Source: Nostocales cyanobacterium (GTDB lineage Bacteria; Cyanobacteriota; Cyanobacteriia; Cyanobacteriales; Nostocaceae). Taken from it: a stretch of DNA of 57,649 nt. Under the pieces are notes generated by a model. It was not told where the DNA came from. It worked only from the letters and a program-made list of their open reading frames with translations, and searched no databases. Positions within the stretch are counted from its first letter, which is position 1. Each line of letters begins with the position of its first letter. The translations under genes were made by a program, and so were the position numbers. The stretch is from contig RDXV01000010.1 of NCBI GenBank assembly GCA_004292695.1, positions 1-57,649 of the forward strand. The letters run 5' to 3'. Shown piece after piece: positions 1-57,649 of this stretch.

Positions 1-45
1 CAGGGGAGGCAGGGGAGGCAGGGGAGGCAGGGGAAGCAGGGGGAG
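1..45. repeat. tandem 9-mer repeat (CAGGGGAGG)x5
   Basis: Period-9 tandem repeat read directly in the sequence. Confidence 0.8.
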
Positions 46-60
46 AAAAACAACCAATGC

Positions 61-121
61 CCAATTCTTAATTCTCAATTCTTAATTCTTAATTCTTAAT
101 TCTTAATTCTTAATTCTTAAT
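61..121. repeat. STRR-type heptamer tandem repeat (AATTCTT)n
   Basis: About 9 tandem copies of ttcttaa/aattctt. Confidence 0.85.
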
Positions 122-186
122 TTCAGGGTTTAGCAATGCTAAACCCCTACAGAAGCATAGAGAATTTTATGACAAACGTTTAGATT

Positions 187-387
187 CTAAAGTTTTTTAG
201 CTTCTAAAGTTTGAGGTAAATTTTCATTGGCGGGGACTTCAGTTAATTCTAATTCCCAACCATTAGCGAGAGTGAGAACTTTACCACCATCACCATCTGC
301 TTGTTTAACTACTTCTTCTTCCAGGTCTTTTTTAGGGACATAGACCACTAAATTACCTGCATCATTCAGCCGTAACATTACTTTCAT
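187..387 (-). CDS. nifT: NifT/FixU nitrogen fixation protein
   Basis: 66-aa protein MKVMLR...YVPKKDLEE, typical NifT/FixU; lies just downstream of nifZ in a nifV-nifZ-nifT operon. Confidence 0.75.
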   Translation of the reverse strand: MKVMLRLNDAGNLVVYVPKKDLEEEVVKQADGDGGKVLTLANGWELELTEVPANENLPQTLEAKKL

Positions 388-670
388 TTGGTGTTTCCTC
401 AGCAGATTCTAGTTCTCTTTTTCGACAACCGATGATGTACCCTGTCTCTAAAAAATGCACAGCATAGATATAGTAGGCTTGTAAGAAAGTTCCTATACTT
501 GCCACATAACCAACATCGCCAATTTTTGCTAGAACTTCACCAATTTCTCGACCAGGAAAAGTACCATCATTTTTGATTAGTTTCTTAACTCTGACCTTTT
601 GACCGATTTCAAAAATTGGTGGATCATTTAATTCTATGTCATCGCGTTGCATGAGAATACCTCTGTTCAC
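362..670 (-). CDS. nifZ: NifZ nitrogen fixation protein
   Basis: About 100 aa with a [21 protein letters not shown] motif typical of NifZ, between nifV and nifT. The start may be the internal Met at 652. Confidence 0.7.
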
Positions 671-1772
671 GTACTAAATTCACAAGTTCTTCTGTGGTGA
701 GATTGCGTTTTTTGATTGTGCATTCATGGCGGACTGCATCTAAAACAGATTGGGTTTCTTCTGCATTTAAAAAGATGCCGTTCTGTGCTAATAAATTAGA
801 CAATAAATGCCTTCCAGAATGTTTACCTACTACTAAACGACGTTCCCAACCTACTGATTCTGGTAAATAAGGTTCATAGGTTTGTGGGTTTTTCATCACA
901 CCATGAGCATGAATTCCTGACTCGTGAGCAAAAGTATTTTCTCCGACGATTGCTTTCCAAGGAGGAACATTTGCACCGGCAGCATGAGCGACTAATTTAG
1001 AAAGTTCTAACAAGTTTTGAGTATCAATTCCCAAATCAATATTGTAGATACATTTGAGAGCCATGATAACTTCTTCTAAGGCGGCGTTTCCTGCTCTTTC
1101 ACCTAAACCGTTGACGGTGGTATTTACAGAAACTGCACCGGCTTTTAAACCAGCGATGGCGTTAGCTGTTGCTAGTCCAAAATCATTATGAGTGTGAATC
1201 TCTACGGGAATTGATAATATAGATACTAATTGTTTAACTTTGAGGTGAGTTCCAAAGGGATCAAGAACTCCAACGGTATCACAAAAACGAAATCTAGAAG
1301 CGCCCCATTCTTGAGCATATAAAGCTACATCTTCAAGAAAACTAGGATCTGCTCTGGAAGAATCTTCTCCTCCTATAGCAACCCAAAGATCATGATCAAG
1401 GGCGAAGCTAATACAATCTTTAAGACGTTGTAAACTTACTCGCCATTGTCCATGAAATTTAGCAGCAATTTGGATACCAGATACAGGAATAGCTATGTGT
1501 ATTCTTTTAAGTCCACAGGCGAGAGAGGCTTTTATATCTGAGATGACAGCACGATTCCAACCGAGTAATTGAGCATTTAATCCTAAGTTGTTAATGGCTG
1601 TAATGGCGTGAATTTCTGCTTGCCCCATAGCAGGAATACCTACTTCTAATTCAGGTATACCAATGGCATCGAGAAATTTGGCGATCGCCACTTTTTCTTG
1701 TAAGTTAAAGGCAACTCCCGCTGCCTGTTCTCCATCCCTTAATGTAGTATCATTAATAATGATTTGACTCAT
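639..1772 (-). CDS. nifV: homocitrate synthase NifV
   Basis: 377 aa with an [16 protein letters not shown]-like/DRE-TIM fold and the HxH metal site of 2-isopropylmalate/homocitrate synthases; lies in a nif context. Confidence 0.9.
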
Positions 1773-2228
1773 CTCAAATGTACCTCTAGCCGAGTTTTGA
1801 CTGTAAGCATTCAGCGGTTAAGAGTCAGATTTTTAACTGTGACTCTGAAAAGTATTACTTGATCAGTTAGTGATTAATAGAATTTTTACCCTACATTTTT
1901 ACTGTTGCTAAATATCCTTGAAAGTGGCAGTATGAAAAATTCTTATGGATCAAAATATGTAACTTTTCTGAATAACTGCTAAAAATACCACAAGAATTGA
2001 ATACAGTTCATAAGATTTCATTATTGCCTAATTTCTCACACCACATCTGTATGATCAAAAACTAAATTGAGGTATCATTTAACAATATTTTCCTCTTTTG
2101 GTTCAGGATGATCAAGAAATAACCAGTAGCTGATATAACTATTAGTAAGTCCTGTGAGTAATAGGATACTCAATCCGGCAATTAAGCTAGAAATCATATT
2201 ATTTACCTTGTAGTTAACATTGAATAAT

Positions 2229-2450
2229 TTAAGAGTGTTCTGCTAACCAATCAAAAATTTTATCTAGCTGTTCTAAGTTAATAAAACCATATTGCCAAAG
2301 TAGCATCTGTATGGGTCCTTGGTTAAATTCACGATGTCGCAAAGCAACAGCAAGATCGGCATGAGAAAGTTCTAATTCATGACGCAGAAAGTGAATTAGT
2401 TTATGATCTTTACTAGGGTTTACCATAATTTGAGTTAGCAAGTTTGACAC
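2229..2450 (-). CDS. small conserved cyanobacterial protein (DUF2949-like)
   Basis: 73-aa ORF; the LRHELELSHADLAVALRHRE...LLWQYGFINLEQL pattern recalls the DUF2949 family. Confidence 0.45.
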   Translation of the reverse strand: MSNLLTQIMVNPSKDHKLIHFLRHELELSHADLAVALRHREFNQGPIQMLLWQYGFINLEQLDKIFDWLAEHS

Positions 2451-2706
2451 TATATGAGAGTAGATAAAAAACTACAATCTCCATAGTTAATTATGAATTG
2501 GAGTGAATGAATACAAAGCAATTAATGATTTACCAGAGTGGAAACCTCAGTTTAGGTTAAATCCCTCAATTCCGCAAGGTTTTTTGTGAGTAAACAATAA
2601 CTTATCTCTGCTAGATAATGAGGCGATATGAGATCATGAATTTTTATCTAGGGTTGTCTGAATTAAACCTTTGATAATTTGCATATTGTTGTCATCATTG
2701 CAGTTT

Positions 2707-2940
2707 TTATTCACAACTACGATTCCAACAAACTTCTAACCATGCTACTAATTCATGACGGGGTGAAAGCAATTGCATGACTGTACTATGAACAAGCATT
2801 GCTTCTTGTAAAGTATTCACTTGTACTCGTAATGAACCGTCCGCAGGACAGGAACAAGTAATCATTAATTCTTGGAGACGGTGATAAATTTGCCATCTAT
2901 CACTGCGAGGAATATCTAAAATTTGTTCATCAAAGAACAT
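2707..2940 (-). CDS. small Cys-containing protein, possibly of the Mo-nitro_C type
   Basis: 77 aa, 3' of cysE with a 4-bp gap. Its RLQELMITCSCP motif resembles the LICRVIPCCCP motif of ORF 42996..43316. Confidence 0.4.
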   Translation of the reverse strand: MFFDEQILDIPRSDRWQIYHRLQELMITCSCPADGSLRVQVNTLQEAMLVHSTVMQLLSPRHELVAWLEVCWNRSCE

Positions 2941-2943
2941 AGT

Positions 2944-3753
2944 TTAATTATCCCCTGGTTGCTGTTCTTTGAGGTTTTGTAGTTGTTGTTCTAGTTGTTC
3001 AATACGAGAATGTAAAGAACGAATTATACTAGCTTCTACATCAGGTAATTTGTGATGTTCTAAGGGAGAAATGCGCTTGTTTTGTTTTGGGGAAATAATT
3101 CTACCAGGGATACCAACTACGGTAGAATCAGCAGGAACATCACGTAAAACTATTGAACCTGCACCAATTCGCACGCGATCGCTAATTTGAATATTTCCTA
3201 ATACTTTCGCACCCGCACCAACAACTACATGATTTCCTAATGTGGGGTGACGTTTACCTGTTTCTTTACCTGTTCCTCCTAAAGTTACACCTTGATAAAT
3301 GAGTGTATAATCACCAACAATGGCAGTTTCACCAATGACAACTCCCATTCCATGATCAATAAATACACCTTTACCAATTTTTGCTCCTGGGTGAATTTCA
3401 ATTCCTGTGAAAAACCGAGCAATATGGGAAATTAACCGAGGAATAAAACTCACATTGTGAATGTGTAACCAATGTGCAAAACGATAAAAACACAAAGCAT
3501 GAAACCCAGGATAACAAAAGATTATTTCTAACCAATTGCGGGCGGCTGGATCACGCTCAAAAATAATCCGAAAATCACTGATCAATGGCTCAAATAATTC
3601 GCCAGAGAGTATATTTTTCCGCGAGTCCTTATTTTCAGTTTGGTTTTTGAGACTGTCTAGAGACTGTTGCATTGTTACTATCTGGTGAAAAGAGTCAAGT
3701 TGTATTTTCCTGCTTATACCAGATGACTCCAAATCTGATGACAATGCAGACAT
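2944..3753 (-). CDS. cysE: serine O-acetyltransferase (nif-associated CysE)
   Basis: Left-handed beta-helix hexapeptide repeats ([31 protein letters not shown]...) and an SAT N-terminal domain. Confidence 0.85.
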
Positions 3754-4189
3754 GGATTAGATTTATTGAAATTATTATGGTTGCACTCAATAGGTTTAAA
3801 CCCCTATTTAACAGAACTTTACATTTTTTCTGGGGATAGGGGTACTAGATTTTTATTACAGAGGTACGGGTATTTTGGGGGTAAGGTGACAGCTTTTTTG
3901 TACTCAAAAAAATGTTAATGATCTGGGATTTATCACCATTTATGGGAGATATTTTCAATTATATTTGAGTTGTACTCATTGAGTGATAAAGGTTGTTTGT
4001 ATGACAGTGATATTAAATTGTATGTGATTGGTGTTACTATCTTTAGTGTATGGTTTGGGTGGTCAAAATTCAGATTTCTTTATTTTATTTTAGGATTTTA
4101 TTGATTATATTCAAGTATGTTTTAAAAGTATGTTATGATATATTACTTACTGATATTGTCAAAAATGTGAATGATAAATAACAGCAATT

Positions 4190-4726
4190 ATGCAATTATC
4201 TACTCTCACCAACTCATTAGACAACTTTCTGCAACAACCTAATATTGAAGGTTCTCCTGCTTGGGAGTTTATCCAGGGAAAAGCCCAGCAAAAACCTATG
4301 CCTACACTGTTTAATTCTCGCCTTCAACGTAACCTTGTTAATGTCATCAATAGCCAAACTACAATTTACGAAGCTATTCAAGAATTGCGGTGTATTGTAC
4401 CGCCCATGTCTCCTGTACCTGATATTTCAGTTGTTAAGAGTGAACGTTTTACTGATGAAGATGGACCCCTACAAGGTTCACCAGACTGGTTAATTGAAAT
4501 TCGATCTCCTGATCAAAGTACATTAGATATACAACAGAAAATCTTGAATTGCTTGAGTAATGGAACACAACTTGCTTGGTTAATTGATATTCAGAGAAAG
4601 CAAATTTGGGTGTGGGCAAATCAAGAATTACCACTTATTTATGCTGATAATGATATACTCCCTAGCCTGGATAATATTTTAGAATTGACTGTTGCAAATG
4701 TGATGGCAATGACTCAGCAAAGATGA
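4190..4726 (+). CDS. Uma2-family (DUF820) putative endonuclease
   Basis: PD-(D/E)XK-like core PDISVV...SPDWLIEIRSP...AWLID typical of the Uma2 family. Confidence 0.7.
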   Translation: MQLSTLTNSLDNFLQQPNIEGSPAWEFIQGKAQQKPMPTLFNSRLQRNLVNVINSQTTIYEAIQELRCIVPPMSPVPDISVVKSERFTDEDGPLQGSPDWLIEIRSPDQSTLDIQQKILNCLSNGTQLAWLIDIQRKQIWVWANQELPLIYADNDILPSLDNILELTVANVMAMTQQR

Positions 4727-4772
4727 TATACTGATATGTTAAAATAATTAATATGTTTATGAGGAAGTTGTT

Positions 4773-5042
4773 ATGACTCAAGTAAATGCCTCTCAAGTTC
4801 AAGAACATTTAACTGATTTCCTAGATAGTCTGACTCAGGGAGAAAAATCAATTGTTATTGAGCAAGCAGGAAAAGCAATAGCTACTCTCATTAGTTATGA
4901 AGAATGGAAACGCTTAAAACAAATAGAAAGTTATTTAATTTCCCAGGAAGATGAAGAATCTTTTAGTCCTGAAGAAGTGATCACAGCATATAATCAACTT
5001 TATGGAACAGAATTTACTGTAGAGAATATTGTCAATGACTGA
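4773..5042 (+). CDS. type II antitoxin, Phd/YefM family
   Basis: 89 aa; overlaps the downstream RelE/ParE-like ORF by 14 nt. Confidence 0.65.
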   Translation: MTQVNASQVQEHLTDFLDSLTQGEKSIVIEQAGKAIATLISYEEWKRLKQIESYLISQEDEESFSPEEVITAYNQLYGTEFTVENIVND

Positions 5043-5310
5043 AGCTAAACAGTATAAACTAAATATTAAGAAATCAGCCCGTAAAGAACTGTTAAAACTA
5101 CAACCTAAGTTTTTTAAGCAGGTAATGTCAAAAATTCTTTCTCTCATAGATAACCCTAAACCTCAAGATTATAAAGCATTACAAGGCTATCCTGACCTTT
5201 ATAGAGTAGATCAGGGAGAGTTTCGTATTCTCTATAAAATTCAAGAGGAGGAGATTCAAATTTTTCGAGTTGGTAAGCGAAATGATGATGAAGTTTATGA
5301 AAATTTGTAA
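5029..5310 (+). CDS. type II toxin, RelE/ParE family
   Basis: 93 aa with a C-terminal FRILYKI...IQIFRVGKRND motif typical of RelE/ParE. Confidence 0.7.
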   Translation: MSMTEAKQYKLNIKKSARKELLKLQPKFFKQVMSKILSLIDNPKPQDYKALQGYPDLYRVDQGEFRILYKIQEEEIQIFRVGKRNDDEVYENL

Positions 5311-5357
5311 TCGCTCAATAGCTAAATTGCTGAGATGTAAAGTATTGCTAACAACAA

Positions 5358-5603
5358 TCATAACCAGCCTTTTGCTTGTAGATGTTGGATATCTTCCTGT
5401 AATTCAGCTACATCATAATGAACACATATTCCGCGTTCAGCAAGTAATTTTTGCAGCTTAATTTGATTCATTCCTATGATTTCACTAGCTTTACCCAAGC
5501 TGATTTTTTCTTGCTGAAATAACATAATTACAATTTCCAGCAAGAGTTGATTTTCTGACAAACCACTTGCTTTGATAACTTCATCTGAAATTACTAAACT
5601 CAT
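5358..5603 (-). CDS. UPF0175-family antitoxin-like protein (orphan)
   Basis: 81-aa protein resembling cyanobacterial UPF0175 antitoxins; no adjacent DUF3368/PIN partner. Confidence 0.55.
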   Translation of the reverse strand: MSLVISDEVIKASGLSENQLLLEIVIMLFQQEKISLGKASEIIGMNQIKLQKLLAERGICVHYDVAELQEDIQHLQAKGWL

Positions 5604-5650
5604 AATTGTTGCTGTTAAAAGTTTCTTTGATTTTCACAATTAATTATATT

Positions 5651-6169
5651 CTAATCTATTTCTACCTGCTTTACAACCTCCAAAGGTAAATCTAGCACTT
5701 CTGCAATTTGTTCATCACTTAAACCAAAATACCTTAATTTATCAATCTTTTCTAACTGAATTTTATTCTTTTTGCGATGTTTGAATTGAGGATAAATAGA
5801 ATTATTTTTATCTGATTTATTTTGAGGATTTTTACAGCTAATTTTTATACTACCTTTTCCAAAAATATTACTATTATTATCACCGATATTATCACCGAAA
5901 GAAATATTTATATTTCCCTGTCGTTCGAGAACAGATTTCAGATTTCGTTTATCAACAGGTTCATCAAAAATATCAGATAACAATTGTAGAAGTTCGTAAC
6001 CTACATCCTTTGCATGACCGGCGCTACAACCGCAATTTTCAGCAATATCAGCATACTTTTGATGATTGAGTGAACCTTCAATTACTGCGCGTTGTATGTC
6101 GTTCAGATGCTCACCTGTATTGAGATAAACAGCGTTATCCACAAATTGTAGTAGTTCGTGAATCTGCAT
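5651..6169 (-). CDS. hypothetical protein with HTH-like N-terminal domain
   Basis: The N-terminus (LNDIQRAVIEGSLNHQKYADIAENCGCSAGHAKDVGYELLQLL) resembles the HTH-like N-domain of cyanobacterial NTPase/WD40 proteins. Confidence 0.4.
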   Translation of the reverse strand: MQIHELLQFVDNAVYLNTGEHLNDIQRAVIEGSLNHQKYADIAENCGCSAGHAKDVGYELLQLLSDIFDEPVDKRNLKSVLERQGNINISFGDNIGDNNSNIFGKGSIKISCKNPQNKSDKNNSIYPQFKHRKKNKIQLEKIDKLRYFGLSDEQIAEVLDLPLEVVKQVEID

Positions 6170-6491
6170 ATTGAGAAATGTAAAGATACATAGCTAATGT
6201 TAGCAGACTTTATCCGTATTTATCAGTCTTTTTCCGCCCAGTTTTGTAAATTTTTTTATAATCCGCTTTTTTCCGCTTTTCAGGGTTGGGTATGTGGTGT
6301 AGGGTAGTTAAGAAGAGATGGGAGTTTGAAGTTGGAAAACCCTATTAAAGAGAGGATATCAATATGATCAATCAGATAATCGCAGCATTTGCATTTTTCT
6401 TAAGTCTATGGTTAGCTTCATTCCTACTTGGTTTCATTGTTGAATTTATTTCAGCTATATTTGGATTTTAATAACTACACAAAAAATAGTA

Positions 6492-6866
6492 ATGATCAGA
6501 AAATTTCTACTTTTTAGTATTGTGATTCTAGTAATATCCTCATTGCTATTCTTAGATAATTTAGAATCAAGAGCAGAATCTATAATTTACAAAGATAAAC
6601 TGGAGCTTCAAAATTCACAAACTCAATCAAGAGTTAGTGACAGTAACAATCATACAAATCCACGTAGTAAAATCAACAGTGGACTTCAGAATAATAATTT
6701 TCCTGACACTAAACAGTCCATTAAACAGTATGATACCCTGATAGTTGGAGATGGTTTTATTAAAGGTAAATTCGTAGGTCATGTGGTAGGAACAAAGATC
6801 AGGAAATATGCGTGCGATCAATTCGATTTAGAATGTAATACGAGGAGTTATATAGAAAATGAATAA
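6492..6866 (+). CDS. hypothetical secreted/membrane protein
   Basis: N-terminal hydrophobic segment; overlaps the next ORF by 8 nt (operon). Confidence 0.4.
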   Translation: MIRKFLLFSIVILVISSLLFLDNLESRAESIIYKDKLELQNSQTQSRVSDSNNHTNPRSKINSGLQNNNFPDTKQSIKQYDTLIVGDGFIKGKFVGHVVGTKIRKYACDQFDLECNTRSYIENE

Positions 6867-7293
6867 ATATAATATTACAGCTTACATTATTAACGCCTTA
6901 ATACTTTTTTTAATTTCCTTTGCTTCAACTATTTTTTCAAGAAAGTACAATTTGACCTCATTAATGGCAGAAGCTTTTAAACCGAAAACAGAGTTAGAAG
7001 TTGATGAGGAAATACAACAAGAATCTCCTTTAGATTCAAAATTGAAACAAGAAAATATTACACAAGAAAAAGAATTAGACATTAGTGATTCTACAATAGA
7101 AAAAGAATCTCTACCTGAGTCAGTATTTGCGAAAGAAACTCCATTACATCAGGAAAATTCAGTCATTGATGAAGAAAATAACACTAAATCTATCAAGGAA
7201 TTAATTAATGATAGATATTTTTGGGGCGAAGTCATTCGTCTTTTTATAGTTATTTTAACTGGATTTACAATAATTAGGTATGTTCAATGGTAA
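6859..7293 (+). CDS. hypothetical membrane protein
   Basis: N- and C-terminal transmembrane segments with an acidic middle. Confidence 0.4.
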   Translation: MNKYNITAYIINALILFLISFASTIFSRKYNLTSLMAEAFKPKTELEVDEEIQQESPLDSKLKQENITQEKELDISDSTIEKESLPESVFAKETPLHQENSVIDEENNTKSIKELINDRYFWGEVIRLFIVILTGFTIIRYVQW

Positions 7294-7315
7294 TAATGAA
7301 TTTACAGTACGGTAA

Positions 7316-7669
7316 TTATTGTATCCTAGCAAATCTAATCTGAGTTTCAGTAACTACCATAAAATTATCTGCTAACTGTTCAATGTACTGTTCAAATACC
7401 TGTTGTAAAATATAGATTTTATTTGCAGAACGTTCATTTTCCAAACGCAGAAGAATTACACCCCGATGAGGGTATTGATCTCGATAAACTTTATCGCCAA
7501 AATCTTTATCGCTAGTAATCAAAATCCAGTTTTCATCAAAAGCCTTTTGAATAATTGTATCATCGTCTATTCCTCTAGCTTGTTCATAAATTGAGAAAAC
7601 TTCATGACCTTGTTCCCGTAACCAACGAGCGACAGCTACACCTGTATTTTCATCTACTAAAAATCGCAT
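7316..7669 (-). CDS. DUF5615-family PIN-like protein (putative toxin)
   Basis: MRFLVDENTG...ITSDKDF pattern; abuts the upstream DUF433 ORF. Confidence 0.6.
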   Translation of the reverse strand: MRFLVDENTGVAVARWLREQGHEVFSIYEQARGIDDDTIIQKAFDENWILITSDKDFGDKVYRDQYPHRGVILLRLENERSANKIYILQQVFEQYIEQLADNFMVVTETQIRFARIQ

Positions 7670-7918
7670 CTAGACAATCTCCGCAGTCAAAGGCATAAAA
7701 CTGGTACTTTCTAAGGAGCGAGATGCAAATAATAAACAAGCTCGAATATCAGATTCTACTAAACCTTCATATTCTTCTATAATTTCTGCGACTGTTGCGC
7801 CGTGTGCCAGAAGATTAAGTATATATTCAACAGTTAATCGTGTACCTTTAATAGTAGGTTTTCCCACCATTACTTTTGGATTTATGGAAATACGGTTGAG
7901 CAGTTCTTGTTCTATCAT
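7670..7918 (-). CDS. DUF433-family protein (putative antitoxin)
   Basis: GKPTIKGTRLTVEYIL motif of DUF433; paired with DUF5615. Confidence 0.6.
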   Translation of the reverse strand: MIEQELLNRISINPKVMVGKPTIKGTRLTVEYILNLLAHGATVAEIIEEYEGLVESDIRACLLFASRSLESTSFMPLTAEIV

Positions 7919-8130
7919 ATCTTTTCAATTTGTGAAACAATCAACAATGATATTATAATATCAGATTTTCTCGAAAATTTAAAAAGTGCTGATTTAGTTG
8001 GTATTTCCTTAAATCCTCAAACCCTGGGATTACGTCTTGACTTTACCATCGGATCTGAAGCTGATGACCTTATCACACAACTTACAAAATAGTGATATAA
8101 TCGGCTTACATAATTGTCTAAATCATAGAT

Positions 8131-8454
8131 ATGTCCCTTAACGTAATCAAAGAACATATAGAAATTACTCCCGGTATTTGTGGAGGAAAACCCCGGATAG
8201 CTGGACATCGGATTAGAGTTCAAGATATTGTGATTTGGCATGAACAAATGGGAATGTCACCTGATGAAATTCTCTACCACTATCCTAGTATCACTTTATC
8301 CGATGTCTATGCAGCGTTAGCATACTATCATGATCATCGAGAGGAAATTAGGCAACAAATATCAGAATCAGAAGCTTCAATTCAAGAAATTCAAGCACAG
8401 ACTCCTTCGATTTTGCAACAAAAACTGAAACAGCGCAATGACAGAAAAAATTAA
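8131..8454 (+). CDS. DUF433-family protein (putative antitoxin), second copy
   Basis: ICGGKPRIAGHRIRVQDIV motif; overlaps the DUF5615 partner by 17 nt. Confidence 0.6.
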   Translation: MSLNVIKEHIEITPGICGGKPRIAGHRIRVQDIVIWHEQMGMSPDEILYHYPSITLSDVYAALAYYHDHREEIRQQISESEASIQEIQAQTPSILQQKLKQRNDRKN

Positions 8455-8773
8455 GTTCCATTTAGATGAAAGTGTTAGTAATGCCATTGCGTTAGGTTTA
8501 CGTCGTCGAGGAATTAATGTGACTACAACTTCAGAAACAGGATTAATTGGTGTGTCAGATAGAGAACAAATTGCATTTGCTTTATCTGAAAACCGGATCT
8601 TGGTAACTCATGATGATGATTTTGTCATTCTTCATTGTAGCGGTATAACTCATGCAGGAATTACGTATTGTGATCAGAAACGCCGTTCAATTGGTGAAAT
8701 TTTAAATACTTTAATTCTGATTTGGGAAACACTTGAACCAGAAGACATGAAAAATCAACTTGAATTCTTGTGA
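8438..8773 (+). CDS. DUF5615-family PIN-like protein, second copy
   Basis: IKFHLDE...ILVTHDDDF pattern. Confidence 0.6.
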   Translation: MTEKIKFHLDESVSNAIALGLRRRGINVTTTSETGLIGVSDREQIAFALSENRILVTHDDDFVILHCSGITHAGITYCDQKRRSIGEILNTLILIWETLEPEDMKNQLEFL

Positions 8774-8776
8774 AAA

Positions 8777-9097
8777 CTAACTCGCTTTTGATTCCAATTC
8801 TTCAATTTCAGAGATGTCTAATATATTAATAGGTGGATGGTTGGGAAATTCAACAACAAGACGCAACTCACCACCCATCTCAGTAATATACTTTCGCAAA
8901 ACTGCAAGCATTAAATCAGTACGATTTTCCATTTGAGAAACAGTTACCTCTGACATTTGTGTCTGAGTGAGTTTAAAAGCTAATCTCAATTGTTGTCGTG
9001 CCATTTCTTCAGCAATTAACAACTTAGATTCTTCTTCAATCTTTTGTCGTCTTTCTGGTGATAACTGTTCTAATTTTTCCTTTAAACTTTTACCCAT
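8777..9097 (-). CDS. HTH (XRE/HigA-like) antitoxin
   Basis: 106 aa, immediately downstream of a HigB/RelE-like ORF. Confidence 0.5.
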   Translation of the reverse strand: MGKSLKEKLEQLSPERRQKIEEESKLLIAEEMARQQLRLAFKLTQTQMSEVTVSQMENRTDLMLAVLRKYITEMGGELRLVVEFPNHPPINILDISEIEELESKAS

Positions 9098-9115
9098 ATT
9101 TGCTTTTTTTCTCTC

Positions 9116-9310
9116 TTATTCTGATTGTTTTTTCAGTTGAACTAAATGTGCATCAAATCTAGCATCAGCAGTTTTGATCAGTTGCTTGTAAAAACGACTT
9201 TCACTTCCACCTGATTTATCACCTACAACTAATAATATAGCATTGCGTCTGGGGTTGAATGCAAAAGCCACACGCCAAACCCCAATAGATCCCCGACTTC
9301 TAACATCCAT
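9116..9310 (-). CDS. HigB/RelE-like toxin, apparently 5'-truncated
   Basis: 64 aa with the ILLVVGDKSG killer-protein motif. The N-terminal codons overlap an inverted-repeat mini-element. Confidence 0.5.
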   Translation of the reverse strand: MDVRSRGSIGVWRVAFAFNPRRNAILLVVGDKSGGSESRFYKQLIKTADARFDAHLVQLKKQSE

Positions 9311-9350
9311 TGATAATTTATTTCCAATCTAAAAAAAGAAGTCGGGGATC
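9288..9350. repeat. palindromic mini-element GATCCCCGACTTC-(37 nt)-GAAGTCGGGGATC
   Basis: Perfect 13-bp terminal inverted repeats; related copies at 39030, 51203 and (degenerate) 26732. Confidence 0.8.
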
Positions 9351-9414
9351 TGATTATTAGAAATATAAACTCTACCCTGCGGGATCTCCTGACGGAGATT
9401 GTACGAAACTTAAC

Positions 9415-10360
9415 TCAATGTGTAATTACAATAGCAATTTTCCCCACAGTTCTTTCCCCTTCACTATAACTGTGAGCTTCTGCTAATTTTTGTAACGGAT
9501 ATATGCAATCAATCACCGTTCTGAGTTTATCCGCTTCTATCAAATCTTTCAAAAAAATCAAATCTTGAGTATTGGGATTTTCTAAGACAATTTTTGCTTT
9601 TTTACCAGGAATAAAGGCTGTTAAAACACTCTGTAAAATTACTTCAGGAATAGGCAAAGTTGAAATATAAATTCCATTACTTGTTAACACATTTCTACAA
9701 TCAGAAAATGTTTTTTTTAGCAACAACATCAAAAATAATATCGTACTGCACATTACCATTAGTAAAATCCGCTTGGGTATAGTCAATTACTAAATCTGCA
9801 TTTAAAGACCTCACAAAATCCAAATTTCTCGTACTGCAAACACCAGTTACCTCAGCCCCCAAGACCTTCGCAATTTGTACCGCAAAAATGCCTACACCGC
9901 CAGATGCACCATTAACTAATACCTTTTGACCTGATTTAATATTTCCCAAATTTCGCAATGCCTGGAGAGCCGTTAAAGCTGCTAAAGGTACAGTGGCTGC
10001 TTGCTGATAATTCATATTTGCAGGTTTAATTGCTGCCAACTTTTCTGGTATGGCGGCAAATTCAGCATAAGCACCCCCAGGAAAACTGGTACTACCATAA
10101 ATTGCATCTCCTACCTGAAAGCGCGTCACCTGTGAACCCACTTCCACAACTTCCCCAGCGACATCAAAACCGAGAATTAAAGGAAATTTGTTTCCAGTTA
10201 ATATGCTTAACATCCCTTTGCGGGTTTTCCAGTCAATAGGGTTAACACTACTAGCGTGAACCTTGACAAGTAACTGATCTGGTTTAATGTTCGGTTTTTC
10301 CACCTCTTCATATTTGAGGACATCAACAGCACCATAACCACGAATAACCATAGCTTTCAT
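9415..10360 (-). pseudogene. frameshifted Zn-dependent/quinone oxidoreductase (MDR family)
   Basis: The N-terminal 219-aa ORF (GASGGVG Rossmann motif) and the C-terminal 123-aa ORF overlap at 9701..9786 in different frames. Confidence 0.75.
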
Positions 10361-11395
10361 TACATTTTCTCTCCATAAATATGTTTATGATAGCTACAGT
10401 TTGGTGATCGCCAAAAGTCCAGAGTTATAAATAGTCATAAATTTACAAACTTAATTTTTTAATGTCTAACTTGAGATTATTTCTCACTCTTTCAAGCCTA
10501 TTCCTAATTGTCTATTCCCTATTTCTGAAGAAAATCTCTCAGGTTACTTGCAAATTATCCTCATTAAGAGTTATAGTTTGAGTAGCGGTGAGATAATCCA
10601 CAAGTAGCCAGTTTATCAAAAAAGTGAAAAAAATATTAACTGGATTTTTGACAAGAAAAAAATGCTATGTTAGATACAGAACCCCGTTGACTAATTATTG
10701 ATAAGAGTTCGGTTCATCCCACCCTACTAACAGATTAAAAATTTAGTGAAAATTAAAACTTTTAGTAGTATGGGTTGCCTCAATGAGTACATGATAAATG
10801 TAAAGTTAAAATTTCCCAAAAATCGCTCAAACATTTATATTAACTGCATTTCAACTGAGTACAGAGAAATCCTAAACCCCGCTTCATAAATACTCACACC
10901 CTGATATAAAAACACTTGCACCCCCACCCGAAAAAAATTTATTTAATCTTTGCAATCTGCATAGATACTGGGGTTGAGAAATTTGAGTACAAAGGTAATA
11001 TATCCAATAAATTCTATCCTCAAAAGAGAAAAAACCCATTTAAAAAGTGCTGCTATAAATCATTTATCGCCAATTACTTAACGCTCCTTAACAAAAAAGA
11101 AGTGAAAAGTAAGTGGAGGGATGAGATAGCACCATGCCTGAAGTGAATGGAAGTCGCGGCTGTACAACCCAGGTCTAACCAAGACCCAAAGTTAAGACAC
11201 ACCAGCCAAAGCGATCATCCGCCCACCCTGATCTCAATTATGAAATTAAGAGTTGAGATTTTGGAAGAAAATTCACCAAAATTTTCAATAGCGGGCAGAA
11301 CAACCAACAGACGCGGCTTTCAGTTCATAGGCATTGGAAGTAGCAACGGCATCTCCCACAGTGGCCATTTAGTCCACCGACCCTTGCGAAATTCA

Positions 11396-12826
11396 ATGAC
11401 AAACCCGGCTACAGGACTCCTCACCTCCTCCGAACAGGAAGCTAATCTAAAAGCCAAATCAGGCGGTTGTGGCTGCGACAGCACCACAGCACCAGAAATG
11501 GATGAAAAACTCAAAGCGCGTATCGCCAACCATCCCTGTTATAGCGAAGAAGCCCACCACCATTATGCACGGATGCACGTTGCCGTCGCTCCTGCTTGCA
11601 ACATACAATGTAACTATTGTAACCGCAAGTATGACTGTGCAAACGAAAGTCGTCCGGGAGTGGTCAGCGAACTACTGACACCAGAAGAAGCTGCACATAA
11701 AGTATTAGTGGTAGCAAGTAAAATTCCTCAAATGACAGTTTTGGGAATTGCTGGCCCTGGCGATCCTTTAGCAAATCCAGAAAAAACATTTCGTACCTTT
11801 GAGTTGATCGCAGATAAAGCACCAGATATTAAGCTTTGTTTATCAACCAATGGTTTGATGCTACCAGAATATATTGATCGCATCAAACAATTAAATATAG
11901 ATCACGTTACTATTACCCTGAACACCATTGATCCAGAAATAGGCGCTCAAATTTATTCTTGGGTTCACTATAAACGGAAACGTTATAAAGGTGTGGAAGG
12001 TGCAAGAATCTTATTAGAAAAGCAAATGGAAGGCTTACAAGCTCTCCAAGAAGCTGATATTTTGTGTAAAGTTAATTCTGTGATGATTCCCGGAATTAAT
12101 GATCAACATTTAGTGGAAGTTAACAAAGCAATTAGAGAAAAAGGTGCATTCCTGCATAATATCATGCCGTTAATTTCTGCACCGGAACATGGTACACATT
12201 TTGGTTTAACTGGTCAACGTGGACCAAGCAATAAAGAACTAAAAGAAGTACAGGATCAATGTTCTGGAAACATGAAAATGATGCGTCACTGTCGCCAGTG
12301 TCGTGCCGATGCGGTAGGATTATTAGGAGAAGACCGCAGTCAGGAATTTACTAAAGATAAATTCTTGGAAATGTCCCCAGAATATGATCTAGAAAAACGT
12401 CAAGAAGTACATGAAGGTATTGAGAAATTTAGAGCAGAAATCCAACTAGCAAAAGCAAAAGTACAGGCTGAAAAACAAGTAACCAACAAAAAAATTCTCG
12501 TTGCTGTGGCTACTAAAGGCGGTGGTTTAGTTAACCAACACTTTGGTCATGCGAAAGAATTTCAAATCTACGAAGTAGATGGAAAAGAAGTTCGTTATGC
12601 TGGACATCGTAGAATTGATCAATATTGTCAAGGTGGATACGGTGAAGAAGCTACTGCTGATAATATAATGAAAGCAATAGCAGATTGCCAAGCGGTTTTA
12701 GTTTCTAAAATTGGTAATTGTCCTAAAGAGAAATTAAATGCTGCCGGCATACAGACTGTAGAAGCTTACGATGTAATCGAAAAAGTTGCTTTAGAGTTTT
12801 ACGAGCAGTATGTAAAGGCTCATTAG
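11396..12826 (+). CDS. nifB: FeMo-cofactor biosynthesis radical-SAM protein NifB
   Basis: [14 protein letters not shown] radical-SAM motif and a C-terminal NifX/NafY-like domain. The ORF is open from 11147; the Met at 11396 (MTNPATG...GCGC) gives the ~476-aa homolog length; 11240 is an alternative start. Confidence 0.85.
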
Positions 12827-12835
12827 TAATGAATA

Positions 12836-12895
12836 TTCATGCCAATTACGAATTACGAATTATGAATTACGAATTACGAATTACGAATTACGAAT
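12836..12895. repeat. STRR heptamer tandem repeat (GAATTAC)n
   Basis: About 8 tandem copies between nifB and fdxN. Confidence 0.85.
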
Positions 12896-12950
12896 TGGCA
12901 TCTCTGTTCACCCATTACTACAGCCCAAAACCCTTAAAGGAGAAATAATC

Positions 12951-13289
12951 ATGGCTTACACAATTACTAGCCAGTGTATTTCCTGCAACCTTTGTGTGTC
13001 TGTATGTCCTAATGGTGCAATTCAAGAAATTGAAGGTAGACACGTTATAGACTCGGAACGTTGTACAAACTGTGCAGATAGTATTTACACAGTTCCTCAA
13101 TGTAAAGCAGTTTGTCCTACTGCTAATGGCTGTGTAGAAAAATTAAGTGACTACTGGGATATTTGGTTTGCTACATACAACCGAGTGATGGCAAAGTTAA
13201 CCAATAAACAAGATTATTGGGAACGGTGGTACAACATTTATTCCCAGAAGTTATCTGAACAATTGAAAAAAAATCAAGCAATGATTTAG
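12951..13289 (+). CDS. fdxN: 2[4Fe-4S] ferredoxin FdxN (uninterrupted)
   Basis: Two CxxCxxCxxxCP clusters; lies between nifB and nifS. Confidence 0.85.
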   Translation: MAYTITSQCISCNLCVSVCPNGAIQEIEGRHVIDSERCTNCADSIYTVPQCKAVCPTANGCVEKLSDYWDIWFATYNRVMAKLTNKQDYWERWYNIYSQKLSEQLKKNQAMI

Positions 13290-13385
13290 GTAATGGGTAA
13301 TTGGTAATGGGTAATTGGTAATTGGTAATTGGTAATATTATTACTTCTTTCCTGTTCCCTGTTCCCTGTTCCCTATTCCCTATTC
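13289..13385. repeat. STRR heptamer repeats (GGTAATT/GGTAATG)n then (TTCCCTG/TTCCCTA)n
   Basis: Tandem heptamers read directly in the sequence. Confidence 0.85.
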
Positions 13386-13416
13386 ACAATAAACAATAAA
13401 ACATAACTAAGAACTT

Positions 13417-14637
13417 ATGAGTGAAATGTTAAAGAATTGCATCTATCTCGATAATAATGCAACTACAAAAGTAGATCCTCAAGTTTTGGAAGCTATGCTA
13501 CCTTACTTGACTGACTACTATGCTAATCCTTCTAGTATGCACACTTTTGGTGGACAACTTGCTAAAAATGTGAAGATTGCTAGAGAAAATGTTGCAGCTT
13601 TATTAGGTGCAGAAGATTCTTCCGAAATTGTCTTTACAAGTTGTGGAACTGAAGGTGATAATGCAGCTATTAGGGCGGCGTTATTAGCTCAACCAGAAAA
13701 ACGCCACATCATCACTTCCCAGGTAGAACATCCGGCTGTTTTAAATGTTTGTAAACAGTTGGAAAGTCAAGGTTATCAAGTTACTTATTTGTCTGTTAAT
13801 AATAAGGGACAAATAGACTTGAATGAGTTAGAGGCTTCTCTTACTGGCAACACTGCTTTAGTAACAGTAATGTATGCCAATAATGAAACCGGCACAATTT
13901 TTCCAATTGAAGAAATTGGTGCTAGAGTAAAAGAGTATGGAGCTATCTTTCACGTTGACGCAGTACAAGCGGTAGGTAAAGTACCCTTGAATATGAAGAC
14001 CAGCACAATTGATATGTTAACCATATCTGGTCATAAAATTCACGCTCCCAAGGGTATTGGTGCTTTGTATGTGAAACGTGGTGTGAGATTCCGTCCTTTC
14101 TTAATTGGTGGACATCAAGAAAGAGGACGCAGAGCAGGTACTGAAAATGTTCCCGGAATTATCGCTTTGGGTAAGGCTGCGGAACTGGAAATGTTACATT
14201 TAGAAGAGGCGACAAAGAGAGAAAGAAAATTACGCGATCGCCTTGAACAAAGTTTACTAGCTAAGATTCCTAATTGTGAAGTAAATGGTGATGTAAATAA
14301 TAGATTGCCTAACACTTCTAACATCGGTTTCAAATATATTGAAGGTGAAGCAATTCTGTTACTTTTGAATAAGCACGGTATTTGTGCTTCCTCTGGTTCT
14401 GCTTGTACTTCGGGTTCTCTTGAACCATCTCACGTTTTACGAGCAATGGGTTTACCCTACACTACTTTACATGGTTCAATTCGCTTCAGTCTTTGTCGCT
14501 ACACCACTGAAGAAGAAGTTGATCAAGTAATTGCAGTAATGCCAGAAATTGTTGAAAAACTGCGTGCATTATCTCCCTTCAAAAATGATGATGCAGGTTG
14601 GTTACAACAGCAAGAGCAAACTTTAGTAAATCGGTAA
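13417..14637 (+). CDS. nifS: cysteine desulfurase NifS
   Basis: Class V aminotransferase with the SGHK PLP-lysine motif and an SSGSACTS active-site Cys loop. Confidence 0.9.
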   Translation: MSEMLKNCIYLDNNATTKVDPQVLEAMLPYLTDYYANPSSMHTFGGQLAKNVKIARENVAALLGAEDSSEIVFTSCGTEGDNAAIRAALLAQPEKRHIITSQVEHPAVLNVCKQLESQGYQVTYLSVNNKGQIDLNELEASLTGNTALVTVMYANNETGTIFPIEEIGARVKEYGAIFHVDAVQAVGKVPLNMKTSTIDMLTISGHKIHAPKGIGALYVKRGVRFRPFLIGGHQERGRRAGTENVPGIIALGKAAELEMLHLEEATKRERKLRDRLEQSLLAKIPNCEVNGDVNNRLPNTSNIGFKYIEGEAILLLLNKHGICASSGSACTSGSLEPSHVLRAMGLPYTTLHGSIRFSLCRYTTEEEVDQVIAVMPEIVEKLRALSPFKNDDAGWLQQQEQTLVNR

Positions 14638-14770
<133 letters not shown>

Positions 14771-14791
14771 TACTTTTTCTTAAAAGCAACT

Positions 14792-15706
14792 ATGTGGGAC
14801 TACACTGATAAGGTATTAGAATTATTTTACGAACCCAAAAATCAAGGGGCAATTGAAGATACAAAAGAACCTGGTGTAAAGGTTTCTGTGGGTGATGTAG
14901 GAAGTATCGCTTGTGGTGATGCTTTAAGATTACATTTGAAAATTGAAGAAGCAACCGATAAAATTCTTGATGCTCGTTTTCAAACTTTTGGTTGCACCAG
15001 TGCGATCGCCTCTTCTAGTGCTTTAACTGAAATGGTTAAAGGTCTAACTTTAGATGCAGCTTTGCAGGTGACAAATAAGGAAATTGCTGATTATTTAGGC
15101 GGTTTACCTGAAGCAAAAATGCACTGTTCTGTAATGGGACAGGAAGCTTTAGAAGCTGCCATTTATAACTATCGTGGCATTCCTTTAGAAGCCCATGAGG
15201 ACGATGATGAAGGTGTCCTAATCTGTAGCTGTTTCGGAATCACAGATGCTAAGATAAAGAAAGCAGTAAGACAGAATAACCTCTTCAGTGCAGAACAGGT
15301 AACAAATTATGTAAAAGCTGGTGGCGGATGCGGTTCTTGTTTAGCGAAGATTGATGATATAATAAAGGAAGTTAAGCAAGAGTACGAGAAAGAAATCGCA
15401 AGTACAAATAGCGCAACAGCTAACAAAGAAATTTCAAGTTTAGGTAATAATTTAGGGCAACAAAAACCATTAACTAATGTACAAAGAATTGCCCTAATTC
15501 AAAAAGTATTAGATGAAGAAGTCCGACCCGTTTTAATCGCTGATGGGGGAGATGTTGAACTCTACGATATTGAAGGCGATAAAGTAAAAGTAATTCTTAA
15601 AGGTGCTTGTGGTTCATGTCCAAGTAGCACTGCAACTTTAAAGATTGCGATTGAATCAAGATTACGCGATCGCATTAGTAAAGACATCATTGTTGAAGAA
15701 GTTTAG
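14792..15706 (+). CDS. nifU: Fe-S cluster scaffold NifU
   Basis: N-terminal IscU-like domain, central 2Fe-2S domain and C-terminal Nfu domain (CGSCPSS). Confidence 0.9.
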   Translation: MWDYTDKVLELFYEPKNQGAIEDTKEPGVKVSVGDVGSIACGDALRLHLKIEEATDKILDARFQTFGCTSAIASSSALTEMVKGLTLDAALQVTNKEIADYLGGLPEAKMHCSVMGQEALEAAIYNYRGIPLEAHEDDDEGVLICSCFGITDAKIKKAVRQNNLFSAEQVTNYVKAGGGCGSCLAKIDDIIKEVKQEYEKEIASTNSATANKEISSLGNNLGQQKPLTNVQRIALIQKVLDEEVRPVLIADGGDVELYDIEGDKVKVILKGACGSCPSSTATLKIAIESRLRDRISKDIIVEEV

Positions 15707-15714
15707 ACAATAGA

Positions 15715-15810
15715 AAGAGGGAACAGGGAATAGGGAACAGGGAACAGAAAAAAGGCAATATTAATCTGATTTTTATTCTCCCTCCTGACTCCTGACTCCT
15801 GACTCCTTCT
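15715..15810. repeat. STRR heptamer repeats (GGGAACA/GGGAATA)n then (CTCCTGA)n
   Basis: Tandem heptamers. Confidence 0.8.
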
Positions 15811-15975
15811 CAAAAAATTCCTTACAACTCCATAAACACTATGAAAGCAACACTCAATTTATGTTTGGTAGAGCGATCGCCTCCATAAACTGCGACGTTC
15901 TATTACACGCTCACTGCCGTAGATACAAGGCGTGAGAAACCAACAAACAAAAGACCAGTAAACCACTAATACTAG

Positions 15976-16422
<447 letters not shown>

Positions 16423-16709
16423 TAAGGGGGGTTGTTTAGGGTTTTTGTTGGTGCAATTGTTTGAGGAATTTTGTTTTTTTGTTCCCTATTTTTGCCCTGG
16501 GATTTTTTGGGAAAATGGGGTTTTTGTTTGGGTTTTATGTCTTGGTTTTACCCTATTTTTTACCTTGTGTCAAGGGGGATACATGATTTTTGATAAATGG
16601 GTTACTGATTTTTTGAAACAGTTCTAACAGTTGAATGCAAATACCTATCATAATTTCAGCTAATAGCTACCACAACATTGATGGGTATTTAAGCAGATAT
16701 GATATCACT

Positions 16710-17663
16710 CTACTTTTTTGGGAATGTCCTATAAGTTAAGTCCCAATTTCCATTTGACATTGTGATAAAGTCTTCTCGACAGTTGCGATTGGAAAACTGA
16801 CGCAAAATTTCACCACTGATATATTGAGTATTCATCAAAAATTTACCAAGATCCAAGCGTGAAAATTTTTGAGCTTCATACCGACTTTTAACATAGTCTG
16901 GTAATTGCTGAACTACGAATAGTAGAGTTTCTCTATTGAGATTAGGTAAATAATCAGCAGTTTTATTCACCAAATTTTTAAGATTATGCCCGTAGTCCTC
17001 CTTTTTATTTTTATCTTTTTCATTTTTAGGTTTTTTATTTGCCAAAGTTTCTTCATCAACACCTTTAGCCATTAGAGAACCTTTCAAAAGTAACTCAGTT
17101 GAAAGACAACAGTTTTGAATTACGGCGTATTTATTGAATGAGCCTAGAAGTATTGCCGCTGCTGCTTCAAGGTGCTGTTTTGCTAGATACCACCATTCCA
17201 CTGTTTTATTTGGCAGGTTTCCCATTTTTTCAACATCATCGAGTCCATACGCAAAATCCATCAGATCGATAACCTGGTCGAAGAATTTTAAGCCAGTCTG
17301 TTGATCATTAAACAGCCATTGTTTTTGTATATCAGGTACGTCTATTAGAAAATCTACTGGATTAATTGCTGGTGAGCCATAAATAAGTGGTATACGTAGA
17401 GGAAAAAAGACATCTCGAAATATGAATGCTCCGATATGTATAGGTGGCATTACCAAATCTGTTAAACGATATAGTTCTTTGTATATCTGATTTACGGCAT
17501 TGAATAGCGGATCATGCTCAAGTATAACACTGCTACCAGGATTCAACCGCTGTGCAATTATTAAGTAAGTGGCTTGTGGACGTTGAAATGGTTCTATCCC
17601 TTTTTGAATAAGCTCGTCATCTACTTCGATTACAAGTTTCATCAAATCAATTTCTTCTGTCAC
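16710..17663 (-). CDS. hypothetical protein (cargo of nifH element)
   Basis: 317-aa ORF with no confident family assignment; divergent from the 17833 ORF. Confidence 0.45.
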   Translation of the reverse strand: MTEEIDLMKLVIEVDDELIQKGIEPFQRPQATYLIIAQRLNPGSSVILEHDPLFNAVNQIYKELYRLTDLVMPPIHIGAFIFRDVFFPLRIPLIYGSPAINPVDFLIDVPDIQKQWLFNDQQTGLKFFDQVIDLMDFAYGLDDVEKMGNLPNKTVEWWYLAKQHLEAAAAILLGSFNKYAVIQNCCLSTELLLKGSLMAKGVDEETLANKKPKNEKDKNKKEDYGHNLKNLVNKTADYLPNLNRETLLFVVQQLPDYVKSRYEAQKFSRLDLGKFLMNTQYISGEILRQFSNRNCREDFITMSNGNWDLTYRTFPKK

Positions 17664-17832
17664 TTCTGCACTCCGAGCAAAAATTTACACTACACAGTAT
17701 AATTGTATATGATGTTGCAAGCAAGTGTTTTCTTACAGTTGCTTCGGGAAATTTGATTGCATGGGTGGTTTTTTGTCTATCCTATTTGTCAAATTAAACT
17801 TTTCACTAAAGTAAACATGAGGATCTTCTATT

Positions 17833-18501
17833 ATGTCACTTTTAAAGCTACTACAAACATTCATTTCTGGTACTCATAATCCTGAATTGGATGCGGCACG
17901 AATAAAGCATGATAGCTTGCCTAAAACTGAATATGGTAAGGGTGAGAGACTTTCAAAAGATGAATTAGATAAGGATAAACAGATAACTTTCCAGAGAGGT
18001 TATGAGTTGGGGCAGATTTTGAGTGCAGCTATAAAAGAACACTACTCTCCTCCAGAACAACAGCGAGTTATTGATAGTCTGATGAGAGCGATGATATACC
18101 TTGGTAATAAAGCCAGGATATTTCCTGATATGGATTATGAGAATATCTGGTACACAGATTACTACGACCTAATTGAATTAGCCAAAGATATGGGTTTAGG
18201 GGATGATACTTTACCTCACTGGCCTGAAGAGTCAAATCGCTTCAATCGCTATCTAGAGCTAACCACCTCTGATCTGGTTCAAATATTTCTTGGTTTTTTT
18301 GAGGAGGCTTTGCTTGATGAGTATAAATTTGGGGCAGATTTGGATAGGTGGGTGAAGTATTTATTAAGGGAAACTTTGAAGTCTAGACAGAGGTTAGCCC
18401 GTGAACGACAAAAGCACGATGAAGCTTTCCGTTTTTCTCCTCAAATTTTAAAGACAACTGAGCAGAATAAAAGCGATAACAGTCATATATTTGAACGTTA
18501 A
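17833..18501 (+). CDS. hypothetical protein (cargo of nifH element)
   Basis: 222-aa ORF; divergent partner of 16710..17663. Confidence 0.45.
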   Translation: MSLLKLLQTFISGTHNPELDAARIKHDSLPKTEYGKGERLSKDELDKDKQITFQRGYELGQILSAAIKEHYSPPEQQRVIDSLMRAMIYLGNKARIFPDMDYENIWYTDYYDLIELAKDMGLGDDTLPHWPEESNRFNRYLELTTSDLVQIFLGFFEEALLDEYKFGADLDRWVKYLLRETLKSRQRLARERQKHDEAFRFSPQILKTTEQNKSDNSHIFER

Positions 18502-18506
18502 AAGGT

Positions 18507-18640
18507 TTTCTGGTATGTGGGTTATGGGTGCGATCACATTTCCGATGTTGTGGTTTTAGTGCGATCGCTTTTCTGGTGTGTGGGTTGTGATGTGCGATCG
18601 CTTTTCTGATGTTGTGGTGTAGGTGCGATCGCAGCACTAT
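18507..18640. repeat. ~31-33-bp imperfect tandem repeat x4, each unit starting with HIP1 GCGATCGC
   Basis: gcgatcgcttttctg(g/a)tgt(g)tgg... repeated. Confidence 0.8.
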
Positions 18641-19122
18641 TCACCAACTAATTTAAGTGCTGACTCTAACACTTGTGTACTAACTCTAAAACCAACCTCT
18701 GGAAGTTGTTCAAAAATTGGCCTAGCAGCTTTTAGCTTACCCTCTTGTTTAGCAAGTAAAATAACACCTAAAGTTCCCCGTACAGGAATTTCTAAAGCAA
18801 CTGCGGCTATTTTGGCAGCACGATCATCTATAATTGCTTCATATCCAGGATTTTTATATACGCAGCTAAGAACATGACTTTCACCTAAACCAAGATCCCA
18901 TGCAGCAATTGATATATCAATCTGATCCACGTCTCGAATATAGATAGATCCTTGATTATTTATCCAAATTTTTGCCGGATCATTATCAGGTGCAATACAT
19001 ATTTCTTGAACAACACCACTGGGAATAATCAATTCATTACAAAGTTCTTGCAGTAGATGGACTTGATTAATTTTAGTTAATACAATTAATGGTGAACTAT
19101 TTACCACCCATTTTCTATTCAC
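18637..19122 (-). CDS. DUF3368-family PIN-like protein (putative toxin)
   Basis: 161 aa; overlaps the upstream UPF0175 ORF by 8 nt, the canonical UPF0175/DUF3368 pair. Confidence 0.6.
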   Translation of the reverse strand: MNRKWVVNSSPLIVLTKINQVHLLQELCNELIIPSGVVQEICIAPDNDPAKIWINNQGSIYIRDVDQIDISIAAWDLGLGESHVLSCVYKNPGYEAIIDDRAAKIAAVALEIPVRGTLGVILLAKQEGKLKAARPIFEQLPEVGFRVSTQVLESALKLVGE

Positions 19123-19390
19123 GCGCTAACTCCTCAGCTAATTCTTCAGGAGTAACCTGAAAAGGTGAAACATGATAACGGTGAAGTGCTTCTAAAAATT
19201 GATGACGACTAACACCAGCAATTTCAGACGCTTTAGATTGGGAAATCATACCAACTTCATACCATTTTACAGCAGCAGCTAAACGCATTTCTTGAACAAA
19301 ATTTTCTGGGTTACTGCGAAGGGCAGAAAAAACATCATTGGGAAGTTCAACATTGATGTTTATAGTCATAGCGTTAAATTTATTGAACAT
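19115..19390 (-). CDS. UPF0175-family antitoxin
   Basis: 91 aa with a C-terminal HTH-like segment; paired with DUF3368. Confidence 0.6.
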   Translation of the reverse strand: MFNKFNAMTININVELPNDVFSALRSNPENFVQEMRLAAAVKWYEVGMISQSKASEIAGVSRHQFLEALHRYHVSPFQVTPEELAEELARE

Positions 19391-19552
19391 TTTTATGATG
19401 TTAACATAAACTCAGTCAATTTGATTTAAAATAGCAATATTGTTTCAAATTTTGATAAACTCAAAGTTCAATGTAAGTGATTTAATGTTATAATTGCTAA
19501 AAAGTATCTATTTCTGAGCATTATTAATTAAAACATCAGTAAGGAGAAAAAG

Positions 19553-19810
19553 ATGCAAATTGTAGTTAAACCCGATCAAGGAAAATACATTCTTGAAAAA
19601 CTACAAGAAGGTAAGTATAAAAATGTTGATGAGTTATTATCTGTAGCTTTTAAACTTTTAGAACAACATGATGAAAAAGAAAAGCAACTTAGTGAATTAA
19701 GACGAAAAATTGCTGAAGGAACAAAACAACTTCGGCAAGGTGAAGTAATTGAAGGTGAATTAGTTTTTCAACAATTACGAGAAAAGTTAAATTCTGTGGA
19801 GTTAATATAA
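19553..19810 (+). CDS. ParD-like (RHH) antitoxin, orphan
   Basis: 85 aa with a GKYKNVDELLSVAFKLLEQHDEK...LRRKIAEG pattern like ParD. Confidence 0.5.
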   Translation: MQIVVKPDQGKYILEKLQEGKYKNVDELLSVAFKLLEQHDEKEKQLSELRRKIAEGTKQLRQGEVIEGELVFQQLREKLNSVELI

Positions 19811-20034
19811 TGCAGAACTCAATATCTAATCACTTCACTATTGAAATTGAACAAGAAGAAGATGGACGTTGGATAGCAGAAATTTTAGAAATACCTGGTG
19901 TTTTAGCTTATGGTTCAACTCAACAACAAGCAATATCTAACGTGCAAGCTTTAGCTTTGCGAGTAATTGCTGATAAACTGGAACATGGGGAAATGAACTT
20001 AGGATTAACAAGTCTCACCTTTATTGCTGCGTAG
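19810..20034 (+). CDS. HicB-like (UPF0150) antitoxin, orphan
   Basis: 74 aa; IEIEQEEDGRWIAEILEIPGVLAYGSTQQQAISNV matches the HicB N-domain; the start overlaps the ParD-like stop (TAATG). Confidence 0.5.
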   Translation: MQNSISNHFTIEIEQEEDGRWIAEILEIPGVLAYGSTQQQAISNVQALALRVIADKLEHGEMNLGLTSLTFIAA

Positions 20035-20153
20035 AGGGCGGGAATATGAGTCAATTTGCATCTCTCATTGAAGTTATAGGTGTTTTAATTGAAAACTATG
20101 AAAATCAACATATTCCTGAATTGTAATTAATTATTTATTAATTAATTAACTAA

Positions 20154-20759
20154 CTATCCTCCATTTTGTACCATCCAAACCAACATCCCTAAAATTTCAT
20201 CTACAGGAGGTAAAGGATAATCAGCTAAATCAATAGTCACAATATCACCCTCTAACTTTAAAAATCGCCATTGTGTACCGCTACTAATTGCACCATAAAC
20301 AACACTAAGAGGATTATGTTTAGCAATATTAAATCTCTGTGCGGCTACCATCTCTGCAATACACTGTCCAAACCCAGTTCTTAAATCTGCTTTTTTTGCT
20401 TCAACAATTACAATTACAGGTGCTTCAATTTCTAAAACTTCAGAAGAACGACTTAACAAAAAATCACATATTCCATTTAGCCCCACTGATTCATCAACAG
20501 TAAAATCTTCACCAGAAAATAAACTAATTTGCCGATTTAAAATTCTTCTTACTTCTAACAAAACCGGATAAATAATCCCTTCAGAACGTGCTTTTTCACT
20601 AGCAGAAGCAGCAAGAGGTAAACTTTCTGCTAAATATGCTGTTAAAGTCGTAGATGGTTCAATTTTGGCAACTTCAGGAATAAAACGTCCACCTTCCTGA
20701 GTTTTTAAACCAAAAGCTTCTTTAACCTTACTTATAGATGTAAATTGACTATAAGACAT
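20154..20759 (-). CDS. PD-(D/E)XK-like nuclease-fold hypothetical protein
   Basis: CDFLL...EIEAPVIVIVEAKK pattern (D...E-x-K). Confidence 0.4.
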   Translation of the reverse strand: MSYSQFTSISKVKEAFGLKTQEGGRFIPEVAKIEPSTTLTAYLAESLPLAASASEKARSEGIIYPVLLEVRRILNRQISLFSGEDFTVDESVGLNGICDFLLSRSSEVLEIEAPVIVIVEAKKADLRTGFGQCIAEMVAAQRFNIAKHNPLSVVYGAISSGTQWRFLKLEGDIVTIDLADYPLPPVDEILGMLVWMVQNGG

Positions 20760-20865
20760 AAATCTATAAAATTTGATTCTTTAAAATTGTTATTTTATAT
20801 AATTATACAATATTTTAAAAAAAATTAATGGCTTTCCTAAGATATAAGATATGGTATAAAATACT

Positions 20866-21564
20866 ATGAAAACAAAATTACTATTACCACATTTATCTAT
20901 CATGACTGAAAATCGCTCCACCGTTCAAAATCTAGCTCAACAATACATCGAAGCAGATCAACCGACAGCATGGTTTGAAGTGCTTTACTCCCAAGCTAAT
21001 AACGATGAAAAACTGATTCCTTGGGCAGATATGAAACCTAATCATAACCTAGTACAATGGTTAGATGATCATAAAATTCAAACTCCAGGAAAAACAGCAT
21101 TAGTCATTGGTTGTGGTTTGGGAGATGACGCAGAAGAATTATCAAAACGTGGTTTTAATGTCACAGCTTTTGATATTTCTCCCTCAGCAATAGAATGGTG
21201 TAAACAGAGATTTCCTGATTCTTCAGTTAATTATCAAGTAGCTGATTTATTAAATCCTCCTAGTGAATGGAAGCAAAATTTTGATTTTATTTTAGAATCC
21301 TATACTTTGCAATCATTACCCCCATCATTAAGTAACCAAGCTATTGATATAATAGCAAAATTTCTATCTGCTCAAGGAACATTATTAATTATTTGCAGAG
21401 GTAGAAACCCAGAAGATAAACTAGATAAAGTCCCTTATCCGCTCACTAAAAATGATGTTATGAAATTTGTAGATATAGGTTTATCATTAGTTGATTTTGA
21501 GGACTATTTTGATCACCTAGATTCACAACCAACTAGGAGATTTAGAATTACTTTCACAAAATAA
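20866..21564 (+). CDS. class I SAM-dependent methyltransferase
   Basis: VIGCGLGDDAEEL glycine-rich motif I followed by an acidic motif II. Confidence 0.7.
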   Translation: MKTKLLLPHLSIMTENRSTVQNLAQQYIEADQPTAWFEVLYSQANNDEKLIPWADMKPNHNLVQWLDDHKIQTPGKTALVIGCGLGDDAEELSKRGFNVTAFDISPSAIEWCKQRFPDSSVNYQVADLLNPPSEWKQNFDFILESYTLQSLPPSLSNQAIDIIAKFLSAQGTLLIICRGRNPEDKLDKVPYPLTKNDVMKFVDIGLSLVDFEDYFDHLDSQPTRRFRITFTK

Positions 21565-21613
21565 GTTAACTAATTTTGCTTAGTTTTGTTGGGTTTCCTA
21601 TTGTCAACCCAAC

Positions 21614-23035
21614 CTACAAACTTATTAAACTTTTATTTACTATCTGTAATCTCAATCTTTCATTCTCAATTCTTAACCTCTCATTTTCCTGTTCTAACGT
21701 CATTACCATTTCTTGCAATTCTTCAACCTTAGATTTTTTCTTAATTGCTTCCTCAATTGCAACCTTGCGATTTTCTAAACTAAACCACTTTTGATAAATC
21801 GAAGTGTGCATATTCACAGAATGACCTAAATTATCAGCAGCAGCTTTAATCGGAATCCCCATTAAATGCGCTCGAATTGCCCAAGCATGACGTAAATCAT
21901 AAGGTTGAAAATTCACACCCACAAATCTAAACCATCTATCTGTACCATGTCGCGCTGCATTAATTTCTTTACTGGTTATTTTATCTTGAATTTTCATTTT
22001 TAATAACTCAATTGCTTCTAAATCTGCCTTTAAATTAAACTCTTCCACCCAACGGGGATATAATGGTAAAGCGTCCCTTCCTCCAGTTTTACATTCTTCA
22101 TTAACTCGCCATGTATTCATGGTATTTTCTGATGATAACCACCAATCTAAATCCGGTTTTACAAATATTTCAATCGGTCTTAAACCATAGGTAGCTAACA
22201 TTCCATAAACCCATCTCCACAATTTCCAATTATTTCTATCATCTCTAGTTATCAACTTACTCGGACGGTTAATGGCGTAATTTTCAAACTTAAAATATTC
22301 TTTTTCGATTTCTGTATCAGTGGGTATATCCCGTTTACGTTTTGCAGTAGTTTTAATTTTTAAATTACTTAATTCAGGAACTTCTAAACCAGAACATTTA
22401 CACAAAACCCGAATTACTTTAATTAACTCATTTTTTACACTATCGGAAGATTGGCAATTTTGCACAGCTTCAATAAAATTAGCATTGATTGCTAATTTAT
22501 CCTTGGGTAAATGTTTTTGGGCAATATAAAAATAACTACTAAAAGTATTTTCACTTTTTAAAGTACGTTTCCGAGTTTGAAAATAATTTTTCTCAAAATC
22601 TGCAACTAAATCACCAATGGTTTTTAAACTAGCTTTAATCCGAGTTTTTCCTAAATATTTATCAGTCCATTGAAATTGTTTTCTAGCAATTAACTTTCCT
22701 AACTCATAAGATTCTTCTTCCGCAGTATTTAAACCATCAAAATTAAAAGGAATACCCAAGGAAATATCATATTGTTTTGTACCGCTACCGTTTTTATCAA
22801 TATCTCCTGGTTTAATAGGTAAAGTGCATCTCAACTGTAAGGAATTTCCAGATTTGCGGATATAAACACCAACATTTGCCGCCTTTAATCTAACATTAAT
22901 TGCTTTTAATTCTGTGGTTAATTTTGCTGTTAGATGATTTTCTTGTTCATTTACTGCTTGCATTCTACCTAAATATCCCCCATCGGTAATAGCTGTTTGG
23001 TGAAAATCGGCAAATGCTTCCTGTGTTCTGTCCAT
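21614..23035 (-). CDS. xisA: XisA-family site-specific tyrosine recombinase (nifH element)
   Basis: 473 aa (XisA is ~472 aa) with a C-terminal RHAWAIRAHLMGIPIKAAADNLGHS...HTSIYQKW catalytic R-H-R-Y region; paralogous to ORFs 36789..38090 and 40199..41587. Confidence 0.85.
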   Translation of the reverse strand: MDRTQEAFADFHQTAITDGGYLGRMQAVNEQENHLTAKLTTELKAINVRLKAANVGVYIRKSGNSLQLRCTLPIKPGDIDKNGSGTKQYDISLGIPFNFDGLNTAEEESYELGKLIARKQFQWTDKYLGKTRIKASLKTIGDLVADFEKNYFQTRKRTLKSENTFSSYFYIAQKHLPKDKLAINANFIEAVQNCQSSDSVKNELIKVIRVLCKCSGLEVPELSNLKIKTTAKRKRDIPTDTEIEKEYFKFENYAINRPSKLITRDDRNNWKLWRWVYGMLATYGLRPIEIFVKPDLDWWLSSENTMNTWRVNEECKTGGRDALPLYPRWVEEFNLKADLEAIELLKMKIQDKITSKEINAARHGTDRWFRFVGVNFQPYDLRHAWAIRAHLMGIPIKAAADNLGHSVNMHTSIYQKWFSLENRKVAIEEAIKKKSKVEELQEMVMTLEQENERLRIENERLRLQIVNKSLISL

Positions 23036-23106
23036 ACCCTAGATTTACCCTAATAAAAAAACTGTTCACTCCAGACAATGATTACCGCAAACATAGTCTA
23101 AAATGA

Positions 23107-23607
<501 letters not shown>

Positions 23608-23744
23608 TATTCAGTAATCAAGGAATAGGAAAAAGGAACTCTCTACATCACTTCCTTTTTACCTTTCTTTCCTGAACAAGCTTGGGGATTAACCTCCCCA
23701 TCTCTACCTAAACAATATCTATAAAGAGCTAACAGAGGCTAAAC

Positions 23745-25107
23745 ATGACTCCTCCAGACAACAAGAACATTGTTGAAGAAAGAAAAGAACTAATTCAAGA
23801 AGTTCTTAAAGCTTATCCAGAAAAAGCTGCTAAGAAACGTGCAAAACATTTAAACGTACACGAAGAAGGTAAGTCTGATTGTGGTGTTAAATCTAACATC
23901 AAATCCTTACCTGGTGTAATGACCGCTCGTGGTTGTGCTTATGCAGGTTCTAAGGGTGTGGTTTGGGGTCCTATTAAGGACATGATTCACATCAGTCATG
24001 GTCCTGTAGGTTGCGGTTACTGGTCTTGGTCTGGTCGTCGTAACTACTACTTAGGTACTACAGGTGTTGATACCTTCGGTACTATGCACTTCACTTCTGA
24101 CTTCCAAGAACGCGACATCGTGTTCGGTGGTGACAAGAAGTTATTGAAAATGATCCAAGAGATCGATGAGTTATTCCCCTTAAACCGTGGTGTTTCCGTT
24201 CAATCTGAATGTCCCATCGGTCTAATTGGTGATGACATCGAAGCTGTTTCTAAGAAAGCTGCTAAGGAAATTGGTAAACCTGTAATTCCTGTACGTTGCG
24301 AAGGTTTCCGTGGTGTGTCTCAGTCTTTGGGTCACCACATCGCTAACGACCAAATCCGTGACTGGGTATTCCCAAGAGCAGATCAAGCTAAGAAAGATGG
24401 TACTCTCAAGTTTGAATCTACTCCTTACGACGTAGCAATCATCGGTGACTATAACATCGGTGGTGACGCTTGGGCAAGCCGTATCTTATTAGAAGAAATT
24501 GGTTTGCGTGTTGTTGCTCAGTGGTCTGGTGACGGTACTATCAATGAGATGTTGTTGACTCCTAATGTGAAGATCAACCTCATCCACTGCTATCGTTCTA
24601 TGAACTATATCAGCCGTCACATGGAAGAAGCTTATGGTATTCCCTGGATGGAATATAACTTCTTCGGACCTACCAAGATTGCTGAATCTTTAAGAGCGAT
24701 CGCTGCTAGATTCGATTCTAAGATCCAAGAAAACGCTGAAAAAGTAATTGCTAAGTACCAACCCACAATGGATGCGATCACTGCTAAGTATCGCCCCCGT
24801 TTGGAAGGTAAGACAGTTGCAATGATGGTTGGTGGTTTACGTCCCCGTCACGTTGTACCCGCTTTCCAAGACTTAGGTATGAAGTTAGTAGGTACTGGTT
24901 ATGAGTTCGCTCATAACGACGACTATAAACGTACTACTCACTACATCGAAAACGGTACTATCGTTTATGACGACGTAACCGCTTTTGAATTTGAAGAGTT
25001 CATCAAACACTTGAACCCTGACTTAGTTGCTTCTGGTGTGAAAGAGAAGTACGTATTCCAAAAGATGGGTCTTCCTTTCCGTCAAATGCACTCTTGGGAT
25101 TACTCCG
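23745..25107 (+). CDS. nifD: nitrogenase MoFe protein alpha NifD, 5' segment (codons 1-454), interrupted
   Basis: Canonical NifD up to ...[10 protein letters not shown], then the divergent tail [10 protein letters not shown] and a stop at 25139. Confidence 0.9.
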
Positions 25108-25367
25108 AACTTGATAATATTGGTTCAAAGATGCGATAATTTCAGGTTTTTTAATTGGCGATTTTTGAGATTTTAATTTTTAGCCTAAATTGATTTCATT
25201 ATGTTCTATCATAACATTGTTTATAAATAACTGCAAGTATTAAACTTCTGATTTTATCAAGGTGTTAGGGAGTTGTAAGTTTTTGATTTTTGGTGATTTG
25301 GTTAATTTTGATAACTTTTTGTGGTTGGTTTTTCTTAGACTAAAATCCTGACAATAATCAATCACAT

Positions 25368-25421
25368 CCTGTAAATCCTAAAATCCTGGACATCCTGATT
25401 CAGACAAATACTGTATAATAC
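25368..25421 (+). promoter_or_regulatory. ~55-bp repeat module CCTGTAAATCCTAAAATCCTGGACATCCTGATTCAGACA with TGTATAAT extended -10
   Basis: One of five copies (25368, 35664, 53389 inverted, 55611, 56242); here ~40 bp upstream of a Uma2 gene. Confidence 0.6.
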
Positions 25422-25458
25422 TAATTAACCAAAATTTCTATATTGGGAGTAAAAAAAT

Positions 25459-26043
25459 ATGCCCATCATGACAATTAAAGATGTGGAAAAACTCCAAACC
25501 GCTATCAATGAAGCTGGTTTAGATTATGATGTAGAATTAGAAAACGGAAATATTTCTATTATGGGTCCATCGGATATAGTTTCTAGTGAAATTGGTATTC
25601 TTTTTAGCCGACTATTAGCAAACTGGGTTTATCCCCGTCGTTTAGGAAGAGTTTTTGATTCTGCGGGTGGTTTTATTTTACCAGATAGCAATTTAACTGC
25701 TCCCGATGTTTCTTTTGTCCGTGCTGCAAGGTTGCGCCAAAGTCCCCGTTATTTTGGTGAACTTGTACCTGATTTAGTAGTAGAAATTAAATCTCAAAGT
25801 GATAGAATTAAAACCTTAGAAAAGAAAGTTATCAATTTTATTAATTTGGGTGCAGTGGTGGGAATTTTAATTGATCCTGATGAAGAAACTGTAACTGTTT
25901 ATCTTTCTCAAGGTGAACCTGTTGTTTTTCAAAACAATGATATTTTAACTTTACCTGAACTTTTACCTGGTTGGGAATTACCTATTTCTGAATTATGGCC
26001 TCCTGTTTTTACTGAAGAAGAAATACAAGATGCAGGACAATAG
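25459..26043 (+). CDS. Uma2-family putative endonuclease
   Basis: DVSFV...PDLVVEIKSQSD PD-(D/E)XK-like core. Confidence 0.7.
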   Translation: MPIMTIKDVEKLQTAINEAGLDYDVELENGNISIMGPSDIVSSEIGILFSRLLANWVYPRRLGRVFDSAGGFILPDSNLTAPDVSFVRAARLRQSPRYFGELVPDLVVEIKSQSDRIKTLEKKVINFINLGAVVGILIDPDEETVTVYLSQGEPVVFQNNDILTLPELLPGWELPISELWPPVFTEEEIQDAGQ

Positions 26044-26108
26044 AAGGATTCAGCTACAAGTAATCAGTTAATAAAAACAAGAATCAAGATTGATAACTAT
26101 ATTGTTTC

Positions 26109-26699
26109 TTATTCAAAAACTACACCTTCATAAAGTATGTCAATAGGAAATTCAAATTCAATACTAGAGAAAGTGATCATATCCCCTATTGTATAGGGAT
26201 AGTAAAGCCACATTCTTCCTTCTCCACGACAATATCTTTCAACATATATTTTTTCAGAATCAATTAAAATATATTCTTGTAAACTAGGAATTGTTAAATA
26301 ATATCTGAATTTTTCCTCTCTATCTCTATTACTTGTACTAGGAGAAAGCACTTCAACAATTAATTTAGGATATTGAATAAATTTCCGAGCTTTGATATCT
26401 TCAGGATGACAACTAACAATTAAGTCAGGGTAAAAATAAGGACTTTGAGGACTAACTTGAACTTTCACATCTGACACATTAACTCGACAACCTTGAGGAT
26501 GGAGATGAGAATATAAAGGTCTGTAAAGATTGAGCGCAATATCATTATGGGGAATTGTACCACCTGTCATGGCAAAAACTTCACCGTTGATATATTCATA
26601 ACGAATATCTTGGTTAAGTTCCCATACAAAATATTCCTCAATGGTCATTTTTTCTGGTTGTTGAGATATTGCTATCATATCAAACTCCAATTTTTTCAA
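26109..26699 (-). CDS. Uma2-family putative endonuclease
   Basis: MTIEEY...ELNQDIRYEYINGEV...YPDLIVSC...LIVEVLSPST. Confidence 0.7.
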   Translation of the reverse strand: MKKLEFDMIAISQQPEKMTIEEYFVWELNQDIRYEYINGEVFAMTGGTIPHNDIALNLYRPLYSHLHPQGCRVNVSDVKVQVSPQSPYFYPDLIVSCHPEDIKARKFIQYPKLIVEVLSPSTSNRDREEKFRYYLTIPSLQEYILIDSEKIYVERYCRGEGRMWLYYPYTIGDMITFSSIEFEFPIDILYEGVVFE

Positions 26700-26773
26700 G
26701 TTGGTTTTAATTATAGCAATAAAAAATAATAGATCCCCGAATTCTTTAATAACTTAGGGATCTTTATGTTTAA

Positions 26774-28369
26774 TTACTCTCGATTCATTCTAATCAAATC
26801 TGTTAAAATACTATCCAAACTCCCATTAACTTGAATCTTCTCAATCTTCTCCGCAATACGTTCTAAAACCTCCAATTCTTTTAATCTTAACGCCACAGGA
26901 TTATCTTCCATTACCTTAGCAGTATTTAACATACTCCTAGTAGCAGCAGTTTCTTCTCTGCGTCTGACAACATTTGCTTGAGCAGCTTTTTCTGCTTCTA
27001 CAACTTTACTCAAAATCTCCTTAATTTCCCCAGGTAAAATTATATCTTTTACCCCCACAGAATCAACTTCAATTCCATATTCAGACGCTTTTTGTCTAAT
27101 ATATTCTGAGATGCTTCTATCAATCGCTCCCTTATCTTCTAATAGTGCATCTAATGTTCTTTCTCCCACAGCACCGCGCAGAGCAAATTGCAATTCTTTG
27201 TACAAGAAACCTGTAATATCTGATAATCCATTTTTTGCTTTTAAGGGATCTTGAATGCGGAAACCAGCAGTTAAATTTAACCGCAAGGGTACTTTATCTT
27301 TAGATAAAATTTCTTGTCCAGAAACTTCCATATTTTGTAATCTTAAATCAATAGTTTCTGTCTTAAATGATCTGCCAAATATCCACCAAGCATTTACCCC
27401 CGGTTGTAATTGGGTTTGAAATTCTTGATTAATATATAATAATCCAATGTGTTGAGATGGAACTTGACAAATATGTACACAACTACGAATCAAGTTTTTT
27501 ACTTCTGTTGTTCCTTCCACCAATTCAGCAATTAATCGGGGTGATAATTTAGCATCTGTGCTAATATCAATTATTTCTACTTCTACACCTTGCAAAAATA
27601 ATTTTCTGCTTGTAGGTGGTAAAATTGCAATCACTTTTTTACGATATCTGACAACTGCTACCTGAAAATCTAAAAGTTCCACATTTTCACAATAAGCAGC
27701 AACAAATTCAGGATGTTTTTCAATTAAAATATCCTCTAAGGGAAAATCAGGATTAGGTAAAATGCGGCTAATTGTACGTACAGAAACATCTCTATCTATT
27801 GCCCAAAAAGCATATTCACCTTTTTCTAAAGGTTTTACAAAATTGTTCTGTAAATACAACAAACCAATCTCATATTCAGAAATTTGAAATTTTTTAATTC
27901 CATATAAACTAATTCCCCGCAATTGTTGGACAAATATATCGGGTAATTGCAAGGTTTCATCTAAGTTTAAAAAATGAGATTCTACCTCGATAAAACCTCG
28001 CCAAAATGCCCGCAATTGATTAGATCCAATACTTAACCAAGTTTGTCCCCAATGTACTAACGCTGTTTGATTAAATCCGGTTCTAATAATTAATAAATGT
28101 TCTTGAATTTCATTAGCGTGGGATGAACGCAATAATAATTCTAAGTTGTCAATTTCCGCTTCTGGTTCATTGAGATTATATATTCTTACGTTCCAATAAC
28201 GACCAAAATAAGTATATTCACCGGGTGATAATATTTTCTTAAAATCACTGCGGTGATATAAAATGCCAATTTCGTTAGGTTTGATGTAAAAATTTTTCCA
28301 CATAATACTTTGAATCAGTAATTTTATGGGTTGATACCACGAAAGCAATAGGTTTTTTGCACTTTTCAT
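26774..28369 (-). CDS. SPFH/band-7 domain protein with three tandem SPFH-like modules
   Basis: Three repeats each opening with E-IG(I/L)LY...PGE...W, and a C-terminal coiled-coil typical of stomatin/flotillin-like proteins. Confidence 0.55.
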   Translation of the reverse strand: MKSAKNLLLSWYQPIKLLIQSIMWKNFYIKPNEIGILYHRSDFKKILSPGEYTYFGRYWNVRIYNLNEPEAEIDNLELLLRSSHANEIQEHLLIIRTGFNQTALVHWGQTWLSIGSNQLRAFWRGFIEVESHFLNLDETLQLPDIFVQQLRGISLYGIKKFQISEYEIGLLYLQNNFVKPLEKGEYAFWAIDRDVSVRTISRILPNPDFPLEDILIEKHPEFVAAYCENVELLDFQVAVVRYRKKVIAILPPTSRKLFLQGVEVEIIDISTDAKLSPRLIAELVEGTTEVKNLIRSCVHICQVPSQHIGLLYINQEFQTQLQPGVNAWWIFGRSFKTETIDLRLQNMEVSGQEILSKDKVPLRLNLTAGFRIQDPLKAKNGLSDITGFLYKELQFALRGAVGERTLDALLEDKGAIDRSISEYIRQKASEYGIEVDSVGVKDIILPGEIKEILSKVVEAEKAAQANVVRRREETAATRSMLNTAKVMEDNPVALRLKELEVLERIAEKIEKIQVNGSLDSILTDLIRMNRE

Positions 28370-28689
28370 GATCTAAGTGACTTGTAATATTGCATATTAC
28401 AACTATAATAGAAAATTTTTTAAAACTCTGCAAGTGTATATTTTCACAGTGAATAGGTGGACAAAAGCTACTCAAAAACTGGATGAAGATAGTTATTTTC
28501 ACTGAAATACTTGGTAGTAATTCGGATCAAGATAACTAGCAGATATAGCGTTCATTTTGCTACTATTTGAAGGATATACTCAAGTTAGAGAGAAAGGCAG
28601 TTATGCAGACTTATTAACTGTTGCTATTAAACTTCACTCTAGCGAGTTAGGAATAATAGCGAAAAATATACACCACAGAGTTAGTGATA

Positions 28690-28770
28690 ATGCGGAGTCG
28701 AACCGCAGGATTTCTCCTTTACCATTTGCTACCTTAAAAGGGTAGTGTCCTTTAACCTGGACGAGGGCTG
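28690..28770 (-). pseudogene. degenerate tRNA-like remnant (UUU anticodon-arm-like, acceptor stem unpaired)
   Basis: Reverse complement shows a GTCC/GGAC D-stem, a CTACC-CTTTTAA-GGTAG anticodon arm and a GCGG-TTCGACT-CCGC T-arm, but no acceptor pairing. Confidence 0.35.
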
Positions 28771-28771
28771 G

Positions 28772-28861
28772 TTGAAAGTGTAGGATTTGAACCTACAAGC
28801 AGGATGTGAACCTGCAATTTGATCTTGAGTCAAACGCCTCTACCAATTGGGCTAACTTCCG
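28772..28861 (-). tRNA. tRNA-Leu(CAA)-like class II tRNA
   Basis: Manual fold of the reverse complement: acceptor CGGAAGT/ACTTTCA (6 of 7 pairs), 3-bp D-stem with a long D-loop, anticodon arm TTTGA-CTCAAGA-TCAAA (anticodon CAA), long variable hairpin GCAGG-TTCACAT-CCTGC, and T-arm GTAGG-TTCAAAT-CCTAC. Confidence 0.5.
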
Positions 28862-28863
28862 GG

Positions 28864-28935
28864 TTTTTGATACAGGATTTGAACCTGTTCACATTGATTG
28901 AGAGTCAACTGCTCTACCAATTGAGCTAATCAAAA
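28864..28935 (-). tRNA. tRNA-Glu(CUC)-like (atypical all-A/U acceptor stem)
   Basis: The reverse complement folds as a 72-nt cloverleaf: TTTTGAT TA GCTC AATTGGTA GAGC A GTTGA CTCTCAA TCAAT GTGA ACAGG TTCAAAT CCTGT ATCAAAA A. Confidence 0.45.
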
Positions 28936-29102
28936 GATAGCATAATCGGCGGTATACGCTAATACTACTGTATGGCGCACCAGTTAGGTATACAGAACCT
29001 AAGCTATAGCCCATTGTGCTGTAATAATTGTAGCATATTTACAAATGTAAAGGTAAGTGGAGTTAATTTATTTACTGTTTTATGGTGATACTACTATTGC
29101 TC

Positions 29103-29636
29103 CTAACATATTTTTTTCCACTCTTTTGCTTTTTTATCTATTTCTTGAATAAAACTGTCTTTACCATCCATATAACTATTGATATCGTGAGGATATTTTT
29201 TAGCTAGTTCACACTTTAAGTGACTATATTTATGTGCATCTTCTGGATGAGAAATCATGTAATCTCGAAATGCTAAATGGCGTTCTATTTGCACAGAACC
29301 AACTTCAAAAGCATGAAGATGATGTGTTCTAATTCCAGCTTGGTTGTGTTTACGGAAATAACGACGTTTTGGTATTCCAAACTCACCCATATTTTCATAA
29401 CCTAACAATTCTAATTGTACACTTTGTTGATCAATTTTATTAATGTCTTTCACTTCTAGTAAAATGTCTATAATTGGTTTAGCATGAATACCTTCAATCG
29501 CTGTACTACCAATGTGATATACTGCGATTAAATTCTCATCAAGTGCAATTTTCATCTTTTGTGCTTCCTCAAAAAATTCGTTTTTCCAGTTAGGGTTATG
29601 GGGAAATACTTCTACTTTCATATTTAGATTGTTCAT
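29103..29636 (-). CDS. GrpB-family nucleotidyltransferase-fold protein
   Basis: VYHIGSTAIEGIHAKPIIDILLEV typical of GrpB (UPF0157). Confidence 0.65.
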   Translation of the reverse strand: MNNLNMKVEVFPHNPNWKNEFFEEAQKMKIALDENLIAVYHIGSTAIEGIHAKPIIDILLEVKDINKIDQQSVQLELLGYENMGEFGIPKRRYFRKHNQAGIRTHHLHAFEVGSVQIERHLAFRDYMISHPEDAHKYSHLKCELAKKYPHDINSYMDGKDSFIQEIDKKAKEWKKIC

Positions 29637-29716
29637 GGATATCCATGTTTCAATTCAATGTTTTAATTTGGAGTTAAATTTTGGGGTTTGATAATTGAAA
29701 AACTAAATTTTCTTGG

Positions 29717-30997
29717 TTATTGGTAAATAGGAATTTGAATTGTAAATTTTGTACCTTTGCCAAAGGTTGAATCACAATTTAGTTTACCTCTATGTCTTTC
29801 AGTAACAATTTGATAACTAATAGACATTCCTATTCCTGTTCCTTTACCTACAGGTTTGGTGGTAAAAAAAGGATTCATTATGTTTTGTTTGATATCTTCT
29901 CTCATACCTATACCATTATCTGCAATAATAATTTCTACATATTGAGAATCTAAAAAGCTAGTTTTGATATTAATTACTCCTTGATAGTCTTCATTGGTTT
30001 CTCCTAATTTATAGTGATTTATATTTTGTTCTATAGCATCAATAGCATTGACTAAGATGTTCATAAATACTTGATTCATTTCTCCTGCATAGCACTCTAA
30101 TAATGGTAGTTTTCCATAATCTTTTACTACTTCAATATCCAATAAGCGATGTTTTAAGATCATTAATGTACTATCAATACCTTCATGGATATCTACGGAC
30201 TTAAATTCTGCTTCATCCATCCGGGAAAAAGTTCGTAATGATAAAACAATTTGTCGGATACGTTGAGTACCAACACTCATAGAGTTAATCATTTTTGGTA
30301 AATCTTCTTTGATGTATTCTAAATCAATTTCATCTATGAATTCTTGAATTTCTGCATGATCAGATGAATTATGTCTTTGATATAATTCAATCAGTTTTAT
30401 TAAGTTATTTGCGTAATCTTGGAAAGGTTCAATATTTCCATGTATAAAGTTTATGGGGTTATTAATTTCATGAGCTACTCCTGCTACTAATTGTCCCAAA
30501 CTTGACATTTTTTCAGAATGGATCATTTGAGTTTGAGTTGCTTTTAATTCTTGTAATGTTTTTTCTAAATCTTCTGCTTGTTGACGCAGTTTTGCTTCTA
30601 ATTTTTTACGATTATTAATATCTCTAGCTACTACAACTACACTATCCTCACCCATAGCGGCTATACTAGCTTCAAACCAAATTTCTTGATCAGCAATAGG
30701 TAAACTATATTCTATTTTTAAAGTTTTTTTGGTTGCAAGTGCTTCTTGAATACAAGAGAAAACACGATCTGCAAAATCTTGAGGTAGAACATCATGCATG
30801 GTTTTACCTAATATTTCCATAGGAGGTTTATATAGAGAAGGAGCGCTACTAGGGGCAATTTTTAAATATCTTCCTTCGGAACTTAAAACCAGAATTACAT
30901 CTTGAATTGCATTGAATAATGCTAACAATTCTATTTGAGAATTTGTCACTTCTGATGTATGGTGTTGAGATTCCATATCAACCGATTCTAAACTCAT
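29717..30997 (-). CDS. sensor histidine kinase (PAS - HisKA - HATPase_c)
   Basis: H-box AHEINNP and N/G1/G2 boxes (NAIDA, DNGIGM, GTGIGM); N-terminal PAS-like region; no transmembrane segments. Confidence 0.8.
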   Translation of the reverse strand: MSLESVDMESQHHTSEVTNSQIELLALFNAIQDVILVLSSEGRYLKIAPSSAPSLYKPPMEILGKTMHDVLPQDFADRVFSCIQEALATKKTLKIEYSLPIADQEIWFEASIAAMGEDSVVVVARDINNRKKLEAKLRQQAEDLEKTLQELKATQTQMIHSEKMSSLGQLVAGVAHEINNPINFIHGNIEPFQDYANNLIKLIELYQRHNSSDHAEIQEFIDEIDLEYIKEDLPKMINSMSVGTQRIRQIVLSLRTFSRMDEAEFKSVDIHEGIDSTLMILKHRLLDIEVVKDYGKLPLLECYAGEMNQVFMNILVNAIDAIEQNINHYKLGETNEDYQGVINIKTSFLDSQYVEIIIADNGIGMREDIKQNIMNPFFTTKPVGKGTGIGMSISYQIVTERHRGKLNCDSTFGKGTKFTIQIPIYQ

Positions 30998-31231
30998 AAT
31001 TTTTACCTTTTGATTAATACTTATGTAAAAATACTGTGGGGGTTTAATGAATCGAAATCTTGAGTTTTAATACTGTCAATTGTACACAGTGTCCTAATAA
31101 TATCACTTGTAAATATTACTAAAAATTTTTTCTCCAATCCTTTGCTTTTATATATATTTCTTTAATAACCCCATCTTTTCTATCCTGTTTACCAAGATTG
31201 TATTTCATAAAATATCCTCATCTATGATTGC

Positions 31232-31584
31232 CATTTATCCACTGTATCCATAGCATGATTTAACCATTGCTGATACCATTTTAGAAAGTCTTTTTGTACT
31301 GGTGATTTATGATCAAATTCCGGCAACCAACCCTCTCCAGCAACCCAGATTTTACCACATTGCTCACCACTAATAACTAATATCGTCATCCAACCACATC
31401 CTCGATGACTGACAGGAAAACAACCATTAAGAGGATAATCAGCTTCTATAAAATAATACTCATCTGTTTCTACATTTATTCTTCATTTATGTTTCTGTGA
31501 ACCAAAAACTGCATGATGAAATCGGGGATCTTTTTCTTGCAGTAGCGCTAATTTTTGGCGAATTTCTTGAAAAATGGCTCTCAT
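31232..31584 (-). pseudogene. frameshifted gene remnant (two ORF fragments)
   Basis: MRAIFQEIRQKLALLQEKDPRFHH...stop, then a shifted frame continuing ...GCGWMTILVISGEQCGKIWVAGEGWLPEFDHK...; no intact ORF. Confidence 0.4.
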
Positions 31585-31600
31585 TTTATTTTCTTTGCCT

Positions 31601-32179
31601 TTAATCAGGATAAGCTAAACCTGTGCGTGGATCACGAATATATAAACCTAGTGTTAAACTCCGCATCACTTCATCCCAAATAGGTGTTAATTGTTCTGCT
31701 TGATCCGCCCAATAATCAAAGGTGATTAAACACTGAATATTTGAACCTAAACCTACACAAATTCTAGAATATGCTTCTCTAGGTTCTGCTTGAGTGTCAA
31801 TAAATTTAATTTGTCCCCATATTATTTTGGCGGTTTGCCGTTTAACTTGAATTATTTCCCCTGTTTCTATGACATCTCTACTATCATCTTCAATGACTTT
31901 TTTTAAGGTACGTTTGAGGGGAAATAATGTCCAATCATTGGGGGGTAAATGATTATAGGAAACTTCTAAACAACAATCATCATCGGGGGGTTGTTTATCT
32001 CTAAATTTAAAGGATTTTTCTTGGGGTTCAAATACCCAATTTTGGGGAACGTTAAACCGTACTGCACCCCTACCCGCGACAAATATTTTATAATCTTCCG
32101 GTCCTTCCCAGTGATGGTTCGGATCTAATTCTAGGGTTTCTTTAATCCATTGCAGGTTATTTTTTTTACGTTTAGACAT
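31601..32179 (-). CDS. hypothetical protein
   Basis: 192-aa ORF with no family assignment. Confidence 0.4.
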   Translation of the reverse strand: MSKRKKNNLQWIKETLELDPNHHWEGPEDYKIFVAGRGAVRFNVPQNWVFEPQEKSFKFRDKQPPDDDCCLEVSYNHLPPNDWTLFPLKRTLKKVIEDDSRDVIETGEIIQVKRQTAKIIWGQIKFIDTQAEPREAYSRICVGLGSNIQCLITFDYWADQAEQLTPIWDEVMRSLTLGLYIRDPRTGLAYPD

Positions 32180-32528
32180 AGGTTACATTTTTGCTTTCTG
32201 TTTTTGATGCTACATTCCTATCATGATAGCTCAATGGTCAATTGAAATTCAATGCTGTATCATATAATAATATCTGAATTTTTCACATTTATCTTTACTT
32301 TATTGGTTATGCGGGAAGAACGCACTTTAAGGTTTAATTTAGAAAAGTTAATAAATTTGCGAGTGTTGATGTCTTGGAGATGATAAATAACGATAAAATA
32401 ATGAATATAATGGCGTAAAAAGTAGAAAAGAGATTTCCTAACTATGGAACATCTCTATATCTCTACAGCTAATAGCTAGTTATATTTAGTTTTACGAACT
32501 GATTATTTTCCTGATGAAACAGGTAATC

Positions 32529-33161
32529 TTAATCACTGTAGGGCAGGGAAGAATGGTGTGCAACAATACGAAGTTTGCCATCCTTATCTTTAACAAATTT
32601 CCAGGTTTTATCTACTGTAGTTACTTTACCATTTTTGTCAGTCATTGAGACATTACCCATTGTTGTAGCCACGCTACCAACGATGAAGATTCCAGCGTTG
32701 CGAACTTCCACCTTTCGCCATCCTTTGAGAGCAAAACCGGTATCATCAGGAAAAGAAGAATTGCCACCCACGAAATAGGACAATGCACCTTCCTTTGTTG
32801 TGCGGAAAGTGTTTGGTGCTTCTGCTAGAGTTGGTTTGAACAGCACTAATCCGTACTGATAACCATAGGCTTGATCTATAATCTGGCTGGCTAATGCCTT
32901 AGCTGCGGCTTTTCCCTGCTGATCGTGGGTGGTGGAAATAGCTACTAATGCGTCACCCCAGGCTTTTTGGGCTGCTAAGACTTCAGCCTCAGTGATAGTC
33001 ATGTTGACTACTGAAGTTTTGGGAGTTGATGAGGTTGAACTAATGATGATGTTATTAACTTCAGCATTGGCTATTGACGGAGCAGACGCTAATAAAGCTA
33101 TGGCGGTAGCAGTGACAGGAAGATTAATTTTCATATTTATAGAAGAAGTCATCATTAACAA
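32529..33161 (-). CDS. secreted hypothetical protein (signal peptide)
   Basis: The N-terminus ends in an ATAIALLASAPSIANA signal-peptide-like cleavage region. Confidence 0.5.
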   Translation of the reverse strand: MLMMTSSINMKINLPVTATAIALLASAPSIANAEVNNIIISSTSSTPKTSVVNMTITEAEVLAAQKAWGDALVAISTTHDQQGKAAAKALASQIIDQAYGYQYGLVLFKPTLAEAPNTFRTTKEGALSYFVGGNSSFPDDTGFALKGWRKVEVRNAGIFIVGSVATTMGNVSMTDKNGKVTTVDKTWKFVKDKDGKLRIVAHHSSLPYSD

Positions 33162-33538
33162 AACTTAATGAACACAGCAAACCAGATTAAATATCTGGTG
33201 AAAGTTATCGCAGAGATAATTTATAACTTTATCTCTACTATATCTATAGATGCCTATAGATGTTTATTGTTTCAATAAAATCTATTGAAATGTTAATACT
33301 TCTTACAAAGTGCAATAACATTTACTTATTGTTTGTTAGATAAAACTGATGGTTAGTTGTCACATCTTATAGAGAAGGTATTCCTTGTTAGGATTTATAC
33401 GCGCGTTAGAAAAGATAACGGTTCACGTAGCATTTCCCAGAAAGGGTATCACCCCTGGTGCTGCGCTCCGCGCGATCGCTCTCAATTCCATAATCTTCTT
33501 CACTCAGATCAAATAATTACAGCTAATTAAGGTTTGCA

Positions 33539-33958
33539 TTATTTTCTGGTTGGACACACTTCAAAAGCTAAATCTGCACGGTAAAAACACACATCAAACT
33601 CTAAAAAGAAGTTCATACGCCCTAATAATAAAGGTACATCATCAGATAAACACCAAGCAAAAACTAAGCGAACAGGCTCAAATGATCCAATATGAGCAGA
33701 TACCAGTAAACCTCTTGCCTCTACAGGTGCTAAATTACCAGCTAACATTACAGAAGTAGTTTGTTCTTCCCAAATTGCACCTAGCTCAATACCTACACTG
33801 TATGGCAGAACGTTAACACTTGCACCAGTATCCAATAAACCGGAAACATCCACTGATAAGTTACGATAAGTAAGTGTTAATGGTAACTTTGGTAAGGCAT
33901 CAGGTATACCAAAGGTATCATATCCTTCTGTAAAGGAAAATCTTTGAGGTTTATTCAT
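33539..33958 (-). CDS. retropepsin-like aspartic protease family protein
   Basis: LDTGASVNVLP active-site motif (D-T/S-G-A). Confidence 0.6.
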   Translation of the reverse strand: MNKPQRFSFTEGYDTFGIPDALPKLPLTLTYRNLSVDVSGLLDTGASVNVLPYSVGIELGAIWEEQTTSVMLAGNLAPVEARGLLVSAHIGSFEPVRLVFAWCLSDDVPLLLGRMNFFLEFDVCFYRADLAFEVCPTRK

Positions 33959-34175
33959 GTTCCTTTTGTTTATCAGCTTCTAGTAGTTGGGCAAGTTGAT
34001 GTGCTGCTGCATGAGAATTTAGCGGAGACACAATAGAATAAGTTGCTCCCTGTTCTAATGATGGTTCTTCATCTTTAGCTAATTCTGATACTAGAAACTG
34101 CATAACTTTTAGCTTATCTGCACGAGTTAAATTTCGCAGGGTGGGAAATAGTTCTATAGCGTTCATAATTGTCAT
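33951..34175 (-). CDS. hypothetical protein co-transcribed with the retropepsin-like gene
   Basis: 74 aa; stop overlaps the downstream start (ATGA). Confidence 0.4.
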   Translation of the reverse strand: MTIMNAIELFPTLRNLTRADKLKVMQFLVSELAKDEEPSLEQGATYSIVSPLNSHAAAHQLAQLLEADKQKEHE

Positions 34176-34386
34176 AGTAGAGAGAATTTCATATTTCTAT
34201 TTTTCCACAATTTTCATGATTTTGCGTTAGTGAAGCTTAATGTGCGATCTCATTTGTTATAAGTTAGTGGATTGTTTTGAGTTTTCTTGATTTTATCATT
34301 GGATATTTAGGATGAGGCGATCGCTCTTTGGGGTTTGGGGTTTAGGAGGTGCGATCGCATCCCCAAATTCCCCAAATGTAATCGAA

Positions 34387-34698
34387 CTATAGCGGCATGA
34401 ATAAGCGAGGAAAAGAACCTGATGGACAAAAAGCAACTAGGGTATCACCTTGTCCTATACCACCTGGAATTGATTTAGCTTGTGCATAAATAGTTGACCC
34501 ATCAATTTTTTGAACTATATGCAAGCCATTCTGAGCGTTGTAGCCTTGATACTTAACTACAAACCATTCTCTACGTTTATCAAACTCATCATTAATCCAT
34601 TGTTTTAACCGATGATTAGTTCTATTTATTTCAGCTTGCTGTTCAAGACGTTTTTCAGCATCATAGGAATTATAATCGTCATAGTTCATAACTATCAC
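34387..34698 (-). CDS. hypothetical protein
   Basis: 103-aa ORF. Confidence 0.4.
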   Translation of the reverse strand: MIVMNYDDYNSYDAEKRLEQQAEINRTNHRLKQWINDEFDKRREWFVVKYQGYNAQNGLHIVQKIDGSTIYAQAKSIPGGIGQGDTLVAFCPSGSFPRLFMPL

Positions 34699-34730
34699 CT
34701 ATTTTTTGCTAATAGTACAAATATATTGTA

Positions 34731-35495
34731 TTATTCTAGTTTTAGTAAGTCAAGTATTTGCAAAAACTTTCCGCCAAAATTATTACATTCCAATTTCCCC
34801 GGAAAACTTATTGGAACTGGAAAACTACTGGAAACTTTAGTAGTTGAACCAAGTTCTAATGAAATGAGTCCAACAGTGATGAAACCTTGAAGTAAATGCC
34901 AGTTTTGCTTTACTTGATGTTTTGAGTCAAGCATATCTGGATGAGACGAGAGATAAAAACCAGGTTGAGGGTGATATTTTTCTGAATAGTAAAATTCTCT
35001 GAGAATGATTAAGTTATTCAAATCAATATTTTGCAATATATAGGAATATTGGCTAAATTGCTGATAATTTATTTCATCTTTTATGTAGGCAATAAAAATT
35101 TTGCACAAAGCTTCTGCTTTAGAAACCTGGTCGAACATACTCAAGGCGTTAATGAGTTCCTCACCTAATTTTTGTTGAAATTCTGGATTCGTAGATTTAT
35201 CTTCTATATTTTTTTTAAATGTGTCATCAGCATCTTTACATCCTGATATGAATAAGAGTAGTTTTTTCATAAATAAGTAATCACGTACTGCAAAACCAGT
35301 TTTGATAAGTGAATAAAATGATTTAATGACTGGAATTTTACTAAAAGTTTCGTTTTGAATGTTTTCTAACAACTTATCATTCAATACTTCAGCTAAATTT
35401 AAAGCAGTATCTTTCATTCCTGCCTCAGATATAGTTTTTATTAGGGATGTTCCCAAAGATAAATCTTTTTCATTTTTTTTATTTTGGTTATTCAT
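34731..35495 (-). CDS. hypothetical protein, AT-rich gene
   Basis: 254 aa, K/N/I-rich; A+T content well above the neighbouring genes. Confidence 0.4.
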   Translation of the reverse strand: MNNQNKKNEKDLSLGTSLIKTISEAGMKDTALNLAEVLNDKLLENIQNETFSKIPVIKSFYSLIKTGFAVRDYLFMKKLLLFISGCKDADDTFKKNIEDKSTNPEFQQKLGEELINALSMFDQVSKAEALCKIFIAYIKDEINYQQFSQYSYILQNIDLNNLIILREFYYSEKYHPQPGFYLSSHPDMLDSKHQVKQNWHLLQGFITVGLISLELGSTTKVSSSFPVPISFPGKLECNNFGGKFLQILDLLKLE

Positions 35496-35663
35496 GTTCG
35501 TGTCAGCAATATTTTAATGATTATTTAGTGACTAAATTATAACATCTCAAAAATTATCCCTTAACAAAAATAAAATTACTTTATAAACTAAAGCTGCTAG
35601 TTATCTACTCCTAGCTGGTAATGGGTAATTACTGATAGATAGTAATGAAATTCCGGTTTTCAT

Positions 35664-35710
35664 CCTGTAAATCCTTAAATCCTGGACATCCTGATTCAGA
35701 CAGTTTCCCT
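35664..35710 (+). repeat. copy of the ~55-bp CCTGTAAATCCT(T/A)AAATCCTGGACATCCTGATTCAGACA module
   Basis: Sequence identity with the copies at 25368, 55611 and 56242. Confidence 0.6.
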
Positions 35711-35801
35711 AAATAGCAACTTACTGTATATATAAATATCTGTCTCCCAAAACCTATTTATCAGGTTGGGTTTCACCTAAATCCACCCAACCCACAGATA
35801 A

Positions 35802-36785
35802 TTAATTATCTCCTTGACTTGATGCTAACAACTGCTCAAAATCCTCCAACGAAGCAATAGTAATTGCCTGTTTAAAGATACTTTTTAGCAATTGCAAATC
35901 CTCCAGAGAATTAATCTGATTCTTCAACTCATCTGATACATTGCCAAATCTTGTTTCTAGAATTTCAATCACATTTTCACGGGAATTTTTGATCATCCCA
36001 TCAATTTCAAAGCTAGTTAAAAATGGCATACGTTTTCCCTCCTCATAACGGTTTAATTCAGTCTTGAAATCAGATTGCAGTATTGGGGGTAATGTCATCA
36101 TCCATTCAATAAACCGGAATAATTGACGAATCATTTCTCCGGTATAACCCAAGTCATAAAGTCGTTTCACTAGACTTAATTTTAACTGAAATCTTTGTTG
36201 TGAATTACCTTGAGTGGCTTGGGTTTGCAAATGTGCCATAATGATGATAGCAAAAGGATTATTACTTTGTGCTAGGGTATCATGGCTATAATCTAATAGT
36301 TTAACACTGGGAAATTGTAAATTAGTTGTAAACCCCCACTGACTATAACCATAAGATGCTGGTTTCCAATTGGGGTTATCATCTCCTAAAACCGCGAAAC
36401 TAAAAACTTTAAGACGATAGCGATCAAATAAACGATGATTATAAATATACATCCTTTCTGCAAAATCGTCTTGTTCTTGTCCTTGTATTTCTATGTGAAT
36501 CAGAACTAACGCTTTTTCTCCATTTCGCAGGGTGACTTTTACCAGTTTATCCGCTAAACGTCTTCCTGTTTCTGCATCTCTAATTAGTTCTTGTAATTCG
36601 GTGTCTAGGGTTTCATATCCTTTTTCCCAGTCAATATCTTGATAAACTTCAGGAAAACAGTATTCTATGAATTGTTCAAGATAAACTGTAATCGCTTCTT
36701 TCCATGCGCTGTCATAATCTGAGTTTGGTTGGTAGTTCATCCCTGGAAATATATGTTTTGATGTCTTGTAATTATAACATATCAA
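35802..36785 (-). CDS. Rpn/YhgA-like PD-(D/E)XK nuclease family transposase
   Basis: AWKEAI...LVLIHIEIQGQ...YIYNHRLF core plus a C-terminal DUF4351-like tail; related to ORF 52169..52969. Confidence 0.6.
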   Translation of the reverse strand: MICYNYKTSKHIFPGMNYQPNSDYDSAWKEAITVYLEQFIEYCFPEVYQDIDWEKGYETLDTELQELIRDAETGRRLADKLVKVTLRNGEKALVLIHIEIQGQEQDDFAERMYIYNHRLFDRYRLKVFSFAVLGDDNPNWKPASYGYSQWGFTTNLQFPSVKLLDYSHDTLAQSNNPFAIIIMAHLQTQATQGNSQQRFQLKLSLVKRLYDLGYTGEMIRQLFRFIEWMMTLPPILQSDFKTELNRYEEGKRMPFLTSFEIDGMIKNSRENVIEILETRFGNVSDELKNQINSLEDLQLLKSIFKQAITIASLEDFEQLLASSQGDN

Positions 36786-36788
36786 ATA

Positions 36789-38090
36789 CTAAAAACTACC
36801 TTTATAAACCATTTCCATTTTTAACTTTTCTAACTCCATCTTCAACCTTTCATTCTCCAATTTTAAAACCAAATTCTCATCTTTAATCACCTCAACCTCA
36901 TTCCGTTTACTCAAAGCCTGATTTATTGCCAACTTCCGCATATCCAAAGAAAACCAACGTTGATAAGTTTTCGTGTGAATCTGTACACTATGACCTAAAT
37001 TATCTGCTGCTGCTTTAATCGGAATCCCTAAAATGTGCGCTCTAATTGCCCAACCATGACGCAAATCATAGGGTTTAAAATCTAAGCCAATTTTTCTAAA
37101 CCACCAGCTAACTCTTTGAATTAAAGCTGTAATTTCTGCATGATTATTTTTATCTTTTTTATTAATTGCTTCTACCAACATTTCTAAATACTGGGGATTT
37201 CTTAAATCAAATTCCTCAATCCATTCTTTATATAAAGGTAATGCTTCCCTTTCTCCCGTTTTACAATCTTTATCAACCTTCCATGTTAAATCTAAATTTT
37301 CCTTACTTAACCACCAATTAACATCAGGATTGATAAATAATTCACGGGGACGTAAACCGAAAACTGCTAACATTCCATACACCCAACGCCACAGTAACCA
37401 GCTATCTTTTACCTCATAATTAACTTGTTTACCTCGATTATTTTCGTATTCCTCAAATTTATAAAAACCTGCTACTATTTCTTTATCTGTAGGAACATTT
37501 CTAGAGTTAGTTTCCGGTGTTTTAGCATAGTTAGTTAAGTTAATTTCAATCTTGAAAAGTTGACAAAATACAGAAATAGCTCTTACAGCATTATATCTTG
37601 CCCATTCTTTATCTATTTTCTCGATTGCATGAATAAAATTGTCCCCAATTGCTAAATCATCAGCTTTGGTATAACGTTTAATTCTGGTATAATAATAAAA
37701 GAAAGTATGCTCACTTTTTGTTGTGCGTTTATGGGTTTTAAAATATTCAATTTCAAACTTTTCTAATAATTTCCCAATAGTTGCTACATCGTTTTTTATC
37801 TCTTCCTTCCCTAAATATTTCTCATTCCAAACAAAGGTTTTCCTAGCAATTAATTTTCCTAATTCATAAGCTTCTTCCTCTGCGGTTTTTAAACCCTCCA
37901 AATTAGCAGGAATGTTTAAACTGATGTTGTATTGTTTTTTACCTAATTTTTTTATATCTGCATCACCCGGTTTAATAGGTAAAGTTGCCCTTAATTGCAG
38001 ACATCCATTTGATTCTCGAATTGTTACCCTCGTCTTTGCAGACTTCAAACGCAGATTTACCTGTTGTATTTGTGTTAAGTTAGTTTTCAT
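36789..38090 (-). CDS. xisA: XisA-family site-specific tyrosine recombinase (nifD element)
   Basis: 433 aa; shares LQLRATLPIKPGD...YNISLNIPAN...TAEEEAYELGKLIARK and a C-terminal RHGWAIRAHILGIPIKAAADNLGHSVQIHTKTYQRWF with the other two XisA-like ORFs. Confidence 0.85.
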   Translation of the reverse strand: MKTNLTQIQQVNLRLKSAKTRVTIRESNGCLQLRATLPIKPGDADIKKLGKKQYNISLNIPANLEGLKTAEEEAYELGKLIARKTFVWNEKYLGKEEIKNDVATIGKLLEKFEIEYFKTHKRTTKSEHTFFYYYTRIKRYTKADDLAIGDNFIHAIEKIDKEWARYNAVRAISVFCQLFKIEINLTNYAKTPETNSRNVPTDKEIVAGFYKFEEYENNRGKQVNYEVKDSWLLWRWVYGMLAVFGLRPRELFINPDVNWWLSKENLDLTWKVDKDCKTGEREALPLYKEWIEEFDLRNPQYLEMLVEAINKKDKNNHAEITALIQRVSWWFRKIGLDFKPYDLRHGWAIRAHILGIPIKAAADNLGHSVQIHTKTYQRWFSLDMRKLAINQALSKRNEVEVIKDENLVLKLENERLKMELEKLKMEMVYKGSF

Positions 38091-38254
38091 CTTGGGTTAT
38101 GCGATCGCCTAGCGTACTGAAAGCATTCTGATCAAAATAAACAATAAAAATTAATTCAAAACCCCAATTCATAGATTTTGAATCTTAGCTTTTTAATTGT
38201 TGATCTAGACTATACTTAAACCCAAAATAAATATGTTAAATATAAACAGTATTT

Positions 38255-38905
38255 TTATTCCCAATAATTTTCCCAGTCATTGTTAAAAGATTCCTTCAAT
38301 CTTTGCAAATAAGCATAAGTTTTAATTTTCACCATCCAAAGATTATCATAATTATCCCCTCCTTTACAAATAACACCTTCATTCACACCATATTTCCCCT
38401 GACGCACATCATGAATAAATTGCCCTGTCAACTTACCACAATAAACAACCCGTGCAATATTAAAATCCCGAAAATCATTAATAAAATGTTCAGTTGTAAC
38501 AATACCTTGCTCAGTTTGTACATCAAATAATACAAGTTTTTTAGGATCATCATGTTTGTGCATCCCCGCAAAAGAATTAACTCCAAAAAACTCAGTAAAA
38601 ACAGTAATTTCAGGACATTGATAATTTGGATGTTGTAAAAATAAACTTGCTAAATTTTTAGCAAAATCTCTGATAAAAATACCAGGTGCATCTTCTAAAC
38701 CTGGATGTGCTGCATTAAATTCCGCAATACCCAGATCATCTAAATTAAACCTATCACGGCGTGTACCAAAAGCATACCAACCTAGCTCAAATTCCCAAAC
38801 CCAATGTAGATTAGTACCATCATATTTTTCAAAAGCAATACATTTTTGCCAAGGACAATCTTTACTATCAGGAATTTTCGGATAAGCAAGTTTAACTTTT
38901 ACCAT
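38255..38905 (-). CDS. ATP-dependent RNA/DNA ligase-like nucleotidyltransferase
   Basis: Covalent nucleotidyltransferase motifs: KYDGTN (motif I), FTEFFG (III), LFDV (IV), EGVICKG (V). Confidence 0.55.
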   Translation of the reverse strand: MVKVKLAYPKIPDSKDCPWQKCIAFEKYDGTNLHWVWEFELGWYAFGTRRDRFNLDDLGIAEFNAAHPGLEDAPGIFIRDFAKNLASLFLQHPNYQCPEITVFTEFFGVNSFAGMHKHDDPKKLVLFDVQTEQGIVTTEHFINDFRDFNIARVVYCGKLTGQFIHDVRQGKYGVNEGVICKGGDNYDNLWMVKIKTYAYLQRLKESFNNDWENYWE

Positions 38906-39029
38906 TTTGGGTTGTTTATTTTATATAAATTATCTCCTCTTATGGTGCGGGCATCTTAGCAGCCAAATGTATGTGTCCATCACCACAATCAATCAACAAT
39001 ATATCCTGTAAATCCTCAAATCACAGTTA

Positions 39030-39060
39030 GATCCCCGACTTCTTAAAGAAGTCGGGGATC
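39030..39060. repeat. perfect 31-bp palindrome GATCCCCGACTTC-TTAAA-GAAGTCGGGGATC
   Basis: Same 13-bp arms as the mini-elements at 9288 and 51203; lies 30 bp inside the right border of the nifD element. Confidence 0.85.
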
Positions 39061-39097
39061 TGGAAAAAACCATTAAACCATCAATAAAAATACTCCG

Positions 39098-39240
39098 GTC
39101 CTTACCACGGTTACGACGGATTTGCAATTTTCGCTCGTGACATGGACTTAGCATTAAACAGCCCAACCTGGGGATTAATCGGCGCTCCCTGGAGCAAAAA
39201 AGCTGCAAAAACCACAGCTAAAGCTAAAGCAGCCGTCTAG
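39098..39240 (+). CDS. nifD: NifD 3' segment (last 47 codons, [21 protein letters not shown]...KAAV*)
   Basis: In frame with 23745..25107 after removal of 25108..39097. Confidence 0.85.
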
Positions 39241-39453
39241 AACTATCTAAAACGGGCAACCTTGCTCAAGGATAGCCTGGGGAAACACCCCAGGGGGGAG
39301 TAGGGAATTCAAATTTCAAAATCTAAGATTCTAAGTTTTGGATTTTGCATTCTGAATTTTGAGCTACATTCCCCACTTCCTACCTAGCAAAACCAAGGGC
39401 GGGGAAACCCGCCCCTTCATGAACAAAAACATCAGCAAGCTTGGAGAACTAGA

Positions 39454-39933
39454 ATGCCTCAGAATCCAGAAAATATTAAAGACCACGTTGAGCTATTCCG
39501 CCAACCAGAATACCAACAACTATTCCAAAACAAGAAAGAATTTGAAAACGCTCACACTACTGAAGAAGTAGAAAGAGTAGCAGAATGGACAAAGTCCTGG
39601 GAATATCGTGAAAAGAACTTCGCTCGTGAAGCTCTCACCGTTAACCCCGCTAAAGGTTGTCAGCCTTTAGGTGCTATGCTTGCGGCTGTTGGTTTTGAAG
39701 GCACTCTTCCCTTCGTGCAAGGTTCTCAAGGTTGCGTTGCTTACTTCCGTACACACTTAACCCGTCACTTCAAAGAACCATTCTCCGGTGTTTCTTCTTC
39801 CATGACAGAAGACGCTGCTGTGTTTGGTGGTCTGCAAAACATGATTGATGGTTTGGCTAACTCCTACACTCTCTACAAGCCAAAAATGATCGCTGTTTGC
39901 ACCACCTGTATGGCGGAAGTTATCGGTGATGAC
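39454..39933 (+). CDS. nifK: nitrogenase MoFe protein beta NifK, 5' segment (codons 1-160), interrupted
   Basis: [15 protein letters not shown]...[12 protein letters not shown], then the divergent tail HLNLLEYL and a stop at 39960. Confidence 0.9.
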
Positions 39934-40163
39934 CACTTGAATTTGCTTGAATATTTGTAGCTCTAATATTTTAATTTTTCAGTGAATTAGTTTGATTAAT
40001 TTTTGCTTCTATTTCAGGTACAATATCCAGTTTTATCAAGCTATAAACTCTAAAATATTTGATTATTTTTTTATTAAATGAGTGAAAGAAACTTATGCTT
40101 GAAAAATAAAAGAGAGATTTTTAAATATATCCCTGAAATTCAGTATTGAATATAGCAAAAACT

Positions 40164-40205
40164 AAATTAATAAATTAATAAATTAATAAATTAATAAATT
40201 AATTT
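40164..40205. repeat. tandem 8-mer (TAAATTAA)x5
   Basis: Immediately 3' of the recombinase stop inside the nifK element. Confidence 0.8.
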
Positions 40206-41587
40206 TTTAACACTTCTGCTATTTGATGCTTCGCTAACAATTCTTTTAGTTTTTCATTTTCTGCCTTCAATTTTACTATTTCCTCTTTTAGTTCATTTAA
40301 TTCATCTTTTTTTTCTACCGCTTGTTTAATAGCTTTTTTTCGGTTTTCTAAACCAAACCATCTTTGATAAGTGTCTGTATGTTGTTGTACAGAATGACCA
40401 AGATTATCTGCTGCTGCTTTAATTGGCACTCCCATTAAATGCGCTCTAATTGCCCAAGCGTGACGTAAATCATAAGGTGAAAAACCTAAATCAACTTTCT
40501 GAAACCAGTCAGATAAAGCAGCACTTAACGTGTGCATACTTTTTGTATCATCACGTCCATTGATATAATTTTTCACCAATTTAACAATTTCAGGATTTTT
40601 CAGATCAAATAAATCTATCCATGAGTCATATAATGGTAATGCTTCTCTATCACCAGTTTTACACAATTCATGAACTTTCCAAGTTCTATTTTCAGACAAC
40701 CAATGATTAAAGTCAGGATATAAAAAAAGCTCTCTAGGACGACAACCATAAGCGGCTAACATTCCATAAAACCATCTAAAAACTAACCAGTAATCTGCTT
40801 GTTCTTGTCTTTTGTTACGTCTATTAATTGCGTATATTTCCCATTTATAAAAACCTGTCTCAATGGTGGATTCATCAGGAACTTTACGAGCTTTAGGTTT
40901 AGGACGTTTAAATTTTAAAATTAAAGGAATATTAAATTCTTTACAGAATAAATTTAGAGCTATACAAGTGCGATGTTTCCAACTAGGAGTATTATTAGAT
41001 AAAGAATCAAATTGTTTTTTAATATTTTCTGGAGTTGCTAACATATCCCGATCAAATTGATTTAACACACCGAGATAATTTTTAAAAAATGTCCCTTCAG
41101 ACTTAATATTTCTTTGCCTAGAGCTAAAATATATATGTTCATAATTATCTAATAATTCACCAAAGGTTTTCTCTGTTTTGTCCTGCTTATTACCTAAATA
41201 CTTCTGATTCCATTGAAACTGCTGTCTAGCAATTAATTTTCCTAATTCATTCGCTTCTTCTTCCGCAGTTTTTAAACCATAAAAATTAGCAGGTATTCCT
41301 AAAGAGATTTTATATTGTTTTTTGCCGTTTCCCTTAGTATCAATATCGTTAGGTTTGAGAGGTAATGTTGCTTGCAGATATAAACTACCAGCTACTTTCA
41401 CTATAGAGACTCGTGACTTAGCTGCTTTTAACCGTGAATTAACTTCTTTGAGTGCAACATCAAATTGAAGGTCAGTATGAGCAGCTTGTTTTTCCAAATG
41501 TTTCATAGTTCCCATGTATGTACCGTCTGTAGTGGCAGTTTTGACGGTAGATGCTTGATAACCCTTGTGTAGCTTGGTTTTTGGCAT
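40199..41587 (-). CDS. xisA: XisA-family site-specific tyrosine recombinase (nifK element)
   Basis: 462 aa with a C-terminal RHAWAIRAHLMGVPIKAAADNLGHSVQQHTDTYQRWF. Confidence 0.85.
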   Translation of the reverse strand: MPKTKLHKGYQASTVKTATTDGTYMGTMKHLEKQAAHTDLQFDVALKEVNSRLKAAKSRVSIVKVAGSLYLQATLPLKPNDIDTKGNGKKQYKISLGIPANFYGLKTAEEEANELGKLIARQQFQWNQKYLGNKQDKTEKTFGELLDNYEHIYFSSRQRNIKSEGTFFKNYLGVLNQFDRDMLATPENIKKQFDSLSNNTPSWKHRTCIALNLFCKEFNIPLILKFKRPKPKARKVPDESTIETGFYKWEIYAINRRNKRQEQADYWLVFRWFYGMLAAYGCRPRELFLYPDFNHWLSENRTWKVHELCKTGDREALPLYDSWIDLFDLKNPEIVKLVKNYINGRDDTKSMHTLSAALSDWFQKVDLGFSPYDLRHAWAIRAHLMGVPIKAAADNLGHSVQQHTDTYQRWFGLENRKKAIKQAVEKKDELNELKEEIVKLKAENEKLKELLAKHQIAEVLKN

Positions 41588-41740
41588 TGCTTATTTTTTA
41601 CTTAAATACCATGAAACTTTGAAAGTAAAAATACTGCTGTTTACCAGAAACCCTTTTTAGGTAGTTCCAATAACAACAGTATTTCTGTAAGTTCACAATA
41701 CCATGAACAACCACGTATAACAGATATTTTCGGTGATGAC

Positions 41741-42796
41741 TTAGGTGCATTCATTACCAACGCTAAAAACGCTGGTTCTGTTCCTAAAGATTTACCAGTT
41801 CCCTTCGCTCATACTCCTAGCTTCGTAGGTTCTCACATCACCGGTTACGACAACATGATGAAGGGAATTCTTTCTACCTTAACAGCAGGTAAAAAGAAAT
41901 CCTCCAGCAATGGCAAAATCAACTTCATGCCTGGTTTTGATACCTACTCAGAAAACACCCGCGAATTAAAGCGGATTGCTTCTTTAATGGGTATTGACTA
42001 CACAGTTCTTTCTGACACCAGTGACTATGTTGACTCACCTAACGATGGTGAATTCAATATGTATCCCGGTGGTACTAAGTTAGAAGATGCAGCAGATTCC
42101 ATCAACGCTAAAGCTACCGTTGCTCTGCAATCTTACTCCTTGACCAAAACTTGCGAATACATCGCTAAGGAATGGAACCAAGACGTTTGTGTTTCTCGTC
42201 CTTGGGGTATCAAAGGAACTGACGAATTCTTAATGAAAGTCAGCGAATTGACTGGTAAAGCAATTCCTGAAGAATTAGAAATCGAACGTGGTCGTGCAGT
42301 TGACGCAATGACCGACTCCCACGCTTGGGTACATGGTAAGCGCTTCGCTATCTACGGTGATCCTGACCTAGTTTACAGTGTAGTTAGCTTCATGTTGGAA
42401 TTAGGCGCTGAACCTGTACACATTTTGGTTCACAACACCAACAAAGAATTTGAAAAAGAATTGCAAACTCTCTTAGATTCTAGCGAATTTGGTAAAGACG
42501 CTAAAATCTGGGGTGGTAAGGACTTGTGGCACTTACGTTCCTTGTTATTCACCGAACCCGTAGACTTATTAATCGGTAACTCCTACGGTAAGTACCTGTG
42601 GCGTGATTGTGGTGTACCCTTAGTAAGAATCGGTTATCCCATCATGGACCGTCACCACTACCACCGCTATGCAACCATCGGTTACAAAGGTGTAATCAAC
42701 TTGTTGAACTGGGTTGTTAACACAATCTTTGAAGAAATTGACCGCAACACCAACGTTGCTGGTAAGACCGATATTTCTTACGACTTAGTACGCTAA
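41741..42796 (+). CDS. nifK: NifK 3' segment (codons 161-511)
   Basis: LGAFITNAKNAGSVPKDLPVPFAHTPSFVGSHITGYDNMMKGIL...; in frame with 39454..39933 after element removal. Confidence 0.9.
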   Translation, partial: LGAFITNAKNAGSVPKDLPVPFAHTPSFVGSHITGYDNMMKGILSTLTAGKKKSSSNGKINFMPGFDTYSENTRELKRIASLMGIDYTVLSDTSDYVDSPNDGEFNMYPGGTKLEDAADSINAKATVALQSYSLTKTCEYIAKEWNQDVCVSRPWGIKGTDEFLMKVSELTGKAIPEELEIERGRAVDAMTDSHAWVHGKRFAIYGDPDLVYSVVSFMLELGAEPVHILVHNTNKEFEKELQTLLDSSEFGKDAKIWGGKDLWHLRSLLFTEPVDLLIGNSYGKYLWRDCGVPLVRIGYPIMDRHHYHRYATIGYKGVINLLNWVVNTIFEEIDRNTNVAGKTDISYDLVR

Positions 42797-42995
42797 GAAA
42801 ATCAAAAGTCAGGTGTTAAAAAACATCTGACTACCAGAAATGGAACAGAAAAGAAATGGGGATTGGGTAATATTTCCCAATTCCCTATTCTAGTAAATCA
42901 GAATAGGAATAGTAGGGGCAAACCCCCTGTGGTTGCCCGTACAGGAGTCAGAATAACTGAAAGTTGCTAAATTGTAGTTATCTCAGATTTGCATT

Positions 42996-43316
42996 ATGGC
43001 ATCTATTCCCCATTCTCATCCTAACTATCATCCACCAAACTATCAAAACCCCGGAAACTTTGACATTTTCCGCCCACTCAGAAGGTTAGTTGATAGTATC
43101 AAAATTAAAAATTATCGCCTAGCCCATTTGATATGTCGAGTAATTCCCTGTTGTTGTCCTTTCGAGCGCGATATTAAATTATTTAGTCGCACATTCCATA
43201 TTCCCGCATTATGTAAAATTAATCCTCTCTATGATGAGGTTGTTGCTTTACGATTTCGAGCTTTGTCATATCTTGCTGATGAATGTGGCGAAGATGTGAC
43301 TAGATATATTTGCTAA
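42996..43316 (+). CDS. Mo-dependent nitrogenase C-terminal domain family protein (Mo-nitro_C)
   Basis: 106 aa with RLAHLICRVIPCCCPFERDI motif; lies between nifK and nifE as in other heterocystous cyanobacteria. Confidence 0.6.
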   Translation: MASIPHSHPNYHPPNYQNPGNFDIFRPLRRLVDSIKIKNYRLAHLICRVIPCCCPFERDIKLFSRTFHIPALCKINPLYDEVVALRFRALSYLADECGEDVTRYIC

Positions 43317-43658
43317 AAAACTCCCATTACTTATTACCCATTACTTTTCTATTAGTCATTATTTATTATTTGTTAGGTATTATTCTTTAATTTAAAATAA
43401 TGACAATTATCAAGAATTGATGTTATTAAAATTCAGTTACAGATAAATAGATATCTTTTCTGAAAAACCATCTGTGTAAATCTAATATTAAGAGGAATTT
43501 TGCGGTAAGTCTATATAGTTTTGTTGAAATTTTAATGTAAGGAGTCAGGAGTCAGGATTCAGAATTTTCCATAGAAGCGTAGCTTTAAAAAGCTGATTAC
43601 TGATAGCTGAATGCTTACAATTTTAATTAATAAAAATCAACCAAGTCGAGACATAAAT

Positions 43659-45026
43659 ATGAAAATGACCCAAAGCAAAATTAACGAACTTCTGAATGAA
43701 TCAGGATGTGAACATAATCAAAATAAACAAGGAGAAAAGAAAAAGAAATCTTGTACCCAACAAGCTCAACCTGGTGCTGCTCAAGGTGGTTGTGCTTTTG
43801 ATGGAGCAATGATAGCATTAGTGCCTATTACTGATGCTGCTCATTTAGTACATGGTCCCATTGCTTGCGCTGGAAACTCTTGGGGAAGTCGTGGTAGTTT
43901 GTCCTCTGGACCAATGTTATACAAGACAGGTTTTACCACAGACTTAACAGAAAATGATGTAATTTTTGGTGGTGAGAAAAAACTATATCAAGGCATTCTC
44001 GCAATTCACAAACGTTATCAACCAGCAGCAATTTTTGTGTATGCTACTTGCGTAACTGCTCTTATTGGTGATGATATGGAAGCAGTTTGTAAAGTAGCAG
44101 CAGAAAAAATTGGTGTTCCTGTTATTCCTGTTATTTCCCCTGGTTTTATAGGTAGTAAAAACCTCGGAAACCGCTTTGGTGGTGAATCTTTATTAGATTA
44201 TGTAGTAGGAACTGCTGAACCAGAATATACTACACCCTATGATATTAACTTAATTGGTGAGTATAATATTGCTGGAGAAATGTGGGGAGTTTTACCATTA
44301 TTTGAAAAATTAGGTATTCGTGTTTTATCCAAAATTACCGGTGATGCTCGCTATCAAGAAATAACCTATGCTCACCGCGCCAAATTAAACGTCATGATTT
44401 GCTCACGGGCATTATTAAACATGGCGCGAAAAATGGAAGAACGTTATGGAATTCCTTACATTGAAGAATCATTTTATGGTATAGATGATATTAACCGTTG
44501 TTTGCGAAATGTCGCTGCAAAATTAGGAGATCCTGATTTACAAGCACGGACAGAAAAATTAATTGCTGAAGAAACAGCAGCGTTAGATATTGCCCTTGCA
44601 CCTTATAGAGAAAGATTAAAAGGTAAGCGAGTGGTACTCTATACTGGTGGTGTAAAAAGTTGGTCAATTATTTCCGCCGCTAAAGATTTAGGAATAGAAG
44701 TAGTTGCCACAAGTACCAGAAAAAGTACAGAAGAAGATAAAGCCAAAATCAAAAAATTACTAGGCAATGATGGCATCATGTTAGAAAAAGGAAATGCCAA
44801 AGAATTGCTCAAATTAGTAGAAGAAACAAAAGCAGATATGTTAATAGCTGGAGGAAGAAACCAGTACACAGCATTAAAAGCAAGAATTCCCTTTTTAGAC
44901 ATTAACCAAGAACGCCATCATCCCTACGCAGGTTATATGGGAATGGTAGAAATGGCGCGGGAATTATACGAAGCATTATATAGCCCAATTTGGGAACAAA
45001 TTCGTAAACCAGCACCTTGGGAGTAG
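43659..45026 (+). CDS. nifE: FeMo-co biosynthesis scaffold NifE
   Basis: [20 protein letters not shown]... and NifD-like fold. The ORF is open from 43611, but the conserved N-terminus begins at 43659. Confidence 0.85.
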
Positions 45027-45028
45027 TT

Positions 45029-45115
45029 GATAGTTGACAGTTGACAGTTGATAGTTGACAGGATGGGGAGATGGGGAGAAAAAATAATTAATTCTGACTC
45101 CTGACTCAAGAGGGC
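45029..45115. repeat. STRR-type tandem repeats (GTTGACA/GTTGATA)n, (GATGGGGA)n, (CTGACTC)n
   Basis: Tandem repeats in the nifE-nifN intergenic region. Confidence 0.8.
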
Positions 45116-45185
45116 AACCACAGGGGATTGCCCCTACGAATCCTGACTCCTAACAAATTATTTTGAGAATATTGAGAATATATTT

Positions 45186-46514
45186 ATGGCACTTGTTACA
45201 CTTCCAGAAAAACCGGTTTCTGTTAATCCCCTTAAACAAAGTCAAGCATTAGGCGCTTCTTTAGCTTTTTTAGGATTAAAAGGAACTATACCTTTATTTC
45301 ATGGTTCACAAGGTTGTACTGCTTTTGCAAAAGTTGTTTTAGTACGACATTTTCGGGAAGCAATTCCTTTAGCTACTACCGCAATGACGGAAGTTACTAC
45401 CATTTTAGGTGGTGAAGAAAACGTTGAACAAGCTATTTTAACAGTAGTAGAAAAACTGCAACCTGAAATAATTGGTTTATGTACTACTGGGTTAACAGAA
45501 ACTAGAGGCGATGATATAGAACGTTTTTTAAAAGAAATTAGAAAACGTCACCCAGAATTAGATCATTTAGCCATTATTTTTGCTCCTACTCCTGACTTTA
45601 AAGGTGCATTGCAAGATGGTTTTGCTGTTGCAGTAGAAAGCATGGTTAAAGAAATTCCCAAAGCGGGAGGAGTCAAACCAGAACAAATTACAATTTTAGC
45701 TGGTGCTTCTTTTACTCCCGGAGATGTTCAAGAAATCGAAGAAATGGTGAAATCCTTCGGTTTAGAACCTATTTTTGTCCCTAATTTGGGAGCTTCTCTA
45801 GATGGACATTTAGAGGATAATTATAGTGCTATTACTGCTAGTGGTACAACTCTCAAACAATTGCAATCTTTAGGTAGTTCTGCTTTCACAATTGCATTAG
45901 GTGAAAGTATGCGAGGAGCGGCGAAAATTCTCCAGCAAAGGTTTAATACAGACTACGAAGTTTTTAGAGATTTAACAGGTTTAGAACCTGTGGATGAATT
46001 TCTACAAGCCTTATCTGTGTTAAGTGGAAATCCCGTACCAGAAAAATATTGTCGCCAACGTCGTCAGCTACAAGATGCGATGTTAGACACTCATTTTTAT
46101 TTTGGTGCAAAACGGATTTCTCTGGCATTAGAACCTGATTTAATGTGGTCTATGGTGCATTTTCTCCAGTCAATGGGGGCGCAAATTCATGCGGCTGTAA
46201 CTACTACAAAATCACCTTTATTAGAGCATCTACCCATTAAAAATGTCACGATTGGCGATTTAGAAGACTTGGAAGATTTAGCAGTAGGTTCTGATTTATT
46301 GATTGGTAATTCTAATGTTAATACTATTGCTAAACGGCTTTCAATTCCTCTTTATCGTTTGGGTATTCCTATCTACGACAGATTAGGAAATGGCTTATTT
46401 ACCAAAGTAGGCTATCGCGGTTCTATGGATGTTTTATTTGGTATTGGCAACCTATTCATAGAACAAGAAGAAGCATTAATGATGAACCAGTGGAAAGAGG
46501 TAATGAATGGGTAA
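45186..46514 (+). CDS. nifN: FeMo-co biosynthesis protein NifN
   Basis: 442 aa, NifK-like fold; follows nifE. Confidence 0.85.
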   Translation: MALVTLPEKPVSVNPLKQSQALGASLAFLGLKGTIPLFHGSQGCTAFAKVVLVRHFREAIPLATTAMTEVTTILGGEENVEQAILTVVEKLQPEIIGLCTTGLTETRGDDIERFLKEIRKRHPELDHLAIIFAPTPDFKGALQDGFAVAVESMVKEIPKAGGVKPEQITILAGASFTPGDVQEIEEMVKSFGLEPIFVPNLGASLDGHLEDNYSAITASGTTLKQLQSLGSSAFTIALGESMRGAAKILQQRFNTDYEVFRDLTGLEPVDEFLQALSVLSGNPVPEKYCRQRRQLQDAMLDTHFYFGAKRISLALEPDLMWSMVHFLQSMGAQIHAAVTTTKSPLLEHLPIKNVTIGDLEDLEDLAVGSDLLIGNSNVNTIAKRLSIPLYRLGIPIYDRLGNGLFTKVGYRGSMDVLFGIGNLFIEQEEALMMNQWKEVMNG

Positions 46515-46599
46515 TTGGTGATATCTCGTTCCTAGTCTCTGACTAGGAATGCTATCACAGAGTCTCTGACTCTGGCATTACTAAAGGCAGAGCCTTTTA

Positions 46600-46725
46600 A
46601 AATTCATTCCCATACAGAGTATGGGAACGAGAAACGAAAAATACAGAGTATGGGAACGAGAAAAAATAAATAAATTAACTCTTTCCTGTTCCCTGTTCCC
46701 TATTCCCTATTCCCTATTCCCTTTT
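46600..46725. repeat. 21-bp direct repeat (ACAGAGTATGGGAACGAGAAA x2) followed by (TTCCCTR)n heptamers
   Basis: Tandem repeats in the nifN-nifX intergenic region. Confidence 0.8.
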
Positions 46726-46743
46726 TTTATTGACAAAGGAAGA

Positions 46744-47163
46744 ATGAAAGTGAAAATTGCATTTACGACTACTGATAGAATTCATATTAACGCTCACTTT
46801 GGCTGGGCTAAGGAAATTGATGTTTATGAAATTTCCGATCAAGGATATGAATTTATCGAAACTTTAACCTTTGAAGGTGATCTCAAAGAAGATGGTAATG
46901 AAGATAAAATTACCCCTAAATTGGATGCCTTAAAAGATTGTACAATAGTTTATGTAGTGGCTATTGGTGGAAGTGCGGCCGCTCGTTTAATTAAACATGG
47001 CGTGACACCAGTCAAGGCGAAATCAGAAGAAGAAAAGATTGAAGAAATCTTGACTAAATTAGTGCAAACCTTAAAAGGGAATCCTCCACCTTGGTTGCGT
47101 AAAGCTTTAGGTCAAAAGAAATCTAACTTTTTAGAGGAATTAGAAGACGAAGCAGCGGTATGA
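46744..47163 (+). CDS. nifX: NifX
   Basis: MKVKIAFTTTDRIHINAHFGWAKEIDVYEIS dinitrogenase FeMo-co-binding fold. The ORF-track start at 46621 runs through the repeats; the real start is the ATG at 46744. Confidence 0.8.
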   Translation: MKVKIAFTTTDRIHINAHFGWAKEIDVYEISDQGYEFIETLTFEGDLKEDGNEDKITPKLDALKDCTIVYVVAIGGSAAARLIKHGVTPVKAKSEEEKIEEILTKLVQTLKGNPPPWLRKALGQKKSNFLEELEDEAAV

Positions 47164-47636
47164 GTGAAAATAATAGTGTGAACGGAAACGGAACAAATAC
47201 AGTAATTTCTTCACCTTTTCTGAAGACATTAGTACAACAAATCAGATCCAGTGATAGCTATGGTTTTTATAGAAATTGGTCTGATGAATTGATTCTTAAA
47301 CCTTTTGTAGTTACAAAACAAAAGAAGAAAGAAATTTCTACAGAAGGTGAAGTAGATCCCGCTACAATTTCCCGAATTAATGCTTTTTTTAGAGCTATAG
47401 CTTCTGGAATTGAAAACGAAACCGGACTACTTTCTAATGTAGTGGTGCAATTAGGACATGAAGGTTTTGGTTGGGCATTAGTTTTTTCTGGGCGGTTATT
47501 ATTAACTATTAAAACCTTACGTGATGCTCACCGTTTTGGTTTTGAATCCCTAGAAAAGCTCAACGAAGAGGGAGAAAAGTTTGTTGAAAAAGGCATTGAA
47601 TTAGCTAAACGTTTCCCCGAAGTTGGCAATTTGTAA
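47160..47636 (+). CDS. NifX-associated nitrogen fixation protein (DUF269)
   Basis: 158 aa with an RDAHRFGF motif; overlaps the nifX stop (ATGA). Confidence 0.7.
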   Translation: MSENNSVNGNGTNTVISSPFLKTLVQQIRSSDSYGFYRNWSDELILKPFVVTKQKKKEISTEGEVDPATISRINAFFRAIASGIENETGLLSNVVVQLGHEGFGWALVFSGRLLLTIKTLRDAHRFGFESLEKLNEEGEKFVEKGIELAKRFPEVGNL

Positions 47637-47640
47637 TTTT

Positions 47641-47762
47641 AGGTAATTGGTGATTGGTGATTGGTGACTGGGGACTGGGAAGAATAAACTTTTGCCTCTT
47701 GCCTTTTGCCTCTTGCCTTTTACCTATTCCCTATTCCCTATTCCCTATTCCCTATTCCCTAT
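47641..47762. repeat. STRR heptamers (GGTGATT)n, (TTGCCTC/TTGCCTT)n, (TATTCCC)n
   Basis: Tandem heptamers. Confidence 0.8.
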
Positions 47763-47767
47763 TTCCA

Positions 47768-47968
47768 ATGACCATTGACGAACTGAAAACCACAATTAAA
47801 AAGCTAAATAGTAAAGCAGGTCAAATGAAAATGGATCTGCATGATTTAGCGGAAGGATTACCTACAGATTACGAAAAACTAATGGATGTTGCGGCTGAGA
47901 CATACGAAATATATTGTCAGCTAAATGAACTCAAGCAACAACTTAAACAAATGGAGAAAAATCAATGA
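47768..47968 (+). CDS. small nif-cluster protein (DUF683-like, coiled-coil)
   Basis: 66 aa MTIDELKTTIKKLN...; the conserved small ORF between DUF269 and nifW; the real start is the ATG at 47768. Confidence 0.55.
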   Translation: MTIDELKTTIKKLNSKAGQMKMDLHDLAEGLPTDYEKLMDVAAETYEIYCQLNELKQQLKQMEKNQ

Positions 47969-48282
47969 GTGGCACTCTTGCAGAATTTAAAAAAATCGTA
48001 GAAGCAGAAGCATATTTTCAGTTTTTTAATCTGCCTTACGATCAACATTTTGTTAACGTCAATCGCCTACATATTTTGAAGAAATTTTCTCAATTTATGT
48101 ATCAAATTGATGAAGAATATCCTAACTTGAGTGAAGCAGAAAAATTAGAAAAATATAGTCAAGCCTTAGAACAAGCATATCAAGTTTTTATGGAATCTAC
48201 ACCCCACGAACAAAAACTGTTCAAGGTGTTTAGAGATAAGCCAAAAAATGTAGTTACATTAACAGAAATCACTTCTGATTAG
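47965..48282 (+). CDS. nifW: NifW nitrogenase-stabilising protein
   Basis: MSGTLAEFKKIVEAEAYFQFFNLPYDQ...; overlaps the previous stop (ATGA). Confidence 0.8.
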   Translation: MSGTLAEFKKIVEAEAYFQFFNLPYDQHFVNVNRLHILKKFSQFMYQIDEEYPNLSEAEKLEKYSQALEQAYQVFMESTPHEQKLFKVFRDKPKNVVTLTEITSD

Positions 48283-48292
48283 GAGGTATAAA

Positions 48293-49075
48293 TTGATCAA
48301 CCTAACGCCTAAAGAATTGGAGCGATATAGTCGCCAAATGATGCTTCCTAACTTTGGTGAATTAGCTCAAAAGCGCCTAAAATCAGCAACGGTTCTGGTG
48401 ACTGGTGTGGGGGGATTAGGCGGTACAGCGGCGCTTTACTTAACAGTAGCAGGTGTTGGGCGGCTGATCTTAGTCCGGGGTGGTGATTTGCGTCTTGATG
48501 ACATGAATCGTCAGATTTTAATGACTGATGATTGGGTAGGAAAACCGAGAGTTTTTAAAGCTAAAGAAACTTTAGAAGCTATAAATCCCGATGTGCAAAT
48601 TGAAGTAATTCATGATTATATTACCTCAGAAAATGTAGATTCATTGGTGCAATCTGCGGATATGGCTTTAGATTGCGCCCACAATTTTACTGAGCGTAAT
48701 TTATTAAATGAAGCCTGTGTGCGTTGGCGGAAACCAATGGTGGAAGCTGCAATGGATGGAATGGAGGCTTACCTAACAACAATTATTCCTGGTGTGACTC
48801 CTTGTTTATCCTGTTTGTTTCCAGAAAAACCAGATTGGGATCGACGTGCTTTTTCAGTTTTAGGGGCTGTTTCTGGGACTTTAGCTTGTTTAACAGCGCT
48901 GGAAGCTATTAAGTTAATTACAGGTTTTAGTCAACCATTATTATCAGAATTACTCACAATTGATTTACAGAGAATGGAATTTGCTAAACGTCGTTCTCAT
49001 CGTGATCGTAATTGTCCAGTTTGTGGTAATACAGCGCCTTGGAGATATTCCCAATCCCAATCTTTATCAGTTTAA
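48293..49075 (+). CDS. hesA: HesA (MoeB/ThiF-family E1-like protein)
   Basis: YSRQ motif, GVGGLGG nucleotide-binding loop and a C-terminal CxxC pair; precedes hesB. Confidence 0.85.
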   Translation: MINLTPKELERYSRQMMLPNFGELAQKRLKSATVLVTGVGGLGGTAALYLTVAGVGRLILVRGGDLRLDDMNRQILMTDDWVGKPRVFKAKETLEAINPDVQIEVIHDYITSENVDSLVQSADMALDCAHNFTERNLLNEACVRWRKPMVEAAMDGMEAYLTTIIPGVTPCLSCLFPEKPDWDRRAFSVLGAVSGTLACLTALEAIKLITGFSQPLLSELLTIDLQRMEFAKRRSHRDRNCPVCGNTAPWRYSQSQSLSV

Positions 49076-49144
49076 AGTTTCACCACAAAACAATAATTAA
49101 CCTACATCTGCAAATCGGAATAATCGCTACAGGGTAGAAAAAAA

Positions 49145-49516
49145 ATGACTGTTACTTTAACAGAAAAAGCAGAATTTCGTTTAAGAGCTTTTTTAAAAGG
49201 TTCTGCTTCTGAAGAAAATCAACCCAAAAAAGGTATCCGTCTCTCCGTTAAAGGCGGTGGTTGCAATGGCTATGAATATGGTTTAGAAATTACCAGTAAG
49301 CCCCAACCGAATGATATTGTTACTCAACAAGGTAATGTTGTAATTTACATTGATGCTGAGAGCGCACCATTATTAGAAGGTGTGGAAATAGATTTTGTTG
49401 AAGGTGTAATGGATAGCGGTTTTAAGTTCTCCAACCCCAACGCAACTGATACCTGTGGTTGTGGAAAATCTTTTAAAGCTGGAGATTGTTCACCTAACGG
49501 TGTACCTTGCAGCTAA
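49145..49516 (+). CDS. hesB: HesB (IscA-type Fe-S assembly protein)
   Basis: GGCNGYEY and CGCGKSF motifs of A-type carriers. Confidence 0.85.
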   Translation: MTVTLTEKAEFRLRAFLKGSASEENQPKKGIRLSVKGGGCNGYEYGLEITSKPQPNDIVTQQGNVVIYIDAESAPLLEGVEIDFVEGVMDSGFKFSNPNATDTCGCGKSFKAGDCSPNGVPCS

Positions 49517-49799
49517 AAAATTTTGGAACTTAGGAAAAAATAAATATGGATTCTTTTCTAAGTTCCATCTTTTAACAGTGGACAGTGAACAGTTAACAGT
49601 GAACAGTAAATAGTTATTTGGTGAATTAAACTGAACTTTTTCACCTTTGTCTACTGCTATTTTACTTACAAAATTACAAGTTCTCTGTAGACAATCTCTA
49701 CATTATTTGTCTACATAAGGGGACATTTACCTAACTAGATTAGGTAAAAACTCACTACACAAATTACAAGTTCTATCCAATTTTGAGGAGAACCGAAAA

Positions 49800-50099
49800 A
49801 TGGCAACCTATCAAGTTAAACTAATCAACAAAAAAGAAGGATTAGACACTACAATTGAATGTCCTGATGATATGACAATTGTAGATGCAGCAGCAGAAGC
49901 AGGAATTGATTTACCTGTTTCTTGTAGTGCTGGTGCTTGTTCTAGCTGTGTAGGTAAAATTGTTGAAGGTGAAATTAACCAGGATGATCAAAGTTTCTTA
50001 GATAACGATCAACTGGATCAAGGTTTTGCTTTATTATGTGTTACTTATCCTCGCTCTAATTGCACAATCAAAACCCACCAAGAACCTTATTTGGTTTAA
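49800..50099 (+). CDS. fdxH: heterocyst-type [2Fe-2S] plant-like ferredoxin FdxH
   Basis: 99 aa [10 protein letters not shown]...[12 protein letters not shown]...LLCVTYP. Confidence 0.85.
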
Positions 50100-50211
50100 T
50101 ACAAATTTAGGTTTTAGTATCCCTAAACACCTATTTTAATCTTAATGATGATGGATGATTATTGATCATCTTTCATCATTTCAGTTTTTGCTGTCTAGGT
50201 ATAATTCTTAG

Positions 50212-50469
50212 TTGGAAATGTTCACTTCTTTTACAATTACAGGCTGTTCTTTAGAATTACTCAAACCTGGTGATAAAGGTATTGTTACTATCTGTCAAAC
50301 CCAGGATGAAACAATTAGAAAAAAACTCACTGCTCTAGGTATCAGAACAGGCATTCATATCACTGTAGAACAACAGTTTCCATCTATTATTATTAAAGCT
50401 GCTAATGTCTCTTTGACTATTGATAAAGCTATAGCGAGAGCTATTTATATTCGTGTACTTGAAGATTGA
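50212..50469 (+). CDS. FeoA-domain protein
   Basis: 85 aa with the LKPGDKGIVT SH3-like FeoA signature. Confidence 0.55.
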   Translation: MEMFTSFTITGCSLELLKPGDKGIVTICQTQDETIRKKLTALGIRTGIHITVEQQFPSIIIKAANVSLTIDKAIARAIYIRVLED

Positions 50470-50593
50470 GATTGAGTATCTATTTAATTTTTCAAACCTA
50501 TAAATATCAAGAGTTTTAGGACTGACGGCTAAAAAATACTCTGAATTACACATTTAATATTAAAATTAATAACAGTAATATTAAAATATCAGC

Positions 50594-51181
50594 TTGTCCG
50601 TGAAAACTCAGAAATTACCGATCCAAAATTTAGCCGCTAAAATCTTTCATACTCTCAATATTATTAGTCTATTCTTAATGATTACCAGCGGGTTACAAAT
50701 TTACAACGCTAACCCCGTTTTTGGCGGCCGTGCAGGTTTACACATTCCCCCCATTTTCACATTAGGAGCTTGGTTAGCAGGGGGTAGACATTGGCATTTT
50801 GCAGCAATGTGGTTATTTTCCCTCAACCTTCTATTCTACGGAATTTTTATTTTCATCACCAGAAGATGGCGACATAAATTTGTAGGAAAAAACGACATCA
50901 AAGCCCTACAAAAAACCCAAAACCCCAAACGCCTAACCTATGCTTGGCATCGCATTATTTACACATCCATAATTCCCATATTATTACTAGCAATTTTAAC
51001 AGGAATAGGAATGTACAAACCTGCCCAATTTCCCTGGATAGTTGATATGTTTGGAGATTGGCAAGCACTAAGAATAGTACACCTTGCCTCAGTTCCCCTA
51101 ATTACAATATTCGTCATCATTCATTGGAAATTAGGCAAAAAAGCCGGAGGAGAAAAACTCATAGAATCAATGTTTTGGTAA
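50594..51181 (+). CDS. MsrQ/YedZ-like membrane heme-b protein (cytochrome b-type)
   Basis: About 5 transmembrane helices with conserved His; adjacent to a molybdopterin oxidoreductase. Confidence 0.55.
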   Translation: MSVKTQKLPIQNLAAKIFHTLNIISLFLMITSGLQIYNANPVFGGRAGLHIPPIFTLGAWLAGGRHWHFAAMWLFSLNLLFYGIFIFITRRWRHKFVGKNDIKALQKTQNPKRLTYAWHRIIYTSIIPILLLAILTGIGMYKPAQFPWIVDMFGDWQALRIVHLASVPLITIFVIIHWKLGKKAGGEKLIESMFW

Positions 51182-51202
51182 CTAAAAGTGACAGGTGATA
51201 AG

Positions 51203-51265
51203 ATCCCCGACTTCTGACATCAATTTATCATTTATGAACACAATAAATCAAAGAAGTCGGGGATA
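51203..51265. repeat. palindromic mini-element GATCCCCGACTTC-(37 nt)-GAAGTCGGGGAT
   Basis: Third copy of the family; lies between the MsrQ-like and MsrP-like genes. Confidence 0.8.
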
Positions 51266-51366
51266 TGGGTATGAAAGAGTGCGATGCCTGAATACTTACA
51301 ATCATAAAGACTATCTTCTCTCTGCGTCTCTGCGGTTCATATCAAAAAGTAAAACCAAAAATCACA

Positions 51367-52095
51367 ATGAAAAAACATTTAATTCACATCCCTAAACCCC
51401 AAATAACTCGCCGTAAACTATTACAAATTACCGGAATTTCCAGCATAGGAACTTTACTCAGTAGTTGCGGAACACCAGCATTAGAAGACTTAGTAGGTAA
51501 ACTTTCTGAACCAGTCAACCAAAAAGTAGAACAACTAATATTTCAACCCCAAAAACTCGTACCCGAATTTTCCATTAACGACATTCAACCCAAAGAATTA
51601 ATAGTTAACAGTTTCCGGGGTACACCAATAATTGATGTTGATAAATTCCGGTTAATTATAGATGGAGAAGTCAACAACCCCCTGAGTTTAAGCATGGCAG
51701 AAATTCAAAATTTACCCCTAACTTCCATGATAATTCGTCATGTTTGCGTAGAAGGTTGGGCGGCAATTGTGCAATGGGGAGGGATACGTTTACGAGATTT
51801 AATTGCCTTATCCCAACCAAAAAATAATGTTAAATATGTCTATTTTCAATCAGCAGATGGTTATTATGAAAGTTGGGATTTACCATCAGTAACCCATCCT
51901 CAAACATTATTAGCTTATCAAAAAAATGGTGAACAATTACCCATTGAAAATGGCGCACCCTTACGTTTAGCTTCACCAATTAAATTAGGTTATAAACAAA
52001 GTAAATGGGTAACAAGAGTGACTTTAACTAGCCAATTATCCAATTTTAAAGGTTATTGGGAAGATCAAGGTTATGAATGGTTTGCAGGGTTGTAG
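51367..52095 (+). CDS. MsrP/YedY-like molybdopterin-dependent oxidoreductase (sulfite-oxidase fold)
   Basis: Twin-arginine-like RRKLLQITGISS signal and a Moco-binding domain (GWAAIVQWGGIRLRDL...NGAPLRL). Confidence 0.65.
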   Translation: MKKHLIHIPKPQITRRKLLQITGISSIGTLLSSCGTPALEDLVGKLSEPVNQKVEQLIFQPQKLVPEFSINDIQPKELIVNSFRGTPIIDVDKFRLIIDGEVNNPLSLSMAEIQNLPLTSMIIRHVCVEGWAAIVQWGGIRLRDLIALSQPKNNVKYVYFQSADGYYESWDLPSVTHPQTLLAYQKNGEQLPIENGAPLRLASPIKLGYKQSKWVTRVTLTSQLSNFKGYWEDQGYEWFAGL

Positions 52096-52168
52096 AACAA
52101 ATTAAGTTGAGAAAAATTATTAGGTGTAAAAGATAATCCTTTACACCCTGTAAGTAAAAATTTAAGAT

Positions 52169-52969
52169 TTAAGATTTTTGAATTTCTTGTTGTAAAGTTT
52201 GCACTTCTTCAACAGATAATTCTGTGACTTCAGCAATTTGTTCTAAACTCATTACTCCCATTCTTAACAAGTTTAAAGCTAACTTTCTGGTTGTTTCCGC
52301 TTTACCTTCGGCCTTACCTTCGGCTCTACCTTTGGCTTCACCTTCTTCTAGGATTTCTTGATAAATGACTGATTCGCGCATAATCTCACTCCTGAATATT
52401 TTCCTAATTACATCTTTGTTTAACACTAGACCGGCTAAAACGCTACTAGCAGCAGCTATATTTCTTTGTAACCTTTGTTCTGTGATTCCTTCTACTGCTT
52501 TTGCTACTTGGGTTAATACCATTGTAGGATCATTTGTCTGAGTCAGCGCCGCGAAGGGTAATAAACCGGGAACTGTCAAAAATTGTTCTGTAGGTTGTTC
52601 CCATAAGCGGATAACTTCAAATTGATGGTAAGTGTTTTCTAATTTGAAGTTGTTTTCATAGACTAATTCTGACCCTGTTTTTCGCAAATAGATGACTATT
52701 TGACGCATTTTTTTATGAGGAAACCGACGATATCCCCTAACTCGATAATCTAACGTCCGAAAAGGCATATCTTTATCTGTGTCGGTTTGAAATTCGATAT
52801 GTAGAACTAATTCATCTGATTGTAATAAGATTAATGAATCAGCGCGAATTGGTTCGTTTGATAATTCTGTGGGGCTAAGTTCTGTTAATTTAACTGGTGA
52901 ACCTAGTAACCATGTAGCTAAGTCGTCTTTGAAGTTTTCGGCTAAGAATTTGCAGATGTTGTCATACAT
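52169..52969 (-). CDS. Rpn-family recombination-promoting nuclease/putative transposase
   Basis: PD-(D/E)XK core (DSLILLQSDELVLHIEFQ) plus a C-terminal DUF4351-like tail with a (GKAE)n repeat. Confidence 0.6.
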   Translation of the reverse strand: MYDNICKFLAENFKDDLATWLLGSPVKLTELSPTELSNEPIRADSLILLQSDELVLHIEFQTDTDKDMPFRTLDYRVRGYRRFPHKKMRQIVIYLRKTGSELVYENNFKLENTYHQFEVIRLWEQPTEQFLTVPGLLPFAALTQTNDPTMVLTQVAKAVEGITEQRLQRNIAAASSVLAGLVLNKDVIRKIFRSEIMRESVIYQEILEEGEAKGRAEGKAEGKAETTRKLALNLLRMGVMSLEQIAEVTELSVEEVQTLQQEIQKS

Positions 52970-53109
52970 GAGAATTTTAAACCCATTTGATCAGCGATAT
53001 TTTTCTTATTTATTTTTCAACTTAATTCTATGTCATTTTGAATAGGTATCACTAATAATTATCACAATCTGCCTAACTCCCGTAAATTTTTTAAATCGAG
53101 TTCAAAATC

Positions 53110-53310
53110 TTATATTTCATAAGAATAAAGAGGTATTTGACGTTCTTTAAGTAACTGACAAAAATGTATTTTATCCATTTGTGCTAACTTACTAGCTTGT
53201 CCTATTGCTAGTTTTCCCGACTGAAATAATAACAGGGCAATTTCTTGTTTAAACTGGGTTTCGTTCATCCCACAAGCATTTAAAGTTTCATCTGATATGG
53301 TAACGCTCAT
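53110..53310 (-). CDS. UPF0175-family antitoxin-like protein (orphan)
   Basis: 66 aa, similar to ORFs 5358..5603 and 19115..19390. Confidence 0.5.
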   Translation of the reverse strand: MSVTISDETLNACGMNETQFKQEIALLLFQSGKLAIGQASKLAQMDKIHFCQLLKERQIPLYSYEI

Positions 53311-53388
53311 AGTAGATATGATTGATTTTGGTTGTTAATCTTATGACAATTATAGCTTATCTATTAAACTACGTTGTCATTTAACTTA

Positions 53389-53428
53389 TTGTCAGAATCA
53401 GGATATCCAGGATTTTAGGATTTTCAGG
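53389..53428 (-). repeat. inverted copy of the ~55-bp CCTG(A/T)AAATCCTAAAATCCTGGA(C/T)ATCCTGATTC module
   Basis: Reverse complement matches the module; ~80 bp upstream of the minus-strand UPF0175 gene. Confidence 0.55.
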
Positions 53429-53582
53429 ATGTTTTTTTGAGTTGCATTTTGAGGATTTAAGGATTCAATACTTTTCGGTTAGGCTTAAAATACTGCAATG
53501 TGATCTAAATTGGTAATTTTTGCTGCTTGATAGGGAATAATAGAATAAATACTTTTTGTCAGATAAAGAGGAATTTTGACAA

Positions 53583-55547
53583 ATGGACTGGATAACTATT
53601 CTCAAAGCACAACAGACTGATTTTATAGCCAGAATTAAATCAGGTGACTTACTCCATTGTGAGAAGGAAGGCCAGCATAGTGAGTTGACGGTTATCTCTG
53701 GAGAGAGGTTAAAGCAATTACGGGATTTTTGCTGGGAGATGGCTAATAAATTTAAGCAACAATACGACGTTAAGAACATCTTCTTCAATAATATGAAGGG
53801 AAAGCTGGGTGAGGAAGTTGTTAAAATTCGTTTAGGTGATTTTGTCACTGAAGTTGATTATGAAAAATACAGTGGTGGAGATGGGAAAATTGATTTTACT
53901 TTAACTTCTGATCCATCAATTGGTATTCAGGTGAAAACCCGTTATGGAAATTGTGATCAAGTTCAATGGACAATTGATAAAGAAGAAATTGAAAAAAATG
54001 CTGCTTTAATTTTTATTTTATGTCAAGAAGAATTTAGTGACACGGAAAAAGAATATGGTCTTATTATAGCTGGATTTTTACCAACCAATATGATTAAAAT
54101 TGCTGGTAGTAAAACTTTAGTGGGAATAGATGAATTATTTTATATTGGTGGGTTACGTGGCTATTTAGAAAATTTCAAATCTTTCACATCTTATGATTCT
54201 GATAAATATATCATATTAGGTGATGAATGTGTTAATAATAAAGATTATCAAGGTGCTATTTTCGATTATTATCACGCCTTATATTTAATATCAAATGAAG
54301 CCAGTAATTATTATGTAAGTGATGCAACTATGGCAATTATTTATTACAAAATAGGTAACGCTCGTTATACTTTAGGAGATTATAAGGGTGCGATTGATGA
54401 TTACATCCAAGCTATTAACTTAAATCCTGCATCTGATAATGCTTACAACAAGCGAGGAAATGCTTATTACATATTAGAACAATATTATGATGCGATTAAT
54501 GATTACACCAAAGCTATTAACTTAAATCCTACATCTGATAATGCTTACAATAATCGAGGAAATACTTATTACCAATTAGAACGATATTATGATGCGATTG
54601 ATGATTACACCCAAGCTATTAACTTAAATCCTGCATCTAATAGTGTTTACGACAATCGAGGAAATGCTTATTACAAATTAGGACAAGATTATGATGCAAT
54701 TGATGATTACACTTTTATTTTAGGAAATAAGCAAGTCGCAATAGATGATTTAAACAAAGCAGCCTCTATTTACAAACAAGAAAATAATTTTCATGATTAC
54801 CATAAAACTTTTGAACAGCTTCAAAAAATTCAGTATGATGATGTTAAGCTAATATCACCATCAGGAATGGATTATAGAAAGCTGCGTGATTTACTCAAAA
54901 CTGGGAAATGGACGGAAGCAGATGAAGAAACCAGACGGCTAATGTTAGCAGTTGCAAAACAGGAGGAAGAAAGTTGGTTAGATCATGATAGTATTGATAA
55001 ATTTCCCTATGAAGACCTCTGCACTATTGACTATCTATGGGTGAAATACAGTAATGGTAAATTTGGGTTTTCTGTACAGAAAATTATTTATCAAGGTTTA
55101 GCTAAAACATATGATAGCAAAATGTGGGATCAGTTTATTCATAAAATAGGCAGATATCTTTATGAGATTAATGCATCAAATGATATTAAGGCACCGCTAG
55201 GATACTTCCCAGGCAATGCAGGGGGAATTTGGTTGGATTGGGGAGAGGATGCTGATTACGAATTTGTGAAGGGTTGGTTTGATGACTATCTATTCCGTCG
55301 GGTTGATATTTGTAAAATGTATAATATCAAATCCGAAAAAATATATGAGCCATTAACAAAGCAAAACACACAAGTTAGTGGTGATTATGAAGATAATTAT
55401 CTAGCAGAGGATTTAAACAATAATGATAACCATGATGATTATTTTGACGATTATATTTCTGATTATGATGATTATTTTGACAGTTATAATGATTATGACT
55501 ATGATATCAAGCAATTCTCACAGAACACCAAACAATATCTCCTTTAG
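53583..55547 (+). CDS. multidomain protein: N-terminal unknown domain, TPR repeats, GUN4-like domain, acidic D/Y-rich tail
   Basis: Four TPR units (AIDDYTQAINLNPASDNAYNNRGNAYY), then a GUN4-like segment (WTEADEETRRLML...DLCTIDYLWVKYSNGKFGFSVQ), then a (DDY)n tail. Confidence 0.65.
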   Translation: MDWITILKAQQTDFIARIKSGDLLHCEKEGQHSELTVISGERLKQLRDFCWEMANKFKQQYDVKNIFFNNMKGKLGEEVVKIRLGDFVTEVDYEKYSGGDGKIDFTLTSDPSIGIQVKTRYGNCDQVQWTIDKEEIEKNAALIFILCQEEFSDTEKEYGLIIAGFLPTNMIKIAGSKTLVGIDELFYIGGLRGYLENFKSFTSYDSDKYIILGDECVNNKDYQGAIFDYYHALYLISNEASNYYVSDATMAIIYYKIGNARYTLGDYKGAIDDYIQAINLNPASDNAYNKRGNAYYILEQYYDAINDYTKAINLNPTSDNAYNNRGNTYYQLERYYDAIDDYTQAINLNPASNSVYDNRGNAYYKLGQDYDAIDDYTFILGNKQVAIDDLNKAASIYKQENNFHDYHKTFEQLQKIQYDDVKLISPSGMDYRKLRDLLKTGKWTEADEETRRLMLAVAKQEEESWLDHDSIDKFPYEDLCTIDYLWVKYSNGKFGFSVQKIIYQGLAKTYDSKMWDQFIHKIGRYLYEINASNDIKAPLGYFPGNAGGIWLDWGEDADYEFVKGWFDDYLFRRVDICKMYNIKSEKIYEPLTKQNTQVSGDYEDNYLAEDLNNNDNHDDYFDDYISDYDDYFDSYNDYDYDIKQFSQNTKQYLL

Positions 55548-55610
55548 ATTTTCCTGATTTATAAATTGTAGTAGCTGAAATGCTACCAATTGTCTAAGTA
55601 AGGCAAAACT

Positions 55611-55670
55611 CCTGTAAATCCTAAAATCCTGGACATACTGATTCAGACAAAAAATATCATATAATAGAGG
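55611..55670 (+). promoter_or_regulatory. ~55-bp repeat module with CATATAAT -10 box
   Basis: Copy of the module; ~25 bp upstream of a truncated Uma2 ORF. Confidence 0.55.
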
Positions 55671-55693
55671 ATAAATATTGACCTCAATTAACT

Positions 55694-55801
55694 ATGCAAA
55701 CCACAGAATCACCATTACAATTGCGACTGTGGACTGTTGACGAATACCACAGAATGGCTGAAGCAGGAATATTTGAACCAAGTGAACGAGTAGCGGGGTG
55801 A
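55694..55801 (+). pseudogene. truncated Uma2-family endonuclease (N-terminal 35 codons only)
   Basis: MQTTESPLQLRLWTVDEYHRMAEAGIFEPSERV then a stop, where intact members continue with ELIxGEI. Confidence 0.55.
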
Positions 55802-55908
55802 TCAAAAGATAATTGATCCAAGAGTTGCTAAATTAATAAGAGTAAATTAAATGAATTTATAAGTTTGTTTTAGATTATGATAAAAATATCAACAGCGATT
55901 CCTAACAA

Positions 55909-56175
55909 ATGACTACGATTATGAACACCGAATTAGTCAAAAAATTAGTAGAGATTATTCATTGTTTATCCCCAGAAGAAAAACAATTATTAGAGACAGA
56001 ATTGCACATCAAACCAGATTGGAATATTATCAAACAAAGCATCCTCAAAAGAGGAGAAATACTGAACCAAAGACTAAACAATCAATCTTTACAAGATATA
56101 GTTACCAATATTATCTCAGAAATGAGAGAAGAAAGAAGTGAACAGTTAATTAATTCTTTGAACCACCATGAATAA
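55909..56175 (+). CDS. hypothetical protein
   Basis: 88-aa ORF. Confidence 0.35.
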   Translation: MTTIMNTELVKKLVEIIHCLSPEEKQLLETELHIKPDWNIIKQSILKRGEILNQRLNNQSLQDIVTNIISEMREERSEQLINSLNHHE

Positions 56176-56241
56176 TTTAATCTGTGTAGATGCCAGCTTT
56201 ACCATTAACTGTTTCTTTATTTCTATTATCTCATAAAAAAT

Positions 56242-56298
56242 CCTGTAAATCCTAAAATCCTGGACATCCTGATTCAGACAAAAAATATCATATAAAAG
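56242..56298 (+). promoter_or_regulatory. ~55-bp repeat module immediately upstream of pyrF/pyrE
   Basis: Copy of the module, ending ~25 bp before the ATG at 56324. Confidence 0.5.
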
Positions 56299-56323
56299 AA
56301 ATAAACCCGTAAAAAACTTTAAC

Positions 56324-57649
56324 ATGAACTTTTTCGACAAATTAAATACAGCAATCTCCCAAAATCAAAGTTTACTAATAGTTGGACTTGATCCCAATCC
56401 AGAAATGATTCCTAACCGTTATCAAAATTCAGATTTGATGACTGGTTTAGAAAATTGGTTAAATTTCATGATTACAGAAACCGCTGATTTTGTTTGTGCT
56501 TATAAACCAACCTTGGGATTTTATCAATCTTTAGGTGTCCCAGGTTTAGAGTTATTAATAAAAGTTTTAAAATCTATTCCTAGTCACATTCCCATTATTT
56601 TGGATGCTAAACATAGTGATTTGAATACTAGCAGTATTTTTGCCCATACTATATTTACAGAATGGCAAGTAGACGCTGTTACTCTTAGTCCTTATTCTGG
56701 ACAAGATCATGTTGCACCTTTTTTAGTTTATCCTGATAAAGCTGCTTTTATTTTGTGTTCTACTTCTAATCCCAGTGCCACAATTTTACAGGAATATCCT
56801 GATCTTAAAAACCCTTTTTATTTGAAAGTTGTAGAAGAGTCAAAAAACTGGGGAACTCCTGAACAATTATGTTTAGAAGTGGGAACTACAAATGCAGAAA
56901 TTCTCAAAAATGTCCGCACAATTGCACCGGAAAGAATTATTATGGTGCGGAGTCTTTGGGCTAAAGAAAATAGTCTGAAACCTATTTTAAGCGCAGGTTT
57001 AAATAATAATGGTGATGGTTTGTTAATTCCTGTTCCTCAAGATATGTTAGGTAGTGAAAACCTTTCTCAAGAAATTCAATCTTTACGCACAGAAATCAAT
57101 AATTTTAGAAGTGATTTTGTTGATAATGCTTCTAGTTGTGATGTTTGGGTTTCTAATGTGGAAATCAAAAATAATCATCCTCATCAAGATTTGATTTTAC
57201 AACTTTTTGATATTGGTTGTATTATGTTCGGGGAATTTGTGCAAGCATCAGGGGAAACTTTTCCTTATTATATTGATTTACGGAAAATTATTTCTAATCC
57301 CCAAGTTTTTAATCAGGTGCTTAGTGCTTATGAAGATATCTTAAAAACTCTTACTTTTGATAGGATAGCGGGTATTCCCTATGGTTCTTTACCTACTGCT
57401 ACTGGTTTATCTTTGCGTTTACATTGTCCGATGATTTTTCCCCGTAAGGAGGTGAAAGCACATGGTACACGTAAGGTAATTGAAGGCAATTTTGAACCAG
57501 GGGAAACTATAGCGGTGGTGGATGATATTTTGATTAGTGGGAAAAGTGCACAGGACTTACGCAACTGGCACAGCGATAGCGAAGCGCTCCGTAGGAATCG
57601 CCAATTAGTAGTAGTTTTGTACTGTGATGAAGATGTGATTGAATCAGAC
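56324..57649 (+). CDS. pyrF: bifunctional orotidine-5'-phosphate decarboxylase / orotate phosphoribosyltransferase (PyrF-PyrE fusion), 3'-partial at the window edge
   Basis: N-terminal OMP decarboxylase (LIVGLDPNPE...ILDAKHSD). C-terminal OPRTase-like half (GEFVQASGETFPYYIDLR...VVDDILISGKSA) with the PRPP loop. Open to the window end, 442 codons. Confidence 0.75.
   Translation, partial: MNFFDKLNTAISQNQSLLIVGLDPNPEMIPNRYQNSDLMTGLENWLNFMITETADFVCAYKPTLGFYQSLGVPGLELLIKVLKSIPSHIPIILDAKHSDLNTSSIFAHTIFTEWQVDAVTLSPYSGQDHVAPFLVYPDKAAFILCSTSNPSATILQEYPDLKNPFYLKVVEESKNWGTPEQLCLEVGTTNAEILKNVRTIAPERIIMVRSLWAKENSLKPILSAGLNNNGDGLLIPVPQDMLGSENLSQEIQSLRTEINNFRSDFVDNASSCDVWVSNVEIKNNHPHQDLILQLFDIGCIMFGEFVQASGETFPYYIDLRKIISNPQVFNQVLSAYEDILKTLTFDRIAGIPYGSLPTATGLSLRLHCPMIFPRKEVKAHGTRKVIEGNFEPGETIAVVDDILISGKSAQDLRNWHSDSEALRRNRQLVVVLYCDEDVIESD

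Follow-up and report, generated by a model that had tools for sequence, protein, structure and literature searches.

The small dispersed repeats SDR1-8 of Nostoc punctiforme and its relatives, as reportedly described by Elhai et al. in 2008, are said to measure 21-27 nt, to be abundant in N. punctiforme, to be present or absent at orthologous sites without duplication of the target, and to be nested in other repeats or hairpins. The REP/REPIN elements, in turn, depend for their mobility on RAYT (TnpA_REP) transposases (Bertels & Rainey 2011, PMC3116915; Di Nocera et al. 2013, PMC3733652), of which cyanobacteria carry several subclasses (PMC6006769), and in Anabaena variabilis the host palindrome TATAGGAnTnnnATTTGATTnnTGAAA--TTTCAnnAATCAAATnnnAnTCCTATA carries GTAG-15 REP dimers (PMC3733652). 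Nezha, a cyanobacterial MITE of 130-170 bp with direct-repeat target duplications, has TIRs in common with ISNpu3 (Zhou et al. 2008, as reviewed in PMC3184786).

The DNA analysed here, a window of 57,649 nt, contains five occurrences of a palindromic repeat: two long-form copies, one perfect copy, one decayed copy and one solo arm. That the window holds such a family, as the preliminary description had proposed, was borne out by eight matches to the 13-mer GATCCCCGACTTC with up to two mismatches, where 0.55 were expected and none of 100 shuffles reached eight. A wider search revealed that the family extends well past the window, to at least 119 loci in many cyanobacterial genera. The repeat unit, AGATCCCCGACTTCT-YNR-AGAAGTCGGGGATCT, is a perfect, G+C-rich hairpin of 33 bp. 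Logo, spacing and duplication statistics were drawn from 127 copies among the matches listed, obtained with 12-bp arms as the search sequence, and 101 of these 127 have 5 nt between the searched arms. Stem positions that had played no part in ascertainment were near invariant (outer A in 126/127, outer G in 111/127, inner T and A 99-100% conserved), the central base is random, with the four nucleotides uniformly represented (A30 C27 T23 G20), and pairing halts sharply past the AG/CT ends (15% paired versus 33% expected). The perfect inverted arms measure 15-16 bp and in this resemble the terminal inverted repeats of MITEs.

Folded as RNA, the perfect copy of the window yielded -28.3 kcal/mol (z = -7.8). 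Double changes were found at eight pairs of the stem, with pair 6-36 occurring as GC 38, AU 5, UA 4 and CG 3 and pair 18-24 as CG 46 and UA 7, and the covariation score of the arms (0.129 versus 0.083) was reached by 0 of 500 shuffles. Compensated variants were also present in copies outside the seed, as CTTTT..AAAAG and as AGAACCCC..GGGGTTCT. Because both arms change together, what is conserved is the hairpin and not the duplex sequence.

Within the window, the first long-form copy (9287..9351) lies between the stop of an ADH-like pseudogene and a HigB remnant, and has 15-bp perfect arms (9287-9301 / 9337-9351) around 35 nt of A+T-rich filler. The preliminary description had listed three copies with 13-bp perfect arms, which holds for this one (9288-9300 / 9338-9350, with 37 nt between them) and for the perfect short-form palindrome at 39029..39061 (AGATCCCCGACTTCTTAAAGAAGTCGGGGATCT; 33 bp, with 16-bp arms and one central base), which sits in a divergent spacer. 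It does not hold for the second long-form copy (51201..51265), located 21 nt past the msrQ-like stop codon in the spacer between msrQ and msrP, where the arms (51202-51214 / 51253-51265) are perfect over 12 bp and mismatched at the 13th base, with the variant GGGGATA in the right arm, and the loop, related to that of the first copy, is 38 nt long. This last copy forms the core of a composite outer element on the plus strand (about 51190..51301), reading CAGGTGAnAAG, hairpin, ATGGGTATGAAAGAGTGCGATGCCTGAATACTTAC, which is also present at two unrelated loci (L010 and L048). A degenerate copy placed earlier at 26732..26766 does exist as a decayed short form (AGATCCCCGAATTCTTTAATAACTTAGGGATCT, with 5/33 positions differing), located within the nifD element 10 nt past the end of a Band_7 gene (26774-28369, minus strand); its coordinates are 26731..26763, so that it ends near 26763 and not at 26766. 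A solo right arm (GAAATCGGGGATCT, one mismatch, without partner arm) lies at 31518..31531, some 70 nt beyond the stop codon of the minus-strand ORF 31601-32179, and was absent from the earlier list of copies.

Evidence for insertion came from the nifD-element copy at 39029..39061. The right recombination core of this element, TACTCCG, lies at 39091..39097 on the plus strand, where nifD coding resumes, and its left core at 25101-25107; the repeat ends 29 bp from the right core, in keeping with the distance of ~30 bp inside the border given before. Where the related strain L226 reads GGTTTTTAATTCCGCTATAACTGTGATTTG, the window reads GGTTTTTTCC, the 33 bp of the repeat, and AACTGTGATTTG, so that ~5 nt are replaced without duplication. 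L226 provided the one clean empty site obtained, and L216 and L217 likewise are without the repeat at this position. As the site is cleanly empty in a related strain, the repeat inserts, and does so without duplication. Direct repeats of 2-8 bp were not enriched at offsets 0-5 in the 127 copies, and the picture of terminal inverted repeats flanked by target-site duplications, which had been suggested as a check, found no support in these copies, whatever boundary offset or repeat length was tried. In the limited sample of loci searched, arms were never paired at an IS-length distance, and no IS was bounded by them. In the msrQ-msrP spacer, the repeat is missing from relatives except L144, and the copies of the window and L144 are identical at 31/32 arm positions, 75% in the loop, and about 50% in the flanks. 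As far as these aligned copies go, this suggests constraint on the arms, or their homogenisation after insertion.

The copy at 9287..9351 touches a HigB/RelE-like (Gp49) ORF on the minus strand (9116..9310), which the preliminary description had tentatively regarded as a toxin gene truncated by insertion of the repeat. The truncation itself was confirmed: the 64-aa product comprises the C-terminal domain half only, matching profile positions 43-89 of the 90 of Pfam Gp49 (PF05973) rather than the full domain of ~90 positions, full-length homologs measure about 100-110 aa, and alignment with 29 homologs revealed that the N-terminal ~45 residues (..LxxFGxxLGRPxVDTLxGSRHxNMKELRF..) are missing. 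Also as described, the ORF starts within the repeat, which encodes codons 1-8. Its ATG lies in the loop and codons 4-8 (RSRGS) in the arm, and native sequence resumes from about GVWRVAFAF; a stop codon lies 6 codons upstream of the ATG. Downstream, in the HigA antitoxin position, lies an intact, putative antitoxin ORF of 106 aa (8777..9097, minus strand), which matched no Pfam family and is conserved in Sphaerospermopsis with the same neighbours.

The proposal that the repeat caused this truncation was not supported. In the 63-bp junction between the repeat and the ADH-like stop (9352..9414), the first ~19 bp past that stop match Sphaerospermopsis and the remainder is unrelated, and the higB 5' sequence was not found in it, that is, beyond the repeat. 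Sphaerospermopsis FACHB-1094 and a second assembly likewise have a truncated higB at the syntenic locus, with its truncation point 4 codons further inward; it adjoins a Phd-PIN-Uma2 cassette, without the repeat. Because the 5' half is absent opposite and the Sphaerospermopsis truncation is repeat-free, the repeat is, on this sequence comparison, the mark of a deletion or rearrangement junction. The higB remnant would then be a pseudogene at such a junction that ends by chance in the repeat, which may supply it with a fortuitous ATG.

The long form, which this MAG's lineage has in common with Dolichospermum, Anabaena and Cuspidothrix relatives, is a derivative of 63-69 bp in total that carries a module of ~35 nt, rich in A+T, in the hairpin apex. 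The module always lies within arms, was never met outside them, and can face either way with respect to the outer flanks. Some copies sit in turn at the apex of two larger palindromes, and certain copies are the core of larger palindromic, MITE-like repeats. One such context, 'family A' (TATAGCAATCCTAAATCATTCGTGAA..hairpin..TTTTCACAAATCAAATAGGATTGCTATA), is the host palindrome of PMC3733652, which has the 33-bp hairpin at its apex in Fischerella, Nostoc and other genera, and GTAG-15 dimers in Anabaena variabilis. No such host palindrome surrounds the copies of the window.

Among the matches listed, the hosts of the repeat are Nostocales, Microcoleus, Coleofasciculus, Potamolinea, Floridaenema, Chamaesiphon and Stenomitos, to which the plasmid search added Kovacikia, and the 16-bp arms do not differ between cyanobacterial orders. 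Most genomes appear to have few copies: just two complete ones were present in 384 kb of cyanobacterial DNA taken without selection, megabase-sized plasmids carried only a few, and the plasmids of N. punctiforme and PCC 7120 gave no match. Identical arms across orders at such copy numbers are unusual for a purely selfish repeat, and fit a selected function or frequent horizontal spread. The context of 111 copies was convergent for 32, tandem for 63, divergent for 8 and inside ORFs for 8, with a median distance of 35 nt from the preceding stop codon (mostly 10-80 nt) and with upstream genes that are diverse and share no functional theme. Copies are singletons, with only one tandem pair seen (in L029). 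Intrinsic (Rho-independent) termination as a function found no support: over the 10 nt that follow the hairpin, the mean number of Ts was alike on both strands whichever way the upstream gene runs (3.6 vs 3.3; 3.5 vs 3.1), and the window copy at 39029 lies in a divergent spacer. No recurrent neighbour gene, transposases included, was seen beside the ~130 copies, and the fact that a mobilising enzyme was not found near them is a point against a mobile mini-repeat.

On balance, the 33-bp repeat is probably a non-autonomous, REP-like palindromic mini-repeat of cyanobacteria. Dispersed in many genera and present or absent at orthologous sites, it inserts by replacing a few bases without target-site duplication, after which a copy can decay into a degenerate copy or a solo arm, of which those at 26731 and 31518, together with solo and deleted copies elsewhere, are examples. 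Copying might proceed through a single-stranded hairpin (DNA, possibly via RNA), handled by a trans-acting, hairpin-specific enzyme of HUH/Y1 or other type encoded elsewhere, or alternatively by template-switch repair from another copy. The repeat may persist in 3' intergenic DNA because insertion there is least harmful, and, being so stable a hairpin (about -28 kcal/mol), it would incidentally influence transcript ends when present in 3' UTRs.

Alternatively, the repeat could be a host-selected cis-element, that is, a sequence-specific hairpin or palindromic binding site that selection maintains and whose mobility, if any, is secondary. It might signal 3' ends or mRNA stability, act as a terminator in both directions, or be bound by a conserved protein that is dimeric or recognises hairpins. 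We consider such an element possible but unlikely. The identity of the 16-bp arms in distant orders despite low copy number would be expected of such an element, as would arms far more conserved than loop and flanks in the two msrQ-msrP copies, a position close behind stop codons and rarely in divergent, promoter-only spacers, compensatory arm changes and a very stable hairpin. However, the repeat is missing at orthologous sites of the closest available relatives for 2/3 testable loci of the window, decayed and solo-arm copies occur, and the upstream genes have no theme in common. Loop-closing changes compatible with U.G rather than C.A revealed no strand bias towards the upstream gene (9 concordant, 9 discordant), and neither did downstream T-runs, so that an oriented RNA terminator role is unsupported. 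Moreover, a purely structural RNA role would not require sequence identity, whereas a DNA site bound by a dimer would not predict compensated arm variants.

It is also conceivable, and distinctly improbable in our estimate, that the hairpin is more than selfish DNA, namely the substrate or product of a conserved, putative hairpin-specific cyanobacterial enzyme system, which would regenerate or homogenise a fixed 16-bp stem with a free central base across orders. Such a system would account for the identical low-copy arms, their symmetric co-variation, duplication-free insertion, nesting in apexes, and arms better conserved than loop or flanks.

Very unlikely is a REP/REPIN family in the strict sense, set in motion by a cyanobacterial RAYT (TnpA_REP, subclasses 2.4, 2.7 or 2.8) encoded elsewhere. 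The common habit of a short, G+C-rich extragenic palindrome that follows genes without target-site duplication, the several RAYT subclasses of cyanobacteria, and the GTAG-15 REP dimers on the same host palindrome all speak for it, but the repeat has no unpaired GTAG/CGTC tag (G at position -4 in 1/127 and at -3 in 5/127), ends symmetrically at AG/CT, and has copies that stand singly and not as inverted doublets, the one tandem pair apart. Furthermore, when all ORFs of 221 loci and the window were searched with phmmer using 9 RAYT/TIRYT seeds, no RAYT adjoined any copy, and the search for RAYT/Y1 genes returned one weak match, 2.9 kb from a copy. Hardly credible, finally, is a classical MITE built of two TIRs of a DDE insertion sequence, with the short form a TIR-TIR deletion derivative or akin to an IS-circle junction and the long form a 63-69-bp MITE, since its perfect inverted ends, its variable 1-3-nt centre resembling abutted IS ends, and the MITE-like size and A+T-rich interior of the long form are set against the lack of 2-8 bp duplications at any boundary offset, a filled site in which nucleotides were replaced rather than duplicated, sampled loci without arm pairs at IS spacing or a recurrent transposase, and a short form that, at 33 bp, is probably too short for both ends of one molecule to be paired in a transposition complex.

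As a probable mobile mini-repeat, the 33-bp hairpin extends the poorly understood class of tiny palindromic repeats in cyanobacteria by a member that is well defined, unusually widespread and unusually conserved, and documents an insertion mode that is duplication-free, replaces few bases, and prefers 3' intergenic sites and hairpin apexes. For annotation, it accounts for the spurious 64-aa "toxin" ORF, which has its start codon within the repeat, and the repeat also accounts for breaks in the short-read assemblies of this organism exactly at perfect palindromes. If a dedicated enzyme or host function does maintain the arms, the family would offer a tractable entry to how REP-like elements without a RAYT are made and kept.

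Like Nezha, the repeat is non-coding, has inverted ends, forms stable hairpins and displays filled and empty sites between relatives, whereas it differs from Nezha in its size (33 bp, or 63-69 bp in the long form) and in having no duplications and no IS partner found. With REP/REPIN elements it shares the nature of a short, G+C-rich extragenic palindrome, mostly lying behind genes and seldom in divergent promoter regions, without target-site duplications and sometimes nested in larger palindromes. In contrast to the imperfect REP palindrome, however, its palindrome is perfect and lacks the GTAG/CGTC tag; REPINs are inverted doublets that number hundreds per genome, while the repeat consists of singletons at apparently low copy number with no RAYT nearby, and its sequence is identical across orders where REPs are usually species-specific. 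The repeat belongs to the known class of small REP-like or SDR-like cyanobacterial repeats. Judged by their description only, the SDRs resemble it in measuring tens of nt, in presence or absence at orthologous sites, in duplication-free insertion and in nesting, and the same description sets them apart by length, at 21-27 nt as against 33 bp.

The 13-mer GATCCCCGACTTC matched the window, a 57,649-bp contig of an uncultured "Nostocales cyanobacterium" MAG, eight times at up to two mismatches, against 0.55 matches expected, which bears out the palindromic family that the preliminary description had reported from copies near positions 9288, 39030 and 51203 and a decayed fourth. The short copy at 39029–39061, adjoining the right border of the excisable nifD element, is a perfect palindrome of 33 bp, and its RNA fold reached –28.3 kcal/mol (z = –7.8). 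Two long copies carry A+T-rich and mutually related interiors of 37–38 nt: that at 9287–9351 has perfect arms of 15 bp, and that at 51201–51265 has arms of 12–13 bp, with GGGGATA as the reading of its right arm. A decayed copy at 26731–26763 differs at five of its 33 positions with its length unchanged, and a solo arm, previously overlooked, lies at 31518–31531. At its gathering thresholds, Rfam yielded two tRNAs as its sole matches in the window, neither of them at a hairpin copy. Short-read (Logan) assemblies made independently from this organism all break off inside the perfect 33-bp palindrome or no more than about 90 bp from the 9288 copy (contig starts of L222–L225, and L120); assemblies thus tend to break at the repeat (39029–39061 and 9287–9351).

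An arm search beyond the window, proposed in the preliminary description and carried out with the pattern ATCCCCGACTTC...GAAGTCGGGGAT on one genome per species, revealed that the repeat is dispersed over at least 119 loci across many cyanobacterial genera. The matches listed include Nostoc, Calothrix, Fischerella, Scytonema, Tolypothrix, Dolichospermum, Anabaena, Cuspidothrix, Sphaerospermopsis and Nodularia, as well as Microcoleus, Coleofasciculus, Potamolinea, Floridaenema, Chamaesiphon, Stenomitos and others. Among these matches the unit reads AGATCCCCGACTTCT-[T/C]N[A/G]-AGAAGTCGGGGATCT, with its 12-nt arms 5 nt apart in 101 of 127 copies and 6 nt apart in 12; the central base is uniformly distributed, and the positions left free by the search pattern were near-invariant all the same. 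Base pairing stopped abruptly beyond the AG/CT ends (15% paired versus 33% expected). The arms varied symmetrically, the outermost variable pair being G–C in 38 copies, A–T in five, T–A in four and C–G in three, and non-seed copies contained variants with compensating changes, among them CTTTT..AAAAG and AGAACCCC..GGGGTTCT. Arm covariation scored 0.129, a value reached by none of 500 shuffles (0.083 after shuffling).

Copy number looks low outside the window's lineage, and 384 kb of unselected msrP loci held two complete copies. Plasmid matches came from six records, at few places in each, with no match on the N. punctiforme and PCC 7120 plasmids. Related copies were not found in phages (INPHARED, IMG/VR). 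Phages were rejected as vectors of the repeat, the single INPHARED match being weak, partial and in a Bacteroides phage, and the IMG/VR matches being confined to three G+C-rich phage contigs in which the 12-nt stem belongs to an unrelated hairpin, plausibly by chance. The one Rikenellaceae MAG match in the genome scan (n = 1) is likewise compatible with chance.

On the best-supported reading, the repeat is a REP-like, non-autonomous palindromic mini-repeat whose propagated and recognised unit is the hairpin itself. The main rival, a selected cis-element, draws on identical arms in different orders together with a low copy number; decay products and presence/absence polymorphism speak against it. 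One related strain (L226), in which the protein of the adjacent RNA-ligase gene is 88% identical, has a clean empty site at the border of the nifD element; the site reads GGTTTTTAATTCCGCTATAACTGTGATTTG, and the window reads GGTTTTTTCC, the 33-bp hairpin and then AACTGTGATTTG. Both flanks are kept, about 5 nt are replaced and no duplication is present. In two further relatives (L216, L217), 40 nt of unrelated sequence occupy this position. In relatives at 77–78% protein identity, the msrQ–msrP spacer is short and free of the hairpin, and an arm was absent from this spacer in all 80 msrP loci scanned. L144 (80% identity) has a hairpin in the same spacer, also with the GGGGATA variant. Its arms match those of the window at 31 of 32 positions and its flanks at about 50%, and the inner modules align at 75%, after inversion only; this contrast between arm and loop conservation argues for a selected cis-element.

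With respect to mobility, insertion left no duplication: target-site duplications, which the preliminary description had proposed to look for, were absent at any length or offset from all 127 copies among the matches listed. No arm pairs occurred at IS spacing. All-against-all clustering of the ORFs from the 119 loci listed revealed no recurrent partner protein near the hairpins, only multi-copy families that are common in cyanobacteria (CHAT/TPR, sensor kinases, ABC ATPases, Uma2 and pentapeptide proteins). Seeding with real RAYTs (the Y1/HUH transposases of REP/REPIN elements; PMC3733652, Additional file 5) revealed no RAYT/Y1 gene near the hairpins, and the REP tags GTAG and CGTC were absent from them. 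Loci L048 and L069, which share a 140-aa gene followed by the hairpin, were dropped as a candidate orthologous pair because no alignment of the flanks is possible and different genes follow downstream. A tRNA 3′-half origin of the arm was also discarded, inspection yielding no U8-compatible reading. The mini-repeat might propagate as a single-stranded hairpin, through either a trans-acting enzyme or template-switch repair.

Copies prefer 3′ intergenic positions. Among the matches listed, eight of 111 lay within long ORFs and the others between convergent (32), tandem (63) or divergent (8) gene pairs, at a median distance of 35 nt from the nearest upstream stop codon. Upstream of the copies lie housekeeping genes of no shared kind, and this lack of a common theme counts against a selected cis-element, as does the absence of strand bias: relative to the upstream gene, U·G-compatible versus C·A changes at the loop-closing pair were concordant in nine cases and discordant in nine, and T-richness after the hairpin was equal on both strands. 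Given that no orientation signal was present, an oriented intrinsic RNA terminator is not supported and was rejected. The hairpin may influence the 3′ ends of transcripts incidentally.

The repeat is also nested in other repeats. Copies with complementary flanks, centred in larger palindromes, amount to only about 10–13% (overall p = 0.07), and a general location inside pre-existing larger hairpins was rejected. In two recurrent MITE-like host palindromes of about 100 bp in Nostocales, the hairpin forms the exact apex: family A (L011, L021, L061, L083, L115) with the ends TATAGCAATCCTA...TAGGATTGCTATA, and family B (L018, L064, L096, L099, L110) with the ends ACTAGTGGTCTGTCCCATTA...TAATGAGACAGAGTACTAGT. 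Family A, with the hairpin at its apex, matches the palindrome that carries GTAG-15 REP dimers in Anabaena variabilis (Di Nocera et al., PMC3733652).

The long form, with its flipping inner module, is lineage-specific, and among the matches listed loops of 33–47 nt related to those of the window occur in Dolichospermum, Anabaena, Cuspidothrix and Trichormus. The copy at 51201 forms the core of a composite of about 110 bp that recurs at the unrelated loci L010 and L048, with the inner module in either orientation. The inner module of about 36 nt is also inverted between the window (51216–51250) and L144 (2389–2424), arms and immediate flanks keeping their orientation, suggesting that it was flipped via recombination between the 16-bp inverted arms. 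The loop module of about 35 nt was never met outside hairpin arms and was rejected as an independent mini-element. The same arms also surround unrelated sequences of 36–38 nt in Stenomitos, Caldora and a 'Sericytochromatia' contig (L057, L076 and L051), near in length to the 37–38-nt Anabaena/Dolichospermum module.

The preliminary description had suggested that the 9288 copy truncates, by insertion, a HigB-like toxin gene, ORF 9116–9310(–). The Pfam match to Gp49, a HigB/RelE-like domain, is confined to profile positions 43–89 of 90, and comparison with full-length homologs of about 100–110 aa (consensus ...DTLNGSRHxNMKELRFxAADGVWRVAFAFDP) revealed that the window protein, MDVRSRGSIGVWRVAFAF, is N-terminally truncated. 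The first three codons, beginning with the ATG, fall within the hairpin loop, RSRGS derives from the arm and a stop codon stands six codons upstream of the ATG, confirming both the truncation and a repeat-derived start. Splitting of the gene by the repeat is not supported: the missing 5′ half is absent from the far side of the hairpin, where only 63 bp of non-higB sequence lie between it and the stop of an ADH-like gene. The hairpin probably marks a rearrangement junction. Sphaerospermopsis FACHB-1094 (L125) and a second assembly (L130) share the syntenic order ADH–Phd antitoxin–PIN–Uma2–higB′ (55–57 aa)–higA–DUF5615–DUF433, with higB cut four codons further in and no hairpin. The junctions thus differ, and the window state, which keeps more native codons, is not derivable from that of Sphaerospermopsis, so that truncation of this higB is recurrent or old.

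The neighbouring zinc-ADH-like gene (9415–10360, minus strand) consists of two overlapping ORFs, 9701–10360 and 9415–9786, with a one-base difference in the alignment at an A-run (GCTAAAAAAAACATTTTC versus GCT-AAAAGTTCGTTTTC in Sphaerospermopsis, which has an intact gene of 314 aa). Either this gene is a pseudogene or the assembly contains a homopolymer error. A dense toxin–antitoxin island (6492–9310) lies upstream of the nif cluster and contains a DUF5615 (PIN-like) gene at 7316–7669, a DUF433–DUF5615 pair at 8131–8773 and the higA–higB′ pair; at the same place, Sphaerospermopsis has additional Phd–PIN and Uma2 genes.

All three nitrogenase structural genes (nifH, nifD and nifK) are interrupted, in the order nifB–fdxN–nifS–nifU–nifH′–...–′nifH–nifD′–...–′nifD–nifK′–...–′nifK–nifE–nifN (at 15988–16425, 21614–23035, 23191–23607, 23745–25139, 36789–38090, 39091–39960, 40199–41587 and 41855–42796). 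An element of about 6.8 kb splits nifH into an N-terminal and a C-terminal part covering Pfam positions 1–138 and 152–270, one of about 14 kb splits nifD (TACTCCG cores at 25101 and 39091), and one of about 1.9 kb splits nifK into residues 1–163 and 199–516, each element having its own XisA/XisC-like recombinase. Within the nifD element, tRNA-Leu(CAA) and tRNA-Glu(CTC) abut without a spacer (28769–28935, minus strand) and would thus leave with it upon excision in heterocysts. The same element contains two genes of the Uma2 family (putative restriction endonuclease-like), at 25459–26043 (+) and 26109–26699 (–). This family is very abundant in cyanobacteria; in Sphaerospermopsis one of its genes adjoins the truncated higB, and members neighbour the hairpin in six of the 119 loci listed.

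A classical MITE and canonical REP/RAYT membership were each rejected on a tested defining feature. The searchable literature returned unrelated primer matches only and not the hairpin sequence. The kind of element is already known, since very small palindromic dispersed repeats were reportedly described in cyanobacteria by Elhai and colleagues in 2008 as SDR families; the hairpin repeat might be identical with one of these, although the N. punctiforme and PCC 7120 plasmids yielded no match. REP/REPINs are also very small palindromic dispersed repeats, and "untagged" stem-loop repeats are mentioned as well (PMC3733652).

What the first reader, a model, noticed from the sequence alone, without database searches (positions are those of the whole stretch)
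16710..18501. Divergent pair of uncharacterised genes as cargo of the nifH element
ORFs 16710..17663 (-, 317 aa) and 17833..18501 (+, 222 aa) face away from each other across 170 bp. They have no confident family match and sit in an element otherwise filled with toxin-antitoxin parts, a PD-(D/E)XK protein and a methyltransferase. The 317-aa protein has an alpha-helical region (WWYLAKQHLEAAAAILLGSFNKYAVIQNCCLSTELLLKG...YGHNLKNL) that looks faintly like HEPN/Abi-type domains. The pair is a candidate novel defence or addiction module riding on a developmentally excised element.
Basis: inference. Interest (0 to 1): 0.6.

Follow-up and report, generated by a model that had tools for sequence, protein, structure and literature searches.

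The report
Solitary HEPN gene beside orphan gene
Two real but uncharacterised genes sit back-to-back on a known DNA element that interrupts the nitrogenase gene nifH: one is a probable RNA-cutting "HEPN" protein from a large undescribed family, the other a cyanobacteria-only protein with no recognisable fold, and they look like independent passengers rather than a matched toxin/defence pair.

The parts
16710..17663 (-). Gene A: 317-aa two-domain protein (uncharacterised N-terminal domain + HEPN-T-like C-terminal domain)
   Evidence: ORF; 137 close homologues; 461 representative clusters in the exhaustive profile search; AlphaFold2 model pLDDT 87.6, pTM 0.84; dN/dS 0.22-0.30
17211..17663 (-). 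A, N-terminal region (aa 1-151): helices 7-20, 25-40, 52-64, beta-hairpin 76-91, long helix 121-147; conserved R28, G78, D133, D136; no match to any Pfam family
   Evidence: secondary structure of the model; conservation across 70 divergent members; Pfam scan of 70 members finds only HEPN, in 17 of 70
16764..17210 (-). A, HEPN domain (aa ~152-300). Proposed active-site residues: E190 (17094-17096), K194 (17082-17084), H226 (16986-16988), R261-Y262 (16878-16883). Lineage-specific Lys-rich loop at aa 208-223
17664..17832 (.). 169-bp divergent spacer with candidate promoters and both ribosome-binding sites; more conserved than synonymous sites
   Evidence: 89-92% identity to L002/L057/L032 versus 74-85% at third codon positions; promoter-like TTTACA-18-TATGAT at 17684-17713; not unusually structured (z -0.85 and -0.27); no Rfam hit; no NtcA site
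17833..18501 (+). Gene B: 222-aa protein of a family seen only in cyanobacteria wherever a source names the organism, with no detectable fold or family relatives; invariant FPD..YxDxYD..LPHW..E.N..RYLE core and a basic C-terminal helix
16650..18552 (.). 1.9-kb A-spacer-B cassette shared with the metagenome loci L032/L033, which are not in nifH
   Evidence: blastn: window 16650-18552 = L032 8862-10719, 84% identity, with no homology beyond
16413..16422 (+). Left copy of the direct repeat CCGTGAAGGT (element/nifH junction)
   Evidence: matches the CCGTGAAG repeat at nifH position 429 in Hilton et al. 2016, supplementary Table B
23145..23154 (+). Right copy of the direct repeat CCGTGAAGGT
21614..23035 (-). 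XisA-like tyrosine recombinase at the far end of the element (context, not part of the cassette)
   Evidence: Pfam Phage_integrase, weak; the orthologue in Anabaena sp. 90 carries XisAC_N/XisAC_2nd

Best explanation
The finding consists of two unrelated, individually selected genes. They became linked recently as a 1.9-kb divergent cassette in the Anabaena/Dolichospermum/Sphaerospermopsis lineage, and here they ride as cargo on the known nifH-429 XisA-type excision element. They are not an obligate two-component system. Gene A belongs to a large, undescribed family of ~300-aa proteins found in cyanobacteria, Proteobacteria and a Chlamydiae MAG. The family fuses an N-terminal alpha/beta domain that matched no Pfam model to a HEPN-T (PF05168-like) domain. 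It keeps the acidic residue of helix 2 (E190, with K194), the 'alternative' histidine in the helix-2/3 insert (H226) and the motif arginine (R261-Y262), but it lacks the canonical Rx4-6H histidine. Inferred mechanism: like other HEPN proteins, A dimerises and acts as a metal-independent endoribonuclease, or at minimum as an RNA/nucleotide-binding effector. Its activity would be gated in cis by its own N-terminal domain, which would explain why it needs no fixed partner gene. It would then serve as a stand-alone stress, abortive-infection or addiction toxin on mobile and variable DNA. Gene B encodes a protein with no detectable fold relatives whose function cannot be assigned. In Pleurocapsales it is a stably placed chromosomal gene, so it is probably not a dedicated defence or antitoxin component. 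Shown: gene reality, element boundaries, HEPN fold, conserved residues, lack of co-occurrence, reciprocal decay. Inferred: RNase activity, dimerisation, cis-regulation, any defence or addiction role.
Against: No biochemical evidence exists for this family. The window protein itself scores below Pfam's HEPN cut-off (13.6 vs 22 bits). Human sacsin HEPN, one of the two best structural matches, lacks the conserved Rx4-6H motif and may act as a non-catalytic RNA-binding domain, so catalysis is not guaranteed. In AbiV the residues shown to be essential were assigned to an Rx4-6H-like segment (R91/H97), not clearly to the 'alternative' His. I could not inspect model coordinates to confirm that E190, H226 and R261 cluster. 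The cassette does move as a unit, its spacer is more conserved than synonymous sites, and A decays more often than B. These points fit a toxin(A)/antitoxin(B) history and keep functional coupling alive. I could not check whether genomes with solitary A carry B elsewhere.
Confidence: 0.6

Rival explanations
1. A and B form a functional two-gene toxin-antitoxin or anti-phage module. A would be the HEPN toxin or effector and B its antitoxin or sensor, co-regulated from the shared divergent promoter region and helping to stabilise the nifH element.
For: A discrete 1.9-kb cassette is present at two unrelated genomic sites: in nifH elements (window, L002, L057-59) and at a chromosomal site without nifH or xisA (L032/L033). 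The spacer is 89-92% identical, above third-codon-position identity. The decay pattern A-dead/B-intact in L002, L033 and L034 is what toxin loss would look like. The surrounding element is full of TA genes.
Against: Outside this lineage each family is solitary. In the genome scan, A has no B within 10 kb in 22 of 23 loci. B has no A in Microcystis, Cylindrospermopsis, Pleurocapsa, Crocosphaera or the ~50%-identity metagenome loci. Intact A with all conserved residues persists without B in the nifH elements L001 and L013. The genes are divergent, not an operon. There is no PADLOC or TA-family match. In Pleurocapsales B is syntenic with housekeeping genes.
Confidence: 0.17
2. A's HEPN domain is non-catalytic. 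It would be a nucleotide- or RNA-binding regulatory protein, as proposed for human sacsin HEPN and for HEPN domains fused to nucleotidyltransferases, with no toxin or defence role. Both genes would be neutral passengers of the element.
For: The canonical Rx4-6H histidine is absent. A top structural match is human sacsin HEPN, which lacks the conserved motif and may be a non-catalytic RNA-binding domain. A is repeatedly lost without visible consequence. There are no phage or PADLOC links.
Against: The family keeps a constellation of polar residues (E190, K194, H226, R261, Y262, Q280, R288) down to ~20% identity. Anantharaman 2013 take such conservation as a sign of retained activity through an alternative site, and reserve 'inactive' for domains lacking conserved polar residues. 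Frequent placement next to integrases, TA pairs and methylases and on plasmids is typical of conflict genes.
Confidence: 0.25
3. B is a DNA-binding regulator that controls the divergent promoter region, and thereby A and/or itself, in the manner of a classic divergent regulator-target pair.
Confidence: 0.08

Closest known systems
HEPN-T / PF05168 HEPN domains of the TT1696 (1ufb) and AF0298 (2hsb) type
   Different: A carries an additional ~150-aa N-terminal domain that matched no Pfam model and is fixed across the family. It is about 2.5 times the size of the stand-alone HEPN-T proteins. It usually has no MNT partner (2 MNT-type ORFs among the neighbours of 22 loci). The window protein is below Pfam's cut-off.
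AbiV (Lactococcus abortive-infection HEPN RNase, type III TA-like)
   Same: A HEPN protein whose closest structural relatives are the same set (2HSB, 1UFB, 3O10). It is grouped with AF0298-type HEPN-T for the alternative His. It has a flexible Lys-rich segment next to the catalytic region, as does A's Lys-rich loop at 208-223 in this lineage. It is a single-protein effector.
HEPN-MNT type II/VII toxin-antitoxin pairs (e.g. SO_3166/SO_3165, 5yep; 7ae2)
   Different: B is not a nucleotidyltransferase. The canonical Rx4H motif is absent. The MNT partner is missing in ~90% of loci.
nifH-429 interruption element of heterocystous cyanobacteria (Hilton et al. 2016, PMC4874684)
   Same: Same insertion point and direct repeat (CCGTGAAG at nifH ~429). 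Same tyrosine (XisA-like) recombinase at the element's end on the opposite strand. Similar size: 5.7-7.8 kb reported and 6.7 kb here. Anabaena sp. 90 element #3 contains the orthologous A (ANA_C13502) and B.
   Different: Nothing differs structurally, so the window's element is another member. The cargo genes A and B were not characterised there; the passages I read of the shared-cargo table (groups found in five or more elements) did not list them.

Membership tests
HEPN superfamily, HEPN-T (PF05168-like) clade (gene A) | Four-helix up-down HEPN bundle | tested here: met
HEPN superfamily, HEPN-T (PF05168-like) clade (gene A) | Sequence match to Pfam PF05168 above the gathering score | tested here: inconclusive
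   The window protein scores 13.6 bits against a cut-off of 22 (E=0.075). 17 of 70 divergent family members match at E<=0.01, best 1.8e-7. The family profile aligns to TT1696 over the full domain at E=0.1.
HEPN superfamily, HEPN-T (PF05168-like) clade (gene A) | AF0298-type site: acidic residue in helix 2, conserved His from the helix-2/3 insert, basic residue at the motif position | tested here: met
   E190 and H226 are invariant and R261 is conserved at >=90% across 70 members. The definition is from Anantharaman 2013. They pair with the TT1696 residues. Spatial clustering was not verified because I had no access to coordinates.
HEPN superfamily (canonical RNase families) | Rx4-6H motif | tested here: not met
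   There is no His 4-6 residues after R261 in any of the 30 or 70 aligned members (SRYEAxxFSR). This motif is typically absent in the AF0298-type HEPN-T and AbiV families.
HEPN superfamily (canonical RNase families) | Metal-independent endoribonuclease activity | not testable with these tools
   Requires purified protein. Inferred only by analogy with AbiV.
HEPN-MNT toxin-antitoxin system | Adjacent minimal nucleotidyltransferase partner | tested here: not met
   B has no NTase signature. MNT/Polbeta-type hits occur in only 2 of the 54 neighbour ORFs taken from 22 A loci; the one I traced is in L018.
Two-gene TA or defence module made of A+B | Partners co-occur across the phylogenetic range of both families | tested here: not met
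   B lies beside A in 1 of 23 genome loci. Intact A lies beside B in 1 of 25 metagenome loci, with 1 pseudogene and 2 remnants besides. B is solitary in Microcystis, Cylindrospermopsis, Pleurocapsa and Crocosphaera.
Two-gene TA or defence module made of A+B | No stable orphan toxin: loss of one partner is not tolerated in both directions | tested here: not met
   A intact without B: L001 and L013. B intact with A dead: L002 (stop at codon 122), L033 (two stops) and L034 (832-bp deletion).
Two-gene TA or defence module made of A+B | Match to a known defence or TA profile | tested here: not met
   PADLOC gives nothing for A, B or 70 A relatives beyond two single-member hits (AbiLii E=0.0032, PDC-M60A E=0.0084). 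NCBIfam gave no match; PHROGs gave one non-significant hit for A (phrog_3943, E=0.43) and none for B.
AbiV-type (type III TA-like) system | Adjacent inhibitory RNA | tested here: inconclusive
   No Rfam hit in 16300-23300. Spacer folding is not better than shuffles. A's upstream region is replaced in L001/L013. A novel RNA cannot be excluded.
nifH-429 XisA-type interruption element | Direct repeat CCGTGAAG at nifH ~429 bracketing the element, with excision restoring nifH | tested here: met
   CCGTGAAGGT at 16413-16422 and 23145-23154. The in-silico joint gives an intact 296-aa NifH. Same repeat and position as in Hilton 2016 Table B.
nifH-429 XisA-type interruption element | Tyrosine recombinase of the XisA/XisC type at the element's end | tested here: met
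   473-aa ORF at 21614-23035(-) with a weak Phage_integrase hit. It is 86-91% identical to orthologues carrying XisAC_N/XisAC_2nd.
nifH-429 XisA-type interruption element | Developmentally regulated excision in heterocysts | not testable with these tools
   Needs heterocyst DNA or PCR across the junction.

The most novel reading that the evidence does not exclude
Family A is an unrecognised, widespread single-protein conflict system. A HEPN-T RNase would be held in check by its own N-terminal sensor domain and released by phage infection or by loss or excision of its carrier DNA. In the bloom-forming Anabaena/Dolichospermum lineage it would have recruited the orphan-fold protein B as a lineage-specific modulator. 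The cassette, together with the element's other TA pairs, would then act as an addiction device that keeps the nifH-interrupting element from being lost from vegetative cells.
Probability: 0.15. Interest if true: 0.6.

Novelty: new variant of a known kind. Interest (0 to 1): 0.35.

Why it matters
The element is already catalogued, and HEPN proteins are a well-known class, so the headline "novel defence pair" does not hold up. Two modest points remain. First, gene A stands for a sizeable family (about 460 clusters at 50% identity, in cyanobacteria, Proteobacteria, a Chlamydiae MAG and plasmids). It has a fixed architecture of an unmatched N-terminal domain plus a HEPN-T domain, and no Pfam, NCBIfam or PADLOC model covers it. 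It is a reasonable candidate for a new single-gene toxin or abortive-infection effector. It is also a natural test case for whether the "alternative histidine" HEPN site proposed in 2013 is catalytic. Second, gene B is a tightly conserved protein, cyanobacterial wherever the organism is named and present throughout Microcystis, with many invariant acidic, aromatic and histidine residues and no detectable fold relative. Why excision elements in nif genes persist, and whether their TA-rich cargo stabilises them, is still open, and this cassette offers a small experimental handle on that question.

Tried and rejected
- Sequence searches of A (full length, HEPN half alone, 30-sequence profile) and of B against PDB sequences found nothing useful. 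Only the broad 70-sequence profile reached TT1696.
- The UniRef name "Phycobilisome protein" for one B relative has no Pfam support and was rejected as an automatic label.
- B near a type III-B Cmr operon in Cylindrospermopsis is seen in one species only and not elsewhere, so I did not treat it as an association.
- RNA-antitoxin idea (AbiV analogy): no Rfam hit, the spacer is not structured, and there is no tandem array upstream of A.
- NtcA-site search in the spacer found none, and the window-wide count equals chance.
- Phage origin: no tblastn hit for A or B in 50,697 phage records, and no BFVD structural match for B.
- A relationship between A and B themselves: hhalign probability 0.3%.
- The afdb50 fold library was unavailable, so B and A's N-terminal domain were not compared with AlphaFold DB.
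- My first dN/dS value for A against L002 was an artefact of an in-frame stop that the aligner dropped. I discarded it.

Full report
**Observation.**
They are separated by 169 bp. Both are genuine genes. Each has well over a hundred homologues. Codon-level comparison with orthologues gives dN/dS of 0.22-0.30 for A and 0.17-0.21 for B. Shine-Dalgarno-like GGAG and GAGGA motifs precede the starts. Homologues conserve the first seven residues of A, so the GTG start is preferable to the shorter 310-aa NCBI model.

**Setting.**
nifS, nifU and the N-terminal 145 codons of nifH lie upstream, and the C-terminal part of nifH resumes at 23191. A 10-bp direct repeat, CCGTGAAGGT, sits at 16413-16422 and 23145-23154. 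Removing the 6,732 bp between the copies yields an uninterrupted 296-aa NifH reading ...[16 protein letters not shown]....

The far end of the element carries a 473-aa XisA-like tyrosine recombinase. This is the element variant listed by Hilton et al. 2016 (PMC4874684, Table B): nifH interrupted at position 429, repeat CCGTGAAG, tyrosine recombinase at the end, 5.7-7.8 kb, in Anabaena sp. 90, A. cylindrica PCC 7122 and A. circinalis AWQC310F. The carrier element is therefore already known.

The other cargo here is a DUF3368/UPF0175 pair, a ParD-like plus HicB/UPF0150-like pair, an unassigned 201-aa protein and a SAM methyltransferase.

**Gene A.**
At sequence level only a sub-threshold Pfam HEPN hit appears (E=0.075, 13.6 bits against a cut-off of 22). 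PADLOC and NCBIfam gave nothing, and PHROGs only a non-significant hit (E=0.43).

- *Family size.* An exhaustive profile search finds 461 representative clusters (50% identity level) at E<=1e-3 and 300 at <=1e-10. Almost all are 280-320 aa and match end to end. The genome scan shows members in Caulobacter, Bradyrhizobium, a Xanthobacteraceae MAG and a Chlamydiae MAG as well as many cyanobacteria, and three are on proteobacterial plasmids.
- *Conserved residues.* Across 70 members down to ~20% identity the invariant residues are R28, E190, K194, H226 and Y262. G78, G96, D133, D136, P255, R261, Q280 and R288 are conserved at >=90%. The broad profile aligns over the whole HEPN domain of TT1696. 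It pairs E190/K194 with AAEAALKG, H226 with WGHSI and R261-Y262 with TRY. 17 of the 70 members reach Pfam HEPN at E<=0.01, and no other family recurs.
- *Active-site type.* No member has a histidine 4-6 residues after R261, so the canonical Rx4-6H motif is absent. Anantharaman et al. 2013 (PMC3710099) describe this situation for the AF0298-type HEPN-T family and for AbiV. The motif H is missing, the basic residue is retained, a strongly conserved H comes from the insert between helices 2 and 3, and an acidic residue sits in helix 2. They propose that this forms an alternative RNase active site. In A, E190 lies in helix 178-199, H226 lies in the 200-227 insert, and R261 lies just before the last long helix.
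- *Experimental precedent.* AbiV has since been shown to be an EDTA-insensitive rRNase, and its nearest structures are 2HSB, 1UFB and 3O10 (bioRxiv 10.1101/2024.05.05.592566).
- *N-terminal region.* The first ~150 residues (three helices, a beta-hairpin with the conserved FRD motif, and a long helix with D133/D136) match nothing in Pfam. They are present in essentially every family member.

I therefore file A as a HEPN-superfamily protein of the HEPN-T type, in a new fixed architecture. RNase activity is inferred, not shown.

**Gene B.**
The family is compact. It has 174 hits with the single sequence and 198 with a profile, all cyanobacterial wherever a source names the organism, and none carries a Pfam domain. 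It is strongly conserved, with an invariant core FPD..Y.D.YD..LPHW..E.N..RYLE and a basic C-terminal helix.

**Are A and B a module?**
I fetched 23 genome loci encoding A relatives with 10-kb flanks. B is next to A in only one of them, L002 (Anabaena sp. FACHB-1237), which is also a nifH element. Two further nifH elements carry A but no B: L001 (Sphaerospermopsis) and L013 (Anabaenopsis). No neighbour of A recurs. The most frequent Pfam families among 54 flanking ORFs are a DNA methylase (3) and an MNT-type nucleotidyltransferase (2).

Starting from B, the contexts are these:
- In Microcystis, B is solitary between PemK and HicAB pairs.
- In Cylindrospermopsis it lies at the end of a Cmr operon.
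- In Crocosphaera it is beside a BrnT-like pair and PFOR.
- In Pleurocapsa PCC 7319 it lies between a PRC-barrel gene and pdxJ.
- In five ~50%-identity metagenome loci it is convergent with a rhodanese/TrhO-like gene followed by panB. That is a stable housekeeping neighbourhood.

Among the 25 metagenome B loci, four carry A sequence beside B:
- L032 has A intact beside B, with no nifH or xisA within 10 kb.
- L033 is the same arrangement, but A carries two in-frame stops.
- L034 and L040 are nifH elements in which an 832-bp deletion (window 16665-17496) leaves only ~60 codons of A.
- B is intact in L034 and frameshifted in L040.

In L002, A has an in-frame stop at codon 122. Anabaena sp. 90 (A = ANA_C13502) and two Dolichospermum assemblies have both genes intact.

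The homology between the window and L032 runs exactly from 16650 to 18552. That is A, the spacer and B with ~50-60 bp on each side. The spacer is 89-92% identical among these loci, higher than third-codon-position identity of 74-85%.

So in this one lineage the two genes form a mobile 1.9-kb cassette with a constrained regulatory spacer. The linkage is recent and lineage-specific. Either gene is dispensable for keeping the other. A retains all its conserved residues where B is deleted (P0004). I put the probability of real functional coupling at about 0.15-0.2.

**Mechanism proposed.**
A most likely acts as a dimeric, metal-independent HEPN RNase, or at least as an RNA-binding effector, using E190/H226/R261. 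Its universally attached N-terminal domain would act as the regulatory or sensor module. That would explain why no partner gene is conserved.

Its genomic company fits a conflict or addiction role: TA pairs, methylases, integrase, resolvase, an excisionase-like HTH, IS elements and plasmids. I have no evidence of phage involvement. A non-catalytic, sacsin-like role remains a serious alternative. B's function is unknown. The only leads are the basic C-terminal helix and the conserved divergent spacer, which weakly suggest nucleic-acid binding.

**Checks that came back negative.**
- There is no Rfam family anywhere in the element.
- The spacer is not unusually structured on either strand.
- There is no NtcA consensus site in the spacer.
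- A and B are unrelated to each other.

**Verdict.**
The "novel two-gene defence/addiction module" is mostly not supported. What remains is a new architectural variant of a known domain class (A), belonging to a sizeable unannotated family, together with an orphan-fold cyanobacterial protein (B). Both ride on a previously described nifH excision element. Interest is moderate to low (0.35).

Noticed in passing
window 18506-18632: A tandem array (31 nt x 4, or 64 nt x 2) lies immediately after B's stop and abuts the stop of the convergent DUF3368 gene. Three of the four units end in the cyanobacterial HIP1 palindrome GCGATCGC and the first in a one-base variant (GCGATCAC), so the array holds 3 of the window's 14 HIP1 sites. 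The unit occurs nowhere else in the window. It is retained in L001 (9717-9835), where B itself is deleted.
   Followed up: partly
window 36798-38075 (-) and 40244-41542 (-): Two further XisA-like recombinase paralogues (47-50% identical to the nifH-element XisA). This implies at least two more excision elements in this nif region.
   Followed up: no
L057-L059 (Anabaena sp. 90 CP003284 and two Dolichospermum assemblies); L034: In these genomes nifH is interrupted twice. Besides the 429-type element, the N-terminal part breaks again near codon 47, next to a serine recombinase. In Anabaena sp. 90 this corresponds to the ~80-kb element #1 at nifH position 143 in Hilton 2016.
   Followed up: partly
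window 17643-17663: The NCBI gene model for A (EAZ76_00970, 310 aa) starts at Met8. Conservation of residues 1-7 in homologues and a GGAG motif 8 nt upstream support the GTG start at 17663.
   Followed up: yes
window 17833-18501; L024-L031: The nifH-element B protein is ~74% identical to the Microcystis protein but only ~48% identical to that of Cylindrospermopsis, a fellow member of the Nostocales. This suggests horizontal transfer between co-occurring bloom formers rather than vertical descent.
   Followed up: no
L029-L031 (Cylindrospermopsis raciborskii): The B homologue lies convergently at the 3' end of a type III-B (Cmr) CRISPR-Cas operon, next to a tyrosine integrase in one contig. This is seen in one species only.
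   Followed up: no
L018 9493-9879 (Caulobacter sp. ErkDOM-E): A distant A-family member (31% identity) has a divergently oriented 129-aa MNT-type nucleotidyltransferase neighbour. This may be a relic of the ancestral HEPN-MNT pairing.
   Followed up: partly
window 16995-17042 (A residues 208-223): A Lys/Asp/Asn-rich 15-residue loop (NKKPKNEKDKNKKED) lies just before the invariant His226. It is present only in the window and in the Anabaena sp. 90 lineage and has low model confidence.
   Followed up: no
It is 85-90% conserved in the other nifH-429 elements L002, L034 and L057-59. I did not examine it further.
   Followed up: no

Follow-up and report, generated by a model that had tools for sequence, protein, structure and literature searches.

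A short DNA module recurs five times in a 57,649-nt stretch of a Nostocales cyanobacterial genome (the window, below), upstream of genes as different as Uma2 and pyrF/pyrE, and the question it raises is whether such a module is a promoter, part of a mobile unit, or something else. The initial annotation took it to be about 55 bp long with a –10 box, and proposed either a portable promoter cassette or the 5' end of a small Uma2-associated mobile unit. The present analysis indicates that the module is the end-piece of very abundant, small, hairpin-forming, junk-like repeats of bloom-forming Anabaena/Dolichospermum cyanobacteria, rather than a promoter cassette or an element specific to Uma2. It is probably the terminal arm, 41 nt long, of a non-coding foldback family of high copy number, MITE-like with the mosaic habit of BIME/REP or BOX elements, in Nostocales of the Anabaena/Dolichospermum/Aphanizomenon type.

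The conserved unit and its copies in the window

A search with a 26-nt core, allowing up to three mismatches, found five sites in the window, at 25381, 35677, 55624 and 56255 on the plus strand and at 53390–53415 on the minus strand; none appeared in 100 shuffles, so that five copies are far above chance. The limits of the full copies were set by an nhmmer profile of the arm, and the five copies reported earlier were found by both searches. The unit consists of four ATCCTG hexamers, spaced by 8–9 nt, followed by the tip ATTCWGACA, and has the consensus ATCCTGTAAATCCTNAAATCCTGGAYATCCTGATTCWGACA. An alignment of 160 copies from about 40 genomes of relatives, in which positions 16–41 were fixed by the search pattern and positions 1–15 were free, showed conservation limited to positions –1 to +42; 14 of the 15 free positions hold 0.7–2.6 bits, and position 15 (N in the consensus) holds 0.2. 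The conserved unit is thus 41–43 nt long rather than about 55 bp. Within it the hexamers and tip are conserved and the spacers vary, the reverse strand reads as four (C/T)AGGAT (GGA motifs), and a 24-nt element was found inserted within some arms at CTGAT^TCAG. A single arm is unstructured (–0.6 kcal/mol, z +1.1).

Every copy in the window is a solo or truncated arm. The first (25366–25406, plus strand; E = 8.6e-16) is a full 41-nt arm with no partner within reach, situated within the nifD element, about 225 bp from its left border, and the Uma2 gene (PF05685) at 25459–26043 starts 52 nt after it. The second full 41-nt arm (35662–35702, plus strand) was found by nhmmer within a composite repeat at about 35592–35726, in which GGTAATN heptamers and the arm are both enclosed by an inverted repeat (AAGTTGCTAGTTA...TAACTAGCAACTT type); this type of composite recurs at eight other loci. 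It lies between two minus-strand genes. Both of these arms are located between the N-terminal part of nifD (ending at 25139) and an XisA-like integrase gene (36789–38090), in agreement with the earlier placement of two copies within the nifD element. The partial copy previously noticed at 39004–39023 proved to be a half arm at 39003–39022 on the plus strand (ATCCTGTAAATCCTCAAATC, model positions 1–20; E = 3.5e-4), truncated beside the palindrome GATCCCCGACTTCTTAAAGAAGTCGGGGATC.

A full solo arm on the minus strand (53390–53430; core search and nhmmer) has its tip 79 nt upstream of the UPF0175 gene at 53110–53310, and a weak 15-nt arm fragment, GAATCCTTAAATCCT, is found just inside it at 53452–53466 on the same strand (E = 0.04). 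An arm with two substitutions (ACTCCTG and CATACTG) occupies 55610–55649 on the plus strand (E = 5e-13), 44 nt upstream of a 35-codon Uma2 remnant (55694–55801) whose DNA is 91.5% identical to the first part of a complete Uma2 gene in the related locus L035. It is abutted by a probable decayed arm tip on the opposite strand at 55592–55607, recognized by eye and missed by the nhmmer profile (TTGTCTAAGTAAGGCA against TTGTCTGAATCAGGAT, 11 of 16 positions). Window positions 55506–55603 align to the 3' end of the same L035 gene, at which an inverted arm is present in L035; the 55592/55610 pair would probably be a collapsed foldback between two Uma2 remnants. The last copy, another full solo arm (56240–56280, plus strand; core search and nhmmer), is followed after 43 nt by the pyrF/pyrE fusion, which begins at 56324. 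All four gene neighbours named in the initial annotation therefore hold. The arms at 55610 and 56240 have 15 extra nt in common, AAAAATATCATATAA, and nothing more beyond the unit.

Foldback architecture and variable islets

Relatives carry the unit as the terminal arm of foldback elements, TGTCWGAATCAGGAT...ATCCTGATTCWGACA, most pairs of which measure 93–530 bp. A complete element has two inverted arms, with their ATTCWGACA tips outward, and about 50–440 bp of variable sequence between them; adjacent inverted pairs have the tips outward in 47 cases and inward in 13. The elements are non-coding, their translations giving only spurious ORFs, and the full ones form long interrupted hairpins (z –5 to –10). 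The module therefore belongs to a longer MITE-like element in relatives, a finding that the initial annotation itself had named as decisive against its reading. Among 305 arms, 143 are in foldbacks, 62 occur only in tandem arrays, which have a period of about 81 bp, and 87 are solo; truncated, nested and tandemly amplified copies occur. The carriers comprise at least 115 stretches in a genome scan, nearly all of the Anabaena–Dolichospermum group. Boundaries are sharp, the copy number is high, the architecture is that of inverted pairs, and the arms are intergenic in either orientation.

The two arms of one element differ from each other as much as random pairs of arms (4.9 compared with 4.64 mismatches), and the interiors are heterogeneous, 11 of 50 being unique and 17 of 50 partly shared. 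Independent arms joined in a mosaic would account for such interiors better than would a MITE of the classic master-copy kind. A search for target-site duplications in 39 pairs, at k = 3–9 and four boundary offsets, found none of 3 bp or more; matching flanks were not in excess, and the flanks merely prolong the palindrome (WT|TGTC...GACA|AW). The roughly 1 Mb of arm-bearing DNA around the 305 arms has no transposase gene between arms or next to them, and the top Pfam families among 142 arm neighbours include none. Our best reading is that the arms are parts of a non-autonomous MITE/BIME-like repeat. The four hexamers, at their 8–9 bp spacing, and the invariant tip would then be a substrate for multi-site binding and cleavage, recognized by a transposase or recombinase acting in trans and encoded elsewhere; such an enzyme, together with recombination between copies, may have spread or reshuffled the arms, and any effects on the neighbouring Uma2, UPF0175 and pyrF genes would be incidental.

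Arm ends coincide with synteny breakpoints and islet edges. A variable islet of 4.2 kb (52096–56280), which separates a molybdopterin oxidoreductase gene (51367–52095) from pyrF/pyrE, has the arm at 56240 as its right edge, and the homology of the window to loci L034 and L081 begins or ends exactly at the ends of the arm at 53390. The oxidoreductase and pyrF genes are only 45–110 bp apart in five of the 12 relatives in which the upstream region was read, whereas the window has 4.2 kb between them. Among 41 pyrF loci of other Nostocales there is no arm; the region upstream of pyrF is free of arms in the more distant relatives, including those with the ancestral oxidoreductase–pyrF order. The difference between the window and its relatives is the whole islet and not one element, and a clean pair of filled and empty sites for a single element was not present among the fetched loci. 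Short-read contigs carrying neighbouring window genes end inside arms, and orthologous arms have one conserved and one variable flank. We favour the view that variable gene islets, among them the insert upstream of pyrF, have their edges marked by arms.

The pairing of one conserved with one variable flank, like the absence of target duplication, also fits recombination sites similar to pdif or integron attC, at which a site-specific recombinase would swap small genes, such as those for toxin–antitoxin or Uma2 proteins, between arms. HigA-like, VapC and ParE-like genes are snugly enclosed by outward-tip pairs (L015, L101, L013 and L056), Uma2, Barstar and GUN4 genes by inward-tip pairs (L035, L061, L001 and L015), and the direct copies at 55610 and 56240 flank a 631-bp unit holding one 88-aa ORF. 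However, direct reading of the consensus reveals no dyad-symmetric core, whether of the attC form (R''-L''...L'-R' with RYYYAAC/GTTRRRY) or as Xer 11-6-11 half-sites, so that a single arm has neither the central spacer of tyrosine or serine recombinase sites nor R''/R' boxes; its sole symmetry is CTGATTCAG, which is lost in about half of the copies, those with TCTG. Moreover, recombinase genes do not recur beside the arms, the DNA between most paired arms is just short and non-coding, and variable regions of this kind commonly hold toxin–antitoxin and Uma2 genes. We consider this explanation unlikely.

Promoters and Uma2 genes

The –10 box assigned to the module lies in its variable flank. TATAAT-like sequences accompany three of the five window copies, at differing distances from the tip; in these three, TATAAT or TATAAA is found within 7–14 nt and a gene start follows. 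Good –10 hexamers also follow some copies elsewhere (e.g. L005, L035 and L045), and the ends of Correia elements and IS elements can create hybrid promoters. It is nevertheless very improbable that the downstream gene is driven by the arm, as a source of upstream promoter elements acting together with a –10 box close by. Nothing is conserved at a fixed offset beyond the tip in the 160 copies. The frequency of –10-like hexamers, 44% after the tip, 34% on the opposite strand and 39% inside the element, is that of the background. None of the five window copies has a –35/–10 pair with 16–18 nt spacing that uses the arm; by direct reading, TGGACA and CAGACA are 21–24 and 7–10 nt, respectively, from the –10-like boxes. 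Orientation is neutral, tips pointing toward gene starts in 80 cases and gene ends in 83 (27 and 40 for solo arms), and the tip of the arm at 35662 is directed at the 3' end of the gene at 35802–36785. The TATAAA preceding pyrF seems to be native upstream DNA; this region aligns by eye with the sequence upstream of pyrF in the arm-less relative L128.

As for the mobile unit proposed earlier, the idea that the module is the end of one was right in spirit, as the foldback arms of relatives indicate, but its association with Uma2 is weak. Uma2 is the commonest single neighbour (six of the 142 ORFs next to arms, in which 145 Pfam families are represented) and accounts for 3.1% of ORFs in arm-bearing loci compared with 0.5% in control pyrF loci (p = 0.029). 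Furthermore, two Uma2 genes have arms on both sides (L035 and L061), and the arm at 55610 is flanked by two Uma2 remnants. If the Uma2 PD-(D/E)XK nuclease acted on the arms, and arm and gene moved together, these features would be accounted for, yet the enrichment is equally explained by the accumulation of both in variable islets. About 96% of arm neighbours are other genes, and a facing arm within 150 bp was found for just four of 27 Uma2 genes, compared with 52 of 864 ORFs overall (p = 0.07). The nhmmer profile detected no 3' partner arm for the intact Uma2 gene of the window, and the five non-cyanobacterial loci described below contain no Uma2 gene. A Uma2-driven unit is thus, in our judgement, the least probable of the explanations considered.

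Arms in other phyla and comparison with known repeats

The sole surprising feature of the family is that nearly the same sequence makes intergenic hairpins in unrelated bacterial phyla. Near-identical arms, sharing the hexamer array and the tip, form compact hairpins in Dehalococcoidia (L096 and L106), Ignavibacteriota (L055), Saprospiraceae (L078) and Ferruginibacter (L041), in which flanks and loops are GC-rich host sequence; judging from the translations, the copy in L106 lies inside an operon, between pyruvate dehydrogenase genes. This likeness suggests constraint on the sequence itself. There is some chance, although a small one, that intergenic hairpin elements of this type form one class spanning several phyla (Cyanobacteriota, Chloroflexota/Dehalococcoidia, Ignavibacteriota and Bacteroidota) and kept in sequence by a putative widespread trans-acting protein, the Nostocales foldbacks being a lineage-specific burst. 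Candidates for such a protein would be a nucleic-acid-binding factor or a domesticated transposase or nuclease, which might conceivably belong to the Uma2 PD-(D/E)XK family.

An unlikely alternative, to which we give slightly less weight, is that the ATCCTG/CAGGAT hexamers are the targets of a DNA- or RNA-binding host protein that is widely conserved, copies being kept by selection and not by mobility. The hairpins of other phyla, the conservation of hexamers and tip amid variable spacers, the lack of covariation between the arms of a pair, and the GGA motifs of the reverse strand are all consistent with it. Against it, Rfam 15 gave no match to the arms: only two tRNAs in the window at the gathering threshold, and just one unrelated SAM riboswitch in six hairpin-bearing loci at E ≤ 1. 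In addition, no candidate protein is known, the arms have no favoured position or orientation relative to genes, copy number and location vary greatly between relatives, other Nostocales have no arm at pyrF, and the occurrence of truncated copies, nested copies and tandem amplification resembles the decay of selfish DNA.

For the non-autonomous foldback reading, the nearest relatives by host are MITEs of Anabaena. Anabaena sp. 90 is reported to have 147 'type II' MITEs of 77–541 bp with no matching IS (Wang et al. 2012, PMC3542288), and MITE insertions of 127–204 bp occur in mcy genes of bloom-forming Anabaena (Fewer et al. 2011). Compared by description, these MITEs and the arm family agree in host clade, size range, non-coding nature, terminal inverted repeats, mostly intergenic location and the breakage of short-read assemblies; as for an IS with matching ends, none was found in the roughly 1 Mb of DNA around the arms. 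However, the published groups have tight lengths, whereas the arm family is heterogeneous, and group 4 (pANA02 1432–1684), the sole group compared in sequence, lacks the arm motif and is unrelated. Plasmid pANA02 contains a solo arm at 10139–10181 that is absent from the published MITE list.

Like REP/BIME/REPIN and pneumococcal BOX repeats, the arms occur as singlets, hairpin-forming inverted doublets and tandem or mosaic clusters in short intergenic spacers, including those inside operons, and cause no target duplication. In contrast to REPs, which have a 5' GTAG and a short imperfect palindrome, a single arm is non-palindromic, starts with ATCCTG and is an array of direct hexamer repeats. 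No RAYT gene is flanked by arms; the sole RAYT in the loci (L071, 4207–4755; a weak Y1_Tnp match of E = 5.8e-4, below Pfam's cutoff, with HUH and Tyr motifs seen by eye) is flanked by its own GTAGGGTGCGTCAGA repeats.

Correia elements of Neisseria and ERIC elements are also abundant intergenic inverted repeats, the ends of which can adjoin gene starts. Such ends have been proposed to create promoters, and have been shown to do so for Correia, the closest precedent for the promoter-cassette idea. In Correia elements the ends are 26 bp long, a TA duplication is present and the interior is conserved, whereas the arms have no duplication, no conserved –10 or –35 box and no orientation bias. The small dispersed repeats (SDRs) of Nostoc punctiforme are, like the arms, very small, sharply bounded sequences of heterocystous cyanobacteria, nested in heptamer arrays and other repeats and with no known mobiliser. 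They are reportedly 21–27 nt long with a hairpin of their own, whereas the arm has 41 nt, is unstructured alone and is normally paired in foldbacks.

Extent and copies of the repeat arm

A search of the window with the 26-nt core AAATCCTGGACATCCTGATTCAGACA, allowing up to three mismatches and with shuffled sequences as the control, returned five sites against none expected from the shuffles, which bears out the five-copy repeat of the initial annotation. Site reading, a repeat finder (families D6 and D12; inverted pairs I3, I9 and I13) and a profile search all place full arms at 25366-25406, 35662-35702, 55610-55649 and 56240-56280 on the plus strand and at 53390-53430 on the minus strand. The partial copy proposed beside a palindrome is a half arm at 39003-39022. 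All copies in the window were solo or truncated in the profile search, and by eye a decayed opposite-strand tip adjoins the 55610 copy.

The neighbouring genes are those described initially: an Uma2 gene (PF05685; 25459-26043), a 35-codon Uma2 remnant at 55694, which matches the beginning of a complete Uma2 gene in L035 at 91.5% DNA identity (L numbers denote loci fetched from other genomes for comparison), a UPF0175 gene (53110-53310) and a pyrF/pyrE fusion starting at 56324. Within 20866-42796, nifH (C-terminal part 23191-23607; integrase 21614-23035), nifD (N-terminal part 23745-25139; integrase 36789-38090) and nifK (39454-39960 and 41855-42796; integrase 40199-41587) are each interrupted by an element with an XisA-like integrase gene, and the three integrases are encoded by paralogues with ~70% identity (repeat families D1, D2, D7 and D8). 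As had been stated, two arms do lie within the nifD element, with the N-terminal part of nifD on one side and the element's integrase gene on the other. The palindrome beside the half arm, GATCCCCGACTTCTTAAAGAAGTCGGGGATC, is perfect and occupies 39030-39060; related AGAAGTCGGGGAT sequences lie just inside the arms in L019 and L095, and the more diverged AGAAGTTGGGTAT inside those of L033 and L044.

When the five window copies were aligned with their flanks, identity was confined to about 41-43 nt, shorter than the ~55 bp first assigned to the module; the copies at 55610 and 56240 have just 15 further bases in common. The arm consensus, ATCCTGTAAATCCTNAAATCCTGGAYATCCTGATTCWGACA, consists of four ATCCTG hexamers at 9, 8 and 9 nt spacing followed by the tip ATTCWGACA. 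The (TG)TATAAT sequence formerly included lies outside this unit, at a distance that differs from copy to copy, and is missing from two copies. A degenerate 26-mer, scanned against species-representative genomes, gave at least 115 stretches, nearly all of those listed being from Dolichospermum, Anabaena, Aphanizomenon, Sphaerospermopsis, Cuspidothrix, Cronbergia and Trichormus, and the listed stretches hold at least about 170 exact-pattern copies. The information profile of 160 copies is flat up to -2, high from -1 to +42 except at the variable consensus positions 15, 26 and 37, and flat beyond. The search pattern dictated arm positions 16-41; of positions 1-15, which were free, 14 are strongly conserved. 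Downstream of the tip, no position is conserved at any offset in the 160 copies, and therefore the module carries no -10 box. In the plasmid collection the arm is confined to three Anabaena/Dolichospermum plasmids, and among viral contigs it occurs in five stretches on three contigs.

Foldback architecture and the promoter and Uma2 readings

With a looser match, the listed stretches contain 236 copies, whose inverted neighbours point their tips outward (TGTCWGAATCAGGAT ... ATCCTGATTCWGACA) in 47 cases and inward in 13. Most outward pairs span 93-530 bp, and the elements that they delimit are predicted to fold into long interrupted hairpins (z-scores -5 to -10), in which the hexamers and 15-17 bp of tip are paired and the spacers form internal loops; folding of a single arm predicted no structure. 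Direct neighbours cluster at 79-87 bp spacing, forming tandem arrays whose repeats each comprise an arm and some 40 nt of G-poor sequence. Among 305 arms in the listed stretches, 143 belong to foldbacks, 62 to tandem arrays only and 87 are solo. The module thus belongs to a foldback repeat family, as its terminal arm. The initial annotation took membership of a longer known IS or MITE as grounds for refuting its reading; the module is indeed part of a longer element, though of a family not verifiably a known one. A systematic asymmetry between two arm types, A and B, was rejected (AA 18, AB 6, BA 1), as was a structured RNA or ribozyme, since Rfam gave no match and the two arms of an element showed no additional complementarity.

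The module had also been read as a portable promoter cassette. By crude ORF calls, tips in the listed loci face a gene start in 80 cases and a gene end in 83 (27 and 40 for solo arms), and the tip of the window arm at 35662 is directed into a gene 3' end. For 44% of arms, the 40 nt next to the tip include a -10-like hexamer; the corresponding values are 34% for the opposite strand and 39% for the element interior. A consensus scan of the five window arms found no -35/-10 pair at 16-18 nt spacing that uses the arm; the best -35-like hexamers within it, TGGACA and CAGACA, lie 21-24 and 7-10 nt, respectively, from -10-like boxes. By eye, the TATAAA that precedes pyrF can be aligned with the region upstream of pyrF in L128, which has no arm, and so appears to be native pyrF flank. 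With -10 boxes at background frequency, no properly spaced pair and neutral gene orientation, the promoter-cassette reading is not supported by the sequence.

Nor did an Uma2-associated unit emerge. A census of Pfam families in the 142 ORFs lying no more than 150 bp from an arm counted 145 families; Uma2 ranks first, yet has just 6 members, ahead of UPF0175 (4) and then GUN4, DUF5615 and PIN (3 each). A facing arm lies within 150 bp of 4 of 27 Uma2 genes, compared with 52 of all 864 ORFs (p=0.07), and a profile search of the window found no 3' partner arm for its intact Uma2 gene. Uma2 genes make up 3.1% of ORFs in arm-bearing loci versus 1 of 203 in 41 control pyrF loci (p=0.029). Thus, arms and Uma2 or toxin-antitoxin genes share variable neighbourhoods, and there is no specific arm-Uma2 unit. 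For annotation of the window, the module is best masked as the arm of a dispersed repeat, and it should not serve to predict promoters or an Uma2 regulon.

Variable islets, mobility and nested repeats

At the pyrF loci of other Nostocales (64-83% protein identity), the arm was found in none of 41. Five of the 12 pyrF upstream regions read (L129, L131, L134, L135 and L137) have a molybdopterin oxidoreductase gene 45-110 bp upstream of pyrF. In the window, that gene (51367-52095) and pyrF/pyrE are parted by a 4.2-kb islet (52096-56280), the right end of which is exactly the arm at 56240. The islet contains three arms, a 266-aa ORF with no Pfam match, UPF0175, a GUN4-TPR ORF, Uma2 remnants and an 88-aa ORF. 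The GUN4-TPR ORF (654 aa; 53583-55547) includes three 102-bp tandem copies (54353-54712; 83-85% identical) corresponding to its TPR repeats, and its last ~14 codons overlap 55506-55603, a segment homologous to the 3' end of the L035 Uma2 gene. A circle junction at 55506-55793 was considered and rejected, two adjacent Uma2 genes split by a collapsed foldback being the better explanation.

Homology to L034 and L081 begins or stops at the ends of the arm at 53390. Exact-protein look-ups showed that short-read contigs carrying the window's neighbouring genes stop inside arms, as is expected of a high-copy repeat. No target-site duplication was seen at the foldbacks tested, no transposase is among the top 25 families of the 142-ORF census, and none was found associated with arms in the arm-bearing loci. 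The two arms of one element resemble each other no more than do arms paired at random, internal sequences are heterogeneous, and the fetched loci include no filled/empty pair for a single element, just one chimeric contig. Overall, the interpretation in the initial annotation is partly supported: the module does form one end of a repeat of mobile type, and it is not a promoter cassette or an Uma2-specific element; of the small Uma2-associated mobile unit first proposed, the terminal position holds and the Uma2 specificity does not. Arms are useful markers of variable islets and rearrangement breakpoints, as in the nifD element interior and at the 4.2-kb insertion that precedes pyrF, and account for fragmented short-read assemblies of bloom-forming cyanobacteria.

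Several other repeats accompany the arms. A 24-nt element (ATGGCTAACGCCACGCTTCGCTAT and variants) lies inside arms in L017 (~4990, minus strand), L102 (~4500), L006, L012, L098 and L111, inserted exactly within a CTGAT^TCAG mini-palindrome near the tip, so that the arm is itself the target of another very small repeat. A composite repeat, at 35592-35726 in the window and in L003, L027, L031, L048, L051, L093, L094 and L109, consists of an inverted repeat AAGTTGCTAGTTA...TAACTAGCAACTT around GGTAATN heptamer runs, AAATCCCAGTTTTC and one arm; no copy was found without the arm. Heptamer repeats are typical of heterocystous cyanobacteria, and the window has 7-bp tandem runs (TTCCCTA/TAGGGAA, GGTAATT, CTCCTGA and AATTCTT), some pairing as long-range inverted repeats, with long runs at 56-115, 13288-13422, 14622-14765, 15700-15807, 46675-46756 and 47689-47808.

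Other phyla and known repeat families

Among the matches listed, five arm stretches are non-cyanobacterial, in assemblies of 47-63% GC: two from Dehalococcoidia (L096, and L106 on a 4.7-Mb chromosome), one from Ignavibacteriota (L055, on a 1.3-Mb contig), one on a Saprospiraceae contig (L078) and a solo arm on a Ferruginibacter contig (L041). Four of the five have an inverted partner arm 11-51 nt away, giving a hairpin of 93-133 bp. These hairpins sit in short intergenic spacers and have host-like, GC-rich loops and flanks; in L106 they stand on either side of pyruvate dehydrogenase genes (read from translations), and in L055 the hexamers are mostly ATTCTG/CAGAAT in both arms. Neither an Uma2 gene nor a transposase was found near the five arms. 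An Acidobacteriota MAG contig (L095; first 8 kb of CAWIWS010000023.1) was discounted because its arm flank is Dolichospermum-like: the arm surroundings are AT-rich and about 75% identical to Dolichospermum L019 in a locus of 62% GC overall, and the assembly is probably chimeric, with a cyanobacterial fragment at the join. The cross-phylum conservation is the sole feature left unexplained if the repeat is purely selfish and restricted to one lineage. The more interesting reading, based on these hairpins, has a low probability; the conservation, should it hold in a full census, would point to an unrecognised enzyme-repeat partnership comparable to RAYT-REPIN.

A RAYT as the mobiliser and membership of a diversity-generating retroelement were both rejected. 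In L071, a RAYT-like gene (4207-4755, within 4040-4860; weak, sub-threshold Y1_Tnp match, E=5.8e-4) lies within a 3.4-kb arm pair yet is flanked on both sides by its own inverted GTAGGGTGCGTCAGA REP doublets, an arrangement that resembles a separate Dolichospermum REPIN-RAYT system. In L121 (Anabaena sp. 90 plasmid pANA02, 8639-11681), a solo arm fills the 84-bp spacer between avd and the reverse transcriptase gene of a diversity-generating retroelement with an FGE-type target gene; the arm is no part of this retroelement, whose template and variable repeats lie elsewhere (L121 259-383 and 2411-2535). FGE-sulfatase-type proteins also occur between arm pairs in L015 and L064.

Anabaena sp. 90 is reported to have 147 "type II" MITEs that fall into 11 groups, measure 77-541 bp and have no matching IS (PMC3542288), and mcy genes of Baltic Anabaena are inactivated by MITEs of 127-204 bp (Fewer et al. 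2011, cited in PMC3184786). Host and size range agree with the arm family, and the published lists are without sequences. Of the Anabaena sp. 90 MITEs, for which the supplement gives coordinates only, the sole group inspectable, group 4, is unrelated; a literature search by sequence strings returned nothing relevant. We therefore file the arm family as new, or not verifiably described, within an ordinary class of repeats. Unlike a textbook MITE, it showed no target-site duplication and no associated transposase in the loci searched, and unlike REP/BIME or BOX elements, its single arm is not a palindrome; in habit (singlets, inverted doublets, tandem clusters and nesting), REP/BIME or BOX elements are closer to it than the textbook MITE.

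What the first reader, a model, noticed from the sequence alone, without database searches (positions are those of the whole stretch)
28690..28935. Tightly packed tRNA-like array (Glu-CUC-like, Leu-CAA class II, degenerate third) inside the nifD element, near an RNA ligase gene
On the minus strand three tRNA-shaped units abut with 2-nt spacers. A 72-nt unit folds as a cloverleaf with anticodon CUC and an all-A/U acceptor stem. A 90-nt unit has class-II features: 3-bp D-stem, long variable hairpin and anticodon CAA. A third unit keeps the D-, anticodon- (UUU) and T-arms but has no acceptor pairing. Packed, partly degenerate tRNA arrays are known on Nostocales plasmids and mobile DNA, so finding one inside a developmentally excised nif element is unusual. 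The same element encodes an Rnl-type RNA ligase-like protein (38255..38905) ~9 kb away, which could be functionally linked, for example to tRNA repair or anti-defence.
Basis: partly seen in the sequence, partly recalled or inferred. Interest (0 to 1): 0.7.

Follow-up and report, generated by a model that had tools for sequence, protein, structure and literature searches.

The report
Stress-linked tRNA-like RNA module, nifD element
The "tRNA array" is real, but it is the tRNA-shaped front end of a roughly 650-base structured RNA locus that precedes the slipin gene across cyanobacteria, and this nifD element carries a complete extra copy of that module.

Summary
Two cloverleaf genes are real: U1 28862-28935 (68.5 bits) and U2 28769-28861 (49.5 bits), both on the minus strand. 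The third unit (28685-28768) fails both tRNA detectors. The array does lie inside a ~14-kb nifD element (25097-39098).

It is not a degenerate mobile-DNA array of the plasmid L-array kind. It is one copy of a conserved non-coding locus: promoter, "Up" domain, U1, U2, U3, then a ~250-nt structured RNA. In every homologous locus with enough flank, this locus sits directly upstream of slipin, or of ydeI plus slipin.

Stems covary strongly, while the anticodon triplets differ between loci and some loops are not 7 nt. U2's "class II arm" is a 19-nt duplicate of its T arm, found only in this copy.

In Anabaena PCC 7120 the downstream operon alr0739-alr0740 is a TrcR target. It is induced by translation inhibitors together with rtcB and the tRNA L-array, and the intergenic forward-strand probe is co-regulated.

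The 216-aa ORF does belong to an RNA-ligase family, but it is not syntenic with the module anywhere else.

Best reading: selected, non-decoding tRNA mimics belonging to a translational-stress module. The homology part is firm; the mechanism is inferred.

The parts
29024..29051 (-). Promoter-like site P1 upstream of the RNA locus. It has a -35-like TTTACA and the conserved extended -10 block ATGCTACAAT (29027-29036).
   Evidence: The consensus scan finds the site. The block (A/G)TGYTAMAWT is conserved at the same place in 16 loci. No transcription start has been mapped.
28936..29026 (-). 'Up' domain: a conserved structured leader with core GGTTCTGTATACCTAACTGGTGCGCCA...AGCGTATACCGCC. It contains two hairpins and, in most loci, an outer helix.
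   Evidence: BLASTN matches to L010, L013 and the PCC 7120 locus L011. RNAalifold predicts 20 pairs, 5 with compensatory changes. The outer helix is remodelled in the window copy.
28862..28935 (-). U1, a tRNA-like cloverleaf. The anticodon-position triplet is CUC (28900-28902) and the acceptor stem is UUUUGAU/AUCAAAA.
   Evidence: ARAGORN and Rfam, 68.5 bits. On the family alignment A3, 98.2% of cells pair and 8 pairs change on both sides. Pair 1:72 is G-C in 11 sequences, U-A in the window and C-G in L010.
28769..28861 (-). U2, a tRNA-like cloverleaf. The triplet is CAA (28825-28827), positions 1 and 72 are mismatched (C/A), G3 pairs with U70, and CCA is encoded. It carries an extra hairpin at 28799-28815 that duplicates the T arm.
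   Evidence: ARAGORN and Rfam, 49.5 bits. The duplication is shown. On family alignment A2, 95.2% of cells pair, 6 pairs change on both sides, positions 1:72 are unpaired in 15 of 19, and CCA is in register in 15 of 19.
28685..28768 (-). U3, a tRNA-derived domain with no acceptor stem. It has a D-like hairpin (28747-28762), an anticodon-like hairpin (28729-28745, loop CUUUUAA), a GGAGAAAUCC hairpin, and a T-arm-like hairpin (28691-28707).
   Evidence: Sequence and fold. It gives no tRNA-model hit. Its 5' half is nearly invariant across loci, and the closing pair of the anticodon-like stem switches between C-G and U-A. The three central loop bases are the most variable columns.
28430..28682 (-). 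'D-RNA': a multi-helix structured domain closed by CUCUGUGGUGUAUA paired with UAUACACUUGC. It contains the invariant block CTAACTTGAGTAT.
   Evidence: RNAalifold on 14 loci predicts 65 pairs, 29 with compensatory changes. 92.5% of cells pair, and 0 of 500 shuffles reach the observed value on any of the five measures. There is no Rfam match.
28382..28433 (-). Promoter P2 of slipin with a TrcR-box-like operator. It has -35 TTGCAG (28428-28433), -10 TATTAT (28405-28410), and the palindrome TTGTAATAT-GCA-ATATTACAA (28382-28402).
   Evidence: A box within one mismatch of TGTAGTAT sits at a fixed offset after GCAGAGT in 16 of 19 loci, compared with 42 of 327 background windows. In the window the offset is shifted by 11 nt. 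The TrcR consensus and EMSA on the alr0739 promoter come from PMC10272220.
26774..28369 (-). Slipin (SPFH/Band 7) gene, the constant downstream partner of the RNA locus.
   Evidence: Pfam Band_7, E 1.6e-27. It is 76-84% identical to cyanobacterial slipins. In every locus with enough flank, block D is followed by slipin or by ydeI plus slipin.
25097..39098 (.). The nifD interruption element (~14 kb) that carries the module. Its XisA-like recombinase is at 36789-38090(-) and the RNA-ligase-family gene is at 38255-38905(-).
   Evidence: The nifD profile covers positions 1-434 of 466 before the element, and the C-terminus resumes at 39099. The core repeat is shown. For the recombinase; for the ligase family.

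Best explanation
The three units are the tRNA-shaped domains of a conserved cyanobacterial non-coding locus: promoter, Up domain, U1, U2, U3, then a ~250-nt structured RNA. This locus always lies directly upstream of the slipin gene or the ydeI-slipin operon. The nifD element carries a complete and apparently intact paralogous copy, made of the RNA locus, a TrcR-box-like promoter and slipin. The same cargo occurs in at least three other nifD elements.

Selection maintains U1 and U2 as full cloverleaves. Their anticodon triplets are not conserved between orthologous loci, and some loops are not 7 nt. I therefore read them as non-decoding tRNA mimics rather than isoacceptors.

Inferred mechanism:
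1. The locus is transcribed from its own promoter as one precursor.
2. RNase P-type cleavage at the directly abutting U1/U2 junction, plus 3' trimming to the encoded CCA, releases tRNA-sized RNAs.
3. These RNAs act in the TrcR-controlled translational-stress response that also induces slipin, RtcB and the tRNA L-array.
4. Their most likely role is as decoys or sensors for factors that bind or cut tRNA anticodon loops.

Shown here: homology, synteny, structural selection, variability of the anticodon positions, and the location in the element. Taken from the literature for the PCC 7120 orthologue: stress induction and TrcR control of the downstream operon, and co-regulated accumulation of an intergenic forward-strand transcript. 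Inferred: processing, the lack of decoding, and the decoy or sensor role.
For: Homology:
- BLASTN of window 28370-29102 gives 76.6% identity over 627 nt to L010 (E 2e-126).
- It also matches L013/L014 (E 1e-33), L016, and the PCC 7120 chromosome locus L011 in several collinear blocks.
- A conserved 20-mer retrieved 19 further metagenome loci with the same layout.

Synteny:
- Slipin, or ydeI plus slipin, follows the RNA in all loci with enough flank.
- L010, L016 and L026 share the nifD border TGGGATTACTCCGAAC.

Structural selection:
- U1: 98.2% of cells paired, 8 pairs changed on both sides.
- U2: 95.2% of cells paired, 6 such pairs.
- D-RNA: 65 pairs, 29 compensatory, 0 of 500 shuffles reaching the observed values.
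- The window copy itself keeps the D-RNA closing helix through compensatory changes.

Evidence against decoding:
- ARAGORN assigns 14 or more different anticodons at the U1 and U2 positions.
- It also reports a 4-base and a 2-base 'anticodon'.
- Five U1 orthologues lack U33 and have 5-6-nt loops.
- U2 positions 1:72 are unpaired in 15 of 19 sequences.
- In PCC 7120, U1 is reduced to an acceptor helix plus remnants.
- L017 and L022 are 95.9% identical overall, yet differ at 5 of the 7 U3-loop bases.

Stress link:
- alr0739 and alr0740 are up 71-fold and 42-fold in the trcR deletion, TrcR binds their promoter, and they are induced by chloramphenicol (PMC10272220).
- Probe alr0738_igFwd has the largest fold change in a set with rtcB, the L-array, all8564, alr0739 and alr0740 (PMC9938897 supplementary table 2).
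- The TrcR-like box is conserved at P2 in 16 of 19 loci, including the window.
- The authors of PMC8421152 themselves proposed that array tRNAs could act as sponges for VapC-type RNases.
Against: - There are no expression, processing or aminoacylation data for this MAG, or for the RNA itself in any organism.
- The microarray probe lies somewhere in a 678-nt intergenic region that also holds the short alr0739 5' UTR. Induction of the RNA locus itself is therefore not proven.
- In the window, U1 and U2 have canonical 7-nt loops with U33 and a purine at position 37, and their tRNA scores are high. They could be charged and could decode.
- Most U2 orthologues keep CAU or NAU triplets, which may reflect a real decoding constraint.
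- No partner sequence that covaries with the variable loops was found.
- PADLOC gives no defence hit for slipin.
- The sample is about 20 loci found through one conserved 20-mer, which favours well-conserved copies.
Confidence: 0.5

Rival explanations
1. U1 and U2 are working supernumerary tRNAs, in effect a two-gene mini-array. They would be induced under translational stress and would decode GAG (as Glu) and UUG (as Leu, or as Ala through G3-U70), as the L-array tRNAs of PCC 7120 do. The anticodon differences between species would be real identity switches.
For: - The covariance scores are high, and the window's loops have canonical U33 and R37.
- CCA is encoded.
- The anticodon stem is under structural selection.
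- 23 of the 26 L-array tRNAs are charged in vivo.
- The neighbouring operon belongs to the same regulon.
- Many U2 copies keep CAU.
Against: - Orthologous positions carry 14 or more different triplets.
- Several loops have 5, 6 or 8 nt or lack U33.
- The 1:72 mismatch in 15 of 19 U2 copies and the variable discriminator do not fit any single aminoacylation identity.
- U1 is eroded in PCC 7120 while the rest of the locus is kept.
- The units are embedded in a larger covarying RNA.
Confidence: 0.2
2. The whole region is only a cis-acting leader of slipin. The tRNA-like domains would serve as RNase P/Z processing or stability signals, or as an attenuator for read-through from P1, and the released pieces would have no function in trans.
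For: - The linkage and orientation relative to slipin are invariant.
- No intrinsic terminator is predicted on the RNA's strand between the array and slipin.
- The 3' strand of the D-RNA closing helix overlaps the -35 of P2.
- Operons that join tRNA genes and mRNAs are known (established knowledge, e.g. the E. coli tufB operon).
Against: - P2, with its own TrcR box, lies downstream of the RNA, so the stress-induced mRNA need not contain the leader.
- A processing signal alone would not need a selected anticodon stem, a conserved U33/A37 frame or an encoded CCA.
- In PCC 7120 another gene (ydeI) is inserted between the RNA and slipin.
Confidence: 0.2
3. One reading: a degenerating tRNA array of the kind carried by Nostocales plasmids and mobile DNA, acquired by the nifD element and functionally coupled to the element's Rnl-type RNA ligase for tRNA repair or anti-defence.
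For: - The array is inside the element.
- The ORF at 38255-38905 belongs to an RNA ligase family.
- The third unit lacks an acceptor stem.
Against: - The units show no specific similarity to L-array tRNAs.
- The module is chromosomal and syntenic with slipin in PCC 7120 and many other genomes.
- All units are under purifying and compensatory selection.
- No ligase lies near any other copy, and ligase homologues sit elsewhere without the RNA.
- Viral contigs gave no copy of the module.
Confidence: 0.04
4. The units are pseudogene debris or integration scars: remnants of tRNA genes used as attachment sites, without function.
For: - U3 lacks an acceptor stem.
- U2 in the window has an internal duplication.
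- tRNA genes are common integration targets (established knowledge).
Against: - Both-side compensatory changes occur in every helix, and 95-98% of cells pair across loci that are only 72-80% identical overall.
- The 5' half of U3 is nearly invariant.
- No integrase is adjacent in the chromosomal loci.
Confidence: 0.03

Closest known systems
The trn L-array of Anabaena sp. PCC 7120 (delta plasmid; Santamaria-Gomez et al. 2021, PMC8421152; TrcR regulon, PMC10272220)
   Same: Both are tightly packed, co-oriented tRNA-shaped genes outside the housekeeping set, and some members encode CCA. The gene next to the orthologous RNA locus (alr0739-0740) belongs to the same TrcR translational-stress regulon as the L-array and rtcB. 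A TGTAGTAT-type box overlaps the -10 of the adjacent promoter.
   Different: This module has 1-3 units rather than 26. It shows no specific sequence similarity to L-array tRNAs. It is inherited in synteny with slipin rather than patchily by horizontal transfer, and no HNH endonuclease is adjacent. Its anticodons are not a decoding set. It is fused to two further structured RNA domains.
YrlA / bacterial Y RNAs with a tRNA-like domain (Rfam RF02553; rsr-yrlBA-rtcBA operon of Salmonella)
   Same: Both are non-coding RNAs that embed a tRNA-like module in a larger structured RNA, and both are linked through regulation to an RtcB-type RNA-repair and translation-damage response.
   Different: The only match is sub-threshold (22.5 bits against a gathering score of 69, E 0.03) and lies across the U1/U2 junction of L025. 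No Ro60/Rsr gene was seen in the loci examined. Here the tRNA-like units are complete cloverleaves with anticodon arms, not a Ro-binding stem.
Operons that join tRNA genes and mRNAs, and RNase P-processed leaders (e.g. E. coli thrU-tyrU-glyT-thrT-tufB)
   Same: tRNA-shaped units lie upstream of, and in the same orientation as, a protein-coding gene with no evident terminator between them. Abutting units would be separated by RNase P/Z cuts.
   Different: In the known operons the tRNAs are housekeeping decoders with fixed anticodons. Here the triplets vary, a separate regulated promoter lies between the RNA and the gene, and additional covarying domains are present.
Class II tRNA-Leu(CAA) and tRNA-Glu(CUC), as named by ARAGORN
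   Same: Cloverleaf fold, 7-nt loops with U33, and discriminator A73 in the window copies.
   Different: The long arm is a duplicated T arm unique to this copy. Orthologues carry other triplets. U1's body resembles Lys/Met-type tRNAs (plus my own recollection of E. coli tRNA-Lys). U2 has a 1:72 mismatch.

Membership tests
Canonical tRNA (Rfam RF00005) | The cloverleaf scores above the gathering threshold of the covariance model. | tested here: met
   U1 scores 68.5 bits and U2 49.5 bits against a threshold of 29. U3 gives no hit at E<=10.
Canonical tRNA (decoding isoacceptor) | The anticodon and the 7-nt loop with U33 are conserved among orthologues. | tested here: not met
   Orthologous U1 and U2 carry 14 or more different triplets. 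ARAGORN reports 4-base and 2-base 'anticodons'. Five U1 copies lack U33 and have 5-6-nt loops.
Canonical tRNA (decoding isoacceptor) | The RNA is aminoacylated and used on ribosomes. | not testable with these tools
   This needs acid-urea Northern blots and polysome analysis.
Class II tRNA-Leu | A long variable arm is an ancestral, conserved feature of the gene family. | tested here: not met
   The arm is a 19-nt-period copy of the T arm. It is present only in the window sequence among the 19 aligned U2 copies.
Cyanobacterial L-array (trn operon type) | A long array (up to 43 genes) of mostly chargeable tRNAs, homologous across L-arrays. | tested here: not met
   There are 2-3 units. The best global alignments to the 24 delta-plasmid tRNAs are weak and non-specific.
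Cyanobacterial L-array (trn operon type) | Patchy, horizontally transferred distribution, often with an HNH endonuclease neighbour. | tested here: not met
   The module is syntenic with slipin in all loci, including the PCC 7120 chromosome. No HNH gene is adjacent.
Cyanobacterial L-array (trn operon type) | A promoter with tandem TGTAGTAT-type repeats overlapping the -10, giving TrcR control. | tested here: inconclusive
   The box is clear at P2, in front of slipin or ydeI, in 16 of 19 loci. At the array's own promoter P1 there are only 2-mismatch resemblances.
TrcR translational-stress regulon | The gene is derepressed in the trcR deletion or induced by translation inhibitors. | not testable with these tools
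   This rests on the literature only. alr0739 and alr0740 are up 71-fold and 42-fold. The intergenic probe alr0738_igFwd is co-regulated. Nothing is known for the MAG.
YrlA / Y RNA-like | A match to RF02553 at the gathering score, and linkage to rsr (Ro60). | tested here: not met
   The match is 22.5 bits against 69. There is no hit in the window. No TROVE/Ro gene appears among the called genes.
tmRNA | A tRNA-like domain with a tag reading frame. | tested here: not met
   ARAGORN reports no tmRNA and there is no Rfam hit.
nifD interruption element (XisA type, position-1355 variant) | It interrupts nifD near codon 454 at the GGATTACTCCG core and carries a XisA-like recombinase at the nifK-proximal end. 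| tested here: met
   The recombinase is at 36789-38090. The position matches the variant described in PMC4874684.
RNA ligase family PF09414 (ORF 38255-38905) | Nucleotidyltransferase motifs I, III, IV and V, and a family-model match. | tested here: inconclusive
   The motifs are visible. The window protein itself gives no Pfam or NCBIfam hit at E<=0.01. Homologues that are 65-74% identical carry PF09414 and the name. No solved relative was found by sequence.

The most novel reading that the evidence does not exclude
Many cyanobacteria carry a dedicated RNA of about 650 nt next to slipin. Its three tRNA-shaped domains keep a perfect tRNA body, while the anticodon-position triplets turn over faster than the surrounding sequence. 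They would act as baits or decoys, or as damage sensors, for anticodon-loop nucleases such as the VapC-type toxins induced in the TrcR translational-stress response. The structured 3' domain would couple that signal to slipin expression. Copies on nifD elements would be cut out of the chromosome in heterocysts, giving a cell-type-specific dose.
Probability: 0.15. Interest if true: 0.85.

Novelty: new variant of a known kind. Interest (0 to 1): 0.62.

Why it matters
tRNA genes inside a nif element turn out to be incidental. The underlying object is a conserved, strongly covarying, multi-domain RNA locus with embedded tRNA mimics. It has no Rfam family, and in the searchable literature it appears only as an unnamed "intergenic" microarray probe.

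The locus sits beside an operon that is among the most strongly derepressed genes of the cyanobacterial translational-stress regulon (TrcR, RtcB, L-array). That gives a concrete, testable candidate for how tRNA-shaped RNAs other than decoders take part in the response to ribosome-targeting antibiotics and tRNA-cleaving toxins.

It also shows that ARAGORN/tRNAscan calls at this locus (Glu, Leu, Asn, Trp, Cys and others) should not be counted as isoacceptors in cyanobacterial tRNA censuses. Finally, it shows that nifD elements repeatedly carry this RNA-slipin module as cargo.

Tried and rejected
- **Plasmid collection.** BLASTN of the array gave only generic enterobacterial tRNA matches over 57 nt and no Nostocales plasmid hit.
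- **PCC 7120 delta-plasmid array.** I fetched the array, but pairwise alignment to U1-U3 gave no specific relative.
- **Species-representative genomes.** A paired anticodon-arm pattern returned three unrelated Firmicutes/CPR loci.
- **First metagenome scan.** A U3 T-arm pattern found nothing.
- **Viral contigs.** Five scans gave no copy of the module. The 46 hits to a 17-mer and the 3 hits to the U2 5' pattern have none of the other blocks.
- **Logan contigs L001-L004.** They are identical to the window, so they carry no comparative information.
- **Partner for the variable U3 loop.** I searched each locus for a complementary sequence and found only scattered 5-7-mers at inconsistent positions. 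A kissing-loop model is not supported.
- **T-box-like pairing.** I looked for pairing between U2's NCCA end and a UGGN in the D-RNA, and saw no covariation with N73 on inspecting.
- **U3 acceptor-like pairing.** The UGGUAA/UUAUCA pairing in the window's MFE fold is not conserved in L010, L018 or L025.
- **PADLOC.** Slipin, YdeI, GrpB, the histidine kinase and the ligase gave no hit.
- **AlaRS identity.** G2-C71, G3-U70 and A73 are present in the window's U2, but only 4 of 19 homologues have G3-U70. I treat this as chance.
Full report
**1. The observation**

ARAGORN reports exactly two tRNA genes in the 57.6-kb window. Both are on the minus strand and they abut: 28862-28935 (anticodon CUC) and 28769-28861 (anticodon CAA). 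Rfam's tRNA model confirms both at 68.5 and 49.5 bits, E 7.5e-13 and 1.3e-7 for the whole window. The alignments to the model show complete cloverleaves.

- U1's acceptor stem contains one G-C pair.
- U2's 'class II' arm, GCAGGTTCACATCCTGC, is a tandem copy of the true T arm GTAGGTTCAAATCCTAC, 19 nt away (family D16). It shows up as an insertion that none of the 18 homologous U2 sequences has.
- U2 has a C1/A72 mismatch and an encoded CCA.
- The third unit (28685-28768) has D-like, anticodon-like, extra and T-arm-like hairpins but no acceptor stem. It is invisible to ARAGORN, and to the covariance model even at E<=10.

**2. Context in the window**

The window is a whole contig of a Nostocales MAG (proteins TAE61087-TAE61101). 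It carries nifB-fdxN-nifS-nifU-nifH-nifD-nifK-nifE-nifN.

nifD is cut after profile position 434 of 466, at the classic core GGATTACTCCG (25097-25107). Its C-terminus ([11 protein letters not shown]...) resumes at 39099, after AAAATACTCCG. This defines a ~14-kb element of the 'position 1355' variant described by Hilton et al. (PMC4874684). A XisA-like recombinase lies at 36789-38090.

The array is therefore inside the element. Its neighbours on the same strand are a PAS histidine kinase, GrpB and, downstream, a 531-aa slipin/SPFH protein.

**3. What the array really belongs to**

The slipin protein is 76-84% identical to a protein found throughout the cyanobacteria. I fetched the contexts of three homologues. 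Each has tRNA-like genes in the same place upstream of slipin, but with other anticodons.

BLASTN of the window's GrpB-slipin intergenic region gave three kinds of match:
- 76.6% identity over 627 nt in L010, which is another nifD element;
- collinear blocks in L013/L014 and L016;
- collinear blocks in the Anabaena PCC 7120 chromosome (L011, between alr0738 and alr0739).

A 20-mer conserved in all of these retrieved 19 more metagenome loci. All share one layout:
- a conserved extended -10 block;
- an 'Up' domain;
- U1, with acceptor GUUUGAU/AUCAAAC, absent or eroded in some loci;
- U2, with acceptor NGAAAGU/ACUUUCN followed by N-CCA;
- U3, beginning ACCCUGUCCGGGUCAAAAGAC-ACUAC...GUAG;
- a ~250-300-nt region with invariant blocks such as CUAACUUGAGUAU;
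- a second promoter, and then slipin, or ydeI plus slipin.

In every locus with enough downstream sequence the next gene is slipin or ydeI plus slipin. No locus other than the window has the ligase, GrpB or XisA. Four copies lie in nifD elements with the identical border TGGGATTACTCCGAAC: the window, L010, L016 and L026. The PCC 7120 copy is chromosomal, lying between the NTRC/ABC-permease genes and the ydeI-slipin-rbp-rpsU genes.

**4. Selection on structure, not on anticodons**

Structure counts on the family alignments:

| Domain | Sequences | Cells paired | Pairs changed on both sides |
|---|---|---|---|
| U1 | 13 | 98.2% | 8 |
| U2 | 19 | 95.2% | 6 |
| D-RNA | 14 | 92.5% | 29 of 65 |
| Up | 13 | not counted | 5 of 20 |

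- In U1, pair 1:72 is G-C in 11 sequences, U-A in the window and C-G in L010. The anticodon stem has four covarying pairs.
- In U2, the covarying pairs include three in the anticodon stem. Positions 1 and 72 are unpaired in 15 of 19 sequences, and CCA is in register in 15 of 19.
- For U1 and U2, slid-partner controls fall to 27-42% paired. No shuffle reaches the observed paired fraction or covariation score.
- The D-RNA folds into eight helices closed by a long-range stem. No shuffle out of 500 reaches the observed value on any of the five measures. The window copy keeps the closing stem through its own compensatory changes.
- The Up domain has two hairpins and an outer helix.

The anticodon-position triplets behave differently.
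- ARAGORN assigns U1 the triplets CAU, CGU, CCA, GCA, CGA, AAG, UAU and CUC, plus a 4-base and a 2-base loop call.
- It assigns U2 mostly CAU, but also UAU, GAU, GUU (PCC 7120), CAG, UAG, UCU and CAA.
- Five U1 orthologues have 5-6-nt loops. If the closing A-U pair is left open these become 7-nt loops, but with A33 instead of U33.
- In U3 the three central loop bases are the most variable columns of an otherwise almost invariant 40-nt stretch.
- L017 and L022 are 95.9% identical over 730 nt, yet differ at 5 of the 7 U3-loop bases.

These features do not fit housekeeping or supernumerary isoacceptors with a fixed decoding role. They also do not fit decaying pseudogenes. They fit tRNA-shaped RNA domains whose body is functional and whose 'anticodon' is free to vary, or is under diversifying pressure.

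Rfam 15 has no family for the Up, U3 or D-RNA parts. The only other near-match is a sub-threshold YrlA hit on the tRNA-like junction.

**5. Link to translational stress (literature, PCC 7120 orthologue)**

- alr0739 (YdeI) and alr0740 (slipin) are 71-fold and 42-fold up in a trcR deletion. TrcR shifts the alr0739 promoter in EMSA. Both genes are also induced by chloramphenicol, together with the trn L-array, rtcB and all8564 (PMC10272220).
- The TrcR box is TGTAGTAT, overlapping the -10. Tandem 9-nt repeats at that position confer the regulation (PMC8421152).
- L011 has GTGTAGTAT-GTGTAGTAT immediately upstream of alr0739.
- A box within one mismatch sits at a fixed offset after the D-RNA in 16 of 19 loci, against 13% of background windows. 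In the window it forms the palindrome TTGTAATAT-GCA-ATATTACAA at 28382-28402.
- In an independent microarray, the forward-strand intergenic probe after alr0738 has the largest fold change in a set that contains rtcB, the L-array, all8564, alr0739, alr0740 and asr0855 (PMC9938897 supplementary table 2). This is the only experimental hint that the RNA region itself is transcribed and co-regulated. The probe's exact position within the 678-nt spacer is unknown to me.
- The L-array authors observed cleavage of array tRNAs and induction of VapC-family nucleases. They suggested that extra tRNAs might act as sponges for such RNases, with RtcB repairing the damage.

**6. The ligase**

ORF 38255-38905 has the nucleotidyltransferase motifs KYDGTN, TEFFG, EGVICK and KIKT. 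It belongs to a widespread cyanobacterial 'RNA ligase family protein' group, many of whose members hit PF09414. The window protein itself gives no Pfam, NCBIfam or PDB sequence hit.

Its chromosomal homologues in Nostoc NIES-3756 and Kamptonema have neither tRNA-like genes nor the conserved block nearby. The proposed functional coupling therefore rests only on the two features sharing one 14-kb element.

**7. Mechanism and confidence**

I regard the following as established:
- the array is one copy of a conserved RNA-slipin module;
- the module is under structural selection;
- the anticodon positions are not conserved;
- the nifD element carries the whole module, including a TrcR-box-like promoter.

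I infer that the locus is transcribed as a precursor from the conserved upstream promoter. RNase P-type cleavage at the abutting U1/U2 junction would follow. In many loci the A of U1's CCA is also nucleotide 1 of U2, so one cut could make both ends. The resulting tRNA-sized RNAs would act as non-decoding mimics in the translational-stress response. A decoy or sensor role for anticodon-loop-directed factors explains the variable triplets best.

Rivals that remain open are true stress-specific decoders and a purely cis-acting leader.

**8. Limits**

- Only about 20 homologous loci were available, and they were found through one conserved 20-mer.
- The MAG's other contigs were not available, so I cannot say whether it also has a chromosomal copy.
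- No expression data exist for this organism.
- The literature search covers only the held open-access library, so an earlier description of this RNA elsewhere cannot be excluded.

Noticed in passing
window 15988-23607, 23745-39240, 39454-42796: nifH, nifD and nifK are each interrupted by an element. The nifH element is ~6.8 kb with a 473-aa recombinase at 21614-23035(-). The nifD element is ~14 kb. The nifK element is ~1.9 kb and holds essentially only a 462-aa recombinase at 40199-41587(-). The three XisA-like recombinases are about 50% identical to each other.
   Followed up: partly
window 33539-33958 (-): A 139-aa ORF inside the nifD element matches the PADLOC candidate defence protein PDC-M52B (E 4e-60). 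It also has a weak aspartyl-protease Pfam hit.
   Followed up: no
window 25459-26043 (+) and 26109-26699 (-); L010 6040-6675: Two convergent Uma2 (putative restriction endonuclease fold) genes sit between the left nifD border and slipin. A Uma2 gene that is 87% identical occupies a similar place in the L010 nifD element.
   Followed up: no
L021 + L026 (same contig NNBU01000017.1); L023 221-233 and 2006-2018: Some genomes carry two RNA modules in tandem about 1.8 kb apart. One is a U1+U2 type with CAU/CAU. The other is a U2-only type with the fixed loop UGUAUCG and a different U3. In NNBU01000017.1 the pair lies inside a nifD element.
   Followed up: partly
L011 6852-6905 (Anabaena PCC 7120, BA000019.2 about 860.69 kb): In PCC 7120, U1 is reduced to its acceptor helix (GTTTGAT...ATCAAAC) with a remodelled interior. 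U2 reads as 'tRNA-Asn GUU' but has a C1/U72 mismatch and C73, so this annotated-looking tRNA is probably not a housekeeping tRNA-Asn.
   Followed up: partly
window 28769-28861 (-): The window's U2 combines G2-C71, G3-U70 and A73. From my own knowledge this is the AlaRS identity set, and here it sits on a CAA anticodon. Only 4 of 19 homologues have G3-U70, so it is probably fortuitous.
   Followed up: partly
L013 / contig of P0034 (upstream of the RNA locus): In one chromosomal context the RNA-slipin module lies next to TIR-CHASE2, SLATT and LSDAT genes, which is a defence-island-like neighbourhood. This is not seen in PCC 7120.
   Followed up: no
L039 5080-7651 (Kamptonema formosum): The chromosomal homologue of the element's RNA ligase lies next to a CCA-adding enzyme gene and near NUDIX and Macro-domain genes. 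About 3 kb further on are NTRC and the ABC permease that flank the RNA locus in PCC 7120. No tRNA-like RNA was detected there.
   Followed up: partly
L030 292-366 of the extracted region: One locus has an extra, unrelated tRNA-like gene (anticodon AAU, acceptor TGCGGAA) inserted between U2 and U3. This suggests that units can be gained at this site.
   Followed up: no
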